Origin: Methanobacteriota archaeon
Lineage (GTDB): Archaea > Thermoplasmatota > E2 > DHVEG-1
Length of the DNA stretch: 64,000 bases
Direction of reading: 5' to 3'
Assembly (NCBI GenBank): GCA_963769885.1
Contig: CAVYNH010000006.1
Location: forward strand, 640,001 to 704,000
Shown: piece by piece, positions 1 through 64,000 of the stretch
How the letters are laid out: each line of letters opens with the position of its first letter
How positions within the stretch are numbered: position 1 is the first letter of the stretch
Position numbers and translations under genes: made by a program
Notes under the pieces: generated by a model
What the model saw: only the letters and a program-made list of their open reading frames with translations
The model's database searches: none
Told to the model about the DNA's origin: nothing

Positions 1-564
1 GAGGTCGTCGATATCCATAAGCTTGTCATCAGCCCTGGGGAAAAAGTCTGGATCGTCTTCATCGATATCCATATCCTGGACTACGACGGCAATCTGTTTG
101 ACGCGGCGTCTCTGGGCGCGCTTGCTGCCCTGTTGACCACGAAGATCCCCATCCTTCGGATGATGGAGTCCGGTGCGTTGGATAAAAAGGATCTCGAGGA
201 ATGGTACAGTCGGACGAACAACGAAGAGATCCGAGAGCTGTATTCCACCCCGGATTTTGACGAGATCGTCGCCAAGAAGAAGCAGGGCGTATTGTCACGG
301 ATTGGTCTGCCGATGACCGAGCCGCCGATCTCCTGCACCGCGGTGAAGATCGCGAACTTCGTCCTCTTCGACCCCAGTCTGGACGAGGAGGAGCTCGCGG
401 ATGCCCGTCTGACCGTCGCGACCGATACGAACGGGGACATCCGGGCGATGCAGAAGGGCCTGGCCGGCAGCTTCACCAAAGAGGAGATCCAAGGCGTCAT
501 CCAGGGCGCGCTGGAGAACGGCCGGACCGTCCGCGAAAAACTCTCAGAAAGCATCGGCAAATAG
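1..564 (+). CDS. rrp42: Exosome complex component Rrp42 (5'-truncated by window edge)
   Basis: Frame 1 from base 1 reads ...GEKVWIVFIDIHILDYDGNLFDAASLGALAAL...DPSLDEEELADARLTV...AMQKG (RNase PH-like Rrp42 motifs); lies upstream of rpl37ae-rpoP-pcc1. Confidence 0.93.
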   Translation, partial: EVVDIHKLVISPGEKVWIVFIDIHILDYDGNLFDAASLGALAALLTTKIPILRMMESGALDKKDLEEWYSRTNNEEIRELYSTPDFDEIVAKKKQGVLSRIGLPMTEPPISCTAVKIANFVLFDPSLDEEELADARLTVATDTNGDIRAMQKGLAGSFTKEEIQGVIQGALENGRTVREKLSESIGK

Positions 565-571
565 CGTTCCG

Positions 572-610
572 TCCCTCTTTTTTTCCTTTTTTTTAATTCC
601 CTTTGACTTT
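572..610 (+). terminator. Oligo-T terminator-like tract after rrp42
   Basis: ctctttttttcctttttttt directly after the stop codon. Confidence 0.5.
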
Positions 611-668
611 CCCGGAGGCATGGTTTTAAATATATGATACAGATGTCCTCTGTAAGGGAGAATGAATT

Positions 669-1097
669 ATGAAGAAACTAACCGTTATCCTTGGCATAAG
701 CCTCGTGCTTCTTTCGTTAGCACCCATAACCTCAGCCGCTATCCCCGGCAGGCATCTCCTGCGACACCGCCAGCCGATGCCGACCGATGGCAACTTCACG
801 GGAGTCATCGCCATTAAAAACGAAACCGGCTACGTCCCCGTCGGTGAATTCAGCGGCACCTACGCGGGCTTCACCTTCGAAGGAACCTGGAGCGAAGGGA
901 GCGCCACCGGCACCATGATGGGCTGGGCCTGGGGCCACATCTTCATCGGGCAGATGAACGTCACCGGCATGAACCAGAGCACCTGGTTCGGCGGGCTCTT
1001 CCACGTCAACGCCACGGCATCCACCTTCCGCGCCGTGTCCATCATCCTTCTCGGCGAAAACTACACCATCCGCTACGCCCTCGGGGACCTCGAATAA
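669..1097 (+). CDS. Secreted hypothetical protein (beta-rich)
   Basis: Signal peptide MKKLTVILGISLVLLSLA; GGAG upstream; T-tract downstream. Confidence 0.75.
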   Translation: MKKLTVILGISLVLLSLAPITSAAIPGRHLLRHRQPMPTDGNFTGVIAIKNETGYVPVGEFSGTYAGFTFEGTWSEGSATGTMMGWAWGHIFIGQMNVTGMNQSTWFGGLFHVNATASTFRAVSIILLGENYTIRYALGDLE

Positions 1098-1192
1098 TCG
1101 GGCCTCCCCCATTTCTTCCTTTTTTTCCTCTCTTGTAGGGGAAATGCTATAAATACCTCCCGACATTTCTTCATACCAAAAGGGGGATTCTC

Positions 1193-2783
1193 ATGCCATC
1201 CAGGATACGTTGTCTTGTCGTCTTCATTGTCCTCGTTAGCATCCTCGGCGGCCTCGCCCCCTTCACCCAAGGCATCACACCCCGCTCCCTCCGACCTCTT
1301 AGCATAACCCTCTATGTCGGGGGATCGGGACCGAACAACTACACCCGGATCCAGGACGCCATCGATAACGCCACCGCTGGCGACACCATCTACGTCTACC
1401 CAGGCACCTACGTCGAACGCCTCCTCATCACCAAGACCCTCACCCTCATCGGCGCCTCGGCACCAGAGACGATCATCGACGGCAACGGCAGCGGCAACGT
1501 CGTCAAGATACAAACCGCCGCCGACGTGACCGTGACCGATTTTACCCTGCAGAACGGCGGCATCGGCGCCTACCTCGTCCAAGCAACCAGGGCCCATATC
1601 CACCACACGCTCATCACCGACAACTGGGAAGGCATCGGCCTCCTGAACAGCACCTCCTGCACCCTCCACAACAACCGCATCACCCACAACGGCTTCGAAG
1701 GCATCAACCCCGTCCACACCGTCGGCACCAGCATCACCAATAACCTGATCGTCGACCACCTCGAAGGCATCTACCTCGTCGGGTCCACCAGCAGCATCGT
1801 CACCAACAACACCTTCAAAGCCAACTCCCGCGGCATCGAAGTCCGCGAATCCTCCAACAGCAACCAGTTCTACCACAACAATTTCTACTCAAGCGAAGAA
1901 GACAACGCCTACGATGAATGCACCAACACCTGGGACCACGGCTACCCCAGCGGCGGCAACTACTGGGACGACTACCACGGCCAGGACAACAACCACGACG
2001 GAATCGGCGACACCCCCTATGCCATCCCGGGAGGCAACAACCACAACCGATACCCCCTCATGCTTCCCCGAAACCACGCCCCTGACCAGCCAGCCGCCCC
2101 AAAACCCTCCAACGGCGCGACGAACGTATTTTTAAATCCTGCCCTGTCCGTTTTCGTCTCCGACCCCAATGGGGATGCACTCTCTGTCTCCTTCTACGAC
2201 GCCTCAACCCATCAGCTCATCGGCACCGTCTCCAACGTCCCCAGCCTCACCCGCGCCACCCTCACTTGGCACGCCGTCTCGCCCTACACCCAGTATGAAT
2301 GGTACGTGGTCGCCAGCGACGGCTCGCAGTCCAACCAATCCCAGACCTGGACCTTTACGAACCGGGAACGGGACGAACCTGCCGCCCACAGCCCCCGTCA
2401 TCCATGGCCCTGCCTCCGGGATGGTGGGGCACCCCTGTAACTTCACCTTCCTCTCCACAGACCCTGAAGGCTTCCCAGTCTCATACTACATAACCTGGGG
2501 CGATGGGACGCCCTCAACCTGGATCGGGCCATTTGCCTCCGGTCGGGAGGTCACGATAAACCATACCTGGGAGAAACGAGGATTGTATAGCATTCGAGCC
2601 AAGGCGAGAGACAGCCAGGGCGTCGAGAGCGGCTGGGGGACGTTCTTCGTCATCCGCATACCGATCTCACAGACCCTTCCACCCAGCATCTTGTGGCAAC
2701 GCCTCATCGCGCGATGCCAACAGATTCTCCAATGGCTGCGAGACAACCTGCCGATTCGAGGGCTCCCTTTTCTCCAGGGTTGA
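1193..2783 (+). CDS. Secreted NosD/CASH beta-helix protein with C-terminal Ig/PKD domains (apparent frameshift at 2360-2361)
   Basis: YVGGSGPNNY, NYWDDY..DGIGDTPY motifs; deleting one A at 2360-2361 joins ORF 1193-2440 to the PKD-containing ORF (YITWGDG) ending at 2783. Confidence 0.85.
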
Positions 2784-2906
2784 AGGCTGCCTTCCTTGCA
2801 GAAAGATACAAATACTCCTTTTTGTTATGCATGGAGACATAAGATATAAATAACGCAATTCACGTACGCTGTCTCCCCACTCTGTGGGATTCCACGAGGA
2901 TTCATC

Positions 2907-3194
2907 ATGTCACGACGAACCAAGAAAGTCGGCACCTCCGGCCGCTTCCAATCCCGATACGGGGTCAAATCACGGACGATCGTCCGCGAAATCGAATCAC
3001 AACAGCGCCAAAACCACCCATGCCCCAGCTGCGGCGCGCTCAACGTCCACCGCACGAGCACCGGCATCTGGCAGTGCAGGAAATGCGGCTACACCTTCGC
3101 CGGTGGCGCCTACATGCCCACCACACCCTCCGGGACTAGCGCGGATCGCATCCTTCGTGGCCTCGCGGTCGAACCCGCCGCAAAAGAGGAGTAA
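2907..3194 (+). CDS. rpl37ae: 50S ribosomal protein L37Ae (eL43)
   Basis: RTKKVG..GRF..RYG, CPSC...TGIWQCRKC..FAGGAY. Confidence 0.97.
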   Translation: MSRRTKKVGTSGRFQSRYGVKSRTIVREIESQQRQNHPCPSCGALNVHRTSTGIWQCRKCGYTFAGGAYMPTTPSGTSADRILRGLAVEPAAKEE

Positions 3195-3200
3195 CCAACT

Positions 3201-3341
3201 ATGACACGGTATAAGTGCGGTCTATGCAAGAAATCCGTGCAGTTCGACGTCAAAAACATCGGGATGCAATGCCCGTACTGCGGCAGCAAGGTCTTCTACA
3301 AGGAACGCCCCACGGTGGCCAAACGCATCAAATCCGCATGA
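3201..3341 (+). CDS. rpoP: DNA-directed RNA polymerase subunit P (Rpo12)
   Basis: Hand translation MTRYKCGLCKKSVQFDVKNIGMQCPYCGSKVFYKERPTVAKRIKSA; GAGGAG SD; canonical position after rpl37ae; absent from the ORF track. Confidence 0.95.
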   Translation: MTRYKCGLCKKSVQFDVKNIGMQCPYCGSKVFYKERPTVAKRIKSA

Positions 3342-3577
3342 CCCATCACGTCATTTTTTCATTTCCCTTTGCCACCCCGCGCGACGCAGAGATCATCGCC
3401 CAGACCTTATCCCCCGAGATTACTCAACACATCCCAAAATCCACAACCAGCCTCCACATCACCGGCACAACCCTGACCCTGACGATCACCGCTGAGGAAC
3501 TCTCCAGCCTGCGAGCAGCCTGCAACTCCTACCTGCGCTGGATCCAGACGGCGATCAGTGTCAAAGACCTCGTCTAA
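3338..3577 (+). CDS. pcc1: KEOPS complex subunit Pcc1
   Basis: ATGA overlap with rpoP; L.PE...ITAEELSSLRAACNSYLRW motif. Confidence 0.9.
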   Translation: MTHHVIFSFPFATPRDAEIIAQTLSPEITQHIPKSTTSLHITGTTLTLTITAEELSSLRAACNSYLRWIQTAISVKDLV

Positions 3578-5019
3578 CTCCTTTTGTGAAAGAAGTCGAA
3601 GTCAAGACCGCCCCAGTCGTCATGGTCCAAGAACCCATGGCTCCCATCCGAATAATCAAGATATTTGTACACGTACCGGTAGTTCATGCAGCTGCGGTAA
3701 TTCACGAAGAGCCTGTAGGCCAAGCTGCCGGGTTTAGCCGTCAGAAACAGGTCACAGCCGAGAGGGAAGAGCAAATCGAGGCCGAACGTGTGACCGAGCT
3801 CATGCATCATCGCACTGGCATACGTGAAATTCGCGACCTCAGACGACTGATTCTCGAACTTCTTCGATATCTGGACAGATGAAAGCTCAAAGGAGTTTAT
3901 CCCCTGCTTATGCCAGGTGTTGAAGAACGCTCGCTCCCCAACAAAAGCCATCCCGGTCGCGGGATGATAATGAAGACTGGCACACCACCGGAACACGTCC
4001 CGTCGCCAGGTCGCTGGATTCTCATGCAGGAAGAACCGCTGATATAGCGCCTTCAGCTCCAAAGGAGAGACTTCGTCATCATAGGGGAGGATCTCGCCTC
4101 CGCCGCCCATGGCTCCGTCGTCGACATGGACGACGATGTCATGGACCGCGAACGGATCCCTGAGCCGCTCGAAGGCGCCGTGCGGAATCACATTCGACTC
4201 CCCTCCAGGCCCGCCCTGCATCACGTCCACCTCGAGGAAGACATCCCGCCTGAAAGGATCCGAGGCCCACGCTGACAGGCGCTGCTCTAAGAGGTTAGCC
4301 ACCCCATCATCATCCGGGTCCAGCTTCTGATGATCATCGGCAGCGAAGGGGTCGTAGCCCCAACGATACTCCCAGCCGGTCGATGCGCCGTCACCATCTG
4401 GGTCCGTCCCCGAGTCGTTTTGCAGTGGGTCAGTATGGAGCAAGGTCGTCTCCGCCCAGTATGGGATGCCGTCCCCGTCGACGTCGGTCTGCCGCACCTG
4501 GAACCAAAGCTCGCAGTCCCGTTCCGAGGCGCCGTCACCCTGATCGTCTGCCCCATTCGCCCGTCCGTATCCACTGGGGTCCCAAATCGCATCACCACCA
4601 TCCCAGCGGCCGGTCCGGACATCGTACACCAGATTGAGACCATAGCCTTCCGGCGAGGACCCACTGCGGCTACAGATATCGCAGAGCCGGTCCCCGCCAG
4701 GGCCCGCATCATAGAGGGAGAGGGAAATAGCAACCATCGCCTGATCATCGGGGACGTTCAGGCTTGCGTTCCACCTGCTCTGCACGTCCGTTGTGTTCAC
4801 CCAGACGGAGCTCTGAAACTCATCGGAGTTGATCCGTACCCGAACGAAGAAATCAGGCGCAGAGTCACTATCGATGATTGCAAGCGCCCGGATTTCAGAA
4901 ACCTCCACCGTGACAACGATGTCTGTCAAGGGATCATAATCCTCCAGTATCCCCGCAGAGATCCCTGTAGGGATGAGGCAGAGAGCCGCCATGATCAGAC
5001 TCCCCCATAATCTGCGCAT
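3574..5019 (-). CDS. Secreted zinc metallopeptidase-like protein (HExxH) with Ca-binding DxDxDG repeats
   Basis: Signal peptide; MMHELGHTFGL and Met-turn-like SCMNY; DVDGDG/DPDGDG repeats. Confidence 0.8.
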   Translation of the reverse strand: MRRLWGSLIMAALCLIPTGISAGILEDYDPLTDIVVTVEVSEIRALAIIDSDSAPDFFVRVRINSDEFQSSVWVNTTDVQSRWNASLNVPDDQAMVAISLSLYDAGPGGDRLCDICSRSGSSPEGYGLNLVYDVRTGRWDGGDAIWDPSGYGRANGADDQGDGASERDCELWFQVRQTDVDGDGIPYWAETTLLHTDPLQNDSGTDPDGDGASTGWEYRWGYDPFAADDHQKLDPDDDGVANLLEQRLSAWASDPFRRDVFLEVDVMQGGPGGESNVIPHGAFERLRDPFAVHDIVVHVDDGAMGGGGEILPYDDEVSPLELKALYQRFFLHENPATWRRDVFRWCASLHYHPATGMAFVGERAFFNTWHKQGINSFELSSVQISKKFENQSSEVANFTYASAMMHELGHTFGLDLLFPLGCDLFLTAKPGSLAYRLFVNYRSCMNYRYVYKYLDYSDGSHGFLDHDDWGGLDFDFFHKRS

Positions 5020-5099
5020 ACCACCTTAAAAAAACGCCTCTAGTAATTATATGAGTTTCGCCTCGTCCCGCCTCGGGGTATAAAAGGACAACGCCGCCT

Positions 5100-6365
5100 T
5101 TACCGCTCCAGCGTCTCCTCTCGCCCCGGTCCTATCGACACCAATCCAATGCGGACGCCCGTCTGCTTCTCCACGAACCGCAGGTACGCCTGCGCCGGCT
5201 TCGGCAGCCCCGAGAACTTCTTCGCCGCCGGCGAAAACTCCTCCCACCCGGGGAACGTCTCATACACCGGCTGGCACTCCGCCACATCATCAATACCAGA
5301 CGGGAAGACGTCCGTCTCCTCACCATGCAGCTGGTACACGGTACAAACTTTTACTTCTGGAAGCCCACTCAACACATCCAGCTTCGTGACCGCCAGACTA
5401 TTCACGCCAGACAGCAGGCAGGAATGTCTGACCACGACAAGGTCAAGCCAGCCGCAGCGCCGCGGCCGATTCGTCGTCGTCCCAAACTCATGACCCTTCT
5501 CCTGCAGATGCATCCCGGCTGAATCAGTCAACTCCGTCGGGAACGGCCCACCGCCCACCCGCGTCGTATACGCCTTCATAATCCCAATGATCTTCGAGAT
5601 ATGCTGCGGCCCGATCCCCGCCCCCGTACATGCCCCACCAGCGACTGTGTTCGACGAGGTGGTATACGGGTATGTCCCATAGTCCACATCCAGCATCGTT
5701 CCCTGCGCCCCCTCCAGCAGCACCTGCTTCCCAGCCTGGAGCGCATCATTGAGCTCCACATGCGTCGGCCCAATGTACTCCCGCAGGCGATCACCATACG
5801 AGGCGTACGCGGTTAGGATCCGCCCCAGGTCAAGTCGCTCCTCAATCCCATACAAAGCTAAAAGCTTCTGCTTCAAGGGAAGGATACGCTCCAGTCGCCG
5901 CTTCAGCCGCTGCAGATCTGTCAGATCCCCCGCCCGGATCCCATTCCTCGCGACCTTATCACTGTAACACGGCCCGATTCCCCGGCCCGTCGTCCCAATC
6001 TTCTTATCTTCCAGGATACGCTCCTCGGCGCCATCAAGGATTCTATGATACGGCATTATGATATTTGCCCGGTCACTAATGCGCAGCTGTGGCGTCTTAC
6101 CCCGCTTCCTCAAATCCTCAATTTCACGCAACAATACCTCAGGGTCGATGACGACCCCGTTGCCAATGACGCCGATCTTCCCCTGAATCACCCCGGAGGG
6201 CGTCACATGCAGTTTGAAAACCTCGTCGCCGACCTTAATCGTATGCCCCGCGTTATTCCCGCCCTGGAACCGGACCACATAGTCCGCAGTCTTCGCATAG
6301 TAGTCGACAACCTTGCCTTTCCCCTCATCGCCCCACTGGGTCCCCATCACGAGCGTCGCAGGCAT
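5100..6365 (-). CDS. purA: Adenylosuccinate synthetase
   Basis: QWGDEGKGK, GGNNAGHT, EGAQG, GTTTNRPRRCGW. Confidence 0.98.
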   Translation of the reverse strand: MPATLVMGTQWGDEGKGKVVDYYAKTADYVVRFQGGNNAGHTIKVGDEVFKLHVTPSGVIQGKIGVIGNGVVIDPEVLLREIEDLRKRGKTPQLRISDRANIIMPYHRILDGAEERILEDKKIGTTGRGIGPCYSDKVARNGIRAGDLTDLQRLKRRLERILPLKQKLLALYGIEERLDLGRILTAYASYGDRLREYIGPTHVELNDALQAGKQVLLEGAQGTMLDVDYGTYPYTTSSNTVAGGACTGAGIGPQHISKIIGIMKAYTTRVGGGPFPTELTDSAGMHLQEKGHEFGTTTNRPRRCGWLDLVVVRHSCLLSGVNSLAVTKLDVLSGLPEVKVCTVYQLHGEETDVFPSGIDDVAECQPVYETFPGWEEFSPAAKKFSGLPKPAQAYLRFVEKQTGVRIGLVSIGPGREETLER

Positions 6366-6388
6366 ACTCCCTCAGACCTCACATTCTT

Positions 6389-6778
6389 TTACTCAGATTT
6401 CACGACATTGATCGAGAACTTCGGCGGATGATCCAGATGCTTCTTCACCAGGCAGGACTCCGCCGCCCGGATGACCCCCGCCCGGTACTTCTCCGGGAAC
6501 TCCCTGGGGACACGAAGCATGAGGATGATTTCCTCCACCAGATGGCTGCGCGGGTCCTTCTCTGCATGTAGCGTCACTCTGACCTTGTCCGCGGGGATAT
6601 CGCGCTGTCGGCAGAAGTAGAGGACAAAATAGCCCATGCAGGTCCCAATCGAAGCGAGAAACAACTGGAATGGCGTCGGTGCCGCATTCTCCCCCTCAGG
6701 AGCAGGTTGGTCAGTCAACACCTCGAACCCATCAAAGCTCGCCAGCACCTGACTGCCCTTTGGAAACGTCACCTTCAT
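6389..6778 (-). CDS. OsmC/Ohr family protein
   Basis: TDQP....N.APTP.QLFLASIGTC and second Cys in ESCLVK; start taken at MKVTF. Confidence 0.88.
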   Translation of the reverse strand: MKVTFPKGSQVLASFDGFEVLTDQPAPEGENAAPTPFQLFLASIGTCMGYFVLYFCRQRDIPADKVRVTLHAEKDPRSHLVEEIILMLRVPREFPEKYRAGVIRAAESCLVKKHLDHPPKFSINVVKSE

Positions 6779-6908
6779 CTCCACAAGGATCAATCCTCCC
6801 CGTACTGGTACGGGATGCCAGGGGAATCGCACCCGAGGTTATCAACGTTACCACAGAAAAAATAAAAAAAAAGAAAAAAAGACGCCGTTTCAGCGGACTG
6901 ATTCGTTC

Positions 6909-8117
6909 TTACAGCTGGTACTTGAAGATCCATTCGGTGAAGTTCATCCCATCCGGGATAATGACGTTTCCGCAGTTGATCTCGTTCTTGCCGTCGTTGT
7001 CGCAGTCGCCGATGGCGACGACCGCCACCTGGCCGAACGTCGGCAGCGTGGCCTCCTCGACGTAGGTGGTCCCGTTCCACTGCAGGACATGGGTCACGCC
7101 CGCACCCACGCAGACCTCGGGCATGCCGTCGCCGTCGGTGTCGCCGGCATCGATGCCCTCGATGACCGGTTCCCCGCCAGGCCAGGTCATATCGAATTGC
7201 GTGGCATAGCCGGTCCCGTTCCATTTGAAGATGGTGATTCGGGGGGCGTAGAAGCTGACGAGCAGCTCGGCCTTCTCGTCGCCGTCGCAGTCCTTGCAGA
7301 CGCAGGCGAAGGGCTGCATGTCGTGTTGGTAGTACTGCTGTACCACGGTGGGGATGAATGCCTTTGTTTGCGCGTCCCACTTCAGGACTAGGACCCTTCC
7401 TGAGCAGGCACACGCGATTTCATTTTTCCCATCATTGTCGAGGTCGCCGAGCCCCGCCATGTACACGTATCCATCCTGGGAGTCATTCCATTTGGCGACG
7501 CGTTTAAGGGCGAAGCCGTTCCAGCGCAGCACCTCTATTTCACTTACAGCACCAGTGCCGCCCCAGAGGTTGCCTCCGCTGACAATCAGCTCGTTTTTCC
7601 CGTCATTGTCACAGTCGCCGATGAGGCAGTCTCCGCTCCCTCCATGGTGCCGGTAGATCCATGCGTTCAGTCCGATCATCCAGTATTTCCCGAGCGCGTA
7701 GTGATAGATGGCATCGTACCAGGTAGCGGCGACCTCGTTCTTGCCGTCGTTGGTGACGTCCCCGATTGCCATGCCGCCCGCATCGCACCTGGTAAGGGGA
7801 TAGAGGGGCGGGTGCAGGGCGCGCGCCTGCGTGTAGTTCTGCTTGGTGTCGTCCCATTTCATGACGCGGATGGTGCAGTCTCGTCCGCTGATGAGCAGTT
7901 CGTTTTTGCCGTCGTTGTCCGCGTCGCCGATGGGCTGGGGTCCTTCGTAGCGGGCGCCGGTGCGAGGGTCGCTGCCGTACTCCGCTTTCCATTGCTGGAT
8001 GTAGCCGCTGGTGGATGTCAGAGTGTTCTCGGTCTTGATTTGGGCGAGGACGCTGGCGCCGAGGACGGCATTGAGTGATAGCACGGTTGCTAGGATGAAT
8101 GTCAGGAGTGTCTTCAT
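6909..8117 (-). CDS. Secreted FG-GAP/VCBS-repeat beta-propeller protein
   Basis: About seven GDxDNDGKNE repeats; signal peptide. Confidence 0.88.
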   Translation of the reverse strand: MKTLLTFILATVLSLNAVLGASVLAQIKTENTLTSTSGYIQQWKAEYGSDPRTGARYEGPQPIGDADNDGKNELLISGRDCTIRVMKWDDTKQNYTQARALHPPLYPLTRCDAGGMAIGDVTNDGKNEVAATWYDAIYHYALGKYWMIGLNAWIYRHHGGSGDCLIGDCDNDGKNELIVSGGNLWGGTGAVSEIEVLRWNGFALKRVAKWNDSQDGYVYMAGLGDLDNDGKNEIACACSGRVLVLKWDAQTKAFIPTVVQQYYQHDMQPFACVCKDCDGDEKAELLVSFYAPRITIFKWNGTGYATQFDMTWPGGEPVIEGIDAGDTDGDGMPEVCVGAGVTHVLQWNGTTYVEEATLPTFGQVAVVAIGDCDNDGKNEINCGNVIIPDGMNFTEWIFKYQL

Positions 8118-8172
8118 ATTCGTGTTCCCTCTGGCTTATATTATAGTCTGGCGATATTTAAATGCTGTGTGG

Positions 8173-9693
8173 TTAGGGGTGAGGGTGCCATTCCATTTCT
8201 ACTTGGAAGCGGGTGAGGTCGATGTGGCTCCAGTCGTCGTAGTCGTTCTTGCCGTGGCGGCCGTTGGAGTAGCCGATCATGGTGTACATGTAGCCGTAGT
8301 TCATGACGCTGACGTAGGGGCGGTATTTCCAGTAGTCTTTCTGCCAGGGCATGCCGGAGTTCTGATTGTCGATGCCGAGGAATTCGTTGAGGCCGATGTT
8401 GTGGCCGAGCTCGTGCATGTAGGCGCTGCCGTAGACGAGGACGGCCTTGTGGTGGGTCTTGGGGATGATCTTGGAGTTCATCTTGTGGCTGGAGACGCAG
8501 AAGCTGTCGAAGTAGGGGACGTTGCCGTTGAAGAAGTTGAAGCCGCCGACCCAGGCGTCGTATACCATGACGCCCCAGTGGAAGATGCCGCGGCGCCAGT
8601 TGGTGAGGTTGTCGTGGAGGAAGTAGTGGAGGTAGTCGTCGCGAAGGTCATATTGGCTGGTGTTTTCTTGGAAGGGGATGATGTCGGAGCCGCCCATGGG
8701 GCCGTCGTCGAGGTGGAAGTCGATGTTGTGTTGGGCGAAGCAGGTGCGGATGAGTTCTTTAGGTTCGTCGGGGAGGATGGTCTGTTCGCCGCTGGGGCTG
8801 TCTGCCATGCGGTCGAGTTCGACGTAGAGGTCTTTTTTGTAGGGGTCTGAGCCGTATTGGGCGACGCGGTATTCTTTGGTGTTGTTGAGGCCGTCGTTGT
8901 CCGGGTCGAGGGCGGCGTGGCCGTCAGCGGCGAAGGGGTCGTAGCCCCATTGCCAGTCCCAGGTGAGGGGGAGGCCGTCGCCGTTGGGGTCGTAGCCGGT
9001 GTAGTCGGTGGTGGCGTTGAGGTGGTAGATCTGGGTTTTGAGCCAGTAGGGGATGCCGTCGGGGGCGGGGGTGTCCTGGGTGATGGTGAAGTAGAGTTCG
9101 GCGTCGCGGTCGAATTGGTTGATGCTGCCGTCGTCGCAGCCGTTGAGGCGTCCGTAGCCGCTGGGGTCGGAGCCGCCCCACCAGTTTTCGATGCGGTATT
9201 CGGTGCCGTTTTCGCCTTCGTCCCACCAGAAGGCCCAGTCGTCGCCGACCCAGTGGCCGGTTTTGAGGTTGTAGTAGATGTTGGCGGCGGTGTCGTTGTA
9301 TTTGGTGCTTTGTTCGTGGCAGGGGCTGATGTCGCAGAGTCTGCCGGTGTTGTTGTCCGTGAGGGCGATGGTGAGGTTGACCCATTCGTTGTCGGTGGGG
9401 ACGGTGAGGGTGAGGGTCCAGGGGGTGTAGACGTAGGGCTGGTGGTCGTAGACGGGGCTTTTGTGGTGTTCGCCGTTGTAGATGACATCGGCTTGGAAGT
9501 TGGGGTTTTTGGGGATCTTATCCAGGCTGCGGATCTGGGTGACGGTGAGGGTGATGTTGGTTTCGTTGGCGAGGGGGTTGTAGTGGTGGATGGGTGGGGT
9601 GGCGGGCGGGGTAGCGAGGACGGGGGCTGCCGGCAGGCAGAAGAGTAGGGTGATGAGCAGGCCTGCGAGTTTGGTGTGGGTGAGATGCTTCAT
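8173..9693 (-). CDS. Secreted zinc metallopeptidase-like protein, paralogue of 3574-5019
   Basis: YMHELGHNIGL, SVMNY, shared DPSGYGR.NG.DD and WGYDPFAAD motifs. Confidence 0.8.
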   Translation of the reverse strand: MKHLTHTKLAGLLITLLFCLPAAPVLATPPATPPIHHYNPLANETNITLTVTQIRSLDKIPKNPNFQADVIYNGEHHKSPVYDHQPYVYTPWTLTLTVPTDNEWVNLTIALTDNNTGRLCDISPCHEQSTKYNDTAANIYYNLKTGHWVGDDWAFWWDEGENGTEYRIENWWGGSDPSGYGRLNGCDDGSINQFDRDAELYFTITQDTPAPDGIPYWLKTQIYHLNATTDYTGYDPNGDGLPLTWDWQWGYDPFAADGHAALDPDNDGLNNTKEYRVAQYGSDPYKKDLYVELDRMADSPSGEQTILPDEPKELIRTCFAQHNIDFHLDDGPMGGSDIIPFQENTSQYDLRDDYLHYFLHDNLTNWRRGIFHWGVMVYDAWVGGFNFFNGNVPYFDSFCVSSHKMNSKIIPKTHHKAVLVYGSAYMHELGHNIGLNEFLGIDNQNSGMPWQKDYWKYRPYVSVMNYGYMYTMIGYSNGRHGKNDYDDWSHIDLTRFQVEMEWHPHP

Positions 9694-9966
9694 AAGGTTG
9701 GGGACCTCCTAAGGTGTCCAGTGGTAAAATCATAGCGGTTCTAATATAAATATCTTCGGGCAGAGGACGCCGGTGATTTGGGATATTCCGTGCCTGATCC
9801 GACGCTGAATAGGGGGTATTCTGACTGTTTTTCGTTATTTTTTTCTGCGAAAACTGGGGGATGAAGCGGGCCCTGAGGGGTTTTATATGCGGTTTCGTGG
9901 TGGGTTAGCTGGGGTACAGGCTTCCGGTGGCCTTCTGGGGTGTGGTCTCTTCTGGATGGGACCTTA

Positions 9967-11985
9967 CTAAGGGGAGGCGGCTCGAGTCTTGCCAGGCCTG
10001 GGTGCGGCGTCGGTGGTGATTTCGTGAATCATCGCCAGGATTTGCGTGTCTTTGAAGCCCCGCTGTTGCATGGCGCCGGACGGGCACGCGCTCACGCAGG
10101 TCCCGCAGCCCTGGCAGAGGCCTTCGTTGACCTTCACCGTGATAACGGTCTTTCCATCTACGGTCTCCTCTACGGTTTCGATCGCGGAGTACGGGCACGT
10201 CGGGATGCACACCTTGCAGCCGCTGCAGAGCTCCTTGGTCACGACCGCGGTGTTCGGCTCCGCCAATAAGGTCGGCTGCGCGAGAATTGCTGCCGCTCGT
10301 GCGGCGGCGCCGCTGGCATGGGCTACGGTATCCTGGATGTCTTTGGGGCCTTGACAGCATCCGGCGAAAAAGATGCCGTTGACGAAGGCGTCCATAGGGC
10401 GGAGCTTGGGGTGGGCTTCGAGGAAGAAGCCGTCAGCGCTTCGGCTGAGTCTGAGCAGGCGTGCGATGTCCACGGTGTCGTGGCGTGGGACCATGGCTGG
10501 GACCAAAACGACGAGGTCGGTTTTAATCTCGAAGAGTTTATTTGTGGTGGTGTCGTAAATATCGATTTTCTGTTGGTTTCCTTGTTGGCGGACTTCGCTG
10601 GGTCGGCCACGGAAGAGGTTGGTGTGCTGGCCGCGGATTTTACGGTAGAATTCCTCATAGCCTTTACCGTAGGACCGTACGTCCTGGTAGCAGAGGTTGA
10701 TTTCTGCGTCCGGGAGTTTTTCTTGGATGAGGTAGATTTGTTTGAGGGCGGTCATGCAGCCGATGCGGCAGCACCAGGTGCATTGGGTCTCGTCGCGACT
10801 GCCGACGCAGAGGATGAAGGTGACGCTGTGCGGTGGTTGGTGGTTGGAGGGCCGTAATATTTCGCCGTTGGTGGGTCCTGAGCTGTTAATGAGTCGTTCG
10901 AGTTCGAGGGTGGTGATGACATCGGGTGAGGTGGCGTAGCCGAGCTCGTAGAGTGCGGTGGGGTCGAGGAGGTCGTAACCGGTGGCGACGATGATCGCGC
11001 CGGCTGTTTTCTCGATGAGTTTTTCTTTTTGGGTGAAGTCGATGGCGCCTGGGACGCAGGCTTTCTCGCAGAGGGAGTGGTCGCCGCATTTGCCTCGGGT
11101 GAGGTACAGGCATTTGGCTGGGTCGATGGTGTAGTTGAGAGGGATGGCTTGGGGGAAGGGCATGTAGACGGCGCCACGTTTGCCGAGGCCTTGGTTGAAC
11201 TCGCTGGGGATATGGTCTTTCAGGCGGCAGGCGGTGGCGCAGTCGCCGCAGCCTGTGCATTTGGTTGTGTCGACGTACCTGGGTTTTTGTTTGATTTTGA
11301 TGGTGTAGTTGCCGATGCTCCCCTCGATGCTGTGGATGGTGCAGTAGGTGAGGAGGTCGATGTTCTTGTGGTGGGCGACTTCCATCATTTTTGGTGTGAG
11401 GATGCAGCCGGAGCAGTCGAGGGTGGGGAAGGTTTTGTCGAGTTGGGCCATGTGGCCGCCGATGCTGGGGTCGCGTTCTACGAGGGTGACTTTATAGCCG
11501 TTGTTGGCGAGGTCGAGGCTGGCTTGGATGCCGGCGATGCCGCCGCCGATGACGAGGGCCTCGGGGGTGACGGTGATGGTGGCAGGGGTGAGCGGTTCTT
11601 GGAGGCCGGCGTTGGCAACGGCGCAGCGGACGAGGGCTTTGGCTTTTTCTGTTGCGGTGGTCTTGTCTTGGTGGACCCAGCTGCATTGTTCGCGGATGTT
11701 GGCGATTTCGACGCAGTAGGCGTTGAGGCCGGCGTCTGTCGCGACTTGGCGGAAGGTGTGCTCGTGCATGCGTGGGCTGCAACAGGCGACGACGATGGCG
11801 TCGAGGTGGTGGGTGTGGATGGCTTTTTTAATTTTGGTGGCGCCGACGTCGCTGCACATGTATTTGTAGTGGTCCGCGATGGCGACGTTGGGCAGCGTGC
11901 TGGCGTACTGGGTGAGTGCTTCGACGTCGACGGTTTGGGCGATGTTGATGCCGCAGTGGCAGACGAAGACGCCGATCTTCCTCAT
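9967..11985 (-). CDS. hdrA: Heterodisulfide reductase subunit A
   Basis: MRKIGVFVCHCG, ANIREQCSWVH, GGGIAG FAD motif, LDKTFPTLDC, EAHPKLRP, GPKDI, C-terminal ferredoxin motifs. Confidence 0.96.
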   Translation of the reverse strand: MRKIGVFVCHCGINIAQTVDVEALTQYASTLPNVAIADHYKYMCSDVGATKIKKAIHTHHLDAIVVACCSPRMHEHTFRQVATDAGLNAYCVEIANIREQCSWVHQDKTTATEKAKALVRCAVANAGLQEPLTPATITVTPEALVIGGGIAGIQASLDLANNGYKVTLVERDPSIGGHMAQLDKTFPTLDCSGCILTPKMMEVAHHKNIDLLTYCTIHSIEGSIGNYTIKIKQKPRYVDTTKCTGCGDCATACRLKDHIPSEFNQGLGKRGAVYMPFPQAIPLNYTIDPAKCLYLTRGKCGDHSLCEKACVPGAIDFTQKEKLIEKTAGAIIVATGYDLLDPTALYELGYATSPDVITTLELERLINSSGPTNGEILRPSNHQPPHSVTFILCVGSRDETQCTWCCRIGCMTALKQIYLIQEKLPDAEINLCYQDVRSYGKGYEEFYRKIRGQHTNLFRGRPSEVRQQGNQQKIDIYDTTTNKLFEIKTDLVVLVPAMVPRHDTVDIARLLRLSRSADGFFLEAHPKLRPMDAFVNGIFFAGCCQGPKDIQDTVAHASGAAARAAAILAQPTLLAEPNTAVVTKELCSGCKVCIPTCPYSAIETVEETVDGKTVITVKVNEGLCQGCGTCVSACPSGAMQQRGFKDTQILAMIHEITTDAAPRPGKTRAASP

Positions 11986-12870
11986 TGTTTGCCTCCGGTG
12001 AGGTTGAGTTTGTGGACGGGGCTGAGGTTGAGGTCGAAGCCGAGTTTGGCGGGGTCGAGTCCGAGGGCGACGCCGAGGAGTTGGGTGAGGTAGACGACGG
12101 GGAGGTCGAGTTTGGCGGCGACGGTCTCGCCGGCCTTGGCCTGGCGGCTGTCGAGCATCTTGTGGCACCAGGGGCAGACGTCGACGACTCCGGAGACGTT
12201 TAGTTCTTGGATGGCTTGGAGTTTCTGTCCTGTTTTGGTGAGCGAGGTCTCGGGTTTGTTGGGGAGGAGTGGGGCGCCGCAGCAGTCGAGTTTCTGGGGG
12301 TAGTGGGTGAGGGGTTCGGCGCCGAGGGTTTTGAGGATGTTTTCGACTTTTTGTGGGTTTTCGCTGTCGTCGGGGCGGCCGAGTTCTTTGGGGCGGATGG
12401 CGTGGCAGCCGTAGTGGACGGCGAGTTTGAGGCCGGTGAGCGGGTGTTTCACGTTCTTCTTGATTTTTTCAAGGCCGATGATGTCGTGGAGGAGGTCGAT
12501 GGTGTGGACGATGGTGGTGGTGCCGGTGTAGTGGAGGCCTTCGGCCTTGAGCATCTCGTTGACTCTCGCGTGCATCTCTTGGTTCTTCTGCAGGATGAGG
12601 TTGGTCTCGTGGAGCGCGAGGGCGCAGAGGGCGCATGGCGCGTAGAAGGGGAGGTGCTGCTGTTCCGCGAGGGCGAGGTTCCTGGTGGAGAGGTAGAGGG
12701 TGAGGGTTTGGTTCACGCTTTTCATCGGCTCGCCGCAGCAGGAGAGTCCGGGGAGGTCGACGAGGTCGATGCCCAGAATAGGGAGGCTGGCTCGCAGGGA
12801 GAGTTCGTAGGCGGTACTGTTCCGTGGGCATGAGGCAGCCGGGGAACAGGGCGTACCGTTGATGAGTCAT
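11982..12870 (-). CDS. hdrB: Heterodisulfide reductase subunit B (apparent frameshift at 12813-12814)
   Basis: YALFPGC..., SCCG, CALC, HYGCH, DCCG, CPWC (CCG domains); removing one base joins the two ORFs. Confidence 0.92.
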
Positions 12871-12882
12871 GGAATCGACAAC

Positions 12883-13410
12883 TCAGGGTTTTTGCATGGC
12901 GATCGCCATGATGCTAGCCTGGAATTTGGAGAGGTCGGAGGGAGTCGATAAGGGTGGGAGGCCGAGTTGGTCCCGGGTGATGCTCGCGTTCGCGGCGGTG
13001 TTGACGGTCTGCGCTTCCTGGAGTAGTCCGGTGCCGAGGATCGACTGCAGCATGGCCGTGTATTTGCCGGGGAGTTCTTTGCCGCTCTGGACCGCGAGGT
13101 TCTTGGCCGCGAAGAGGATTTCGATGGGGGCGACTTGTTGGGGGCAGCGTTCCCTGCATTTCATGCAGGTCATGCAGGTCCAGATGACGTCGCTGTTGGT
13201 GAGTTCGGTGATGAGGCCTCTTTTGAGAAGTGCGACGATCTTGTGTGGCTCGAGTTCGAGGAGCTTGTGGGCCTCGCAGCCGCTGGTGCATTTGGCGCAC
13301 TGGTAGCAGTAGTCGCTGGCGTGCTGCTGGAGGCGTTTGAGGCGGTCGTTGATCTCCGCGCGGACGTCGGACTGCGGCTCCCCCATCGAGGTCAGGTCAG
13401 TAATGGTCAT
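12883..13410 (-). CDS. hdrC: Heterodisulfide reductase subunit C
   Basis: CYQCAKCTSGC and IWTCMTCMKCRERCP 4Fe-4S motifs; upstream of hdrB. Confidence 0.93.
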   Translation of the reverse strand: MTITDLTSMGEPQSDVRAEINDRLKRLQQHASDYCYQCAKCTSGCEAHKLLELEPHKIVALLKRGLITELTNSDVIWTCMTCMKCRERCPQQVAPIEILFAAKNLAVQSGKELPGKYTAMLQSILGTGLLQEAQTVNTAANASITRDQLGLPPLSTPSDLSKFQASIMAIAMQKP

Positions 13411-13437
13411 AGGTGTTGTTTTTCCCCCACATGCCTG

Positions 13438-13462
13438 ATATTAACGATTGTTAATATATATA
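13438..13462 (-). promoter_or_regulatory. TATA box with overlapping palindromic operator for hdrCBA
   Basis: ATATTAAC-GATT-GTTAATAT perfect 8-bp inverted repeat (13438-13457) adjoining TATATA, about 30-50 bp upstream of hdrC. Confidence 0.55.
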
Positions 13463-13597
13463 GCTTGTGTGCCCTCGCTTTGTGGTGTTTATCCCGAGTG
13501 CGTATTTAAAACTATCAATGGAGTACGAGAGGGGATTCCTCACGTTAGACGAGGCGTCGGATACCGGCTTTGTACTGACATGTCCGTACCTGTATGG

Positions 13598-14488
13598 TCA
13601 CGACGCGGTCATATTGACTGTGAAGCCGGCTGCAATGGCGGAGCCGAGGTAGCATTTCTCGCCGCCGTCCTCGCTCATCCAGATCTTGATGCCGCTGAAC
13701 TCATACAAGGCTGGACAGGCGAAGTAGGTCTCGTCGAAGCGGACTTTTCCTGGCAGGCTCCCGCGTAGCTCGCCGTTCCTGATCCTGGGGCCGAGCAGGC
13801 CAAGCGTCGTCGCCCAGCCATCGGCATAGACATAATCGGTACGAAACCAATTATACAGCCCGACGCTGAAGAAATCCGCGACCGCAACAGGATTGATATC
13901 CACCCGGTAGACGAGGGCCTCCCCGAAGCCTTCGATTGCACCGCCGATTGCCATAAGGATTGATCCGATGATGCCAGGATAGGGATGGGCGGTTAAGAGG
14001 ACACTGATGAGGAAGATGGCGATGCCGGTCATGATGATGATGAAGGGCAGCGGCCGGCCGGTGTACGTCAACGTGGTATGCCCGGCGACGAGGCAGAAGA
14101 GGTTCAAGTCCACAAGCCCTGCCGCCTGCGGGTTTCTCTGCCCCGAAGGCTCCTCTCGGTACCACCGTGTGACGAGCCCCTGCGCCTGCGCAAGCGAGAG
14201 GCCGCCGAACACCCCGTACGGGTACAGTCGGGCCACGGCCGAGGTGTAGGCCTGATAGCGTTCCGCGGTCGTTGTGGCAGTGCCGGCGTCTCGGTTGACG
14301 TCATCAATAATTTCACGGATCTCTTGAACGGCCGCCTCGGAGAGGGTCACGCGGGACTGCTGGGGGCCTGTTGCGCCGGTCAACTCAACAGTAATCTGAC
14401 GTTGGGTATCTGCGGCGGTGAGCGAGGGCCCGAGCGTCGCACACAGCATGATGCCTGCAAGGATGCTGCCGATCAGTCGTCTCATCAT
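13598..14488 (-). CDS. Hypothetical secreted/membrane protein
   Basis: Signal peptide MMRRLIGSILAG; central hydrophobic hairpin; directly follows the NosD gene. Confidence 0.7.
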   Translation of the reverse strand: MMRRLIGSILAGIMLCATLGPSLTAADTQRQITVELTGATGPQQSRVTLSEAAVQEIREIIDDVNRDAGTATTTAERYQAYTSAVARLYPYGVFGGLSLAQAQGLVTRWYREEPSGQRNPQAAGLVDLNLFCLVAGHTTLTYTGRPLPFIIIMTGIAIFLISVLLTAHPYPGIIGSILMAIGGAIEGFGEALVYRVDINPVAVADFFSVGLYNWFRTDYVYADGWATTLGLLGPRIRNGELRGSLPGKVRFDETYFACPALYEFSGIKIWMSEDGGEKCYLGSAIAAGFTVNMTAS

Positions 14489-14489
14489 T

Positions 14490-15593
14490 CTATCTTCCTC
14501 CCAAAGCATCGTCAGGGTAGGGGCTCTGGGCTGGCGAGAAATCATGCATCGTCCACGACACCCCCGGGGCTCCGAACCACGACAACAGTTCACTGAGAAT
14601 CATCGTTCCATAGATCGCCTTCTTGCCGGAGACGGGCTGCTCCCAGTAGTTCCCGTCCCATTTCACCAGCTGCAAAGAGACGATGAAGGGAACCTTGACC
14701 CGGTCCCATAGTGAAAACGAGAACACCGCATCTTCGTTGTCCTGGATGAACGTGTTCTCCTTGACCTCGCAGAGGATCGCATGGTCGATGTTCACCCCGA
14801 TGCGGTTCCCCGTAATGTTATTCCTCAGGAGGAGATGGTCGTCGCCGGTGATCATGACGCCGGTGTCTGAGCCGGCGATGTAGTTTCCTTCGGCATCGCC
14901 ATGATCGAACCAGCCGAGGGCGACCTGCGGGTTATCTATGAAGCGGTTCTGCCGCAGCATCGAGTCGCCTCCCCTGTACCCATACCCTGTATTACCACTG
15001 ATCGTGTTGTTCGTGATGAGGCCGCCGGATCCTTCATCGTCGATCCCCAGCCCAGTGTTGTTCCGGATGAGGTTATGGTCGATCGTGTTTTCGTGTGAGA
15101 CCCAGATCCTGATGCCATCTTGATTGCATTCGATGATGTTATCGCAAATGACGTTCCGATTCGAATTGTGCAGATACACCCCGTATTGATAGTACCCGGT
15201 GCTGTTCCGGATGGTGAAGCCCGACACCTGGCTGGCGCCCCCGGAGAGCAGGACGCCATGCCCCGCCGCCATCGCATCAATGACCGTCGTACTCTTGTTT
15301 TCCCCCATCAAAATCACGCTGTGGCTCACCACAACGCGCTCACGGTAGAGCCCGGAGAACACATACACGGTGTCATTCGCATTGGTATGGTTGACGCCGT
15401 CCATGATGTGCTGGAACGGATGCTCCAGCGTCCCTTCCCATGGCCCCTGCGTGTTGTCATCGTCGACATAGATCGTCTGCGAACCCGCAGGACTCACAGC
15501 CTTTACAGGATTCACAGCGACCACCGCGAAGGCGGACTCAAGGCAGACAAAACCGACGACGAAGACTGCGACAAGGCCACGGAAAGCAACCAT
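14490..15593 (-). CDS. Secreted NosD/CASH beta-helix protein
   Basis: IYVDDDNTQGPWEGT..HPFQHI.DGV, N-rich repeats, GNYW, DFSPAQSPY. Confidence 0.88.
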   Translation of the reverse strand: MVAFRGLVAVFVVGFVCLESAFAVVAVNPVKAVSPAGSQTIYVDDDNTQGPWEGTLEHPFQHIMDGVNHTNANDTVYVFSGLYRERVVVSHSVILMGENKSTTVIDAMAAGHGVLLSGGASQVSGFTIRNSTGYYQYGVYLHNSNRNVICDNIIECNQDGIRIWVSHENTIDHNLIRNNTGLGIDDEGSGGLITNNTISGNTGYGYRGGDSMLRQNRFIDNPQVALGWFDHGDAEGNYIAGSDTGVMITGDDHLLLRNNITGNRIGVNIDHAILCEVKENTFIQDNEDAVFSFSLWDRVKVPFIVSLQLVKWDGNYWEQPVSGKKAIYGTMILSELLSWFGAPGVSWTMHDFSPAQSPYPDDALGGR

Positions 15594-15773
15594 CAGCTAT
15601 CCTCCCTACTCACAAACACAAGCGCCTTTGCCGTATTTAAATGATACCACCTCATTATTTAAACACCACATACGAAAAGAAAACGAACACACCGACCTCC
15701 ACTATCACCGACGAAAATCGGAACCCTTATAAGCCAACAGAATTTCAACTACACTTCGGGGAGACGACAAGAG

Positions 15774-17687
15774 ATGGCAACCACTCATGATGCTGACACC
15801 CTTTTGCGTTCACGACTCCCACCCATCCAGTACCACAAACTCACGGCGATCGCCAACCCCGCCGTCCACGACTTCATCGCCACCACCATCCACCACTGCA
15901 ACCCCGCCACCGTGTTCGTCAGCACCGACTCACCCCACAACCTCGCCGCCATCCGCCAGGCCGCCATCGACACCCACGAAGAACACCCCCTCAAGACCCC
16001 CGGCCACACCATCCACTTCGACGGCCCCCACGACCAAGGCCGCGACAAAGACCACACCAAATTCCTGCTTCCACAAGGAGTCGACCTCGGCCCCGAAATC
16101 AACGCCCTCGACCGACAAACCGGCCTCCAAGAACTCCACACACTCCTAGAAAACATCATGGCCGGCCACACCCTCTACATCAAATTCTACTGCCTCGGCC
16201 CCGCTAACTCCCCCTTCACCATCCCCTGCCTCCAGCTCACCGACTCCGCCTACGTCGCCCACAGCGAAGACCTCCTCTACCGCCAAGGCTACCCCCACTT
16301 CATCCACCACCCCAACGCCCCCGTCTTCAAGTTCCTCCACTCCCAAGGCCAACTCCAACCCGCCGGCCTCGGCCTCATGGTCAGCAAGAACATCGACCAA
16401 CGCCGCGTCTACATCGACCTCCAAGACGAAACCATCTACAGCATCAACACCCAATACGGCGGCAACAGCATCGGCCTCAAAAAACTCGCCATGCGCCTCG
16501 GCATCCACCGCGGCAGCCAGGAAGGCTGGCTCACCGAACACATGCTGCTCATGGGCATCCGCGGCCCCAACAACCGCCTGACCTACCTCGCCGGCGCCTT
16601 CCCCAGCATATGCGGCAAAACCTCCACCGCCATGATGAACGGCGAGACCATCGTCGGCGACGACATCGCGTTCCTGCGCAACATCGGCGGCGTCTGCCGC
16701 GCCGTCAACGTCGAGGCCGGCATGTTCGGCATCATCGAAGGTATCAACCACACCGTCGACCCCCTCCAATGGGATGCCCTCACCAAGCCCGCCGAGATTA
16801 TCTTCTCCAACCAGCTCGTCACCACAGACAACGACGTCTACTGGAACGGGCGAGACAAACACCCGCCGGCTGCGGGCGTGAACTTCACCGGCGACTGGCA
16901 CCACGGCAAAACCGAAGCCAACGGCAAAATCATCCCTCCGTCGCACAAGAACGCCCGGTTCACGTTCAACCTGGCCATCCTCCCCAACGTCGACCCTGCC
17001 TTGCACGCCCCCAACGGCGTTGAGGTCCAGGCGATTGTCTACGGCGGCCGGGACTCGGACACCTCAGTGCCAATCGAGGAAAGCTTCGACTGGACCCACG
17101 GGCTCATCACGAAGGGCGCCTTCCTGGAGTCGGAGACGACCGCGGCCACGCTGGGCGCCGAGGGCGTCCGCGCCTTCAACCCTATGTCCAACCTCGACTT
17201 CCTCTCCATCCCGATCGAGCGGTACATCGAGGACAACCTGCGGTTCGGCGCAGGCCTCCGCAAGCCGCCGCGGATCTTCGGCGTCAACTACTTCCTCAAG
17301 GACAAGGACGGCGCATGGCTCTCCGAGAAGAACGACAAGGCGGTCTGGCTGAAATGGATCGACCGCCGCGTCCACAGGGAGGTCGAGGCGATCACCACGC
17401 CGACCGGGATGATCCCCCGGCATGGCACGCTCGAGAAGCTCTTCGCCGAAGTCCTACAGAAGCAGTATCCGCTGGAGACGTACCGTCGGCAGTTCACAGT
17501 CCGGGTCAGGGAGAACCTCGCCAAGATTGACCGGATGACGACGATCTACAAAACCCGCGTGATGCACACGCCGGCGGTCCTCTTCTCTATCTTGGAGGAG
17601 CAGCAGCGGCGCCTCCATGAGGCCCAGGCCACGTACGGTGATTACATCGCTCCCGAGCAGCTATGCCGTCGTGAGCGGAGCGGTTAG
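15774..17687 (+). CDS. pckG: Phosphoenolpyruvate carboxykinase (GTP)
   Basis: YGGNS, WLTEHM, GAFPSICGKT, VGDDIA, HKNARFT, YGGRD. Confidence 0.96.
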   Translation: MATTHDADTLLRSRLPPIQYHKLTAIANPAVHDFIATTIHHCNPATVFVSTDSPHNLAAIRQAAIDTHEEHPLKTPGHTIHFDGPHDQGRDKDHTKFLLPQGVDLGPEINALDRQTGLQELHTLLENIMAGHTLYIKFYCLGPANSPFTIPCLQLTDSAYVAHSEDLLYRQGYPHFIHHPNAPVFKFLHSQGQLQPAGLGLMVSKNIDQRRVYIDLQDETIYSINTQYGGNSIGLKKLAMRLGIHRGSQEGWLTEHMLLMGIRGPNNRLTYLAGAFPSICGKTSTAMMNGETIVGDDIAFLRNIGGVCRAVNVEAGMFGIIEGINHTVDPLQWDALTKPAEIIFSNQLVTTDNDVYWNGRDKHPPAAGVNFTGDWHHGKTEANGKIIPPSHKNARFTFNLAILPNVDPALHAPNGVEVQAIVYGGRDSDTSVPIEESFDWTHGLITKGAFLESETTAATLGAEGVRAFNPMSNLDFLSIPIERYIEDNLRFGAGLRKPPRIFGVNYFLKDKDGAWLSEKNDKAVWLKWIDRRVHREVEAITTPTGMIPRHGTLEKLFAEVLQKQYPLETYRRQFTVRVRENLAKIDRMTTIYKTRVMHTPAVLFSILEEQQRRLHEAQATYGDYIAPEQLCRRERSG

Positions 17688-18067
17688 CTACCCACTCCGC
17701 CCACAAAAATAACGCATTTCGGACGCAATGAATAACTATTTAAGAGGCCCACCTCCTCTCCCTATCTTGTAAGAAGAGAGAAGTAAGAATTTCGTGCCCA
17801 GTCTTTTCCGCCGGGGTTTTTATTTTTTTTGACTTGCACGCCTTCAGACCACCCAGCGGCTGAGGAGGTGACCGACCACGGTAACCGACAAGAGACGACA
17901 CGACCAAAAACAGCGCAAGAACAAGATTCAACGGAAGAGCGCGAAGTTCTAAGCAACCACCCCTCTTTTTTTCTTCTCTTTCATAACCATCTCAGAAGTA
18001 TGCTGGAAAAAATAAAAAAAAGAAAGAAAAGATCTTAGCAAAAAAACGAGTAACTCGGATTTTTCGA

Positions 18068-18208
18068 CTAGTATCTTTTTGGTCTATGATTCTGGAAGCA
18101 CTCCCGGCAATAGACCGGTCGGCTGCCATCCGGCTTGAAGGGAACTTGCGCTTCCTTGCCGCAGTCTGCACACGTCACGGTATGCATTTCTCGATTTTCG
18201 TTATACAT
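18068..18208 (-). CDS. CxxC-x17-CxxC zinc-ribbon small protein
   Basis: Hand translation MYNENREMHTVTCADCGKEAQVPFKPDGSRPVYCRECFQNHRPKRY; absent from the ORF track. Confidence 0.92.
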   Translation of the reverse strand: MYNENREMHTVTCADCGKEAQVPFKPDGSRPVYCRECFQNHRPKRY

Positions 18209-18425
18209 GTTTTTTCCTATGACGTACCGAAATACGTCCTGCCACTACTACGCAGAGGTGGTATTAATAGCTATGGGGTCTGAGATCACGGTTGGTCATG
18301 GTATACCCGGATACGCGGATGACAATCAGGGTCTTTTTTTTTAAGAAAAAATATGGGGGGATCAGGCAGCGTTCTGCCTGATTATCATCCAACGTACTTG
18401 TTGGTTGGTTTTCTGAGCCCAGGCA

Positions 18426-19616
18426 TCATATCTTAAAGGGGTTCATCAACGGGTACATGTCTTGATTCAGCCCTCCAGGAATCCTGTAAGGGGTGTCTCC
18501 GATGCCGTCATGGTTCAGGTCAACGCCGGTGTAATCGTCCCAGTAGTTCCCTTGTTTCAAGGCGATGCTGTCCCATATATCGATGGAGTCATCCCAGGCG
18601 TTATACCGTGCATTGTGTCTGAAATTATTGTGGTAGAAGGTGTTGTTGTCAGAAGTATAGATGCTGACTCCATGGTAGGGTGCGTTGCCGGTGATATTGT
18701 TCGTGGTGATGGTATTGTCTCGGCTATGAGCCTGGAGGCTGATTCCTCGCCAGTTATTGAGGATTTGATTCCGATCGATAACACTCCGTGCGCTTGAATA
18801 GAGGAGGATGCCGTAACTATTACAGTTCGTGATCGTATTGCGGATGATCTGGTTGCCTATACAGCCGTTGCAGGTGATGCCGGCGCGATCATCGGCAGCA
18901 AAGGAGATGGTGTTTCCATAGATGATATTGTAGTTCGACCCACTGAGGACGATGACATCCCAGTAGGTAAAGGCGAGGACATTTCCGCGGATAGAGTTGA
19001 AGTTACTCGAATCCTGAAGGAAGATGCACCAGTTCTGACCTCGGTCTGCAATCACGTTATCGCTTAAGGCGTTGTTGCTTGAACGCACTAGCAACAAACA
19101 CGCTGAGCCAAAGGAGATCCTATTTCCGTAGATATTATTTGAGTTTGATTCTAGCCTAATCCCGTTCCCAGTTCCTGCATTGACGATGGTGCATCCTTTG
19201 ACGACATTGAAGTTCGCCTGTATTCGTACGGCGTTCCCCTGAGAGCCTTGGTGGCGGATGTAAAAGGTAGAGATATTGACTAACTGGACTACCGACACGA
19301 CGCAATCCCCGATGCCGCCGCCGTCGATGATCGTGTTGATCCTATCTTGACCGATCAGGTTGATTTGTTTGTTGACGATGACGTTTTCATAGTAGAGTCC
19401 ATTGAAGACATAGACCGTATCACCTTTCTGGGCGTTATTGATTCCGTCCTGGATATGCCGGTATGGATGGAGGAGCGTTCCATCCCATGGCCCGTAAATG
19501 TTATCGTCATCGACATAGATCGTCCTGCCCTGCGCTTGACATCGCTCAGCCGAGAGAATGGTTGGAACCATCAGCATGCATACGACTATTGCTATTATCG
19601 TTCTCTTCATCTTCAT
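18426..19616 (-). CDS. Secreted NosD/CASH beta-helix protein
   Basis: IYVDDDN..GPWDGT, GNYWDDY.G.D.N.DGIGDTPY. Confidence 0.88.
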   Translation of the reverse strand: MKMKRTIIAIVVCMLMVPTILSAERCQAQGRTIYVDDDNIYGPWDGTLLHPYRHIQDGINNAQKGDTVYVFNGLYYENVIVNKQINLIGQDRINTIIDGGGIGDCVVSVVQLVNISTFYIRHQGSQGNAVRIQANFNVVKGCTIVNAGTGNGIRLESNSNNIYGNRISFGSACLLLVRSSNNALSDNVIADRGQNWCIFLQDSSNFNSIRGNVLAFTYWDVIVLSGSNYNIIYGNTISFAADDRAGITCNGCIGNQIIRNTITNCNSYGILLYSSARSVIDRNQILNNWRGISLQAHSRDNTITTNNITGNAPYHGVSIYTSDNNTFYHNNFRHNARYNAWDDSIDIWDSIALKQGNYWDDYTGVDLNHDGIGDTPYRIPGGLNQDMYPLMNPFKI

Positions 19617-19787
19617 ACCCCTTTTTTTTATTTGAAATTTCGACTCCTTTTTGAAAAGTATGTTCATTTTATAATGATTTCGATACAAGAAAAGAGACCT
19701 TTTCCCTTCCCCTCACGAATTCTTCAGGGAGGACTTGTGACCTGGACTCTCGCCGCTTCCTATGAGAAACGCTCGATGTATCCTTCT

Positions 19788-21050
19788 CTATCGTGACACC
19801 TCAATCGTCTCGAGCTCCTGCTGCCGCGTCTCGTACGGATGGAACAGCAACACCAGCGGGATCGGGACCCACGCCACGATCCCCGCCGCGACCCAGAACA
19901 GCTGCATCCCCGGCGACACCGTCAACAGCACCGCGGCCAGCACCGGCCCCGCCACGTACGACACCCGCGCGACCGCCGTCGTCCACCCCATGCAGATCCC
20001 CCGCCGCTCTGTCGGGAAAATCTCCGGGATAAACACCAGGATCCACACGTACGCAAACCCGATGAAAAACCCAGACGCGATCATCAACCCCACCGCCGCG
20101 CCCAGCGGGACGAGCCCGATCAGCAGCAGGCACAGTCCCATCCCCACGCTACCCGTCAGCAGGCCCAACTTGCGACCCACCTTGTCCATCATCCAGCCGC
20201 CCGTCAGCGCGCCGCCCATGATCGCCAGCAGCCCGCCCAGCAGCACCAGCGACCACCGATCCAGCGAGAACCCATGAATGTCCCGGAAGAAATGCCCAGC
20301 CCAGACCAGCAGCATCCCGACGATCAGCCCGCACATCCAGACGACCGAGGAGAACGCGATGTACTTCACATCCTGCCGGTTGATCCTCCCCCGGCCGAGC
20401 AGGCCGTGCCGTCGCTTCCCCAGCCGTCGTTCCTCCCTGATGATTTCGTACCGCTTCGTCTCCTTCATGAACACCCACAAAAGGAGCACCGGGATCATGA
20501 ACAGGAACATCACGCCGTACATCCACTTCCAGCTCACCCCCATCCGCTGCAGCAGCGAGGGGATTGCGGCCTGCAGCGGGATCATGCTGGCGAAGTACAC
20601 CACCGAGGCCAGCTTCGCGCGCCGCGCCGCCGGCACCTCCTCGCTCAGCGGGATCGCCCACATGTTCGACACCGTCGCGAACGTGACGACCGTGAAGAAC
20701 AGCATGAACCAGTGGAATGACGGCGTCGCATAGACGATGCCCAGCGACCCGAGGCCGAAGAGCAGGATGAGGAGCAGCAGCGTCCGCTTCCGCCCGATGA
20801 CGTCATTCAGGCCGTTCAGCAGGAATATCAGCAGCGTCGGCAGCAGGTACAGGGCCTTCCACCATGAATACTGCTCGGAACTGACATTATACTCTGCCAG
20901 AATATTCGGGATCGCGGTCGTCTCAATGTAGGAAAGATACTGGTCCATGAGGGCGACCATCGCCAGGAAGACGACGAGAAAGAGGATGTACTGCTGAGAC
21001 CGTTGAGCCACATTCTCAAAGCCTGTCTGGTTTGATTGCGAGCGACGCAT
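19788..21050 (-). CDS. MFS transporter
   Basis: About 12 hydrophobic segments; DVIGRK and DKVGRK motif A; PEIFPTERRG. Confidence 0.9.
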   Translation of the reverse strand: MRRSQSNQTGFENVAQRSQQYILFLVVFLAMVALMDQYLSYIETTAIPNILAEYNVSSEQYSWWKALYLLPTLLIFLLNGLNDVIGRKRTLLLLILLFGLGSLGIVYATPSFHWFMLFFTVVTFATVSNMWAIPLSEEVPAARRAKLASVVYFASMIPLQAAIPSLLQRMGVSWKWMYGVMFLFMIPVLLLWVFMKETKRYEIIREERRLGKRRHGLLGRGRINRQDVKYIAFSSVVWMCGLIVGMLLVWAGHFFRDIHGFSLDRWSLVLLGGLLAIMGGALTGGWMMDKVGRKLGLLTGSVGMGLCLLLIGLVPLGAAVGLMIASGFFIGFAYVWILVFIPEIFPTERRGICMGWTTAVARVSYVAGPVLAAVLLTVSPGMQLFWVAAGIVAWVPIPLVLLFHPYETRQQELETIEVSR

Positions 21051-21241
21051 CCGGCGGACAGGATGCTCGCGGAAATTTATAAAGCTACCTTTTGAAGCCG
21101 CACCAGAACAACGCTGTCGTTATCGGTACTTGACGATGTTCGGTGCCCGTGCCGTTTTGCCAGTCGCTGAACCACATTGCCTCGTTGCCCGGAACTCTTA
21201 TGAATTCCTGGCCGTTTATCGTATCCTCTGGTGAGAACGTT

Positions 21242-22060
21242 ATGAATGGGACAATGGTGATTCTTGCTGTCGCCGTCGCATGCCTCGTTGCAGGAGTTTC
21301 TGGGTGCATCATGCCCGGGACGCGATCGATAGAGACTGTGACCCTGCACTATCAGATGACGTCAGGCCAAGAGATCGACGTCATGAACAGCAACGGGAAT
21401 ATCCATATCGTTGCGTACAACGGCAGCAACCTCACTGTTCAGGCGAAGAAGATGACCTACGGCGGGTCTGGGGATCTGAAGAATATCAATGTCAGCATCG
21501 TCGAGGAAAACAACCACGTGCGGATTAGGACCGTGTTCACTGGTTCTTCTATAAGCCCGCAACGGCAGGTCGACTATACAATCTCGGTACCCCGCAACGT
21601 CAGTGTCGGTGCTGTCTCCACGTCGAATAACCAGATCACCGTCTCCGGTGTGAGAGGTGACGTGGTTGCGTCGACGTCGAACGCGCAGATTCTCATAGAG
21701 AATGTCGATGGGTTCGTCTCCGCGTCCACGAGTAACGCGCACATCGGCTTGACCGGGACGTCGGGGATTGCGCATGTTCAGACGTCGAACGCGGCGATCA
21801 ACACGGAGGTCTTCGGCCTTGCCAACTCGACGGTCATCCAGACGAGTAATGCCGCGATTACGATCTCGATTCTGCCGACGTTGAATGCGACGCTTGATTT
21901 GCAGACGTCCGACAGCAGCATTCATACGAGTGGGGTTCCGTTGGTTGTCACGACATCGGAGGGGAACCATCTTGTGGGGACGCTCGGCTCCGGCGGGAAG
22001 CACCTTACGGTTCAGACCTCGAATGCGGAGATTATCGTCAATGCAGTAGGAACCATTTGA
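21242..22060 (+). CDS. Lipoprotein with DUF4097-type beta-strand repeats
   Basis: VSGC lipobox; repeated (S/Q)TSNA.I motif; GGTGAG SD. Confidence 0.82.
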   Translation: MNGTMVILAVAVACLVAGVSGCIMPGTRSIETVTLHYQMTSGQEIDVMNSNGNIHIVAYNGSNLTVQAKKMTYGGSGDLKNINVSIVEENNHVRIRTVFTGSSISPQRQVDYTISVPRNVSVGAVSTSNNQITVSGVRGDVVASTSNAQILIENVDGFVSASTSNAHIGLTGTSGIAHVQTSNAAINTEVFGLANSTVIQTSNAAITISILPTLNATLDLQTSDSSIHTSGVPLVVTTSEGNHLVGTLGSGGKHLTVQTSNAEIIVNAVGTI

Positions 22061-22111
22061 ATGGGATAGACGTTTTTCTTCTCATCTTCGTTTCCAAAGG
22101 GCTATCATAAA

Positions 22112-22201
22112 GTATCCTAGATGGTCAGAAATAAATGATGTACCCTAGATGGTACATCGATATGAAAACCAGTACTATGGAGGATACACAGTAGAGATTT
22201 T
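22112..22201 (+). repeat. Three tandem copies of the cassette site (L0a-c)
   Basis: 22112 GTATCCTAGA TGGTCAGAAA TAAATGATGT; 22140 GTACCCTAGA TGGTACATCG ATATGAAAAC; 22172 GTACTATGGA GGATACACAG TAGAGATTTT. Confidence 0.7.
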
Positions 22202-22250
22202 TTATCAGGGACGAAGTATAATGCTCGTGAGGAGCCATGAATCATGCGGC

Positions 22251-22280
22251 ACTTACTACCGGGTCAGATTGATGAAAAAC
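22251..22280 (+). repeat. Degenerate cassette site L1
   Basis: ACTTACTACC GGGTCAGATT GATGAAAAAC; core matches, arms poor. Confidence 0.4.
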
Positions 22281-22432
22281 CCCCCCCACCACACTCCACC
22301 GTCACCCGTATGAGCCTCACCTCCTACGACGGGCCCGATTTCCTTTACGGTCTCCACTCTGGAAAAACGTGCGCGTCAATATGCGCAGCAGCCGTCAATA
22401 TATCATTATTCCAGGACGCCGTAACGTCCTTT

Positions 22433-24265
22433 TCATGGTGCCTGTTTTGGCGTCCTGTCGATGTTGGTGACAGGGATCTTTATCGTGTGGTAGTTCGGCC
22501 AATCTCCGTACGTAATCCGGATTTCCCCATGGATGATTTTCGGTTGAGATAGAGGTTCGCCCCAGTAATTATGAGACCAATGGTTCCATAAGCAGTTTGT
22601 GAAGGAGGCTGGCTCATCACCGCAATTAACAAACGAGTTGCCTCGCATAATCATCACCCGGCAGGACGTGAGCGTAATGGAACCGTTGCCGTCCGTGACG
22701 GTATTGTCTCGGACAAACCCTAGTTTCACGCGAGTCAAAATGATACCACGGTCACCAGCCGGGGGGTGAATGTCATTCTTGATGATTCGGTTTAGGATGC
22801 CGTATTCCACGGCGATGACTCCTTGCTGGAGCGCATTATTCTCAACGAGGGCATTGTGGCATACGCTTAACCCGATGCCGCCCGATTCAAACACATTGTC
22901 CCGGATGATGACGTGCCGTGAGGAGCTGCAGATGAGCCGGCTATACACATTCGTATAGGTTCCATGGACGATGTTGTTGACGAACTTGACGTTCGTGCTC
23001 CCTCCGATAGCGGCTTCGCCTAGATCACTGGAAAACCCAAGATCGTTGTGCACGATTGTGGTATCGTGGCAGTTTCTGACGTCGAGGAGGTTGAAGAAGA
23101 TCTCCCAGCGGCTGTCACTTATGGTATTATCGCTGATGGTCGTGCCCTTGCAGTTCTCCAGGGTGATGCTGGAGAGGCAGGACGTTAGGTTGTTATTCGT
23201 GATGACGCAGTCGTTGCAGTTCCAGCACTGAACCGCGAGATTCGCATCGGTGAGTACCGAGTCGCGGATGGTGATGGCGGTGCAGTTGATGAGGATGACT
23301 TGGCCCCCGTTCTGGGTGATTGTCTGGTCGGTCTCCCTCTCTAAATAGCGGATGGGGGCGCCGTTGAGGAGGTTTCCTGTCATTGTGTTGCCGTAGCATT
23401 GGTAGACTTCGAGGCCGTCATGGACGAAGACGTTGTCGGTAATCTCGCAGTCGGTACACATACCCATGCCAAGACCGGCGACCGTGTTGTTCTCGCAGAG
23501 GTTCCCGTGTATCTGTGAGGAGTTGGATAACACAAGGCAGATGCCGTATTCATTGCCGATCAGGATGTTGTCCATGATGTGTGTTCGTAGTGAGTCGTTG
23601 GCGTAGATGCTCATTTCGTCTTCATTGGTGACCGTGTTGTTGTCGATGGTGTTGTCTGGGCAGGCGAAGAGTTCGACTTGGAGGTCAAAACTTGAGCTGC
23701 GGATGGAGTTGTGGGTGATGCGGTTGAAGGTCGAGTCGTGTTCCAGCCGGATGCTGATGCCGTTCCACCGGAAGTAGCTCTCGCTGATGAGGCAGTGTGA
23801 GGAGGCGTTGAGGCGGATGCCCAGTTCGCTGGTTTGGATGACGAGGTCGGTGAGGATGACGTTGTTGGCGTGGACGTTGATGCATGCAGGGTACGGCCAC
23901 CATTCGGCGGTGTTCTTTATCAGAAATTCTTTGATGGTGACGCCGTCGGTGGTGACGTGTATTGTGTCGGCGGTGTCGTTGCCGATGATGATTGTCGAGT
24001 TGCGGTCTTCTCCTTGGAGCGTGATGGTTTTTGGAATGGTGAGGTATTCATAGTATGGTGCGGAGTCGTTGAAGACGTAGATGGTGTCGCCATTGTTTGA
24101 GGCGTTTATGGCTTGTTGGATGGTGGTGTAGTTGCCGGGTCCGCTGCCGCCGACGTACAATGTCGCTTCCATGCGTGCATCATCGTGTGGATTGACGCCT
24201 TGGGTTGGTGTGACACAGCTGAGCGTTACCAGTATGCTTGCCACTATGACCATAAATCCTTTCAT
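22433..24265 (-). CDS. Secreted NosD/CASH beta-helix protein (cassette cargo)
   Basis: LYVGGSGPGNYTTIQQAI, long N-rich beta-helix, HNYW. Confidence 0.88.
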   Translation of the reverse strand: MKGFMVIVASILVTLSCVTPTQGVNPHDDARMEATLYVGGSGPGNYTTIQQAINASNNGDTIYVFNDSAPYYEYLTIPKTITLQGEDRNSTIIIGNDTADTIHVTTDGVTIKEFLIKNTAEWWPYPACINVHANNVILTDLVIQTSELGIRLNASSHCLISESYFRWNGISIRLEHDSTFNRITHNSIRSSSFDLQVELFACPDNTIDNNTVTNEDEMSIYANDSLRTHIMDNILIGNEYGICLVLSNSSQIHGNLCENNTVAGLGMGMCTDCEITDNVFVHDGLEVYQCYGNTMTGNLLNGAPIRYLERETDQTITQNGGQVILINCTAITIRDSVLTDANLAVQCWNCNDCVITNNNLTSCLSSITLENCKGTTISDNTISDSRWEIFFNLLDVRNCHDTTIVHNDLGFSSDLGEAAIGGSTNVKFVNNIVHGTYTNVYSRLICSSSRHVIIRDNVFESGGIGLSVCHNALVENNALQQGVIAVEYGILNRIIKNDIHPPAGDRGIILTRVKLGFVRDNTVTDGNGSITLTSCRVMIMRGNSFVNCGDEPASFTNCLWNHWSHNYWGEPLSQPKIIHGEIRITYGDWPNYHTIKIPVTNIDRTPKQAP

Positions 24266-24405
24266 AGTTACGCTTCCTCAGTGTTTTTTTAAAGAATATT
24301 CTCGTATTAATATTTTTTCTTATAAAATAATTCGTCTTTATAAGAAGGGTTGTATGTGATTTCTTCAAACCATCGTGCGTGTTGAAAGGATTCGATATTT
24401 TCAGG

Positions 24406-24435
24406 AAGCCGCATAGGGTCAAAGGTGCAAAAAGG
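24406..24435 (+). repeat. Cassette site L2 (degenerate)
   Basis: AAGCCGCATA GGGTCAAAGG TGCAAAAAGG; keeps A10, GGTCAA and T21. Confidence 0.55.
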
Positions 24436-24532
24436 AGAAGTCGCTTCAGAAAAATCGAGAAATAGAGATTGACCTCATCCCCTGGTGCAGGTACCCCCAG
24501 TCGGAGTACGCTTTCACCTGGTTCGTGTCGTT

Positions 24533-25603
24533 TTAGTATGGCTGGAATGGTGTTTGGGCGGGTCGCCAGTCGAATGCCACTCGGGTCTGGGGCACTACCT
24601 CGGTGATTGCGAAGATGTAGATGCAGAATATAGTAAATCCGAAGATGGGATGCGGAAAGAGGCTGGGTTTTCCCCAGTAGTTATGTCGCCAGTGTGATGC
24701 CTCGATGACTTTGTAGTCCTTGAAATATTGGTTCCAGGATTGGTTGATCATCCCCCGTAGTTTGTAGATTGCTTCGCTTATGGGGCCGTTGATGAACCGG
24801 GCGCCGGTTCCCGCGTCTTTAAAGTTGTTTTCGGTGACGAGGTCTTTGCATAGGATGAGTCCTATGCCGAGCTCTGAGTGGTTCATGGTGTTCCGTTGGA
24901 ATGTGTTGTGATAGCCCCATTCATCAATGATGCAGGTGCCTTCATCGGTGAAGTAGTTCGAGGAGATGTTACTGTCATGCGTATATTCGAGGATAATGCC
25001 TCTGCTGTTTCCTTGGAAGGTGTTGTGTGCGATGGTGGTCTTGCGGACGCCTGAGCATCGTATCCCGTAGCTCACGTCGATGAAAGAGGAGTGGTCGATC
25101 GTGTTCCCTTGGAGGAGCGGTGCGGTCCGGTTGTAGTCACTAATGTAGATGCCATACGCGCCTCTCTCAAAACTCATGTCTGAAATGAGGTTGTTGTTCG
25201 TATAGATCTCCAAGGCAAATCCATTCGAGATGGCGATGAGCGTGATGCCGCTGATGGTGACGTTGTCTGCTAGGATTCTGATGAGAGGACTGTACGGACC
25301 AGGGTATGGGGCTGTTCCATTGAGGATTGTGGTCTGTCGCTGTTCGCCGAGTAGCGTGATGGAGTGGTTGACGAGGACTGGTTCTCGGTACGGCGCGGAG
25401 TCGTCGTAGACGAAGACGGTGTCGCCGTCCGTGGCTGCGTCGACCGCTGCTTGGATTGTGGTGTAGTTGCCTGGGTTGCTGCCTCCGACGTAGAGCCATG
25501 TGGAGAGCGGTGCGTTCTTCGGTGTTGGTGTCATCCCTACGGCGGGGATTGCAAGGCAGACGGTCACCAGCAGTACACAGACGATTTGTTGAAGCTTTGC
25601 CAT
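24533..25603 (-). CDS. Secreted NosD/CASH beta-helix protein (cassette cargo)
   Basis: LYVGGSNPGNYTTIQ, HNYW, FDWRPAQTP. Confidence 0.88.
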   Translation of the reverse strand: MAKLQQIVCVLLVTVCLAIPAVGMTPTPKNAPLSTWLYVGGSNPGNYTTIQAAVDAATDGDTVFVYDDSAPYREPVLVNHSITLLGEQRQTTILNGTAPYPGPYSPLIRILADNVTISGITLIAISNGFALEIYTNNNLISDMSFERGAYGIYISDYNRTAPLLQGNTIDHSSFIDVSYGIRCSGVRKTTIAHNTFQGNSRGIILEYTHDSNISSNYFTDEGTCIIDEWGYHNTFQRNTMNHSELGIGLILCKDLVTENNFKDAGTGARFINGPISEAIYKLRGMINQSWNQYFKDYKVIEASHWRHNYWGKPSLFPHPIFGFTIFCIYIFAITEVVPQTRVAFDWRPAQTPFQPY

Positions 25604-25828
25604 TCTTTCTTCCCTTTTATTATAAATGAAGGGTGGATATTAAAAAGTATGGGTATAAATAAGAAAAGGTGGTTTTAAAAGGTAAATAATAGCCTAGTTT
25701 CTTTCTTGGATGTCTCCCGTGTGCATGTCATGTAATAATGAGAATGTACTTCTTGCTTGCTTCTGGCTTTGGGAGAGTGGGTATTTTGAGACAACGCCGA
25801 ATTCATTCACATAGCCAAAATTAACAGG

Positions 25829-25858
25829 GTACTCTTCATGGTCAAAGATTCAAGAAAG
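25829..25858 (+). repeat. Cassette site L3
   Basis: GTACTCTTCA TGGTCAAAGA TTCAAGAAAG. Confidence 0.75.
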
Positions 25859-25925
25859 TGAAGTAACGTAAGAAAAAGAGAATAATATAAATATTAGGAA
25901 AGAATTATTTTAATGAAGATTCCAA

Positions 25926-27234
25926 ATGAAAAAAATGATTATCCGCCAGAGTATTGCGATATTCTTGGTGGCTTTACTCTTCCCTACCGTCTTCGTTCCT
26001 CCGATGTCTCCTCTCGCGGCACGCCACGTTCCTCTAGGAAGCAGTCCCCTCTGCTCAAACGACAGCTGCGAGCTGGATCTGCTCATCGGTGAGATTAATT
26101 TCTCCATTCTTCCACCAACGCCACCGCATCCGTTCAACATCTCATATTCTTTGCCTCCAATCTACAACAACCAGGCGCCCATCCTCGTTTCCATCTTGAA
26201 TGACACCACGGCGGACATCCTCAAGTACGCCATTATCAATGACACTGAGCCGAATGTGCGCATCACCTTCCTGATTTCCTCAAACGCGACGCCAACAGCT
26301 CCGTTCCTCCATTTCATGTTTTGGGTTCTCGGTACAAAACAATGATTTCAGTGGGTTTGTGAACGATTCACGGATTCCGACGCTAGACGAACTGCCCGAG
26401 GAGACCAAGGCATGGCTTGCCGCGACAGAGGCTGTGCAATCCCATAATATTCTGATTCGCATGAAGGCCCACTCGCTCCTCCTTAGAACCGACTGTCTGA
26501 ACGTGCTTGCCGCACGCATTGTGAAATACACCTCGCTGCATGAGATGCGGCTTTGGCTATGGTATTTCTTTAACGCCCTGCCGACGAACACCCGCTCGGG
26601 ATGGGCCAAATACTTGGATGCCGCATCGTCGTTGTTCTTCGGAGGAACGTGCACGGGCAGAGCCAATCTTGGCACCGCGCTCTTCCGGGCGAACGGCGTA
26701 CCCGCCAGAGTCCTTCACGTCATGCCAACATGGTCCAGCGGGTGGTACGATATGCATTACATCAGTGAGTATTACAGTCTAGACAACGGCTGGGTCCTTG
26801 CGGAGACTGTGTTGGGCATCACCCCGTTGGAACAAAAGCAGAATATCATTCTGCGGGTGAACTATCCCGCGGATGAGGATACAGCAGGTAATCGAGGGGA
26901 CTATTACGGCGGATGTGAACCGTGGTTTTGGATGGATGCCAACGTGATGATCTATTGGACTCACCAGGGGTCCGGTGCGCAATCCTGGCTTCATAATGCC
27001 TTGTGGACAGACAACGACACAAGTGCTCAAAGCTTGGCCATCACGAAGATGGTCTATCCGATGTTCATCAAATACGCAGGGGTGGAATTGACTGGGGAGA
27101 ACCAGCACCATTACTCCAATGCGATTCTTGCTGAGGTGAGTGCCATCAACTGCTTCACCCAGTTGGACATCACTGGGTACCTTGCGAACATGACGCTAGC
27201 GTATCAAGAATTTTCTCAGATATCGTACCCGTAA
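25926..27234 (+). CDS. Secreted transglutaminase-like protein (apparent frameshift at 26331-26332)
   Basis: GTCTGRANL..ALFRANGVPARV, MHYISEYY, GWVLAE; deleting one G fuses the two ORFs. Confidence 0.82.
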
Positions 27235-27242
27235 TTTTTAGT

Positions 27243-27272
27243 GAACCCCTTATGGTCAACCCTATAGGGATG
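27243..27272 (+). repeat. Cassette site L4
   Basis: GAACCCCTTA TGGTCAACCC TATAGGGATG, 8 bp after the upstream stop. Confidence 0.75.
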
Positions 27273-27349
27273 GTTTTATAATCTATGAAGGTTATCATCT
27301 TTGATAACTAACATATATTTATATACCTTGAATGCCCATACATACGCAT

Positions 27350-27931
27350 ATGCCAATTATGAAGTATCAAGACCAACTTCACACCGTCCTTCAAAAACCA
27401 GTCTTCGGCGTCAGCGATTTCGTCGCAAATGGCATCCCTCGACCTTACGTAAAACAACTCCTTCATCGACTGGAAACCTCGGGTAAAATCACCCGCATCG
27501 AACGCGGCAAGTACACCACCTCAGAAGACCCGATTACCGTCAGCGTCTACCTCACGAGCCCCTGCTACCTTTCCATGTGGACCGCATTGTCCATCCGCAA
27601 ACTCACGACACAGCTACCGTTCTCGGTTGAAATCGTCACGACACGTCAACGATATCGGCGAACAATCACATTCAAAGGAACTCCCATTGTCTTCTATCGT
27701 GTTCGCCCGACGATGCTCTATGGCTACGAGAATATCCTGTGGAAAGACCATCGAGTTCCCGTGGCACGGCCGGAGAAGATTATCGTCGACGCCCTCTACT
27801 TCCACGCTATACCGTTAGGGGAACTCGATGAGGTCTTCGACGCAGCTGAGCATAAGCTCTTGCGGACCTATGCGCAGATGACGGGCGATGCCCGTATCAT
27901 CGCCATCATAAAGGAGCGGCTCGCATGTTGA
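27350..27931 (+). CDS. Type IV TA antitoxin, AbiEi-like
   Basis: N-terminal wHTH (L.RLE..GKITRIERGKY), YLSMWTAL, PEK.IVD; overlaps the toxin gene; exact start uncertain. Confidence 0.85.
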   Translation: MPIMKYQDQLHTVLQKPVFGVSDFVANGIPRPYVKQLLHRLETSGKITRIERGKYTTSEDPITVSVYLTSPCYLSMWTALSIRKLTTQLPFSVEIVTTRQRYRRTITFKGTPIVFYRVRPTMLYGYENILWKDHRVPVARPEKIIVDALYFHAIPLGELDEVFDAAEHKLLRTYAQMTGDARIIAIIKERLAC

Positions 27932-28662
27932 CGTCACCAGAGGTTAAACGCTATGCCCATGCCCGCCGTATCACCCTGCTTGACCAGGCATGGAAGGACT
28001 ACCTCCAGGACCTTGTCCTCTCGCTGCTCTACCGTCAGTGGCCCAGTCTCCTGTTCCGCGGTGGAACCTGCATCTGGAAGGTCATGCACGGCGACCGGTT
28101 CTCCGAGGACCTCGACCTATGCCTTGAGACGAAGGCGCCTGGTACGATTGAGGAATACCTCACCAAGGAGCTCTCGTACTATGGGTTTTCCTGCGCAGTC
28201 CGGAGGAAGAAGCAGACGGAAAGCATGCTGTTCCTCGCCTTAGGAATCACCTCGCCTACGCACCCGCGTGAAATCACGTTAGCGGTTGAGATCCTGCGGG
28301 CATCTCCCTGCGCCCGGCGCAAGGAAACCGTGACGATGTACTCGCCCTATCCGGATATCGCGCCTATTGAGATTAATGTCCCTCATCGAGATGAGATCAT
28401 AGCTGACAAGATAGGCGCGGTATGCCAGCGGGACAAGCCGCGCGACATCCACGACCTTTATCTCCTCCTGAAACAAGGTGGGCATGTTGACATGGTATTG
28501 GTCCAAGAAAGGATCCCGCATTTCACTATCGATATGCTTCGGGAAAAACTTCGGGAGAAAAAGAGACTCTGGAAAAGTCTAGGACCCCTTGTCGTGACGA
28601 AGCTGCCATCGTTCGATGAGGAGGTCGCTTACATCACATCTTTTTTCGCATGTGGCTGTTAA
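27925..28662 (+). CDS. Type IV TA toxin, AbiEii/AbiGii nucleotidyltransferase
   Basis: FRGGT, RFSEDLD, ADKI.A...RDKPRDIHDL. Confidence 0.9.
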   Translation: MLTSPEVKRYAHARRITLLDQAWKDYLQDLVLSLLYRQWPSLLFRGGTCIWKVMHGDRFSEDLDLCLETKAPGTIEEYLTKELSYYGFSCAVRRKKQTESMLFLALGITSPTHPREITLAVEILRASPCARRKETVTMYSPYPDIAPIEINVPHRDEIIADKIGAVCQRDKPRDIHDLYLLLKQGGHVDMVLVQERIPHFTIDMLREKLREKKRLWKSLGPLVVTKLPSFDEEVAYITSFFACGC

Positions 28663-28704
28663 TTCCTATAAAATTCTGCCCTTTTTCATATAAACAAATT
28701 CAAT

Positions 28705-28734
28705 GTATCCTGGAGGGTCAGACCTAGAAGAATC
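28705..28734 (+). repeat. Cassette site L5
   Basis: GTATCCTGGA GGGTCAGACC TAGAAGAATC. Confidence 0.8.
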
Positions 28735-28918
28735 ATTACATTGACCCCTACATTTTTGTAATAATATGATACTATTCATATTTTGTAGAAGTAATTTTTT
28801 TTTTATGTCGATTGGCTATTTTTCCAGTTGTCTTCACAATAGGGATGAAACAATAAATACCTCTACTTTTTTTTAAAATACAAAAAGTTTATTAATTTGT
28901 AGAGGTATATTGATAATC

Positions 28919-29824
28919 ATGGTGTTTGTGAAAAAGAAAGTCGTCCAGGGGAAATCCTACTATTATCTCGAGCACAGCTATCGGAAGGATGGAAAAGTCC
29001 ACAAACTCACAAAATATCTTGGAACGACACTACCCCCCTCTCTCGACCACGAAAAAGAGACGTTCCTGGTCAGTCACTATCAAGAGATCTGGTACCCCCT
29101 TTTCGAGATTATTAAGAAAAACTATACGTCCGAGCAGGTAAAACAACCGCGGGATATTGCGAAAAAAGAAATGGAGCGTTTCACCACCATGTTCACCTAT
29201 ACGACGAACCGTATCGAAGGATCAGCCCTGACCCTGCGCGAAACAGCGGAACTCCTCGAACATGGTTTATCTCCCCGGCATAGGCCACTGAGTGATGTGA
29301 AAGAAGCGGAGGCGCATAAAGCCGTCTTTAACGCGATGCTTACCTATGATCACGAGCTGAGCCTTTCAACGGTTTTGCACTGGCATAAAAACCTTTTTTC
29401 CCAGACCAAAGCTTCCGACGCCGGTCGCATCCGCACGTACCAAGTCGGCATCTCAGGTAGTAGATACGAACCACCTCTCCCGATAGAGCTTGAGTTCCTC
29501 CTCCATGAGTTCTTTCACTGGTACCATAAAAACAAACACACCATGCATCCGGTTCATCTTGCAGCACTCGTTCACTTACGGTTTGTCAGCATCCATCCTT
29601 TTGGAGACGGGAACGGACGCCTGTCTCGACTTCTGATGAACTATGTTTTGCACAAGTATGGATATCCCATGCTCATCATCGATTACAACCAACGGCATAG
29701 CTATTACACAGCGCTTGAACGTAGTCACCTCACGAAGGATGAGAGCATCTTTGTCCAGTGGTTTTTCAAACGCTATTGCAAGGAATACAGAAGGTTTTTA
29801 CAGGAAAAAAGAAAAGTCAAATAA
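28919..29824 (+). CDS. Fic family protein
   Basis: HPFGDGNGRLSR catalytic motif; TNRIEGS inhibitory-helix-like motif. Confidence 0.93.
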   Translation: MVFVKKKVVQGKSYYYLEHSYRKDGKVHKLTKYLGTTLPPSLDHEKETFLVSHYQEIWYPLFEIIKKNYTSEQVKQPRDIAKKEMERFTTMFTYTTNRIEGSALTLRETAELLEHGLSPRHRPLSDVKEAEAHKAVFNAMLTYDHELSLSTVLHWHKNLFSQTKASDAGRIRTYQVGISGSRYEPPLPIELEFLLHEFFHWYHKNKHTMHPVHLAALVHLRFVSIHPFGDGNGRLSRLLMNYVLHKYGYPMLIIDYNQRHSYYTALERSHLTKDESIFVQWFFKRYCKEYRRFLQEKRKVK

Positions 29825-29838
29825 CTGCTGCCTATGCG

Positions 29839-29868
29839 GTACCAGAGATGGCCACACTTACGGGGTAC
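29839..29868 (+). repeat. Cassette site L6
   Basis: GTACCAGAGA TGGCCACACT TACGGGGTAC (GTACC...GGTAC dyad) between convergent stops. Confidence 0.7.
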
Positions 29869-29901
29869 TTGAGATAGCGAAATCGACTGGCAGAACAACT
29901 T

Positions 29902-31098
29902 TCAGCGTAAAAAAATGGGGAAAACGAAGCATAGAAAAACGCACGCCTTCCCAGTAATTGTTTCATTCGCAGCGGTCACGGTAAGTCTGGTCAGGCCAAA
30001 CCCAACAACCTTGTCGTTCACCTGGACATCGCCCCATGCCGGAATCGTCTCATGAAACGGTTTTTCCTTGGGGAACACAAAGCCAGTCACTGTCATCGTT
30101 CCGTTGATATTAATTGGCATTCCACCGTTGTTATGGATGGTTGCGGTGATGCCAAGGCCTCCCTCGATGCTGATCGTGATATTGTACGGGATGGCGAAGG
30201 ACCGGTAGTGTGGTACTTCGCGGTTCCCGGCGTTGTCGACAGAGTAAAACATGAGATGATGATCGCCGGGTTCACTGACTTGGAAAGGATGGGTATAGTT
30301 GGTCACCGGGCCGCCGTCCAATGAGTAGACGGTGTAGGCTACTCCGGAATAATTATCGAATGCGGTGAGGATGACTGTTATGGTATTGGTCCCGTGCAGT
30401 TGGCACGTCGTGACTGGGGGTACGGTGTCGTTTTCTGTGATATGGACTTCAAGATTCCAGTTGCCCCAAATCCCCTGCGCCAGAAGCTCAGTCCAGTAGG
30501 TCAGCCAGGCCAAGTCGCCCTTCGTGGGGGTGCACGTATTTTCATCGTAGCCGCCGGGGTAGGTGCCGACCGGTGCGTCCCAGCCGACACCGACCCAGAC
30601 CGTATCATTCTCCGTGAAAGGATAAGGGTCTGTCAGGTTGAAGTAGAAATAGTCATTGATGACATCGCAGAAGCCGGAGGCGACCATCGTCGTGTTCTCT
30701 GTAGGGCTGGGCGGGTGATCGACGCCGGTGTACATCCAGGCGGTATAGTTTTCCTCGACGCAATATTCATCGGGTTGGGTCGGGCAGCCGTGCATGATTT
30801 TAATCTTGTCAAAAGCTCCGTGTAAACCTGCAAGTTCGGTTGGCGTGAATTTGATGATTTCATATAACGGTATTTCAAAACCTTTTGCCCATCCAATCGC
30901 GTTCTCACAGGTGCCGTCATCATAATGCAGGTAATAATCAGTTGAGGATGGCGCTGCAGTACCTGCATGGAGCCAGACGCCGGTTTCGTATGGTTCTGCC
31001 ACAGTGCAGAGAGTGTTGTTGGAGTTGATTGCCACAGCTGCTGGGATTGTCGCGAAAAGTAAAAGAACGATGACGGTACCAGCTGTTTCCTTTTTCAT
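29902..31098 (-). CDS. Secreted protein with Ig-like domain
   Basis: Signal peptide; DTVPPVT...DNYSGVAYTVYSLDGG...FYSVDNAGNRE Ig-like module. Confidence 0.78.
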   Translation of the reverse strand: MKKETAGTVIVLLLFATIPAAVAINSNNTLCTVAEPYETGVWLHAGTAAPSSTDYYLHYDDGTCENAIGWAKGFEIPLYEIIKFTPTELAGLHGAFDKIKIMHGCPTQPDEYCVEENYTAWMYTGVDHPPSPTENTTMVASGFCDVINDYFYFNLTDPYPFTENDTVWVGVGWDAPVGTYPGGYDENTCTPTKGDLAWLTYWTELLAQGIWGNWNLEVHITENDTVPPVTTCQLHGTNTITVILTAFDNYSGVAYTVYSLDGGPVTNYTHPFQVSEPGDHHLMFYSVDNAGNREVPHYRSFAIPYNITISIEGGLGITATIHNNGGMPININGTMTVTGFVFPKEKPFHETIPAWGDVQVNDKVVGFGLTRLTVTAANETITGKACVFLCFVFPIFLR

Positions 31099-31283
31099 TG
31101 AACTCCCTCTTTTCCCAACAAAATCATCGTCGAGACGTGATATAAATATTTCTATTGTCAAAGAAGGTTATGTGGGATTTTTTTAGATATTATTTTCCTT
31201 TAGGGAAAAATAAAGTAATTCTCTGATTTTCCCGAATCTAAAAAAGGTTTACAATCAATTTTTTTTTAACTACTAACCAGAGG

Positions 31284-31313
31284 GCAGCCTACACGGTCAA
31301 GATAAGATGGAAA
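31284..31313 (+). repeat. Cassette site L7
   Basis: GCAGCCTACA CGGTCAAGAT AAGATGGAAA; shares CCTACACGGTCAA with L9. Confidence 0.75.
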
Positions 31314-31337
31314 TGAGCAGTTTTCGTAATCGTGCAT

Positions 31338-32429
31338 CTAGTTCAAATCAATCTTATATGGCTTCATCAATGGAAACCGGTCTGAGCCAATTATTGCGTT
31401 CGATATCTTGAAGGGTAAGAATCCAATCCCGTCATGGTTGTAATCCACGATCTGTGGATGTTTTAATCCGGGATAGTCATCCCAATAGTTTCCAATGCAG
31501 TGCCCAAGTGAGAATTTCCACCAAAAATTACAACATTCATCGTATGCATTGTCAGCGTTTCCTATGAAATTATTGCAATAGAAAAGATTGTAATTTGAGG
31601 GAGTTTGGTATACCAATGAGATAAAGAGATACACACCCCAGTACGAATTGTTAGTGATATTATTGCAACAGATCGTATTCTCATTGGACTGGTAAAACCA
31701 TAAGCCTACTTGGTTATTCGTTATTTCATTATTTCTAATGATGTTGTGGTAGTCACCAGCATAAAATTCAATGCCCGCACTTTGATTTGAGATATGATTT
31801 TTGCCTATGAGGTTGTTGTCGGCACCACGGAGCAGCAGTACTCCTTCACCAGCATCTTTGAAAATATTCCCTGTGATTGTATTATGGTCTACCCTTCCGA
31901 TGACAATGCAGACTCCATCCTGAATCCCCCCTGCCCTGAATGTATTATTTATGACGAAAGTGAACGATGCTTGAATATAAATTCCGCATCCATCGTAAAT
32001 GAAATTTGTTAGGGCATTTTGTGAGATGGTACAGTTGTGGCCGCTGACGACGATGCCATATCCGTTGTGACGTGCTAGGTCGCAGGTAAAACCAGAGATG
32101 AGAACATGGTCCGCGGTGATGGTGACGATGTTCGCCTTCTGAGTAATACTCTTAAGTATTGTGCTGGTTCTATCTTGCCCTATAAGATTTATTGTCTTAT
32201 TAATCGTCAGGATCTCGGTGTACGTTCCGGCATATACAAAGACGGTATCTCCGGCTGAAGCATTATCGATTGCTGCCTGGATTGAGGAATAGTTGTTTGG
32301 TCCTACTCCGCCGACATATAATGTGATTCCTGTCATCACAAATCTATCTATCTCTGGAGATAGTGCTGATGTGTGGTAGATGCACGGTGTTAATAGAAGT
32401 ATGATGGCTACCATTTGTAAGGTTTTCAT
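31338..32429 (-). CDS. Secreted NosD/CASH beta-helix protein (cassette cargo)
   Basis: LYVGGVGPNNYSSIQ, GNYWDDY, DRFPLM. Confidence 0.88.
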   Translation of the reverse strand: MKTLQMVAIILLLTPCIYHTSALSPEIDRFVMTGITLYVGGVGPNNYSSIQAAIDNASAGDTVFVYAGTYTEILTINKTINLIGQDRTSTILKSITQKANIVTITADHVLISGFTCDLARHNGYGIVVSGHNCTISQNALTNFIYDGCGIYIQASFTFVINNTFRAGGIQDGVCIVIGRVDHNTITGNIFKDAGEGVLLLRGADNNLIGKNHISNQSAGIEFYAGDYHNIIRNNEITNNQVGLWFYQSNENTICCNNITNNSYWGVYLFISLVYQTPSNYNLFYCNNFIGNADNAYDECCNFWWKFSLGHCIGNYWDDYPGLKHPQIVDYNHDGIGFLPFKISNAIIGSDRFPLMKPYKIDLN

Positions 32430-32546
32430 GTGAATCCTTTTCCTGCCATGTGTTAACAATAAGCACTTAAAGTATCTTTCTATTGATTTTAAAAGTAAGA
32501 ATATCTAGTTGCACTCAAAAAAGCCAAAAAACTAACCACTAATGAA

Positions 32547-32576
32547 GTACCTTCTAGGGTCAATCCTAGAAGAATT
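32547..32576 (+). repeat. Cassette site L8 (best dyad)
   Basis: GTAC CTTCTAGG GTCAAT CCTAGAAG AATT: perfect 8-bp inverted repeat around 6 bp; abuts the RelE stop codon. Confidence 0.85.
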
Positions 32577-32861
32577 CTATTCTACTCTCGAATAACCTTG
32601 TTCGCGTTTCATGAGATTGATAACTTTAACTTCTTTATTTTCGATAAGATAAATAATCCTGTATTCACCTACTCGAAGACGGTATTTCTTCGGATGTGTG
32701 TCTACTAACATTTTGATATCACATCCTGCTCGAGCTGTACGAGGATCTTCTTTCAGTCCTAGTAGGCTTATTCTGACATTTTTTTGCAGCTGTTCTGGCA
32801 GTTCATGGAATGCTTTTTGAAACGTTCGTGAAACCAGAACGACGTACGTCATCTGGTTCAC
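32577..32861 (-). CDS. Type II toxin, RelE/ParE family
   Basis: YRLRVGEYRIIY; 4-bp overlap with the upstream antitoxin. Confidence 0.9.
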   Translation of the reverse strand: MNQMTYVVLVSRTFQKAFHELPEQLQKNVRISLLGLKEDPRTARAGCDIKMLVDTHPKKYRLRVGEYRIIYLIENKEVKVINLMKREQGYSRVE

Positions 32862-33043
32862 AACTCATCGAGCGAAATGAATTCGTCCTCGGCAAGAATC
32901 TTGTTCCAGGAATCATCCAATTTTTTCCAGGCGAATCTCTTGATTAATTTCTTAATAATCGAATCGTAGGTTTCGCCTTTTGTCCCCAGGTCCTGCAAGG
33001 CTTTTTTTGTTTCGTTGGTGATTGCAATGGTTGTGTTTCCCAT
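32858..33043 (-). CDS. Antitoxin (small RHH-like, archaeal type)
   Basis: TTIAI..ETK..L...G.KGETYDSII..LI; acidic tail FISLDEL. Confidence 0.85.
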   Translation of the reverse strand: MGNTTIAITNETKKALQDLGTKGETYDSIIKKLIKRFAWKKLDDSWNKILAEDEFISLDEL

Positions 33044-33132
33044 ACAGACACCTTTTCTTTATAGTAATTATAATCATTATGTCTATTTATAATTTACCCT
33101 TTAAAATCTTCATAATAGCTAATAACTACAGG

Positions 33133-33162
33133 GTACCCTACACGGTCAAAGCTAGGTGAATT
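33133..33162 (+). repeat. Cassette site L9 (recombinase-proximal)
   Basis: GTACCCTACA CGGTCAAAGC TAGGTGAATT. Confidence 0.85.
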
Positions 33163-33319
33163 TATTTTAAAGATCTTCAAAGATAATGATGGAGCCTATC
33201 GGATCTATATTGGTATACCTATCGCCAAGGCTGCTCATTTTGAAAATAAAGAAAAGGTGAGATTTGATTATTACCCTGGGAAAAAAAGGTTAGTAATAAG
33301 GAAAATAACAGAATTATAA
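33143..33319 (+). pseudogene. Start-less AbrB/MazE-like reading frame beginning inside site L9
   Basis: RSKLGEFILKIFKDNDGAYRIYIGIPIAKAAHFENKEKVRFDYYPGKKRLVIRKITEL; in-frame TAG at 33116 and no start codon near the 5' end. Confidence 0.55.
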
Positions 33320-33388
33320 GAAGAAAAGACTACTTTTATTCTACTCTCTACAAAAACATTTATAATATATTTTGATATACTTTATTGC

Positions 33389-33691
33389 ATGAGCGATGAT
33401 GAATTTAAAGAAATCATCATTTCAAAATTAGATCGAATTGCTAATTTGTTGGAGATGAATGAAAAAAGAGAAATAGAAAATTTAAAAGTCCGATTGCTTG
33501 GACGGTCTAAAATTAAAAAAGAAATTTATGATCTTATAAACGGAGAAAGAACAGTACAAGAAATAGCCAATCTATTGAAAATTGCTCAACCAAATATAAG
33601 TAAAGCAATTGCTGACCTTGTGGATGGAAATCTTATCGGAAAAAAGACCAAAGGGAAATTTGTTATTTATTACAAAAAGTATGAAGGTTGA
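33389..33691 (+). CDS. ArsR-like winged-helix protein
   Basis: RTVQEIANLLKIAQPNISKAIADL..GNLI. Confidence 0.85.
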   Translation: MSDDEFKEIIISKLDRIANLLEMNEKREIENLKVRLLGRSKIKKEIYDLINGERTVQEIANLLKIAQPNISKAIADLVDGNLIGKKTKGKFVIYYKKYEG

Positions 33692-33696
33692 AAAAA

Positions 33697-33989
33697 TGAA
33701 TGATTTAGTTCTTTCAGAGGAAAAGGCAGATACGATAATTGCATTATTGAAATTAATAGCTGGCCAAAATATCAAGGAAATTAAAGAAAAACGAGAACAT
33801 TTACTTAGCGTCCCTAAAAAGAACTCTATTTTAGACGCGTGTGATGGAACAAAGGAATTGAATCAAATAGCCAAAAAAATAGGTGTATCTTATGAATATG
33901 TCCGGTTGACGGTTGCAGAATTAGAGAATGCAGGTTTAATAATTTTTATCAGGAGTGGAAAAAAGAATCTACCAAAGAAGGTGATATGA
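33697..33989 (+). CDS. Winged-helix protein
   Basis: CDGTKELNQIAKKIGVSYEYVRLTVAELENAGLI; AAGGT SD before ATG 33697. Confidence 0.8.
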
Positions 33990-34204
33990 TTTCAGAAAAA
34001 GAAGATCCGATACTATTGGAATTAAGAAAAATAACAAACAGACTTGATGTTCTAATCGCATTCAACGCTATGCAAACAAATAGACCTGATTCAGACAAGA
34101 TAAAACTATTAAAAAAATTTGGACTTGGCTATGATGAGATACAAAATACATTATCCGTCTCACCCTCAACAATATCCAAAGTTCAAAAGGGGAAAGTGAA
34201 ATGA
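33986..34204 (+). CDS. Small HTH protein
   Basis: LKKFGLGYDEIQNTLSVSPSTISK; ATGA overlaps at both ends. Confidence 0.78.
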   Translation: MISEKEDPILLELRKITNRLDVLIAFNAMQTNRPDSDKIKLLKKFGLGYDEIQNTLSVSPSTISKVQKGKVK

Positions 34205-34482
34205 ACGATAACAAGAATGAGCCAGCCGAGGAAAACGAAATATTAAGCAGACTAGATGTAATCATTTATCTATTATTAAAAGAGCAAAAACAATTGCCTA
34301 CTTCCAAGAAAAATATGGAAGAGCTTGTTAAAATGCTGAAGGGATTGGGAATTGAAGATTATAAATCTATTGCAAAAATTATCAATGCAAATCCTGGATC
34401 TGTGGCAAATATCCTTACCCGATTAAAAGGAAGTAAGAAAGTGAATAAAAATGTCCGAGAGAATAGATTCAAGAATCCTTGA
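34201..34482 (+). CDS. Small HTH protein
   Basis: LKGLGIEDYKSIAKIINANPGSVANILTRL. Confidence 0.78.
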   Translation: MNDNKNEPAEENEILSRLDVIIYLLLKEQKQLPTSKKNMEELVKMLKGLGIEDYKSIAKIINANPGSVANILTRLKGSKKVNKNVRENRFKNP

Positions 34483-35200
34483 AAGAATAAAAGCTTGCCC
34501 TAAGATAAAAATATCTATTGCGGCCGTAAAAAATGAAATTTCTGAGATTAGAAGAGATAATCCGGGAGTTAGTTTAAATGCCGCAGCATGCGAATTTGCA
34601 AAAAGAAGAGGAGTCAATTTGATGAGGTATTTAGGAGATACAGATAGAACCACCTTATCATACATACGAGAAAGCCCCCAGCATACAATTGCGAAGGAAG
34701 AAAATAAAATAAGATCTATAAAAGTAAAACAGAATATTCCTACGGATGTTCCATACTTAACATCTGCCGATATATCAAATGCAGAAAAAATGTCTGTAAC
34801 TTATATTATTCTATATTGTTTTGAAAACTCCGTGAGAAGATTCATTATCGAACAATTGGAAAAAGCATATGGACCCAATTGGTGGGAAGATAAAATACAG
34901 GATAAAATAAAAAAAGAAGCTGATATTAATAGGAACCAAGAAAAAGACAAGAGATGGCATGCAACTCGAGGAGCTCATCCAATATATTATTTGACAATGA
35001 ACAGTTTAAGAAAAATAATTACTGATCAATGGCCTTTGCTGAAAAAAGTAATTAGAGAAGATCAAACATGGATCACAAGCAGATTGAATGAAATTACAGA
35101 TTCTAGAAACATAATAGCCCATCATAATCCCTTACCAAAAAGGGAAGTTGAAAGAATAATTCTCTATTTTGATGATTGGAAAAAACAAATGAAAATATAG
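34451..35200 (+). CDS. Swt1-like HEPN-domain protein (putative RNase)
   Basis: YIILYCFENSVRRFI...YGPNWW and R-x4-H motif RNIIAH. Confidence 0.85.
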   Translation: MSERIDSRILERIKACPKIKISIAAVKNEISEIRRDNPGVSLNAAACEFAKRRGVNLMRYLGDTDRTTLSYIRESPQHTIAKEENKIRSIKVKQNIPTDVPYLTSADISNAEKMSVTYIILYCFENSVRRFIIEQLEKAYGPNWWEDKIQDKIKKEADINRNQEKDKRWHATRGAHPIYYLTMNSLRKIITDQWPLLKKVIREDQTWITSRLNEITDSRNIIAHHNPLPKREVERIILYFDDWKKQMKI

Positions 35201-35205
35201 AATTT

Positions 35206-36048
35206 TTAGATGTCTATAGTATCCGTCATTATTTCGTATTTACAATTCGTGCAACCAACCCGAATATGAACAGTATCAGGAGGCTCCTCATAGCCACCAC
35301 CTGAATAACGCTGTGTTTCCTTTATATGGCCACCACACGCTGGGCAAATTGAATCTTTTAATAAGGCATCTTCCCAAGCATTTATTTTTGAAATGACTTC
35401 TATAAATTTTGTTAATTTTTCTAAATCAGAATGATCTAAATCAGTTATTCTATGAATTTCTTTTATTCTCTTTTCAATAATTTTTTTTAAGGAGGGAATT
35501 TCAGAATAAATATCATCTTTCACTATTGGTGCATAGACATATTTTGCCACGTAGGGTGTTTCAAGTCCATAATTTGAGAGTATAATCTCCGATTGACTTA
35601 GGTAAAAATCAGTGATTCTCTTAAAATAATCAATGAAGTTAAAACCTTTAGAGCTCCTATAATATCTTACACCTGCCTTTAGAATCCACTCTTTGAATAA
35701 AGGAGCCTGCTGCCGGATATCCACTAGATCCTGTCCATCTGGAGAGAAGAAATCATCATGTTCTATTTTCTCTCGAATGCAATTAATCTTATTTATCAGT
35801 TGATTCCATTTTTCAATTTGATCAATGGTAGATAGTGGTCTATTAATTTGATTCCATCGTGTCTTTAAATGGGCTATTTTTAATGATTCAATATCATACC
35901 CCACGTGATTTGTGCCGACGACCAAAAGAAGCTTCATAAAATAATCCCATAGAAATTTGGCTGAAGCACGCCGCTCATCTGCACTTTCCTTTGGTGTTTT
36001 ATCATAAGATTCTAAGATGCTTCTTAAATATTCTTCTAGGTCAACCAT
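35206..36048 (-). CDS. Hypothetical protein with HEPN-like motif and C-terminal zinc ribbon
   Basis: IREKIEHDD (R-x4-H) in a helical N-terminal region; CPAC...CTNC. Confidence 0.65.
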   Translation of the reverse strand: MVDLEEYLRSILESYDKTPKESADERRASAKFLWDYFMKLLLVVGTNHVGYDIESLKIAHLKTRWNQINRPLSTIDQIEKWNQLINKINCIREKIEHDDFFSPDGQDLVDIRQQAPLFKEWILKAGVRYYRSSKGFNFIDYFKRITDFYLSQSEIILSNYGLETPYVAKYVYAPIVKDDIYSEIPSLKKIIEKRIKEIHRITDLDHSDLEKLTKFIEVISKINAWEDALLKDSICPACGGHIKETQRYSGGGYEEPPDTVHIRVGCTNCKYEIMTDTIDI

Positions 36049-36523
36049 TAGTATTATCAATACTAATAGCCTATTTTAAGCTGAGTTTCATAGAGACCGT
36101 CAACCAGGCTAATTTTATTGGGTCAGCTTGATGTACGTCCAGATAAGAGTTGAGCAATTACGGCCTGAACCAAATCCATGTTATAAAATAAATTAGTATT
36201 ATTTTGCTTAAATACTTTATACTTTAAAGAAATTTTAGAATATACAAAGCCCCCTCAAGTTCAGGAAAATCGTTACAGGAGAAGTTGAATACGGCGTTGT
36301 CTCAAACCTCAAAGGCTCCTCCTGAAGCCCTTTCATGACAAGGAAAATGGTCTAAGGAGAGGTCGAATACTTTTGAGACAAAGCCATTGAATACTTTCGA
36401 TGACCTCCTCCAGGAGTATATAAGGAGAGAAATCATTCATTTACTCCAAGAAAAAATAGGTCAAAATGACCCCCAGATGGTTTGAGCATCCAGGGGTCTG
36501 AGACCATAATAGAGGTGTCTATT

Positions 36524-37504
36524 ATGATCCCGAACGGGAACAATACCAATAGTGGTAATAAGATTTTGGTGCAGGCCAGTCTCGAGCAGATAGTAATCGA
36601 AAAGCCATTGATCACACTACAACCTAAACCGGTCATGCCTTCTATCGTGCCGACTCCTTCTCCGAAGAATGAAACTGACAACGACAAACTCTTGGACAAG
36701 TTCAACCGCTATATGCGTGAGAACAACTACAGCAAGAGCACCATCTACATGTATACGAAGGTCGTCGGCCAGATGCTTGCCATGAAAGATTCGTTCTCCA
36801 TGACGGAGGATGATCTCAGCGACGTTCGGCTCTATCTTGTTGAACGCTATGCCCAGAATGGGAACCGGGCGAGGTTCGCTGCTATCAATGCTTTCTGCAA
36901 GCATATCCTCAAACGAAAAGACCTACATCTCAAGATCCCCAGTCCCGTCATCAAGAACAAAGACGTGTTCACCAACGAGCAGATTGACGCTATCCTTGCC
37001 ATTGCGAAAACGAAGAATAAACTCGCTTATGCCGTCCTTCAGACTTTGTACCATTGCGGACTACGTAAGATGGAGTTGTGCAATCTGAATCTTGCTGACC
37101 TTAATTTCGACACCATGGAATTGAAACTGAACAACACCAAGACAGGCAACGCGATTGTCTCCATGACCACCGCCGTTGCCAAGTCTCTGCAGGACTATAT
37201 TCAAAATGAACGACCTAAGAAAGAAGATGAACAAGCGGTATTCCTCAGTAAGAAAGGTGTGCGAATCGGTGAATGGACTGTCCGAGGATACCTCAAGGAA
37301 TGTGGGAAAGAAGCCGGGATTAAATCCCGGATGTATCCACACATGCTACGAGCATCATGCATTACACATCTTTTAAACAAAGGAGTGAATCCACTAACCG
37401 TTCAGCTCCATGCAAGGCATAGGAACTTCATGACAACCATGAGATATAATCGGCCAACTCAGCAGCAGATGAAAACGGATATCGAACGAATTTTCTCGAA
37501 GTAA
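36524..37504 (+). CDS. Tyrosine recombinase/integrase (XerC/D-like)
   Basis: SAM-like domain (NYSKSTIYMY), GLRKMEL (R), TKT (K), HMLR (H-x-x-R), ARH, TMRY (Y); GAGGTG SD at 36512. Confidence 0.95.
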   Translation: MIPNGNNTNSGNKILVQASLEQIVIEKPLITLQPKPVMPSIVPTPSPKNETDNDKLLDKFNRYMRENNYSKSTIYMYTKVVGQMLAMKDSFSMTEDDLSDVRLYLVERYAQNGNRARFAAINAFCKHILKRKDLHLKIPSPVIKNKDVFTNEQIDAILAIAKTKNKLAYAVLQTLYHCGLRKMELCNLNLADLNFDTMELKLNNTKTGNAIVSMTTAVAKSLQDYIQNERPKKEDEQAVFLSKKGVRIGEWTVRGYLKECGKEAGIKSRMYPHMLRASCITHLLNKGVNPLTVQLHARHRNFMTTMRYNRPTQQQMKTDIERIFSK

Positions 37505-37568
37505 TGTGATGATTTTCAAGTTGGGAGTATATTTTTAAATAACGATCAGTTGTATATTTTGGATACTT

Positions 37569-38459
37569 ATGCCAATATTTGACGATGTCGGCAAAGCGCT
37601 TAAAAGAACTAGCGATGTAATTAAAAAAACAACCGATGGGATAGCGAAAAATATTGCTGCAAGTCAAGAAAATGCAAGGAGAAAACGGGAGATTTTAAAT
37701 AGATTCGTTATGGATGATTTGAAAAAAATATGCAAGGAATATGGAATTGGCGAGCCAGATCCATACGAAGAATTTTTTGGAGAAAGAACAAAGAAGAAAA
37801 TAACACGAAACGATTACATAGATTATATTGAAGAGAGGCTAGATTTGAAACACATCGAAGACTTTTGTAATAACCATAGAATAAAGAGGCAAATTGAAGT
37901 TGAATCTGGAGTCGAGGCACAAAAAGACCATCCTTCTCGACCAGAGCCTCCAATAGTAAATGAATTACGGAATGAAGAAAACAAAATCCAAGAAAAGACT
38001 TCAATAGTGACGACAGCAAATCAGAAACCACAGGGAGAAACTCACGATATCCTTAATACAATAAAGGAACAGTTCAAACCAGAGCCCTGCATGAACGAAA
38101 AAGAACTACAGGGTCAGCTAATGATCTGGTTCAATATTATGTATCCCAATCGGGTCGTGCGAGAGGTCTCCACGATGGCTGGAAAAGTCGATTTTGCGAT
38201 TGATAAAAATAGACTTGGACTCGAGGTAAAAATAGCTTTTGACAAGGGGACCTTGAGAAACCTAGTAGGTCAAATTCTCGCTTATAAAAAATATTTCAAT
38301 GAAGTAGGTATAATTTTGATGGATGTCAATGATATGCCAAATTCGATAATTACTGAATACATTAATGAATATAGAAATCAAGGCGTCGAAACCATAGTAA
38401 TTCAAGGGCAAATTAGGAAAAAGAAAGGAAGACCCAGAGAAGTCCGTGTAAAATATTAA
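37569..38459 (+). CDS. Protein with C-terminal PD-(D/E)xK nuclease-like domain
   Basis: EKELQ..L...REV....GKVDFAI....GLEVK. Confidence 0.7.
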   Translation: MPIFDDVGKALKRTSDVIKKTTDGIAKNIAASQENARRKREILNRFVMDDLKKICKEYGIGEPDPYEEFFGERTKKKITRNDYIDYIEERLDLKHIEDFCNNHRIKRQIEVESGVEAQKDHPSRPEPPIVNELRNEENKIQEKTSIVTTANQKPQGETHDILNTIKEQFKPEPCMNEKELQGQLMIWFNIMYPNRVVREVSTMAGKVDFAIDKNRLGLEVKIAFDKGTLRNLVGQILAYKKYFNEVGIILMDVNDMPNSIITEYINEYRNQGVETIVIQGQIRKKKGRPREVRVKY

Positions 38460-38503
38460 ATATCATTCAGGTTTCTTCTATTAATCATAATCTCAATTGA
38501 GAT

Positions 38504-38533
38504 ATTTATCTTAGCAATACTACTACTTGGTAA
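38504..38533 (-). repeat. Cassette site R1 (AGTAT core class)
   Basis: Minus strand TTACCAAGTA GTAGTATTGC TAAGATAAAT. Confidence 0.65.
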
Positions 38534-38612
38534 CTTATTAAAATGATTGATTTACTTATTAGAATGGTTTATTAAAAGATAAAAGATGTATTTGAGCTGG
38601 AGTTGTAAGACT

Positions 38613-39497
38613 ATGAAGAAAGCGGCATTTTTCTTACCTGTCTTTGTTATTTTATCTATCATCTTGTTAACTGGATGTACTGAAACAACTGGGCCTCTCT
38701 TAATGTCGATTACCAAATTCACAGCTGAACCTAATATTATAGCACAAGGCCAAACAGCTAACCTTAGTTGGCAAACATTCGGTGCTGTACAAGTAACGAT
38801 TGACCATGGCATCGGGAATGTGAGCATTTATGGATCAAGAATCATTGCTCCAACTAATACTACAACATACACTTTAACAGCATCAAATATTACTCATACA
38901 TTAACAGCCACAGTTCAAATAATCGTTCATTCAAATGAACAGACCGGAATATTAGTAAATTCATTCACAGTTAATCCGCGTATCGTACATCAAGGTCAGA
39001 CTGCAAACCTCACATGGAACATCACTGGAGCTAGTGTCGTCCAAATTGATCATGGTATCGGCAACATTAGCCTCTCTGGTACAAGAATTATTATGCCTTT
39101 AGAAACAACTACGTATACTATTACCTGCTCAAATGCAGTGAACACAGTAACGGCTACAACTCAAATTCTCGTCGAAGAAACAGAATCACCTCCTCCTGCC
39201 ACTACGCCATCAATTGCGTGCACTTTAGATAGTAGCAACAATAAAATTACTATAGCTAGCGCTGACCCCAACATTCAATGGAGCAATCTAAGGATTACAA
39301 ATAGTAGTACTCCCGCCTGTCATTGGGCAATATATGCAAATGGCGGGGTAACTAACCAATCTACAAATGTCCTTCCCTCCGGGGAGGTTATCGCTGGAGA
39401 TTATTTGAAAATCTGGGGCGTAACTGGAAATGTGCAGTTTACATGGGCTTACGTGCCAACGAATTCGTTAATTGGAGTTTGGACGATAAACGTATAA
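38613..39497 (+). CDS. Lipoprotein with two tandem Ig-like repeats
   Basis: LTGC lipobox; duplicated F...P.I..QGQTANL.W...GA..V.IDHGIGN.S..G.RII.P..TTTYT. Confidence 0.82.
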   Translation: MKKAAFFLPVFVILSIILLTGCTETTGPLLMSITKFTAEPNIIAQGQTANLSWQTFGAVQVTIDHGIGNVSIYGSRIIAPTNTTTYTLTASNITHTLTATVQIIVHSNEQTGILVNSFTVNPRIVHQGQTANLTWNITGASVVQIDHGIGNISLSGTRIIMPLETTTYTITCSNAVNTVTATTQILVEETESPPPATTPSIACTLDSSNNKITIASADPNIQWSNLRITNSSTPACHWAIYANGGVTNQSTNVLPSGEVIAGDYLKIWGVTGNVQFTWAYVPTNSLIGVWTINV

Positions 39498-39502
39498 CCT
39501 AA

Positions 39503-39532
39503 AAATCTCCTAGCAATTCCAATATAAAAACC
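39503..39532 (-). repeat. Cassette site R2
   Basis: Minus strand GGTTTTTATA TTGGAATTGC TAGGAGATTT, 5 bp after the upstream stop. Confidence 0.75.
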
Positions 39533-39623
39533 GTTTGGATAGCAATCATTATAAGAATATAACTCTTTTAGCAATTAATTATACATTAAAAAAGTAAAGA
39601 AAATTAAATTAAATGGAAACCGT

Positions 39624-40988
39624 ATGAAAAAAAGAATAATTCTCATTTCAATTATTTCTATTTCACTTTTCTTGAATATTTTATTTTCCGGTTGTCTACA
39701 AAACAATACTATAACTACCGAAAATAATGGACAAAATTCAAAAAATGCTAATCAAGATAGACAAGAACAACCAGAGCCACAACAAACATACAAAGATTCA
39801 GACAGAGATGGTTATTACGATTACCAGGATAGTTTTCCAAATGACCCATCTGAATGGAAAGACAGCGATCATGATGGTGTCGGAGATAATTCAGATAAGT
39901 ATCCCTACGATTATGATAATGATGGATATGCAGACTCAGTTGATATCAAGAAAAACGGTGATGCTGCCATCAAAATATCCTTAAAAAAATTCAATGTCGA
40001 GGACGAATTGGATTTTCTTTTTGTGAGTGTTGAAGTTTATTTTGAGATATACATTAACGGAAGAATGGAAGCAAGAATCGACGATAATGGCGAATCATGG
40101 CATGCAACTGTTGGAGAAACATATTCAATAGGAGAAAGCGTCATCTATAACATAGATGATGACCAGAGGTACACGAATGTTAGAATCATCATGTGGGATG
40201 ACGATTACCTACTAGAAAATGATCCAATTGATATTGATGGAACCGGTACTGATGCAAAAGCATTAGACATCGTTTTTGACGCAATTACAGGTACTTGGAC
40301 AGGGGATGATAATGACGGCTTTACAGATGGTAGTGATGATGGAAGTGCAAATTATGATGACGACGATGGTAGTTTGTGGTATAGTCTTCAATTAGTTGAG
40401 GCTCAATATAACAAAATCTATCATTGGACATTTGATTGGAATCAATGGGAGTTACGCATTAATATTCCACCTACCAGCTATGCCTATTACAGACATTCAA
40501 ACGTCGATAGATCTCCTATTTTACCATCACAGATGGCTGCCTTTGTCACTTCTGATGATTCCATTATTAAAGACATCGCCCAACGATTACAGTCACATTG
40601 CAACGAAGCTGGGTATAGTTCATCTAAAACGGTTAATTTCATATTGAGTTTTGTTCAAAGTTTAGAATACACTTATGATAATGCTTCTACACCAGCAAAT
40701 GATTATTGGCGTTTTCCCGTGGAGACATTAATGGATGAAACTGGAGATTGCGAAGATACCTCCGTTCTCTTCGCTGCTATTATGGAAGCAGTTGGATTTG
40801 ATGCTGTTTTAATACATCTACCAGGCCATCTAGCAGTTGGAATATCATGTAATGAGGGATCTGGTTCGTATTATGATTACAATGGAAAATCGTATTATTA
40901 TTGCGAAACAACTGGCACAGGGTGGAATATGGGAAATATTCCATCTAATTTTGAGGAGCAATCAGCAAATATTATAGATGTTGATTAA
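39624..40988 (+). CDS. Lipoprotein with Ca-binding repeats and C-terminal transglutaminase-like domain
   Basis: FSGC lipobox; DSDRDGYYD..D.FPNDP repeats; PVETL....GDCED, GHLAVG, YYCETT. Confidence 0.85.
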   Translation: MKKRIILISIISISLFLNILFSGCLQNNTITTENNGQNSKNANQDRQEQPEPQQTYKDSDRDGYYDYQDSFPNDPSEWKDSDHDGVGDNSDKYPYDYDNDGYADSVDIKKNGDAAIKISLKKFNVEDELDFLFVSVEVYFEIYINGRMEARIDDNGESWHATVGETYSIGESVIYNIDDDQRYTNVRIIMWDDDYLLENDPIDIDGTGTDAKALDIVFDAITGTWTGDDNDGFTDGSDDGSANYDDDDGSLWYSLQLVEAQYNKIYHWTFDWNQWELRINIPPTSYAYYRHSNVDRSPILPSQMAAFVTSDDSIIKDIAQRLQSHCNEAGYSSSKTVNFILSFVQSLEYTYDNASTPANDYWRFPVETLMDETGDCEDTSVLFAAIMEAVGFDAVLIHLPGHLAVGISCNEGSGSYYDYNGKSYYYCETTGTGWNMGNIPSNFEEQSANIIDVD

Positions 40989-41021
40989 ATAATTTGAAGA
41001 AACTAATCCTTGGAGGAGTAA

Positions 41022-41051
41022 TTGTCCTCTAGCAATTCCAATACCTGTTAT
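41022..41051 (-). repeat. Cassette site R3
   Basis: Minus strand ATAACAGGTA TTGGAATTGC TAGAGGACAA, between convergent stops. Confidence 0.75.
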
Positions 41052-41085
41052 TTTACCTTGAAAGCTCAGTATAGGAAAAGAAAAA

Positions 41086-42000
41086 CTACCACGTCCACGT
41101 GTAATCGTACGGTTGTGGTGCAGGGCGCCAGTCAATCCCGGACTTCAAGGGGAAGATGATGGTTGGAAGGCGATGCAGAAACGGGATATCGCTCCTCCAT
41201 CCGATCCAGTAGTAATTCTTGTGCCAGTAGGACGGCGCACCGCCGCGCGCGGGCACCAAGAAGTTATTCTCGATAATCTTGCTACCCGCACCGGCCCCGG
41301 AGAGGCTGATAGCAGTGGCACCGCACAAATCGCACGGCCAGGAGAAGTTGTTGTGTGCTACCAGCGTGTTCTGAGCACCGGCGGTGATCAGTAAATCGTA
41401 CCCGAAGTGGTTGTCGAAGTGATTCTGCCGAATGGTGTTGTCACAGCCCCCTGAAAGAAGAATTCCCGCTTCATACAACTCAATGAGTTCGAAATAGTTA
41501 TGAAAGATTGACGAATTAGCAACGTTGTTGAAAGTAATGGTACTCATGGTGGTGTAAAGGTCGCAATTCGAAATATTGACATCCGAAACGCCGTCAGCGA
41601 TGATGGCATAGGAGGTGATGATCTCGCCACCTTCGTACGTGATGCGAAAGCCATCTACTTTGACGGAATCGCGGATGATGTGAATGGCGGGCCGTTGCCA
41701 ATCGCATGCTTGCAGGGATACATCGTGGTGGTCTGCAATGAGCGAAATGGATTTGTTGACAACAACATTTTCCCAGTAGAAGGGTTCGTGACGGTACACG
41801 TACACGGTGTCGCCATCAAGGGAGGCGTTGATCGCATCTTGAATGGCTGTGTAGTTCCCAGGGCCGCTCCCACCAACGTACAGTGTGGCCCCAGTGTACG
41901 TCGTGGGTGATGGTAGGGATGCTTCGTTCGCAAAGGCGAAGACAGGAGGCATCAAGGCGAGAACGCCGATCATTCCAAAGACTACTATTTTATTTCTCAT
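41086..42000 (-). CDS. Secreted NosD/CASH beta-helix protein (cassette cargo)
   Basis: Start MRNKIVV after GGAGG; LYVGGSGPGNY; IDWRPAPQPY. Confidence 0.86.
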   Translation of the reverse strand: MRNKIVVFGMIGVLALMPPVFAFANEASLPSPTTYTGATLYVGGSGPGNYTAIQDAINASLDGDTVYVYRHEPFYWENVVVNKSISLIADHHDVSLQACDWQRPAIHIIRDSVKVDGFRITYEGGEIITSYAIIADGVSDVNISNCDLYTTMSTITFNNVANSSIFHNYFELIELYEAGILLSGGCDNTIRQNHFDNHFGYDLLITAGAQNTLVAHNNFSWPCDLCGATAISLSGAGAGSKIIENNFLVPARGGAPSYWHKNYYWIGWRSDIPFLHRLPTIIFPLKSGIDWRPAPQPYDYTWTW

Positions 42001-42025
42001 GAATTTTCCTCCGTTATCGATCAAG

Positions 42026-43312
42026 TCAAATCGTGTACGGTTGTCGAGCAGGATGCCAGTCGACATTGACCCATGGAATATTGAAAGGAATGGATTGGAA
42101 GGGATTGAAATAGTAGTTGTAGGTGAAGCTTGTTCCAAGAATGACCTTTGGGAAGGCTCGAGGCATGGTCCAATAGTTATGCCACCACAAGGTCCGCGTG
42201 TACGCGAAGCGGGCGTTCCTGATATTGTGCATGAAGTTGTTTTCCTCGACGATGTTTGGTTTCAAGGCAAAGTAGTGCAGATTGTCCCCAGCAATTGAGA
42301 TGCCGAGGGCATTGTGTTCAATCGAGTTTCGTTCAATGGTATTTCGCTGGCAGGTGGCAAGCTTGATTCCGATGGAACAATTCGTAATGGAATTGTGGAT
42401 GACGGTGTTTGCATCTGACGAGAGGAGACTAATACCAACCGAGACGGTGGAGATATTGAGGTCGCGCACGGTCATATAATGACAGGAAATAAGGAAGAGT
42501 TGTCCAACATCATTGCTAGCATCGATGGTCTTGTTTGCTTCTCCATTTAACATCAGAAAAGACTTGCCGTTGACGTTATTTTTGCTAAAGGAATTATTGT
42601 ACGCATCCGTATCTTCGAGGTTGAACCCACACTGGATGCAGGTGTTTCCTTCAAAGGTGTTCATCCGGGAGTAGACAATGTTGATCCCTATCAACCCACC
42701 ATGGGAGATGATGGTGTTGTTGGCGATGACATCATCCTGATCGTAAATGACGTTGATGGCTGTACTTGCCTTTTCTTCCAGGATGAAGGTGTTTCCGATC
42801 ACCGTGCTATTCCGTTGACCACGGAAGTCGAGATTATTATCCCACTTGTTAAAGTCATCGTAGTACACGTACATCGTGTTATTGTCGAAATGGTTAAACG
42901 AGCCAGCATAGATTCCCATGGAATTCTTAACAATATTATTGTCAAGGGTGATACTGCTCCTCATGTTCGAATAGAAGAACCCATCAATCGTAAATCCCGT
43001 AATTCGAATCTTGTCCTCGAATACTCCAAAAGAACTAACTTCGGTCGTGGTTCTGTTCTCCCCGACGATGGTCAGTTGTTTGGTGATATCAGCCTCCCCG
43101 TACGGTGAACTATCGTCATAGACAAAGATGAAGTCCCCATCATATGCGTCACGAACTGCCGCATTGATCGTGGTATAGTTACCAGGTCCGCTGCCACCAA
43201 CGTACAAGATATTTTCTCTTCCGCCTTTTCTTTGTCCTAAGTCGCGCGCAGTAACGGAAACGCAAAAGCCAATAACAATGAAGATTGCACCAAGAATGAA
43301 CAGCTTGTTCAT
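42026..43312 (-). CDS. Secreted NosD/CASH beta-helix protein (cassette cargo)
   Basis: LYVGGSGPGNYTTI; HNYW; VDWHPARQPY. Confidence 0.86.
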   Translation of the reverse strand: MNKLFILGAIFIVIGFCVSVTARDLGQRKGGRENILYVGGSGPGNYTTINAAVRDAYDGDFIFVYDDSSPYGEADITKQLTIVGENRTTTEVSSFGVFEDKIRITGFTIDGFFYSNMRSSITLDNNIVKNSMGIYAGSFNHFDNNTMYVYYDDFNKWDNNLDFRGQRNSTVIGNTFILEEKASTAINVIYDQDDVIANNTIISHGGLIGINIVYSRMNTFEGNTCIQCGFNLEDTDAYNNSFSKNNVNGKSFLMLNGEANKTIDASNDVGQLFLISCHYMTVRDLNISTVSVGISLLSSDANTVIHNSITNCSIGIKLATCQRNTIERNSIEHNALGISIAGDNLHYFALKPNIVEENNFMHNIRNARFAYTRTLWWHNYWTMPRAFPKVILGTSFTYNYYFNPFQSIPFNIPWVNVDWHPARQPYTI

Positions 43313-43421
43313 GAATTGCCTCCATATATAGTAAAAGTTATCAGTTATTTAAATATTCACATGAAAATCACATAGCCTTGTTCTTACAGGGTATGAGATA
43401 TTCTTCAAGAAAAAGTGCTTT

Positions 43422-43451
43422 CTTTCCCCTAGCAATTCCACTGTAAGGTAC
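43422..43451 (-). repeat. Cassette site R4
   Basis: Minus strand GTACCTTACA GTGGAATTGC TAGGGGAAAG; arms nearly identical to L9. Confidence 0.85.
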
Positions 43452-43461
43452 TATAGTGTGA

Positions 43462-43491
43462 AAATCATCTAGCGATACTGCTATAAGATAA
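43462..43491 (-). repeat. Cassette site R4b (AGTAT core class)
   Basis: Minus strand TTATCTTATA GCAGTATCGC TAGATGATTT, 40 bp from R4. Confidence 0.65.
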
Positions 43492-43540
43492 ATCACACTT
43501 TTCTAATAAATTATAAATAGCTTCTATCCAATTTCTTTTC

Positions 43541-43927
43541 ATGGGTAGGATAGTCAAAGATATAATTGTCGATGGTAAAATTAGACAAGCGATCTTTGAT
43601 AGTGGTTCAGTCGTCAGTTACGTGACGGAAAAAGCTTTACCTGAATCAGCCGTTTGTATTAATGTATCCCCCATAACATCTCGAGTAGCGGGTTCCACTC
43701 ATCAACTAACAAAGCGCTGCTTCATCCCAAGCAAACTCGATGGAAAGGATTTCGATTTTGATGCATTTGTCATCGATAAACTCGGTAAAGTCCAAGAAAA
43801 AGGAGACGTAGATCTGGATTTTTTAATAGGCGCAGCAACGATGGAAGAATGGTCCATCAGTATAAATCCAAAGGAGCAAACTGTTGACCTTCGCGGATTG
43901 AAAAGACGAGAATTTCTCTCTTTCTAA
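43541..43927 (+). CDS. Retropepsin-like (clan AA) aspartyl protease
   Basis: AIFDSGS and FLIGA motifs in a 128-aa single lobe. Confidence 0.82.
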   Translation: MGRIVKDIIVDGKIRQAIFDSGSVVSYVTEKALPESAVCINVSPITSRVAGSTHQLTKRCFIPSKLDGKDFDFDAFVIDKLGKVQEKGDVDLDFLIGAATMEEWSISINPKEQTVDLRGLKRREFLSF

Positions 43928-44013
43928 ATTTCAAATCTATTATCTTCCAAGAAAAGAAATCCTTCCGATGGAAATGGAAGAAAAAGACATAAAATTACAA
44001 TGAAATACTATTA

Positions 44014-44043
44014 AATTTCCAGATTAATTCCACTATGAGGTAA
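44014..44043 (-). repeat. Cassette site R5 (distal end)
   Basis: Minus strand TTACCTCATA GTGGAATTAA TCTGGAAATT; 1 bp from the DUF2207 stop. Confidence 0.75.
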
Positions 44044-44044
44044 G

Positions 44045-45796
44045 TTATCTTCCTCCTGCGCCGCCGCCGCCAAACCCTCCGCCGCCACCGAAGCCGCCCC
44101 CATGTCCTCCTGCACCGGATGCCGCAGAAGTCATGACGGCGCGATTGACGCCATAAAACGACGCGTAAAACACCGGGACGAACGTTACCTCAGGGACGTT
44201 GATATTGAGTTTCTTCATAACCTTTGCAAGTTCCTTGCCGACACCAAGAGTCGTCCCATAAACGAGCCATTCCTTCCACACCGACAGGTCCTCAAGCCGA
44301 TATTGCTCCAGGTGCACCATATCCGCAAGAAACCGCCGGAAGGAATCCCACTCCTGCCTCTCCTTATAGTAGTCGTCTTTCCATCGCCCAAAGAGCGTCG
44401 GGGACGCCGCAGTCGCAATCACGGCTTGGACCGATAATATGAGCGAGTACGCCATGGCCGCGAACAACAGGGGATACACGCCTCCAAAGATACCGAACAA
44501 GATCAACGTGAGGATAAAGGACAAAACACCTATGCCAATGAAGACGGCGGGCAGTCTCCGTCCGCTCGTCATGAATTCTTTAGACAGCCTCGTGTCGGCT
44601 TTTCTGGTCAAGTACCGCATCTCGCGCTGGAGTGTCATAATCTGGGGCTGATTGTGCATGCCGGTGATCTCCGCTTCGAGCGCCGCTGTGGAAAACACGT
44701 TGTTTTTAGCCCATTTCGAAAGAAAAGACACGGCCCTTTGTTCATACTCGTCCAAGCCCTCGGCATGGTTGTTGATATGAATTTTAATGGTGCTTTCGTC
44801 CTCCGTTTCGATGGTGATGATCTTTCGCTGATGGAGGTCAAGCAACGTCGCGTAGAACCCGTTTGGGTTATAATCCTCGGCGCTTTTCACGAAGACTAAG
44901 TTCACAATCCATGGTTTTCGTTTCGCTGGGACGACGTTCAAGAATGTGGGGACGACAGAGCTTTTCTCCCGGCCTTTGAGAACATAGAGGACGAGGAGAA
45001 TGACGACAAAACCAACGACGAGGACGAGGAGCAGGTCAGTAAAAACAGACACTGCTCCATTTGCGAGCGTGTAGGCATCGTTGGCCGATACCGTCTTTTG
45101 GTACACCCCTGGCACGGTCCGGTGATAACCATAGGATATGTTATGTGAAAGGATCTCGACTTCGAGGAGACTGTTGGCAGGGCTCGCCCCGGTGATGGTG
45201 TACGTCGAGCCTGACTTCACGAGGTTCATCTGAGGGCGGGTGTAGATCGTGACGATGTCTCCAGAGGGGTCGTCTACCGTGATCTCAACGGATTTGTAGG
45301 CAATGTGGGTCGCGGCGAGCTTCAGGTTCAGGTGGTCGTACTGACCGTCGGACTCTACCGGTGGGGCGATGGTGTAGTTGATGCGAAGCGTGTAGATGCC
45401 TTCGTTGAAATGATCGGGGTTGTAGCATCCGATCTCGGAGTCGAAGGCCTTCGAAGCTATATCGGGGGCGGAGCTGAGCCAGACCCGCCCCGTGTAATCC
45501 TTGATATATGGTGAGTATGGGCAGGTCACGTTTGTGACCTCGATGTAGGGCTGAGAGGATGTCTGTTGATACGTGACGTTGTCCTCCCAATATCGGTAGA
45601 GCATCGTGTATCTGCCGCTCGCCTTGACGTTGTACTGGAAGGTCTCCTGCAGCCTGCCGTCGGGAGAGAGCGTCGCCTTGTAGCTGTTGACGACGAGGTC
45701 GCCTTCAAGTGGGAGGGCGTTGACGATGAGGATGCCGATGCCGGCGACGAGGACGACGACAGCCAGGACGATCGTCAGCTGACGCGGTTCGTTCAC
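44045..45796 (-). CDS. DUF2207 family membrane protein
   Basis: ATLLDL, W..F..FL, WKEWLVYG..LGV, Gly-rich tail GGGFGGGGAGGR; GTGA overlap with lemA. Confidence 0.88.
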   Translation of the reverse strand: MNEPRQLTIVLAVVVLVAGIGILIVNALPLEGDLVVNSYKATLSPDGRLQETFQYNVKASGRYTMLYRYWEDNVTYQQTSSQPYIEVTNVTCPYSPYIKDYTGRVWLSSAPDIASKAFDSEIGCYNPDHFNEGIYTLRINYTIAPPVESDGQYDHLNLKLAATHIAYKSVEITVDDPSGDIVTIYTRPQMNLVKSGSTYTITGASPANSLLEVEILSHNISYGYHRTVPGVYQKTVSANDAYTLANGAVSVFTDLLLVLVVGFVVILLVLYVLKGREKSSVVPTFLNVVPAKRKPWIVNLVFVKSAEDYNPNGFYATLLDLHQRKIITIETEDESTIKIHINNHAEGLDEYEQRAVSFLSKWAKNNVFSTAALEAEITGMHNQPQIMTLQREMRYLTRKADTRLSKEFMTSGRRLPAVFIGIGVLSFILTLILFGIFGGVYPLLFAAMAYSLILSVQAVIATAASPTLFGRWKDDYYKERQEWDSFRRFLADMVHLEQYRLEDLSVWKEWLVYGTTLGVGKELAKVMKKLNINVPEVTFVPVFYASFYGVNRAVMTSAASGAGGHGGGFGGGGGFGGGGAGGR

Positions 45797-46350
45797 TGGT
45801 TCCACCTCGTCTCTGGCTTGTGCTGTGATTCGTCCTCGAACTGCAGGTACTCAAGTTTTTTGAAGGAGAACAGTCGTGCGACGATGCTGGAGGGGAACGT
45901 CTCGGACCTGGTGTTGTAGTCCTGCACGATGTTGTTGTAGGTGTAGCGGAGCCTGGCGATCTCGTCTTCGACGTCCGTGATCGCGTGCATCAGTTGTGTG
46001 ACGTTCTCGGAGGCTTTCAGGTTCGGGTAGGCTTCGACGACGGCAGAGATCCGGTCGAGGAGCCCGCGCGAGCCTTGGTTAATCCGGGTGACGGTCTGCG
46101 TCGTCTCCGGCTGTTGGATGATGCTGCGGATCTCGGCGACTTTCTCGAAGACCCCGCGTTCGAATTTGGCATAGCTCTTGACGATATCGACCAATTGAGT
46201 GATCATGTCGAATCGTTTCTTCAACGCGACCGCGATCTGACTGAGCCCAGCGTCCGCGCCGTTTTTCAGGATCTGGAATTTGTTGTAGGCGAGAATGAAG
46301 AGAACGATGACCAGGACGAGGACAAGTGTACCGAGCAAGATGAGAAGCAT
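45793..46350 (-). CDS. lemA: LemA family protein
   Basis: N-terminal TM, YN, LKKRFDMI..LV..VKSYAKFE, EAYPNLKAS, YN..V..YN....FPS. Confidence 0.93.
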   Translation of the reverse strand: MLLILLGTLVLVLVIVLFILAYNKFQILKNGADAGLSQIAVALKKRFDMITQLVDIVKSYAKFERGVFEKVAEIRSIIQQPETTQTVTRINQGSRGLLDRISAVVEAYPNLKASENVTQLMHAITDVEDEIARLRYTYNNIVQDYNTRSETFPSSIVARLFSFKKLEYLQFEDESQHKPETRWNQ

Positions 46351-46441
46351 GAGGGGAGTAGTGGAAAAAAATATTTAAAGATACCTTCCCGTAGGAAGCG
46401 TAAACAAATAACTTTTCAGGGAATAGAGTTCCCCTGAGGCA

Positions 46442-47512
46442 TCACACCGTGGAGTACGCGTAGGGCTGCTGGGCGGGATGCCGGTCGACCTCAACACGCG
46501 GGAGATGCGGCAGATCGATTTTATGCCCATGCCAGAAGACGCTCCAGCCCCTGACGAGATACGGATGGTCCAACGACGCGTTCCAGTAGTTCGCATCCCA
46601 CGTCGTCGAGCCGAACGGCCGATAATACCTCAGGACATAGGACTCGTTGAAATACCGGGCCTCCCTCAGGTAGTTTAGCTCCCAGTACGGCAGTTTCGCG
46701 AACATCGCGTCCCGCGCGTTCCCCAGGAAATTGTTCCGCTCCACCCGATCGTCGCAGGAACAGTTGATCTCCAGGCCCAGGCTGTTTCCCTCAAACGTGT
46801 TCGTCGCGATCGTGTTGTTTACCCCGTAGGAGTCATGGATCCCTTCCCTGCTGTTGTTCCGGAAGGTGTTCAAGAGGACCCTATTGTGACAGCAGCCGTA
46901 GAGCACCATGCCGAAATCGTTGTCCTCGATGATGTTGCCCTCAAACGTCGAGTCGTTGCAGCGGTACTCGGTCATAATGCCGATGTAGGTGCGGCTGATG
47001 CGGTTGTCGAGAAGGCGGATGCGCTCCCGCTGGGTGACCGGAAGCCAGAAGACCTTGAGGTTGATGCCCATGTTCGCGTCGCTGACCGCCGTCTGGCTGA
47101 TGGTCACGTCGTCCGCGCAGACGATGATATTCTGGATCCCGTTCTTAACCGTAAAGTTGCGGATTTGGACGCCGTCGGCCAGGACCCAGATCAGGACCGC
47201 GATGGAGTGGTTCCCGTCAAGGACGGTCGTGTTCGTCGCCTCGCCGACCAGGCTGATGGACGTGTTGATGACCAGCGTCTCGTGATACGGGGTGGAGTCG
47301 TCATAGACGAACACCGTATCGCCATTGGCCGATGCGTTGATCGCGTCCTGAATCCTGGTATAGTTATCCGGTCCGCTGCCGCCGACATACCGGATTGTTC
47401 CCGTTTGGACCGGCGTGGGTGTCCAACGGCCTGGGATGGGTGCTGAGGCAGCCGTAAGCAGGCTGGAAAGAAGCAGTACGCATACAGAAAATATCACGGT
47501 TATCGTCTTCAT
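46442..47512 (-). CDS. Secreted NosD/CASH beta-helix protein
   Basis: RYVGGSGPDNYTRIQDAI; WDANYW; VDRHPAQQPY. Confidence 0.88.
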   Translation of the reverse strand: MKTITVIFSVCVLLLSSLLTAASAPIPGRWTPTPVQTGTIRYVGGSGPDNYTRIQDAINASANGDTVFVYDDSTPYHETLVINTSISLVGEATNTTVLDGNHSIAVLIWVLADGVQIRNFTVKNGIQNIIVCADDVTISQTAVSDANMGINLKVFWLPVTQRERIRLLDNRISRTYIGIMTEYRCNDSTFEGNIIEDNDFGMVLYGCCHNRVLLNTFRNNSREGIHDSYGVNNTIATNTFEGNSLGLEINCSCDDRVERNNFLGNARDAMFAKLPYWELNYLREARYFNESYVLRYYRPFGSTTWDANYWNASLDHPYLVRGWSVFWHGHKIDLPHLPRVEVDRHPAQQPYAYSTV

Positions 47513-47642
47513 CGTTTCCTCCAAGGACAATAGAAGAGCCCTGGGTTATAAATAATTTGTTGCTCCGCCACCCCCGAATGAAAAGAATTTAATAATAGCC
47601 TGCTCTATTGGAGGGCTAGATTATCGTTTTTTGGAGGAAAAC

Positions 47643-47852
47643 ATGGCGAATATAGACAATCCATCCGCTGGAGGGAGAATAAAACGGAAAGGAAAAAAAG
47701 AAAAAAATAAGGAAAAATGCGAACGAGGACCGACAGAAGAAAATAAACGAACAAAAAAAGACGAGATCCTGGATGAGGAAGAAGACGAAGAAAACGAAGA
47801 AGAAGATGAATACGTAGACCATTATCAAAAGAGAAATGTCAAAGATGAATGA
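47643..47852 (+). CDS. Small highly charged protein (basic N-half, acidic C-half)
   Basis: GGAGGA SD; open purine-rich frame. Confidence 0.5.
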   Translation: MANIDNPSAGGRIKRKGKKEKNKEKCERGPTEENKRTKKDEILDEEEDEENEEEDEYVDHYQKRNVKDE

Positions 47853-47881
47853 GTATAGCTATCTCATAGGAGGAAAAGAAT

Positions 47882-47986
47882 ATGCCGAGATGCCCGCAAT
47901 GCGAGAAATTTTTTAGAAGTAAAAAGGCGCTAGAAAAACATAATACAAAAGAACATACAAAGAAACTAAAGAGAAGAGTTTATTGA
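47882..47986 (+). CDS. C2H2 zinc-finger microprotein (34 aa)
   Basis: Hand translation MPRCPQCEKFFRSKKALEKHNTKEHTKKLKRRVY; AGGAGG SD. Confidence 0.75.
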   Translation: MPRCPQCEKFFRSKKALEKHNTKEHTKKLKRRVY

Positions 47987-48285
47987 TAGAGCGGATTTTT
48001 TTTCAAGGATACGAGTCTGATTACTTCCAATTTTTTCCAGAGATTGTGAAACCATGTCTGTACCAGAGGATCGCAGGATAAATTCGTATTCCACGCCTCT
48101 TGAATTTCATTCGTGGTCGCTCCCAGGTTGAACGAATCTGAAAGACAAACCCTGCTCCATCTCTTCATATCCGCATCCACTTTATCAAAGCATTTTCCGC
48201 AGACCAAGAAGCGTACTCCAAGCGCAGGATGGCGATGCCCTTCTAGAATCCCTAATTTCTTCTCGCATTCTTCACAGTCGACCAT
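47980..48285 (-). CDS. Small CxxC..CxxC zinc-binding protein (paralogue A)
   Basis: CEEC...VCGKC; highly similar to 50622-50951. Confidence 0.75.
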   Translation of the reverse strand: MVDCEECEKKLGILEGHRHPALGVRFLVCGKCFDKVDADMKRWSRVCLSDSFNLGATTNEIQEAWNTNLSCDPLVQTWFHNLWKKLEVIRLVSLKKNPLYQ

Positions 48286-48602
48286 CGTAGTTGTTCTCCG
48301 TTCAAGAAAAGAGATGTGGACGATATAATCGTCCTTGATGTTTTTCTTTATCTCACTTTCTTCGTTTTCCCCAAAAACAATCGTTAAGTCATAGGCTCTG
48401 GAAATAAGGACCTGATTGCCGGTTGTTTTCTGTATTCGTTGTTCTTCGTTGTCTCACCGTCCTTTCCGATGTTTTCGGATGATAGTAGTATACACTAGAC
48501 CCTTTATATCATTGTGTAAGAAAGCATATAAATGTGTAAAATTAATGCATTTTTGTGTAAAGAAATCGGGGGCGGTCAAACCCGGATTTTCAACAACCCC
48601 GT

Positions 48603-49772
48603 TCACATATTCAATCTGTAAATCCGTTCCCGCTCCTCAAGCTGCTGCTTCAACCGCTTCACCGTGAGATCCGTATACACCCCAAGGGTCTTCTCTGCCA
48701 CGCCATCCCACGTGAAAAGCCCGACTTCCCGCTTCCCGTTCTCCGAAAGCGACTCATGCAACGACTCATAGCGCAGCAAGGAAATGACCTTGTTTGCGAT
48801 CTCATCAGAGTCCCAAAAATCGACCTTCAAGCAGTGATAAAACGTCTCACAGACACCCGCTGTCTTCGACGCGATAGTGGGAGTACCGGCGGAGATCGCC
48901 TCCAAGGCCGTAATACCAAAAGGCTCACTCACCGACGGCATCACGTAGACGCTCGCGACACCAAAGATATACTTCATTTCCTCATCGGTCAAATGACCCG
49001 CGAACATCACCCGATTGGAGATTCCAAGCTCATAAGCCTGGGCGATCAACTCAGGAAGCAGATCACCGCCACCAGCGACCACAAACCGAACATTAGGCTC
49101 AAAGTCAATAATCTTCTTTGCCGCACGGAGGAACACGTTCGCACCCTTCTGGATGGTCAGACGGCCTAAGAACAGGACAATCTTCTGTTTCTCGCCCTCG
49201 ACAATCGGATACACGCCATTATAGATAACATGGATCTTCTCCGGCGGTATACCGTATTTCTCGATCATCGTTCGTTTCGTCCCCTGACTGACTGCGATGA
49301 TGCTGTCGGCGTTCTCCATCCCTTTTTTTTCGAGAGCGATAAACCAGGGATTGGGATAGATCCCCCCGCTCCGATCGTACTCTGTCGAATGAATGGTAAG
49401 AACCAAGGGGAGGTCTCGGCGGTCCTTCAGCGCGATGCTGGCTTGAATCGTCAACCAATCATGGCAATGAATGACGTCATACCTGCCTTTCACCTTCGAA
49501 GCGATTAAAGCATTGTAGCGAGCGACCGCATCGAAAAATTCGCCCTCGATTTCCCGGCTCTCCGGGCGATCATAGGGGAAGACCGAGGTCTCGCCTACCT
49601 CTTTAATCACGAGATTTGGGTTGTCGCTTTTTGCACCGTGTTTGGTGTGAGGCATATAGAAATCTACTTTTACGCCTCGCATGGCGAGGCTGCGGGTCAG
49701 TCCGTAACAGTGGGTCCCTAATCCGCCCACCGTGAATGGCGGGAACTCCCAGCCGATCATTGCTACTTTCAT
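48603..49772 (-). CDS. Glycosyltransferase family 4
   Basis: MIGWEFPP..VGGLG, HCHDW, TIHSTE, GRL..QKG, EPFGITALEA. Confidence 0.93.
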   Translation of the reverse strand: MKVAMIGWEFPPFTVGGLGTHCYGLTRSLAMRGVKVDFYMPHTKHGAKSDNPNLVIKEVGETSVFPYDRPESREIEGEFFDAVARYNALIASKVKGRYDVIHCHDWLTIQASIALKDRRDLPLVLTIHSTEYDRSGGIYPNPWFIALEKKGMENADSIIAVSQGTKRTMIEKYGIPPEKIHVIYNGVYPIVEGEKQKIVLFLGRLTIQKGANVFLRAAKKIIDFEPNVRFVVAGGGDLLPELIAQAYELGISNRVMFAGHLTDEEMKYIFGVASVYVMPSVSEPFGITALEAISAGTPTIASKTAGVCETFYHCLKVDFWDSDEIANKVISLLRYESLHESLSENGKREVGLFTWDGVAEKTLGVYTDLTVKRLKQQLEERERIYRLNM

Positions 49773-50058
49773 GTCTTTGGTCAATCGCTCGCTTCATTAT
49801 CCCCTCTTTGAGGGTCATCTAATTATCAAATCGTGTTCTGTAATAGTCTGCGTCTGCCGAGAGGAGTCGTTTTCGATATCTCCAGCTCCTCTCGTTTTCG
49901 ATGGTTGAAAATTCCCTTTCCATGTTCATTAATTTTCACCTTTTCTCTACATTGTCGGATTTTTTTTTTGCAGAAGTAGGGGTAAGCGGTGCAGTATATA
50001 TATGGTGGAGTACAAAAGCATATAAGTGTGTAGATTTATTACATAGTTGTGTAAAAGT

Positions 50059-50208
50059 ATGGAAAAAAGAATCCGGATGAACATCTCAGTGACAAAAAAA
50101 GAAAACGCGCTCATAAAAAGACTCGCCCAAGAAGAAAAACAACCCTATAGCCGACAGATCATCTACATGATGGAATTCTACATCAAGAACAACAAATCCC
50201 TCGAATAA
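50059..50208 (+). CDS. Ribbon-helix-helix-like small regulator
   Basis: Hand translation MEKRIRMNISVTKKENALIKRLAQEEKQPYSRQIIYMMEFYIKNNKSLE; TATA-like CATATAAG about 35 bp upstream. Confidence 0.7.
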   Translation: MEKRIRMNISVTKKENALIKRLAQEEKQPYSRQIIYMMEFYIKNNKSLE

Positions 50209-50222
50209 TAAGGTGACAAACC

Positions 50223-50420
50223 ATGAAATACATGTGTAACCGATGCAGCCGCGTCCTTCAGGCCGATGACATCACCATCCACTACACAACCAACGTCAAT
50301 GGACTAGAAATCATCGCTCTCTGCCCCACATGCCTAGAGGCGTACCTGACAAAAACAAAAACAGACACGGACAAAAAAGAAGATGACGTCCAACGAGGAA
50401 AAATAGCAAGAAAATGGTAA
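50223..50420 (+). CDS. Small zinc-finger protein
   Basis: CNRC...CPTC; AAGGTGA SD. Confidence 0.7.
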   Translation: MKYMCNRCSRVLQADDITIHYTTNVNGLEIIALCPTCLEAYLTKTKTDTDKKEDDVQRGKIARKW

Positions 50421-50621
50421 GGCACCAAAGAGACCCTGCCGAGGACCCGCCGTCACCATTTCCCGGGCAGAACAACGAAAAACGAGTCATAAAACTCCGT
50501 AACTTGCAAAATAAGAAAGAACAAGAATTACGCAGATGCCCGTTTTCAATCATGAGAAGCGGACCTCACGGGATGATTATTTTTCATCCTTGAGAATTGA
50601 AACCCCACCTTTTTCCTTTTT

Positions 50622-50951
50622 TCATCGGGACTCCCAGAACAAGAGATGAAACCCGCCGCTCCTCTTCTGCATCTGCCGAAGATCCTGAAGTCGCACTTTC
50701 ACCCAGAGATTCACAAACCACTGCTGCAGCAGCGGCTCACTGGAGATGCTGGTATTCCACGCCTCCTGGATCTCTTTCATGGACGAATCCTTCCGAAACG
50801 ACGTCGAGACACAGAACCGGCTCCCCCGCTCCATATCACCAGCGACCTTATCAAAACACTTCCCGCACACCAGAAACCGTGTCCCCAGCGCCGGATGCCG
50901 ATACCCTTCGAACACGCCTAACTTCTTTTCACATTCCACACAAACAACCAT
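50622..50951 (-). CDS. Small CxxC..CxxC zinc-binding protein (paralogue B)
   Basis: CVEC.KKLG..EG.RHPALG.RFLVCGKCFDKV shared with paralogue A. Confidence 0.75.
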   Translation of the reverse strand: MVVCVECEKKLGVFEGYRHPALGTRFLVCGKCFDKVAGDMERGSRFCVSTSFRKDSSMKEIQEAWNTSISSEPLLQQWFVNLWVKVRLQDLRQMQKRSGGFHLLFWESR

Positions 50952-51452
50952 AACTCGCATCCTCCTCACTAGAGAAATCGATCAGCAAACCTTGCTCTTA
51001 AAAAAACTTCGTTGCTGACTTCTTTTCTCCTCGTCCACCGTTTCACTTAACGATTCAGAAGACCCCCTAAACACTCACGCCTTTATATTGTCGCGTACCT
51101 CCGCTCCGCCTCGCGATCAAACTGAACGAGCGCATTCCCCCCATTCAATCGGAATCCCTTGTAGGCTTTTCTTGATACACCCCAAGCCATAAATCGTATG
51201 CCTCTTCTCAAACACCCTAGATCACATACCGGCCGAATGATTACCCCTCCTATTAAATATCCAAGAGACGTCATTCACATGACCTGATGCCCTCATGGAA
51301 CAAATCGGCCACTCACTCCACCCATAGGAACAGAACACCGGTTCGATTGTTGCGATGTTTTTCGATTGAATTTCTACTCAATCTTCATCAGCGTTTTTGC
51401 TGGTTTTCGGCCAAGAGAATCTCTAATAATCCCCGCAGGCATTCACCACCCC

Positions 51453-51884
51453 GTGGCCACCGACCTCACCGACGAAATCAAGGAACTGCAGAAACGCATC
51501 GACGAGCTCGAAAAACTCCTCGCCAGCCTCGTCAAACCATTGACGACAGTGCGCAAGACCACCGAGAACTACCTCAGGCTCGCCGGGCTGCTCCTCGACC
51601 ACGGCGGCCTCACCCCAGACCTCATCCTCCCCACCGTCAAAGACTCAATCGAAAAAGACATCGTCAGAGTCCTCCTCGACCGCCAGGACCAGAACGTCAG
51701 CCAGATCACCGAGCTCGTCAAGACCCGCCGCGGCACCGCCTCACGGCGCATCATCCGCCAGCACCTTAAAAGCCTCGAACAAAAAAACATCATCCAAGGC
51801 CAGCAGCGCGGCTCCCGCACCGTCTACCGCCTCACCCCCGACGTGATCAACAAGTGGTCACAACTGCTCGGTTTCCCTAAATAA
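51453..51884 (+). CDS. Coiled-coil + winged-helix transcriptional regulator
   Basis: EIKELQKRIDELEK; NVSQITE......GTASRRIIRQHLKSLE..NII; start uncertain. Confidence 0.75.
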   Translation: MATDLTDEIKELQKRIDELEKLLASLVKPLTTVRKTTENYLRLAGLLLDHGGLTPDLILPTVKDSIEKDIVRVLLDRQDQNVSQITELVKTRRGTASRRIIRQHLKSLEQKNIIQGQQRGSRTVYRLTPDVINKWSQLLGFPK

Positions 51885-51932
51885 CAGGACCACCCTCACA
51901 CCACCATAAGAAAAAAAATGGAGGCACCAAGA

Positions 51933-52206
51933 ATGTCAAACCACGAAGGAATGCCAGACCCAGAGAAAATCAAGGAAATCCTCGACGTCGTCGCCGAAAA
52001 AATCCCGGGGCTGCTCCGGCAGCTAAGCGACCTGCTCTACGGCCCCACCAGCGCCAAGCAGTACGCCGCGGCCGCCGCGATCTTCTACAAAGAGGCTCAA
52101 ATCCGCTGGCATGACCGACCAGGAGGCCTTCGAGCTGACCAGGCAGTACATGTCGACGCTGAACCTCGGCAACCTCATCCGCCGCATGCCCCACGACCAC
52201 GACTAA
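51933..52206 (+). CDS. Small helical hypothetical protein (apparent frameshift at 52094-52095)
   Basis: Corrected frame gives KIPGLL...AIFYKELKSAGMTDQEAFELTRQYM, paralogous to the next gene. Confidence 0.7.
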
Positions 52207-52218
52207 AAGCAACGAGCC

Positions 52219-52467
52219 ATGACCGAAGAGACACAGACCACGTGGAACCCCATGAAGCTCCTCGGGGTCATCATTCCCAAAATCCCCGGGCTGCTCCTAC
52301 GGTCCGGCGGGGAGCTCATCCGGTTCCGGTCCAAAGCGCGCAAGGCATCGCGGATTTTCCACGACGAGCTGCTCCAGCAGGGCCTCGACCCGGTCGCGGC
52401 GGAGGGGCTCACCAAGGACTACCTTGACGGCAGCAGCCCGCTCCTGCTGCTCCGACGCCGACGATAA
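52219..52467 (+). CDS. Small helical hypothetical protein, paralogue of the preceding gene
   Basis: KIPGLL...RIFHDELLQQGLDPVAAEGLTKDYL. Confidence 0.7.
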   Translation: MTEETQTTWNPMKLLGVIIPKIPGLLLRSGGELIRFRSKARKASRIFHDELLQQGLDPVAAEGLTKDYLDGSSPLLLLRRRR

Positions 52468-52600
52468 CGCCCCTCATCCTTTTTTTAACGTATTTTTTTC
52501 ATCCGGGCAGCGTATTCACTCTTCACTCCATGCAGGCCTACGGAAACAGCGGTCACCGCTGAGGGTGATGAAATCGGCGCCGAACCCATTTCTGTCAGGT

Positions 52601-53659
52601 CTAGATGATGTAGGGCTCTTGGGCGGGGTGCCAGTCGATCCGCAGCCTGATCTTGGCGAGCAGCGGCACCCAGGAAATGACGGTGTTGAATCCGATGATG
52701 GGGCAGAAGGAGACCGGCGCGCCCCAGTAGTTCGCGTCCCATCTGGTGATGCTGAAAATCTGGTAGTTATCCAGGAAAAAGAAGTCGTGGGTCTCCTCCG
52801 CCGTCTGCAATGCATTGATTTCGTCGATGGTCCGGGTGAACCGGGCCGATACCACGTTGTTGAAGATGTTGTTGGCGTTGATGGAGTTACCCGTGGCGCA
52901 GAATTCCTCGATGCCATGGTCTGAGTCGGTGACGGCGTTGTGATAGAAGGCGGTCTTGCTGCAGTACCACAGCTCGACGCCGCCCGTGTTGCCTTGGATG
53001 CAGTTGAAAGAGATGTTGCTGTTGAAGCTACGCTCGAGCTTGATACCTAGGGTGTTCCCCGTGATTAGGCTGTGGGTCACGACAGTGTGGTTGCAGATCT
53101 TGATGTGGATGCCGTCACCGTTGTTGGCGACGGTCGCGGCCTGGATGGTGTTGGCCTGGTACGGGGTGTAGCCGTCGCGGCAGATATCGATGCCGGTGTT
53201 GTGGCAGTTCTGGACGGTGACGGCGGATAGGAGGGTGTGGCTGGCTTGGATGGCGACGCCGTTGCGGGGGGAGTCGCCGATGGTGAGGTTTTGGATGATG
53301 ACGTCGTCGGCGGTGATGGTGGCGGTGTCGAGGAAGAGGCCGGTGCCGTTGACGAGGGTGGTGGTCTGGTTTTCGCCGATGAGGGTGAGGGTCTTGTTGA
53401 TTTGGAGGTTTTCGTGGTACGGGGCGGCATCGTCATAGATAAAGATAGTGTCGCCAGGGAGGGCGGTGTTGATGGCGGCTTGGATGGTGGTGATGTTGTC
53501 TGGTCCGCTGCCGCCGACGTAGATGATCCCGCCGGTGCGGGACGGCGTGGGGGTCGGGTACTGGGGTATGGCGGATGCTGGGGTGACGAGGGTGAGAAGG
53601 AGAAGGATGGCGACGCCTATGAATTGTTTCAACTTCGATTCCTCCGTGATAATAAACAA
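52601..53659 (-). CDS. Secreted NosD/CASH beta-helix protein
   Basis: IYVGGSGPDN; WDANYWG; IDWHPAQEPY; start may be TTG near 53632. Confidence 0.86.
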   Translation of the reverse strand: MFIITEESKLKQFIGVAILLLLTLVTPASAIPQYPTPTPSRTGGIIYVGGSGPDNITTIQAAINTALPGDTIFIYDDAAPYHENLQINKTLTLIGENQTTTLVNGTGLFLDTATITADDVIIQNLTIGDSPRNGVAIQASHTLLSAVTVQNCHNTGIDICRDGYTPYQANTIQAATVANNGDGIHIKICNHTVVTHSLITGNTLGIKLERSFNSNISFNCIQGNTGGVELWYCSKTAFYHNAVTDSDHGIEEFCATGNSINANNIFNNVVSARFTRTIDEINALQTAEETHDFFFLDNYQIFSITRWDANYWGAPVSFCPIIGFNTVISWVPLLAKIRLRIDWHPAQEPYII

Positions 53660-53890
53660 GGGGAAAATATTAAAACGTATCGGTCGGGATTTTTATTCAC
53701 CCCGGGTTGTTTCTTCAGAGGGCGTGACGGGGGGGGCGCGTGTGGTCTGCGGTGTTTTAGCGTGGTCCGTGTGGTTATCTCGCGTTTTGACAGGGGATCA
53801 TGGGTGGTTTGCCGGTCTCGCGGGTGTGACATGTTATTAAAGGTCAACCCGTTACCGCCAGCACTGACTCGGGAAAAGGACGGCATCACC

Positions 53891-55234
53891 ATGACGCAAG
53901 AGAGCGAAAAGCAACTCCTCGAAAAGGCGAACCAGCCCAGCAAAGACGCCCTCAGGCTCCACCCCTTCTACCGCGGCAAGATCGAGGTCACCCCCAAATG
54001 CCGCGTCCAGGACTTCACCGACTTCGCCATCTGGTACACCCCCGGCGTCGCCGCCCCCTGCAGAGATATCCAGGCCCACCCTGAGAGAGTCTGGGACTAC
54101 ACCAACCGCTGGAACACCATCGCCGTCGTCAGCGACGGCACCCGAGTCCTCGGCCTCGGCGACATCGGCCCCGAGGCTGGCCTGCCCGTGATGGAAGGCA
54201 AAGCCCTCTTGTTTAAGTACCTCGGCGGCGTGGACGCCTACCCCCTCTGCCTGGGGACGAAAGACCCCGAGGAGATCATCCAGGCCGTCAAATGGCTCAC
54301 CCCCAGCGTCGGCGGCATCAACCTCGAAGACATCGAGAAGCCCAAATGCTTCTACATCCTCGACCGCCTCCGTAAAGAAATGCCGATCCCCGTCTGGCAC
54401 GACGACCAGCAAGGCACCGCCACCATTGTCGTCGCCGGCGCCATCAACGCCCTCAAACTCGTCAACAAACCGCTCAAGACCGCCAGCATCAGCATGATCG
54501 GCGCGGGCGCCGCCAACATCGCGATCGCGCGCGTCCTCATCGCCGCCGGCGCCAACCCCAAGCACATCATCATGGCCGACAGCAAAGGCATCCTCGGCAA
54601 GGATAGAAAAGACCTGGAAAAAGACAAGAAGAACAACCCGGAGAAATGGAAGATCTGCGTCACCACCAACGCCGAGGGACGCACCGGCACCCAGGCCGAC
54701 GCCCTGCGCGGCGCCGACATCGTCATCGCCGCCAGCAAGCCCGGCCCCGGCACCATCAAAAAAGACTGGATTCAGTCGATGGCTGACGATGCCATCGTCT
54801 TCGCTACCGCCAACCCCGTCCCCGAGATCTGGCCCTGGGAGGCGAAAGAAGCGGGAGCGCGCATTATCGCGACTGGTCGGAGTGATTTCCCCAACCAGAT
54901 CAACAACAGCCTCGGCTTCCCCGGCATCTTCCGCGGCACCCTCGACGTCCAAGCCACGACGATCACGGACGAGATGTGCCTCGCCGCCGCCTACGAGCTC
55001 GCCAGGACCGCCGAGGATGAAGGATTAACAGACACGAACATCGTCCCGACCATGGACAACTGGGAGGTCTTCCCCCGGGAGGCCACCGCGGTCGGCATGA
55101 AGGCCATCGAACAGGGTATCGCCCGCAAGAAGATGACTAAAACAGCGTTGCATGACCAAGCCGCCGCCCTCATCAAGCGCGCCCGGGACGAAACCCAGGC
55201 GCTGATGCGCGATGGCTTTATAAAGCACGCATAA
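53891..55234 (+). CDS. NAD(P)-dependent malic enzyme
   Basis: [60 protein letters not shown]. Confidence 0.96.
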
Positions 55235-55334
55235 CCAAGGCCGTCCGCGTATTTTTCTAATTCAGGAGAAAGACCGCGCGTGAGTTACCAGACATTGGGA
55301 TAGGTATCTTTCCCGCTGATAGCCATTCACGGTT

Positions 55335-58300
55335 TTAATATTGCTGTGATACCTGCCCAGTGTTGTTTTTGGTCGGCATTTCTTTATGTTCAGTTGGTGG
55401 AGGCTGAATTGTAAGGTGACTCTTGGGAATCTCAGAGACAATCACCGACTTGAACAATCCAAAAATTAAGAAGTTTGTTTTAAGGTCGACGATTAAACCT
55501 GGTCTTTTCCCATGTCGGACGAGAAGCTCTTCAGGATAGGAAGATGAATTAAAACTGATGAGCTGCCCAGGGCCTCCTCCTGAAAATCGAACGTAGACTA
55601 TCTTCAAAATTCTGTAATAATCCCAATCCCCGACTGATCGTTCGTCGGTAAGAGCACCAACGATAAACATACGGTAATAGGTATCGACATGCTTAACGTT
55701 GACTTGGATGATTTCTGAAAAATTGCTCTCCGCGCCTTTTGAGTCCCGCGATTTCACAGAAACTGAATAGATCTGCTCGCCATTCCAGCTATGGGTAAGG
55801 ATTTTATCGTCTCCTGAATGGCACCATTCGGTCCAGTCAGTTGTAGTGCCATCACCCCAGTCGACGAGATAGGAGATATTGTCGCTTTCTGGATCTGTCG
55901 CTTGAATCAGGCATGAGTAGGTTTCATTCGGTAACCACCATGACGGATTTTGATACAGAATATCTCCGACAATCGGCGCCTTATTGATTGTGAAGCTCCA
56001 GTTCAAGCTGCTGGCTTTTTTGTGATAGAAATCCCATGCAACGATTCGCCAATTGTAGAGTACGCCTGTATTAAGGTTAATGGCGGCAAATGACGTATTT
56101 GTTATGTTATGCGCAATGAGCGGCGGTGGACTCGTGACTCCCAAGTATACGTCATACGTGACAGCATCTCCTGGGTCCGGGTCGCCTCCCTCCCAAGAGA
56201 GGGTGATGTTTGGTAGAACCCCAGTTGCTCCATCCGGTGGGAATGGATTGGATGGTGGATATGGGGCATGGTCCGGTGGTGAGGTCGTAAATGACCATAC
56301 AACGCTCACGTTACTGACTCCATGGTTATCCCATGGCACTATCTTCCAGTAATAGGTCGTAAGGTTCAAGAGGATTCCTGGGTCATAGGATGTCCCCGTT
56401 TGGTTAGATACGACATGAGGTGGAGGATTGCTAGTTCCGAAGCATACATCATAGGTCACGATATCACTAGAATCAGGATCACCACCTATCCAACTCAGCG
56501 TGACCTCATTGCTGACATTAACAGACTCGTCTGGTGGAAATGGATTATGTGGTTGATAAGGTCGGTAGTTGGTAGTAAAATGCCAGATGGGTATTGTCTG
56601 GGCTGGTTCGTGGTAGTTGTCCCAAGGTATTATCTTCCAATAGTAGATGATTCCGTAGTTCATTGTTCCTGGGGTATATGTAGTGGTTGATTGGTTTGAG
56701 ATTACTTTTGGTGGTGGATTGGTAACACCGAAATACACGTCATAGGTCACCGTGTCCCCTGGGTCAGGATCTCCACCCTGCCAGTTAATTGTGGTGTTTG
56801 GGTTTACGCCAGTGGTTCCATTGGTTGGATTTGGAGTGTGTGGGTTATATGGTGGAGCATTTACAAGAGTAATATTTTTCGTAATATCATCAAATGATCC
56901 GTCATCATCCCAAACAATTAAAGTGACATTGTATCTTCCAAAATTGCTATATAAATGGGTTGGATTTCGTATTGTACTATGGTTTCCATCACCGAACAAC
57001 CAGTACCAGCTGATTATTGTGCCATCCGGATCGGTCGAATTGTCATGGAAACTCACGTTAAGGGAACCTCGGAATGATGCGTTATAACGATAATTCGCAG
57101 TAGGGGCTACATTGAGGACTTCAATAAATTTTGTTATATTATCGGATTGTCCTCGGTTATCATATACTGTGAGTTCAACTTTATATAATCCATCGTCAGC
57201 ATATCGATGTGTTGAGTTTTGATTTGTCGAATTCGATCCATCTCCGAAGTCCCATCGCCAGCTGACGATGACACCGTCATCATCAGTTGCGGTACTATTA
57301 AAATGAATAGTGATCAAATCAGTAGGGAATTCTGGGGTAGTGATGAAATCCGCATTAGGCGGTGAGTTGATATGAACTGACCAAGAAGCAGACCAATTAC
57401 TTTTCACAGAATATTTATCTGCGGCTTTTACACTTATATTGTATGTTCCGGGTGAATGCCAGGTGTAATTAAAAGTTATGAGATTCCCTGATGGATAAAA
57501 CATGGTCCAATCGTCTATAATGTGATCACCGTTCATATCCCATCCATATTGGATGGTATCGTTATCGGGATCAATTGCCGAGGTTGTAAAAGAATATATC
57601 GTATGAAGAAATCCTTGTGATGGACCGGAGGGCATACTGGGGGTGGTTGGAGCGTTGGTCGGTGGAATATCGAAAGCGTGATAATCATAGAACGCTGTGG
57701 TATAACAGTTATTGAGACTATCGATGATGTCTCCGTTGCTGTCTAAAAAGATAATGCTCTGAAGGGTATATGGACCGTTGATAGCGTTTTCATAGATGTG
57801 GCTGCCATTGAATCGTAAGGTGATGTTGTTTGACGTTGTGCTTAGATTCGTGACTGTTAGTGTGGACGTGATTTCCTTTTGAGTGGTATCGTAGAGTGTT
57901 CCGATTAATTGGTATGTCCCAGTAGTATTTACATGGACGTCTGCTTTGATTGACAGATAATCATATTTGGTATCATTGTCGCCATCTACGCCATAGTCTG
58001 AGAAGGTTTCATTGAGGTAGGATTTTGGTCGTTGAAAATCAGAATAATTATATTGACTGGTGACATAGTTAATATTTTCCTCATATTTGTGATCTGAAAG
58101 TGATAATGACAGGTTATATGGTCCGTTTATTCTTTGTTGATATATTTTAGGTCCATCAATATTGAAGTATATTGTATTATTTCCTTGTGAAAGGTTGAAG
58201 GCTTCTACTTTTGTGTCAATTAATTTTCCTGATGAGTTATATAAGGTTCCTCCGATGGTATATGTTCCTGCAATTACTGTGTTTGTATTGAGTTCTATGG

Positions 58301-61300
58301 TCAGATAATTAAATAACCCATCTGATCCTGTGTCATTACCATAATCATCGATAGTTAATGGTTTTATAAGAATTCCTTGGAAATCCGAAAAATGATAGTA
58401 TGATGTATTGAAAATTTTCTGATCTATTACATCATAGTGTTCATCTCTTAAAGTGATGATAGGATGATAGATTCCATTTATTTTATTATCAAAAATATCT
58501 TTTCCTAGGATAGAGAAATTCATTTGATGAATCCCACTCGTAAGATATTTAATTATTCTTAGGGACGGTTTCAGTGAAGAATATTCTGGAAAGATACATC
58601 TGGTTCTATTCAGGGTTAATGTCGTTTCTATAACATAATATCCTGGGGTTGAGATATTTACTTTGAATTCATAAATCAGATAATTATATAAGCTATTGTT
58701 ATCATTATCAACACCGTAATCCAGAAAGTAATTAGTTATCTGAGTCCCATTACTCGTGAGAGGTTTAACTCTTGAATCTTTCTCTATACTATTGTTTTCG
58801 ATTGGTGGTGGTGTGTGGCTTTCGTATTTGAATTTTCCCCATTTCCCGAAATGTGCAAAATCTAGCTCTGAGGTGATTTTTCTTTGATTCCCACTAGTCC
58901 CAGAATAGGCTATATCATATCCTAAAATATTATAAGTATCTTTTATTCCATCCCCATCTGTATCTATAAATTCTCCCTTCCACATCTCCCAATATGCTCT
59001 GCTGTCCACGTTAATCCAAGGATCTGTAACAGAAAATCCTTGCGTCACTCGAAAAGTAGGATCATAACCTTTTCCGTTGTAGATACCATAGACATGGTCA
59101 TGGAAATCCCATCGATCTTTATTCATCCAAGTCGTTTGATAAGCGTTTCCACTATCTCCATCGAGCGCAATACAAGGAGTTTTTGTTAAAAATGCTGCAT
59201 CCATTTCTTGATTCGTTATGGTTACTTCCGGATCTTCATCATTATCAAGGTTAAGATAACAATTACTTGACAATTTATTGTATAAATCTTGTTCTCCAAC
59301 ATCAATTCCCAATGTAGCTGCTAAAAACTGTAAAACTTCATGAAATGCGCCACAGCTTCCCTCCTCATTTACAGAATTACTAGGATTGCTAATGTACCGA
59401 GTAATTAAATTATGGGCTGTGTACTCATTGGTAGAGCCGGCTTGGTATCTCCACCGAGGCGTATTAGTAATTTTTTCTGTGATCGTTTTGACAATCACAT
59501 TATCATCAGAGAGTCCATTTGCCCATCGTGTAGCTAAGTCAATATATGCGGGTCGAACTAAATTAGATTTTACCCCCATATAATGATAAATTGCGCCTTC
59601 CTTTACATACCAACCTTTCGCAGTAGGTGCTGCAAAAGTCACGTACACATAGGGAGTAAATGTTTTTGACCATTTGACTTGATTGTTATTGTCCTTGATT
59701 TTAAAAGTAATTGAGAGTGTGTAATTTCCAACGTTATTTGGTGTTGTGATAGCAGTAGTTGTTCCACTATAGCCATCAAAGTTTCCGGAACCTGATTTGC
59801 CGTTAAGACTCCATGTGTATTCAACCTTTGGCGTCCAGGTAGGATTATAATTCTTATCGACTGTTGCTTTTATTTGGAAAGTAGTTCCCTTCACATCTGC
59901 GATATGGCTATTTCTTGTTGGGGTTGTCGCTCCAAGGTTCTGTTGCCAAAAAATATCTCCATCATCGTTTTCGCCATTATTGTTATGGTCGTACTGAACA
60001 TCTTCTAGAGATTCTAGTTTCGTTACGCAAATCAATGGAGGTTGCGTGGATCCAGTAATTTGTGTACTCCCCGCTGAATAGTAGGTGCTGTCGCTGTCGT
60101 AAGCCCATGCTCGAAAATAATAGGTGGTGCCTATGGTAAGACCTGTAACCGTTGTTGCTGAACCAGTGTCGAAATACGCTTGATCTCCTTGTGATGGAGA
60201 ACTGGGATATCCGGTGGTACTGCGCCGAATCATTGTTTTATCGCCATTGGTTCCTTTCGTCCATGAGAGTGAAATCGAGGTAGTTGTTGTTGTTGTCACT
60301 TGGAGGGCTGAGGGATCACCTGGGAGTGTATACTCTGAATCTTGAGCATACCCAGTTGAATACAAGCCTGTACCGCTGTTATATGCCCATGCGCGGTAGT
60401 AATAAATTTGACCTGGGGTTATACCTGTGTTTGTTGTAGAAGTACCTGTTCCATAGTATGCTTGATCTCCATTGGTGTAGGAGGTAGGCCATGTGTCTGT
60501 TCTTCTTCGAATCATTGTATAATCACTACTAGAGCCTCTTGTCCAGGTTAGATAAATTGAGCTAGATGTCGGATTTTGAGCATTCAAATTTGAGGGATCA
60601 CCCGGGGGTGAAGGACCTGATGGATCGGTTCTTCCAGATATCTGGGAGCTTCCTGTCGAGTAATAGGTGCTATCGCTGTCGTACGCCCATGCACTGAAAT
60701 AATAGAGAGTATCTGAACTCAGACCGGTTACTGTAGTTGATGAACCTGTATCAAAATACGCCTGGGTTCCTGATGAGGGGGAGCTGGGATACCCGGTGGT
60801 GCTTCGGCGGATCATTGTCTTATCACCACCAGTTCCTTTTGTCCATGCTAGAGAAATAGAACTTGATGTATGGCCTGTTACATGGAGATTTGAAGGATCA
60901 CCAGGTAATGTGTAAAAGGTTTTATCACTTCCATAGCTGGTCCCCGCACTATTTGATGCAGCAGCTCGAAAATGATAGAGTGTACCTGGAGTGAGGCTAC
61001 TAATACTTGCGGAAAATGCTCCTGTAGACGTTTTTGGTTGATGGGCGGTCTCAGAACCGTAACTCGTTGTCAAACCATATTGAAACCAGACGTCACAAGA
61101 ACTCGCACCGCCCATAGAATCCAGGTTACCATTTAGAGTTGCAGATGTACTTAAAAGGCTTGATGCATCGTTTGTCGTAACTGTTGGTGGGGAAAGTGTT
61201 GTATACACTATATTAAGTTTTGGTCGATAATTTCCTCCTTTTTCAGCCGAATAAACGCAAATATATTCTGGAGTATCTAAAGGATCTTGATCTGGAGGTG

Positions 61301-61923
61301 GAGTACCCTGAGATATCTTTACTGGATCTTAAACAAAGTTTAGTATAACTAGTTTTATTGATCCAACTCAAGGCAGAGGAGACAAAATTAATGTTATTAT
61401 AACTGCCAACTACAAAATTCAATGTGTTAATACTTCCGCCGTTACCTAAATAATGATCCTTAAAATAATCCCCAGTCTCGAGAATAAGATGAGGATACGT
61501 GGGCTGTCCATTTTGTATGACAATATCAAAATTAAATGTGGATGCATCCACACTACCATACATACTTAAGGTTGCGGACGTAATGACGGCAGAATCAGGA
61601 ATAGTTGACGTATCAAAGTAAAGATAGCCTCTATGGATTACATATTGGGGAGGTCCCATATAATAATTATATTGGCCAATTTGAATGAAATCATCTGAAG
61701 TTAAAACAGCATTTCCAGTTTGAGCACTCCAAGCTTCTGGATAAGTTGAATAACCATACTTATAAATTCTTCCGTCATAAGTAGAACTATAAACAGTAAT
61801 ATCTGTTAATTGAGGACCTTTTGATAAAGGGGATGCAAAGACCCTGCATATATTAAAATTACTCATTGATAATATTATTATTACTAAAAATAAAATTAAT
61901 TCCTTCCTCCATTTCGTTTTCAT
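55335..61923 (-). CDS. Giant (~2195 aa) secreted multidomain protein: FN3, transglutaminase-like, PKD (apparent frameshift at 61306-61308)
   Basis: Signal peptide; YLYFDTS.IP..A.ITSATL domain; FN3 repeats; GSCG...H..HVY...YDPT; DYG.D...D..Y.YL repeats; W.FGDG PKD; GGDPD..D.VTYDV repeats; removing one base joins 61243-61923 to 55335-61208. Confidence 0.82.
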
Positions 61924-61925
61924 TT

Positions 61926-62945
61926 TTATAACCTCCCGACCAATTCATTTTTCTCTCCAAAATTTTTAAATAAATTCGATAAAATAACAGAATTAAAAAA
62001 ACCAAAAATAAAAATTGGATTATTATCAATAATAACGCCTATATATTTTCTGACAATGACGATCTCCGTGTCTTTTGGAGGGAAAGTTAGTCTCATTGGA
62101 AAATGTAAATATGCAATTTTAACTACGCGAAAATAAATATAATCACCTACGGGGCGTAAATCGGAAATCGAACCAACAATTATCGATTCCTCCAGATACT
62201 GACGAATCTCAAAGATATGAATGATAAATGAAACATTCTCCGACATAGCCCCATAAATATCTCGGGCAGCGATGTTAACCGTGTAATTTCCTTCTGCACT
62301 CCAATTATGACTTAGGATCGTTAAGGCTCCTGAGGTAAAAGGGCCGTATTCCATGATAGTACCATCGCCCCAATTCACAGAATAATTCAGCTCATCATTC
62401 TCTGGATCAACAGATGATATAGTCAAATTATATTGATACCCAGGTAACCACCACGTCGGATTGATTCCCGTTGGTGTCCCAGGCGGCATGTTTTGTGTTT
62501 TTTCTGTCGTGAAGTTCCACAACGGCCCGACAGTTGAAGCACTTTGGTTGTCCCAAGCGACAATCTGCCAATAATAAAGAGCATTATAGGCGAGGGATCC
62601 AGGATCATATGTGGTTTCTGTCTGGTTCTCCGAAATCTTTGGCGGTGGAGCAGTGATCCCAAAGTACACGTCGTAGGTCACGGGGTCGCCATCAGGGTCA
62701 CCACCAGTCCAGTTCAGAAATGTGGGAATGCTGACATTAACTGCGCCATTGGACGGATTGGGATTGCTGGGAATGTTCGGTGGATGATTCACCCTCTGAA
62801 TGCTTTTCCCGTAAACGAAAAATGTTCCAACGCCGCTCGATGTAGTTCCTAAGAGAAAAAGAATTGCCCCGACTCCAAGGAGCTGTAGTTTCCGGTTTTT
62901 GAACCTGCTTTGGAAAAATAAGGTCTTGTTCCTTTCCCTTCTCAT
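61926..62945 (-). CDS. Surface protein with FN3-like and PKD domains
   Basis: GGDPDGDPVTYDVYFG, VNWGDG; mirrors the C-terminal architecture of the giant neighbour. Confidence 0.8.
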   Translation of the reverse strand: MRRERNKTLFFQSRFKNRKLQLLGVGAILFLLGTTSSGVGTFFVYGKSIQRVNHPPNIPSNPNPSNGAVNVSIPTFLNWTGGDPDGDPVTYDVYFGITAPPPKISENQTETTYDPGSLAYNALYYWQIVAWDNQSASTVGPLWNFTTEKTQNMPPGTPTGINPTWWLPGYQYNLTISSVDPENDELNYSVNWGDGTIMEYGPFTSGALTILSHNWSAEGNYTVNIAARDIYGAMSENVSFIIHIFEIRQYLEESIIVGSISDLRPVGDYIYFRVVKIAYLHFPMRLTFPPKDTEIVIVRKYIGVIIDNNPIFIFGFFNSVILSNLFKNFGEKNELVGRL

Positions 62946-62996
62946 CTCTGTCGCCTCTTGAATCTGTTTTCTTATTTGAGCAGTTGGTGACTCGAT

Positions 62997-63596
62997 TTAG
63001 AGGGAGCGTTTGATGATGCGGGGTTCGTCTTTACTAACGGCGATGAAGCCTCCCCCGATGCCAGCAATGCGTGGCCTCATATTCGCGGAGTATCCGAAAC
63101 AGCTCTTGATGAGCACCCCATGGGTTCCATTCACGACCGTCATGTTGATGAGGTCATCTGGTTTAGTAACAATGGTATATCCGTTCATCCGATAAGTGAA
63201 AATCCCAAGGATAATCCCGCGGGGACAAAGGAAAATACGTGGCAACTTCGGCGGAAACAGGAACTGAAGGCCGACGATTCCGACAGAGACCGTTAGCCAC
63301 TGCTCGGTATCATTTTGTAAGAACTGAGAGAGGAATTTCCGGAGCTCTCCATCCTTCTGCAAGAGATCCGTATACGTTTTTCGTATAGCCTCCGTTGAAG
63401 GACTCTCCAGACCGGGACCAAGTCGTCGTGCAGCCACAGGCGTCTGGAAACTGGGTAGAACAGAGGCGATAAATATTAAGAAGAGCGCTGCTAAACAGAT
63501 ACCTTTTCCTCGCAAGGTGTTATGCATGATGCCTTTCTCCCCGCAGTAAATGCATTTAATAGAAACATTTAAAGGTTTTGAAAAGGCTTGTTTCAC
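62997..63596 (-). CDS. Hypothetical secreted/membrane protein
   Basis: Open 199-codon frame with a hydrophobic segment; true start probably downstream (MHNTLRG). Confidence 0.6.
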   Translation of the reverse strand: MKQAFSKPLNVSIKCIYCGEKGIMHNTLRGKGICLAALFLIFIASVLPSFQTPVAARRLGPGLESPSTEAIRKTYTDLLQKDGELRKFLSQFLQNDTEQWLTVSVGIVGLQFLFPPKLPRIFLCPRGIILGIFTYRMNGYTIVTKPDDLINMTVVNGTHGVLIKSCFGYSANMRPRIAGIGGGFIAVSKDEPRIIKRSL

Positions 63597-64000
63597 AACA
63601 AAATAATCAAAAAAATTCTTGAGGATTCATCATTATCGATTTTTTCAATAATGATTGTACATTATCCTGAGTTAAATTCGCCTAGCTAAAAGCGCTCAAA
63701 TTTCCTTTGAAAAATAAAAAAGATGAAAAAATTTAAGGGGCGATAACCAAATTAGAAAACGAAATCGTGTCTGAGCCTCCCTTATCTACCATCAGCCCTT
63801 TACCACAACACTGAAATAAACGGCAGCGACAACCGACATTCCCGACCACCCGGAGAGATGAAAAGGAAAACGCTTAATATCTAACAGCCGTTTGCCGGTC
63901 TCGACGAGACCACACCCACACCACACCCGCTCGCCGACACCGTTCAACCAACTCACACTCACTGAAGGGGGGGCACAGTCAACCATGAATCACCCGACTC

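Follow-up and report, generated by a model that had tools for sequence, protein, structure and literature searches.

Integrons are the textbook example of site-specific gene capture, for which a specialised integrase and attC sites in folded, single-stranded form are considered necessary. These sites are 57-141 nt long, form an imperfect hairpin with R'', L'', L' and R' boxes, and are recombined as folded single strands. Integron cassettes are promoterless, lie in one orientation and are read from a common Pc promoter. On Acinetobacter plasmids, modules are flanked by inversely oriented pdif sites that are served by the housekeeping XerC/XerD of the host. Strand exchange by tyrosine recombinases requires matching centres. 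Published archaeal integrons carry canonical IntI and attC (Ghaly et al. 2022, PMC9668308).

The locus described here belongs to an uncultured Methanobacteriota archaeon (GTDB lineage Archaea; Thermoplasmatota; E2; DHVEG-1). The window is the whole stretch of DNA analysed, 64,000 nt in length (GCA_963769885.1, contig CAVYNH010000006.1, 640,001-704,000 of the forward strand). In it, the gene for a XerA-like recombinase occupies a centre free of candidate sites, and two rows of putative sites of ~30 bp face it from opposite sides, each row being co-oriented and pointing towards the recombinase. Judged by sequence, the locus is best read as a resident, integron-like cassette platform with two arrays and short core-type sites, a reading to which we give a probability of about 0.65. 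An initial annotation had suggested such a platform and its novelty in this lineage; a literature search, which found no published description of one, fits the latter suggestion. The features are as follows.

22112..22141, + strand: L site 1, outermost in the left array; matrix score 28-29, with a second degenerate copy from 22140
22142..33132, both orientations: left array of 8 cassettes (three NosD-like, a transglutaminase-like pair, AbiEi/AbiEii, Fic, a 419-aa protein, ParE with antitoxin)
24406..24435, + strand: L site 2, the weakest accepted L site; score 19.4-19.5, barely over the genome background maximum of ~18
25829..25858, + strand: L site 3; matrix, in the foreign-matrix top 5
27243..27272, + strand: L site 4; matrix score
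28705..28734, + strand: L site 5; foreign-matrix rank 2
29839..29868, + strand: L site 6, centre GGCCACAC; matrix, with homology to a cassette relic of the sister species G001 beginning at 29866
31284..31313, + strand: L site 7; matrix, in the foreign-matrix top 5
32547..32576, + strand: L site 8, the sole true dyad (CTTCTAGG-6-CCTAGAAG); adjoins the ParE stop codon
33133..33162, + strand: L0, the recombinase-proximal L site; its form GTACCC-N3-A-N-GGTCAAAGCTA is common to C4:122742, L024:650 and L148:394
33163..38503: central module, site-free, with the recombinase and variable genes
33389-35200: four small HTH genes and a Swt1-like HEPN gene, part of the central module
35206-36060, - strand: 284-aa gene, part of the central module
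36421..36523, + strand: conserved recombinase promoter and leader, with a TATA-like box, a palindrome and two predicted hairpins
36524..37504, + strand: Xer-like tyrosine recombinase, 326 aa, with catalytic residues and without the IntI insertion
37569-38459: 296-aa gene with weak REase similarity, part of the central module
38504..38533, - strand: R0, type a, centre TAGTATTG, the recombinase-proximal R site; the first R site is of type a in 5/5 loci
38534..44013: right array of cassettes (303-aa protein, transglutaminase-like, NosD-like pair, 128-aa protein)
39503..39532, - strand: R site, type b (TATTGGAATTGCTAG); matrix scans
41022..41051, - strand: R site, type b; orthologue of G001:28776, bordering a shared NosD cassette
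43422..43451, - strand: R site, type c (GTGGAATTGC), within which the G001 homology stops
43462..43491, - strand: R site, centre CAGTATCG; in tandem with 43422, the decayed pair being kept in L162
44014..44043, - strand: distal-most R site, its proximal arm degenerate; 1 nt from the stop of a DUF2207 gene

The 15 accepted sites comprise 9 of L type (+ strand, left of the recombinase, centre GGTCAAAG) and 6 of R type (- strand, right of the recombinase, centre TGGAATTG or TAGTATTG), and both families were also recovered by an independent repeat finder. For these 15, matrix scans agree with the strands given initially; a sixteenth listed site, at 22251, scores 16.0, which is genome background (maximum ~18), and was rejected. 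Although 85 % of the region is coding, none of the 15 overlaps an ORF (P ~3e-13). The claim that nearly every gene or operon is bounded by a site holds outside the central 5.3 kb, where a site is present in nearly every gap.

Matrices built from sites of other organisms were run against the entire 2.09-Mb genome (4.17 M positions). Of the 9 best hits of the R matrix (9 foreign R sites), 6 are the R sites of the window and 2 lie next to a paralogue of the recombinase on contig C4; the top 5 of the L matrix (just 2 foreign L sites) were 33133, 28705, 25829 and 31284 of the window, together with C4:122742. The site enrichment that the initial annotation had proposed to check genome-wide is thus found, and by this measure the candidate sites are genuine and specific. 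Exact 15-mer matches to the R core in 596 Gb of contigs amounted to at least 120 single matches in unrelated bacteria, as expected by chance. Among the 118 genomes of an order-wide survey, only the source genome (G000) and its sister species (G001) combine a recombinase of at least 87 % identity with multiple R cores, and the exact L0 sequence occurs in G000 only. In the sequences surveyed, the sites are restricted to loci of one recombinase clade.

Each site consists of an asymmetric 11-nt arm, an 8-nt centre and a second 11-nt arm, the arms being weakly inverted. The centre is more conserved among sites than the arms, as strand exchange requires. The sites had been described as dyads. When 29 sites were compared with shuffled sequences, the inverted repeat was significant in 32547 (8/8, P ~0.007), which is a true dyad, and the other 28 were at the level of the shuffles, so that a dyad or hairpin was ruled out as a general property of the sites. 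The weak inversion of the arms makes classical dimer binding on each site hypothetical, which counts against the platform reading.

The recombinase matches PF00589 at 118 bits and aligns over its full length with the XerA structures 5HXY and 4A8E, its closest solved relatives; in the alignment to XerA the conserved Arg, the H-x-x-R motif, the His and the Tyr are all in place. It scores 135.5 bits against the XerA equivalog NF040815, below the cut-off of 220, which was reached by 0/31 genomes searched, so this model may fit the order poorly. Its description as a non-IntI, Xer-like enzyme was confirmed, with 69 bits against TIGR02249 (cut-off 265) and 32 against PRK15417 (cut-off 435). In the region of the IntI insertion, residues 228-249 (22 aa) lie opposite residues 179-243 (65 aa) of VchIntIA (2A3V), and ~43 residues are missing. 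The C4 paralogue is 86 % identical; the two gene copies of the genome are located in low-GC islands, and the clade has a patchy distribution in the 118 genomes.

The leader upstream of the recombinase contains the palindrome GGTCA-N3-TGACC (36459-36471) and a second predicted hairpin that spans GGTG and abuts the ATG. At every locus a GGTCA-N3/4-TGACC palindrome, which has the L centre in common with the sites, lies where transcription of the recombinase probably starts, and GGTCA may be a protein-binding half-site. The sites might accordingly be operators or terminators without a role in recombination, bound for example by small HTH proteins encoded in the central module. We consider this very improbable, because the orientation of the sites is independent of that of the genes, because some are found at the 5' end of a gene and others at the 3' end, because the HTH genes are missing from the other loci that retain sites, and because breakpoints of homology coincide with sites.

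These breakpoints emerge from comparison with the C4 paralogue locus (another contig of the same genome), contig C36 of the sister species (G001:C36), the metagenome contigs L024/L025 and L148/L149, and an additional R array, L162. The order L(+), recombinase(+), R(-) recurs at the first four of these (at least five independent loci). What the loci have in common is limited to the recombinase and the sites; the cargo is unrelated and, in agreement with the initial annotation, lies on both strands. Positions 41022-43451 of the window match 28776-30340 of G001, and the homology is bounded by sites. Likewise, 27946-28809 of G001 and 12959-13815 of L024 are 88.6 % identical (their recombinase genes are 78 % identical), and the left-flank homology of these two loci stops at the first base of L0. 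Cassette order differs among the window, G001 and L162, with cassette identities of 70-93.5 %. Such variation in content and order, with homology blocks ending at sites, is what the initial annotation had suggested looking for in relatives, and the alignments demonstrate a mosaic of cassettes with borders at the sites. Shared cassettes could in part reflect vertical inheritance with later replacement.

A multi-site L row was found at one locus, the window, and the dynamics of the L row are therefore drawn from a single case. L170, another assembly from this strain, is identical to the window over 41635-44450, with no polymorphism there. A search of metagenomes with the recombinase gave 7 loci, 2 of which duplicate L149 and L025; the other 5 have no new array beside the recombinase.

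Since some sites share ~19 identical nt, short-homology exchange might account for the mosaic: the sites would then be passive intergenic repeats, shuffled by homologous or microhomology-mediated recombination, and the recombinase would serve its own element alone. The link between enzyme and sites, which comes from their co-occurrence, is compatible with this. We regard it as improbable nevertheless, because size, arm and centre layout and strict co-orientation (all sites of a row are direct repeats) are those of recombinase core sites, and the motifs occur solely beside one recombinase clade. The greater conservation of the centres also argues against it, as does the fixed, special type of the proximal sites (L0 in four loci, R0 in five), which is expected if insertion occurs there.

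The relatives of the recombinase at 45-59 % identity point to a further alternative. At the four loci examined (L026, L150, L151 and L021; 55-57 %) they are ordinary integrases of small elements, which are inserted into tRNA-Cys at its 5' end and have direct att repeats of ~21 nt; a search for direct repeats around them found these att repeats and no L/R-type arrays. The conserved leader of the recombinase is common to these relatives. The window might thus have arisen by tandem accretion, whole integrative elements having entered at one att, with later deletion of their integrases leaving inactive att scars. Two partial att copies at one relative locus, which suggest a tandem arrangement, and C-terminal recombinase fragments scattered across the source and related genomes would fit. 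Accretion is nonetheless unlikely. Integrase remnants were found in 0/12 cassettes, the modules measure just 0.5-2.4 kb, and the order of shared cassettes differs among three genomes. Nor can a single att give both two centres and opposite row orientations. The window contains no tRNA gene, and a tRNA origin of the sites was ruled out, the best match to any of the 44 tRNAs (13/14) being at chance level.

For the cassette platform, we infer catalysis by the resident recombinase at a crossover position within the sites, with circular intermediates. Excision would form a circle by recombination of two sites within one row; insertion would join the site of a cassette to a resident site, its polarity being set by a preference for L0 or R0. 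The cassettes would carry their own promoters. The differing 8-nt centres (the L centre on one side, the two R centres on the other) would keep the rows from recombining together, because tyrosine recombinases need matching centres. Of the platform first proposed, the layout, the clade-specific sites and the variable cassettes with site borders are retained; that the sites act as double-stranded dyads of loxP or dif type is conjectural, and their dyad symmetry is weak.

A more specific scheme is offered tentatively, at rather less than even odds. In it, one recombinase, descended from integrases of tRNA-Cys elements, would run two orthogonal rows distinguished by the 8-nt centre alone, with entry at L0/R0 and older cassettes pushed outward. 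This would be an independent reinvention of the integron with double-stranded sites in Thermoplasmatota, near its origin from an integrative element. In favour of the platform reading in general, the GC content of the left array climbs outward from the recombinase, being 0.37 closest to that gene and 0.51 at the distal end, a gradient that could instead track gene type.

The cassettes contain one or two genes each, mostly with surface or defence functions. The platform model leaves the variable, site-free central module unexplained. Apart from the recombinase its content differs at every locus, and no further motifs are shared among central modules except AT-rich words. A gene fragment (3' part, no start codon) abuts L0 at 33164-33319. 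The idea of an AbrB-like gene split by the left array is not supported: the fragment and the 22251 motif are in different reading frames when joined, and there is no Pfam match.

If the platform reading is true, gene capture would be achieved by a plain Xer-like enzyme acting on 30-bp sites, and cassette arrays would have evolved more than once. It would explain part of the accessory-gene turnover in abundant uncultured freshwater-sediment archaea, the swappable foreign cassettes here being rich in toxin-antitoxin, defence and surface-protein genes. Two site classes with arms in common and different centres would lend themselves naturally to use as a pair of orthogonal targets for recombination. 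Because the nearest relatives examined have remained ordinary integrases that target tRNA genes, the change of an integrative element into a cassette platform would be open to direct study.

Among known systems, tRNA-targeting integrative elements (pNOB8/XerA-type integrases) provide the nearest protein relatives and share the conserved leader. Unlike them, the window lacks a tRNA gene and direct repeats on either side of the recombinase; L0 and R0 have different centres, and many integrase-less modules occur per locus. Archaeal XerA/dif (P. abyssi, T. acidophilum; 4A8E, 5HXY) has the nearest solved enzymes and a similar site of two short arms round a short centre. However, a chromosome has one dif, whereas the window has 15 sites and C4 carries more; the centre measures 8 nt here and 6 nt in dif, and the dyad symmetry is weak, in contrast to the 11-nt inverted arms of dif. 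The enzyme also differs in falling under the XerA cut-off, in its two copies in low-GC islands and in its patchy distribution. As here, pdif modules are small and accessory, bounded by Xer-type core sites, and are reshuffled between replicons; the window differs in its direct repeats within a row and in the dedicated recombinase gene between the rows.

Integrons differ in their IntI-specific insertion, lacking here in an enzyme far under the IntI cut-offs, and in their folded 57-141-nt attC, in contrast to ~30-nt sites without a conserved hairpin and with a consensus free of RYYYAAC/GTTRRRY boxes. The two opposed rows with two centre classes have no counterpart in integrons, and the genes lie in both orientations, which leaves no common Pc promoter. 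The likeness lies in a resident tyrosine recombinase that adjoins co-oriented short sites dividing small, unrelated, horizontally acquired cassettes, in cargo of toxin-antitoxin and surface-protein genes, in a special, attI-like proximal site, and in cassette content and order that vary among relatives.

The window covers C6:640001-704000 of the source genome (2.09 Mb, 7 contigs). Its 22-44 kb stretch departs from the composition of that genome, the GC content dropping to 0.33-0.52 compared with 0.55 for the whole genome. Here a tyrosine recombinase gene is flanked on both sides by small genes or gene pairs lying on both strands. This cargo includes five NosD/beta-helix proteins, two transglutaminase-like proteins, AbiEi/AbiEii, Fic, ParE with its antitoxin, and several proteins of unknown function. 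The recombinase and the two site motifs, each of 30 nt and related to one another, are as follows.

Recombinase and site motifs of the window
36524-37504: tyrosine recombinase (PF00589, 118 bits, plus a weak SAM-like N-domain)
L motif, + strand, left of the recombinase: GTACCCTnnAn GGTCAAAG CTAGnnGAA
R motif, - strand, right of the recombinase: variable 8 nt, TAG, TGGAATTG or TAGTATTG, CTAGnnGA

The initial annotation described the enzyme as Xer-like rather than IntI, and this is upheld. Its best family match is archaeal XerA (135 bits, below the cut-off of 220), integron-integrase models score far below the XerA model, and in comparison with Vibrio cholerae IntIA 22 residues face 65, the IntI-specific insertion being absent. 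The closest solved structures are XerA of T. acidophilum and P. abyssi, to which it aligns without large gaps. The XerA cut-off was reached in none of the 31 genomes of the order that were searched.

Sixteen sites were originally listed. A matrix scan placed 15 of these (9 L and 6 R) clear of the genome background, but not the one at 22251. None of the 15 overlaps an ORF, coding sequence making up 85 % of the region, and both families were also found by a general repeat finder without prior knowledge. Matrices built from foreign sites ranked sites of the window and of contig C4, the contig holding a recombinase paralogue, at the top genome-wide. In this held-out control, a matrix trained on nine R sites taken from other organisms had the six window R sites and two C4 sites within its top nine among the 4.17 million positions of the genome; the top five of a matrix from just two foreign L sites were four window sites and C4:122742.

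The sites were also thought to be dyads. That at 32547 does surpass shuffled sequence, but it is the only one, and symmetry is not general. A better description of the sites is a pair of 11-nt arms on either side of an 8-nt centre, the arms being weakly inverted (about 6-7 of 11 positions in the better R sites, by our own reading of the aligned sites). L and R rows have common arm features (kTAyC...A and CTAG..GA) and different centres. Gene-free close tandem pairs of sites occur at 22112/22140, where the left row ends distally, and at 43422/43462, inside the right row; the latter pair is kept at locus L162 (2438-2510) in decayed form, with a 1-nt deletion.

The same layout was found at other loci, including a second recombinase copy in the source genome (C4:123922-124917, 86-87 % identity), in the sister species G001, and at loci designated L with three digits, such as metagenome contigs. 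L0 and R0 denote the recombinase-proximal sites (33133 and 38504 in the window).

Layout at the other loci
C4: L0 122742, TIR-domain gene, recombinase, 498-aa gene, R sites 126434 and 129182 (- strand)
G001 (contig CAIRCU010000036): decayed L0 about 2 kb upstream of an 87-88 % orthologue, then five R sites from 27939 to 33904
L024/L025: recombinase 81 %; L0 upstream, + strand; R sites downstream, - strand
L148/L149: recombinase 87 %; L0 upstream, + strand; R sites downstream, - strand
L162: additional R row; the same sample also gave a recombinase fragment

Comparison between loci by blastp and blastn, in which several of the contigs are short, found nothing shared beyond the recombinase, the sites and a few cassettes. 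The proximal site is of a special type at every locus: four loci carry the L0 form GGTCAAAGCTA and five the R0 form TTAGTAGTATTGCTAAG, the distal arm of R0 being variable. R0 is followed in three loci by type b (TATTGGAATTGCTAGAGGA), with type c (TAGTGGAATTGCTAG) next. A multi-site L row was seen at one locus only.

The central module varies from locus to locus, and a shared-motif comparison of the modules revealed no recognisable site in any. It carries genes of defence type: four small HTH genes and a Swt1-like HEPN gene in the window (33389-35200), a TIR-domain protein at C4 (L169:6820-7791), and a D12 methyltransferase, an HNH gene, an Eco57I-type enzyme and an SMC-like ATPase at L024:757-9390. 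In the window a start-less open frame (33164-33319) begins right at L0, as though insertion there had truncated a gene; by our reading, it encodes an AbrB/SpoVT-like C-terminal peptide, with no Pfam match. Just left of the island is another variable spot, where about 4.5 kb (13522-18014) is extra relative to G001:C36, between two syntenic blocks (10292-13522 and 18014-18277, equivalent to G001 14228-17465 and 17533-17796).

Cassette content and order were compared among these relatives; the orders differ, and borders of homology fall at sites.

Cassette order in the right rows
G001: NosD_B / X + NosD_A / 237-aa gene
L162: NosD_A / NosD_B / relic of the 43422/43462 site pair / 237-aa, 128-aa and 394-aa genes
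Window: NosD_B / 43422, 43462 / 128-aa gene / 44014

The NosD cassette at 41022-43451 matches G001 28776-30340 at 77-78 %; homology begins at one site and ends within the next, and the neighbours are not the same in the two genomes. Between G001 and L024 the R0-to-b-site cassette is 88.6 % identical with the two site centres as its limits, the recombinase genes are only 78 % identical, the DNA from recombinase to R0 is unrelated, and the common left flank stops at the first base of L0. Identity between L162 and G001 ranges from 70 to 93.5 % depending on the cassette, which argues for separate histories of different cassettes. At the b site the left arm travels with the distal cassette, and DNA from the ninth nt of the right arm onward with the proximal one. 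This places the apparent exchange point inside the ~19 nt common to the sites, the result that would be expected of a crossover in the centre.

L148 has a relative of the 128-aa gene next to an L0 site, oriented to it as in the R row of the window. A 68 % relative of the 128-aa protein (window 43541-43927) sits within an extended series of small genes sharing one orientation (L163:1-20387, L164, L165), where a RusA-like resolvase and large PEGA/CarboxypepD_reg proteins are also encoded. The series looks like a virus or provirus and is a possible source of cassette genes.

Among 118 species genomes of the order, the recombinase clade at 87 % identity or above is confined to the source genome (two copies) and G001, as is the presence of two or more near-exact R cores in one orientation (4 and 2, respectively); exact L0 occurs in the source genome only. 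Two single-mismatch R-core matches were found in each of G010 and G076, on separate contigs and opposite strands, and R-core matches in other genomes are near the rate of a reversed-pattern control (14 versus 9). Relatives at 45-59 % identity are patchily distributed across the order. Lone C-terminal recombinase fragments (59-74 % identity) are present at C4:108884-109165 and in other genomes (G003:C1:1753334-1753600, G018:C29:16948-17138, L158:10001-10102), and a decayed b-like R motif (C4:110827) lies about 1.7 kb from the C4 fragment. Such isolated fragments may be remains of dead platforms.

About 100 nt upstream of the recombinase is almost invariant, even where the protein is only 55 % identical (window 36421-36530; L169:7838-7928; L019:19410-19500; L024:9917-10007; L148:2953-3043; L150:9917-10007; L026:9917-10007). 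Besides a TATA-like box, this leader contains, close to where transcription probably starts, the palindrome GGTCA-N3/4-TGACC; it also has two predicted hairpins, one of 10 bp and one of 7 bp with GGTG in its loop abutting the ATG; a single compensatory change was seen in the hairpins. The leader may provide autoregulation or translational control. Further upstream, two inverted copies of a 21-nt word, TTTGAGACAACGCC(G/C)TATTC, enclose about 115 nt (36286-36400) resembling a miniature inverted-repeat element, which is also present in L148 and absent at the C4 paralogue. The word has about nine copies in the genome, others being at window 25785-25805, C1:33611, C6:192640, C6:192742, C6:548855, C7:346058 and C7:520193.

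The same strongly conserved promoter and leader are carried by L150 and L026. Together with L151 and L021, these two are among the relatives of the recombinase, all four at 55-57 % identity, and are ordinary integrases. The small elements that carry them are inserted at the 5' end of tRNA-Cys(GCA) between direct repeats of ~21 nt (L026:7968-12543; L150:8200 and 12318; L151:5220-5290; L021:4153-4223). Two partial repeat copies in L150 suggest elements in tandem. Far-side neighbours (an LTD-PLD gene, rhomboid and signal-peptide peptidase) are kept in L026, L151 and the P0015 contig, followed by ThiC in L026 and P0015.

We propose that cassettes lacking an integrase would be cut out and put in by site-specific recombination at the core-type sites. 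Entry would be mainly through L0 and R0, given that the type of the proximal site is fixed at all loci, that R0 varies in its distal arm, and that the GC content of left-row cassettes climbs from 0.37 beside the recombinase to 0.51 in the outermost, a trend that drift of older cassettes toward host composition would give. Gene type is a possible confounder of this trend. Tyrosine recombination requires identical centres; since those of the L and R rows differ, the two rows should not recombine with each other.

Archaeal integrons reported in 2022 have canonical IntI and attC (PMC9668308). Cassettes go unmentioned in a 2021 review of archaeal tyrosine recombinases, and no account of such arrays emerged from our literature search. 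In its workings the system resembles an integron, yet it fails the defining tests of one, being without the IntI insertion, attC and a common promoter. Enzyme and site size are Xer-like, yet the system is not XerA/dif. Pdif modules have inverted sites, and the system described here is unlike them.

Follow-up and report, generated by a model that had tools for sequence, protein, structure and literature searches.

In the window, the 64,000-nt stretch of DNA analysed here from an uncultured Thermoplasmatota-like archaeon, a gene for a Xer-like tyrosine recombinase is flanked on both sides by rows of ~30-bp recombination-type sites. The question is whether these are the sites of that enzyme and whether their different spacers could keep the two sides apart. 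Fifteen sites were catalogued, nine to the left of the recombinase gene on the + strand and six to the right on the - strand, and a 12-6-12 layout (arm, 6-bp spacer, arm) fits all of them. The rows divide the DNA beside the recombinase gene into modules of 0.6-3.7 kb with one or two genes each, which carry toxin-antitoxin, defence and surface-protein genes. Judging from the sequence, we put at about even the chances that the ~30-bp elements are core-type sites of the adjacent recombinase and the locus a two-armed cassette platform that is fixed in the chromosome and uses heterospecific spacer classes. If so, it could represent an integron-like system of gene capture that has not been described before.

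The recombinase, the sites and the cassettes

The recombinase gene (36524..37504, + strand) encodes P0001, a protein of 326 aa with the full catalytic set of residues, R-K-H-R-H-Y. Its best profile model was archaeal XerA (135.7 vs a cut-off of 220), and the integron-integrase models were far under their cut-offs (TIGR02249, 69.7 bits vs 265; NF011946, 31.8 vs 435). The PDB matches were XerA, a XerC-like protein and XerD, with IntI4 matching only over residues 60-227. By these comparisons the recombinase is Xer-like and not IntI, and P0001 is the presumed catalyst at the flanking sites. The genome holds two paralogous copies of the recombinase together with a recombinase pseudogene (C4:108884-109165).

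On the left, all sites are on the + strand and intergenic. The outermost, L1 (22112..22141), belongs to class L and is overlapped at its end by L2 (22140..22169), which combines an L-type left arm with a deviant spacer. The remaining class L sites follow towards the recombinase: L3 (25829..25858); L4 (27243..27272), 9 nt past the stop of a transglutaminase-like gene; L5 (28705..28734), with a good inner (TAG) arm and after an AbiEi/AbiEii pair; the weak site L6 (29839..29868), with a GCCACA spacer and after a Fic gene; L7 (31284..31313), whose 34 upstream nt are 82% identical to the flank of L9; L8 (32547..32576), with perfect 8-bp inverted arms around the 6-bp spacer; and the recombinase-proximal L9 (33133..33162), with the best inner arm. 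The left arm and spacer of these sites were scored by leave-one-out against 4.17 million genome positions. L9, L1 and L3 ranked 1, 4 and 7, and with L5 all four were within the best 8; L2 (rank 23), L4 and L8 came within about 25; L6 and L7 (rank ~170-200; 202 for L6) were marginal when taken alone. One further candidate L site, at 24406, was unsupported by this scoring and was rejected. A 40-nt comparison of L9 with the L site of locus L014 gave 92% identity.

On the right, all sites are on the - strand. R1 (38504..38533, class A, AGTATT spacer) is the first site beyond the recombinase, followed by the class G sites R2 (39503..39532, GGAATT spacer), R3 (41022..41051) and R4 (43422..43451), the last with an L-type (GTACC) outer arm. 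R4b (43462..43491), again of class A, lies 10 nt from R4. The terminal class G site, R5 (44014..44043), has a degenerate inner arm and abuts the stop codon of a DUF2207 gene, and a similar terminal site is present in the syntenic locus of a sister genome. An odd site on the + strand (36029..36058) has a reversed consensus inner arm, an L-like spacer and a degenerate arm. This was the only attR-type L site (reverse inner arm with L spacer) in the window, and none was found in the other loci compared.

The sites lie 9-45 nt past stop codons or just 5' of genes and leave operons intact. The left cassettes (22170..33132) hold two NosD-like genes, a 139-aa gene with a transglutaminase-like gene, AbiEi/AbiEii, Fic, a 419-aa unknown, a NosD-like gene, and a ParE-like toxin with its antitoxin. 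The right cassettes (37569..43927) hold a 296-aa gene, a 303-aa gene, a transglutaminase-like gene, two NosD-like genes and a 128-aa gene. Cassette genes are on mixed strands and, unlike integron cassettes, seem to carry their own promoters.

The motifs could in principle be intergenic protein-binding or transcription signals, or chance resemblances, and it may be pointed out that inner-arm-like motifs overlap the recombinase promoter region and that no junction was found in the one public run (shallow, contigs). We regard this as very improbable: the motifs score far above chance and genome-wide are restricted to recombinase loci, they have an arm-spacer-arm build that includes the perfect 8-6-8 palindrome at L8, their side and strand are strictly fixed, and homology between the two related genomes described below stops at the sites.

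Spacer classes and shared arms

Three spacer classes were observed: L (GTCAAA-like), G (GGAATT; R2, R3, R4 and R5) and A (AGTATT in R1, AGTATC in R4b). The core of the L sites is G+GTCA, with the exceptions GCCACA in L6 and GTACAT in L2, and that of R2, R3, R4 and R5 is T+GGAATT. The initial annotation had proposed a GTCA-type spacer on the left, GGAATT in R2-R5 and AGTATT/AGTATC in R1/R4b, each tied to side and strand, with the GTACC side of every site facing outward and the TAG side facing the recombinase in both arrays; this description holds on every point. The one-sided conservation that it had seen on the left was likewise found, and extends over the outer arm and the first four or five bases of the spacer. 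In right-side sites it is the other half, spacer and inner arm, that is conserved.

A further claim was that left and right sites have the same arms around different cores. For this comparison a matrix was trained on right-side sites alone and then scored on the L sites. The claim stood for the TAG-side arm, which is common to the classes: L9 (p 2.4e-7), L8, L5 and, in three other loci, the L site nearest the recombinase gave p values of 2e-7 to 1e-4 with the right-trained matrix, although several L sites have poor inner arms. It failed for the GTACC arm, a feature of class L that on the right is clear in R4 only (p 1.7e-4), weak in R4b and R5 (p 0.005-0.008) and, in the same test, absent from the right-side sites of other loci. 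R4, with its L-type outer arm and G spacer, could be the product of a cross-class exchange.

For lox, FRT, lambda att and dif sites, identity of the overlap decides the recombination partner. Since tyrosine recombinases need matching overlaps, each spacer class here should exchange only within itself, and class-restricted exchange means that pairs of inverted L and R sites should neither invert nor delete the recombinase gene. The L spacers vary at positions 5-6, so a strict requirement for 6-bp identity is impossible within class L, and the A and G spacers are unlike at two positions and may cross-react. The junction search was made over 24501-44500 in the one public run found to contain this DNA, from freshwater sediment (shallow, stored as contigs; 17% of sampled words), and gave no recombination junctions, joints or informative loose ends. 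Neither circles nor alternative junctions, polymorphism or other recombination events were observed, and we infer from the sequence pattern that the classes are orthogonal and that inversion across the recombinase is blocked.

Related loci and the origin of the two-armed plan

Five loci were compared: this window, the paralogous locus of the same genome (contig C4), the syntenic locus of a sister MAG and two metagenomic loci, which are relatives and not independent samples. All five have the same plan without exception, in which L sites lie on the left (+) and, on the right (-), A sites are followed by G sites. The 12 L sites are all left and on the + strand, the 15 A or G sites are all right and on the - strand, and A is always proximal to G with respect to the recombinase. 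The G spacer is identical in 10/10 sites and the A spacer in 5/6. Among the left sites, the one closest to the recombinase always has the best inner arm, and in four loci this site is conserved, with spacer and inner arm, together with the recombinase unit. Cassette content, in turn, is almost wholly different between the loci; no cassettes common to different loci were found beyond NosD-like paralogues and the orthologues of the sister locus. The sister MAG matches this window at 82% DNA identity in the left flank and at 87% protein identity in the recombinase; only NosD-like cassettes are common to the two, and homology ends at R4 and R3. The comparison shows cassette turnover between related genomes. 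The maintenance of the spacer classes across five loci despite different cargo is what would be expected of functional heterospecific sites.

The recombinase is preceded by a conserved non-coding block (36388..36523, + strand) with a TATA-like box, inner-arm-like motifs and two nested palindromes. It was present in 28/28 loci, and its ~130 bp are kept even beside recombinases only 55% identical. Within the class, the block was found in 3 of the 197 genomes, and the family is patchy; viral contigs gave one 17-mer match only, lacking the block, which was judged to be chance. In most loci the A spacer, read as its reverse complement, forms the start of the block, which makes the left edge a candidate A-class site. 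Two observations weaken this: in this window the block is abutted by a 113-nt repeat, and in the distant subfamily the sequence beyond the left edge is semi-conserved as well. One variant of the first palindrome occurs mostly at tRNA-Val loci and another mostly elsewhere, with exceptions.

The relatives with ~55% identity are integrative elements at tRNA-Val or tRNA-Cys, with attL and attR as direct repeats of the same core. The tRNA-targeting att feature was present in L017, L024, L025, L040, L043, L045 and L052, and duplicated att copies were found on the left in L043 and on the right in L045. Elements and genomic islands that target tRNA genes have been described (Islander, PMC4383910; archaeal tyrosine recombinases reviewed in PMC8371274). 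They share with this locus the recombinase family, and the ~55% relatives also share the 130-bp upstream block and have cargo on both sides of the integrase. Such elements end on either side in direct repeats with one and the same core, of which a displaced 5' tRNA fragment is part; the present locus, in contrast, has unlike left and right spacers, mirror orientation and many sites; a tRNA scan of the window found none, and an Rfam scan gave no match.

Alternatively, the rows could be accretion scars, left by complete integrative elements that integrated in tandem on both sides and lost their integrases, with the spacers recording ancestral att types and little or no exchange at present. Tandem integration is known in archaea (PMC8371274), the relatives are classical tRNA-Val and tRNA-Cys elements of which some have duplicated att copies, the sister locus contains a decayed L site, the genome contains the recombinase pseudogene, and the inner arms of several L sites are poor. 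Against this, each locus has one recombinase and no integrase remnants between the sites, the modules are just 0.6-3.7 kb with one or two genes, and the order L, A, G in five loci with unrelated cargo is not expected from independent accretion. The constancy of the G and A spacers points instead to selection. Accretion is the strongest of the alternatives considered, and we think it rather unlikely.

In a different explanation, the L and right sites would be the attL and attR of one recombinase-bearing element with unlike overlaps, and thus partners and not orthogonal. Such junctions can arise when just one pair of strands is exchanged and replication completes the integration, as in Xer-exploiting elements such as CTX phage, or when the enzyme tolerates heterology, as with Tn916 and CTnDOT; in IMEX, which exploit Xer, unlike overlaps make the reaction one-way. 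The recombinase is indeed Xer-like, and the proximal L site is kept with the recombinase unit. The inner arms form inward-facing inverted repeats, and L9 and R4 have outer arms that are nearly inverted copies of each other, a geometry that matches exactly the attL/attR of an ordinary integrated element. The paralogous locus on C4 is a low-GC island that spans exactly from an L site to a G site, and is thus bounded by one of each; no empty site for this copy was found in the sister genome, where the flanks are not contiguous and the contig breaks at tRNA-Arg. However, the numbers of left and right sites are unpaired (9 vs 6 here, 1 vs 2 on C4, 0-1 vs 4 in the sister), and both spacers are constant while the right outer arms vary, which would not be the behaviour of target-derived coupling sequences. 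The locus is also syntenic in two genomes of the genus and so has not moved over that timescale. We hold this explanation to be improbable.

Predicted exchange of cassettes and comparison with known systems

Under the cassette platform reading, small circular modules of one or two genes with one site each would be inserted and excised between direct-repeat sites with the same spacer. Each class would exchange only within itself, and inverted L and R sites would lead to neither inversion nor deletion of the recombinase gene. In modules of the left array the outer arm would be conserved and the inner arm variable, in those of the right array the reverse, and L9 would probably be the main insertion point on the left. 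The left cassettes become poorer in GC step by step the closer they lie to the recombinase (0.53 to 0.32), a trend that entry of new cassettes at the proximal site would be expected to produce. A gene split by the left array was also considered, made up of a start-less 57-aa frame 3' of L9 (33146-33319) and a short frame at 22237. This was not supported, as the N-termini of homologues are unlike the 22237 frame. Intact homologues of 58-64 aa were found in 12/107 genomes of the family and no L-type core was found inside them; a Pfam search of the 57-aa frame gave no match.

One of the closest parallels is with integrons, including those described in archaea (Ghaly et al. 2022, PMC9668308). In both cases a conserved tyrosine recombinase lies beside an array of short cassettes, each bounded by sites, in a chromosomally fixed position; content varies between close relatives and toxin-antitoxin cassettes are present. 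The two differ in enzyme, sites and layout. Integrons have IntI with an additional domain, where the present enzyme is Xer-like and far under the model cut-offs. Their attC sites are folded, 57-141 bp long and have a GTTRRRY core, which is absent from the ~30-bp arm-spacer-arm sites found here. They also have one array of mostly co-oriented, promoterless cassettes, as opposed to mirror-oriented arrays on both sides with different spacers and genes on mixed strands. Small site-delimited accessory modules with shuffled content are likewise known from Acinetobacter plasmids, where 28-bp Xer-type (pdif) sites bound resistance and toxin-antitoxin modules (PMC6449649, PMC13141974). Those sites alternate in orientation on bacterial plasmids and depend on host XerC/XerD encoded elsewhere, whereas the present locus is chromosomal, with direct repeats within each array and a dedicated recombinase in its middle.

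The site architecture itself, inverted arms around a 6-bp spacer, is that of Xer/dif, being a perfect 8-6-8 in L8 with the other sites in the same register. Archaeal XerA, however, acts at one chromosomal dif, and here there are many sites, two paralogues with a pseudogene, and a score under the equivalog cut-off. Nor does the locus resemble a shufflon or an invertible phase-variation locus, as its sites are intergenic and direct within arrays, and the only inverted pairs, L vs R, have unlike spacers. Spacer variants of lox and FRT have been engineered such that one enzyme serves them all and spacer identity decides the pairing. The present locus is alike in having one enzyme with several spacer variants, seen here as a sequence pattern alone. 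A literature search found no description of a natural locus in which one recombinase is flanked by two or three coexisting spacer classes.

Taken further, and more tentatively than the assignment of the sites, the locus could be a second, independently evolved gene-cassette capture system in Archaea. It would use a Xer-like integrase derived from tRNA-targeting mobile elements, would be fixed in the chromosome through incompatible left and right spacers, and would maintain from one enzyme two or three mutually orthogonal cassette pools of defence, toxin-antitoxin and surface-protein genes. If the classes are orthogonal, one enzyme could hold separate cassette stores, and a mobile integrase would have been domesticated into a stationary capture platform by making its two ends incompatible. 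The sites would then parallel, in nature, the heterospecific lox sites made by engineering and, as a compact natural set served by a single small recombinase, could be a tool for genome engineering. Integron-like evolution in Archaea would have a further route that does not involve IntI, and uncultured Thermoplasmatota a mechanism by which defence and surface genes turn over rapidly.

Recombinase and flanking sites

The locus lies in an archaeal MAG of 2.09 Mb and 92% completeness (the window being its C6:640001-704000), whose close relatives are named 'Euryarchaeota archaeon' (lake sediment) and 'Candidatus Thermoplasmatota archaeon' in the sources. GC content is about 0.55-0.60 in the flanks, 0.30-0.42 at about 31000-44000 and intermediate from about 22000. 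At the centre is a tyrosine recombinase of 326 aa (36524-37504, + strand), which matches Pfam Phage_integrase (4e-34) and has an N-terminal SAM-like domain besides; the catalytic Arg, Lys, His-x-x-Arg, His and Tyr are all readable in its sequence. The top NCBIfam model was archaeal XerA, at 135.7 bits below its cut-off of 220, and integron-integrase models scored far under theirs. The PDB relatives are XerA, an XerC-like protein and XerD. A paralogue (86% identical) on contig C4 and a pseudogene fragment are present in the same genome.

Every site quoted in the initial annotation was found in the window. All sites share a register of a 12-nt outer arm (GTACC side), a 6-nt spacer and a 12-nt inner arm (TAG side), set by L8, a perfect 8-6-8 inverted repeat. 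Nine sites of class L (L1-L9, + strand) occupy intergenic gaps from 22112 to 33133, and six (R1-R5 and R4b, - strand) lie on the right from 38504 to 44014. In both arrays the outer side points away from the recombinase, and the spacers differ between the arrays, both as had been claimed: left spacers are GTCAAA-like, varying at positions 5-6, and right spacers are GGAATT in four sites (class G: R2, R3, R4, R5) and AGTATT or AGTATC in two (class A: R1, R4b). Toward the outer end of each array, sites with unlike spacers stand nearly back to back: L1/L2, the outermost left pair (22112-22169), and R4/R4b (43422-43491), with only R5 further out. An arm-like match is also found at 27177-27200, immediately ahead of L4.

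A loose arm pattern gave 10 matches genome-wide, six of them in this locus, including five catalogued sites. In leave-one-out scoring of 4.17 million positions, L1, L3, L5 and L9 were among the top 8 and L2, L4 and L8 among the top 25 or so; L6 and L7 were marginal taken alone, and a candidate site at 24406 failed. The proposal that left and right sites have the same arms held for the inner arm: a matrix built from right-side inner arms only scored those of L9 (p = 2.4e-7), L8 (1.7e-5) and L5 (1.3e-4), and in three other loci it picked out the L sites nearest the recombinase (8e-6 to 4e-5). It did not hold for the GTACC arm, as the L-derived outer arm was clearly positive on the right in R4 only (1.7e-4) and weakly in R4b and R5. 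The inner arm is thus common to all classes, and the GTACC arm essentially belongs to class L, being found also on R4.

Half-site conservation and cassette turnover

The initial annotation had noted one-sided conservation on the left. This was borne out, the conserved part being the outer arm, about 15 bases further upstream and the first 4-5 spacer bases. Left inner arms are variable, the exception being the recombinase-proximal site, whose inner arm is strong in each of the four loci with an L site. On the right, spacer and inner arm are conserved and outer arms variable. Insertion of one-site circles at the proximal L site would yield products reproducing this half-site pattern. The GC content of the left cassettes drops stepwise toward the recombinase, from 0.53 to 0.32, which fits the newest cassettes being nearest to it, as we infer.

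The sister MAG carries a syntenic locus (recombinase 87% identical; left flank 82% identical in DNA), and two further close loci were found on metagenomic contigs. Across five loci, the 12 L sites are all left and on the + strand, the 15 A or G sites are all right and on the - strand, and A is always nearer the recombinase than G. Cargo is almost wholly different between loci: AbiE, Fic, ParE, HEPN, transglutaminase-like and NosD-like genes here, and restriction-modification genes, an SMC-like ATPase, an HD-domain protein and PIN in the related locus L014. Only NosD-like cassettes are common to this genome and its sister, whose homology ends at R4 and R3, and in the C4 locus a low-GC stretch is bounded exactly by an L site and a G site. 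Since the site plan is conserved, the cargo differs and homology ends at sites, the locus behaves like a fixed recombinase with rapidly changing modules bounded by sites.

The pseudogene fragment, a third, broken recombinase copy (G000:C4:108884-109165) with 66% identity and one stop codon, is found in another low-GC stretch at about C4:107000-117000, with a G-like site to its right (C4:114783, - strand); a decayed locus is the probable explanation. The G spacer plus inner arm, with one mismatch, gave 32 matches in other family genomes and 11 for the reversed control, two of the former sharing a strand on G051:C15, a contig of another family genome. Related arrays may exist where no close homologue of the recombinase is present.

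Between L9 and the recombinase lies a module (33389-36060) made up of one operon, with genes for four small HTH proteins and a Swt1-like HEPN protein, and a convergent 284-aa gene on the - strand. A 57-aa frame without a start (33146-33319) begins within L9, which replaces its first ten or so codons; intact homologues of 58-64 aa with their own promoter occur in 12 of 107 family genomes. A sequence of about 150 nt (18067-18219) recurs on contigs C3 and C7, is conserved in the sister locus and had no match in Rfam or tRNA scans. A 1957-aa open frame (55335-61208, - strand) lies in low-GC DNA.

Upstream block and tRNA-targeting relatives

A non-coding block of 130 bp before the recombinase start (36388-36523) is kept in all 28 loci found (the window and 27 others). 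It is more conserved than the recombinase protein, persisting where the latter is merely 55% identical. Inner-arm-like motifs overlap its TATA-like box, and it has two nested palindromes, one with the L spacer inside; it may serve as an operator or as an insertion site. The first-palindrome variant tends, not strictly, to track the tRNA target of the locus. Abutting the block is a 113-nt repeat with inverted ends (36286-36398), which looks like a MITE; contigs C1, C6 and C7 carry at least six more copies of it (82-89% identical), of which two are adjacent, and the metagenomic locus L029 has this same insertion too.

The relatives with 55% identity (loci L017, L024, L025, L040, L043, L045 and L052) are integrative elements of the ordinary kind that occupy tRNA-Val(TAC) or tRNA-Cys(GCA) genes. 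They cross over within the D-loop, replacing the 5' part of the tRNA and displacing the 5' fragment to the left end; some (L043, L045) have duplicated att copies. The G and A sites resemble their D-arm target. In these relatives both ends have the same core, in direct repeat, whereas here left and right spacers are unlike and on opposite strands. The close subfamily thus has the look of a derivative whose left and right sites have ceased to match. Such a mismatch would keep the recombinase gene from being excised, which agrees with the synteny of the locus between two genomes of the genus.

Interpretation of the two arrays

The initial annotation took the spacer classes to keep separate cassette pools served by one enzyme, which is plausible. 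Two alternatives are serious, because no recombination products were found for 24501-44500 among the shallow contigs of one public sediment run, L spacers are not identical among themselves, A and G spacers differ at two positions only, R4 joins an L-type arm to a G spacer, and the attL and attR of a single element would likewise have inner arms that point inward. The sites could be scars of accretion without present-day exchange. Alternatively, L and R could be two ends that act as partners although their overlaps differ, as happens in Xer-exploiting phages.

Integrons with IntI and attC and tandem integration at tRNA genes are described for archaea (PMC9668308, PMC8371274), and dif modules for Acinetobacter (PMC6449649, PMC13141974). 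No system of the present design was found in full-text literature searches or in the archaeal tyrosine recombinase review.
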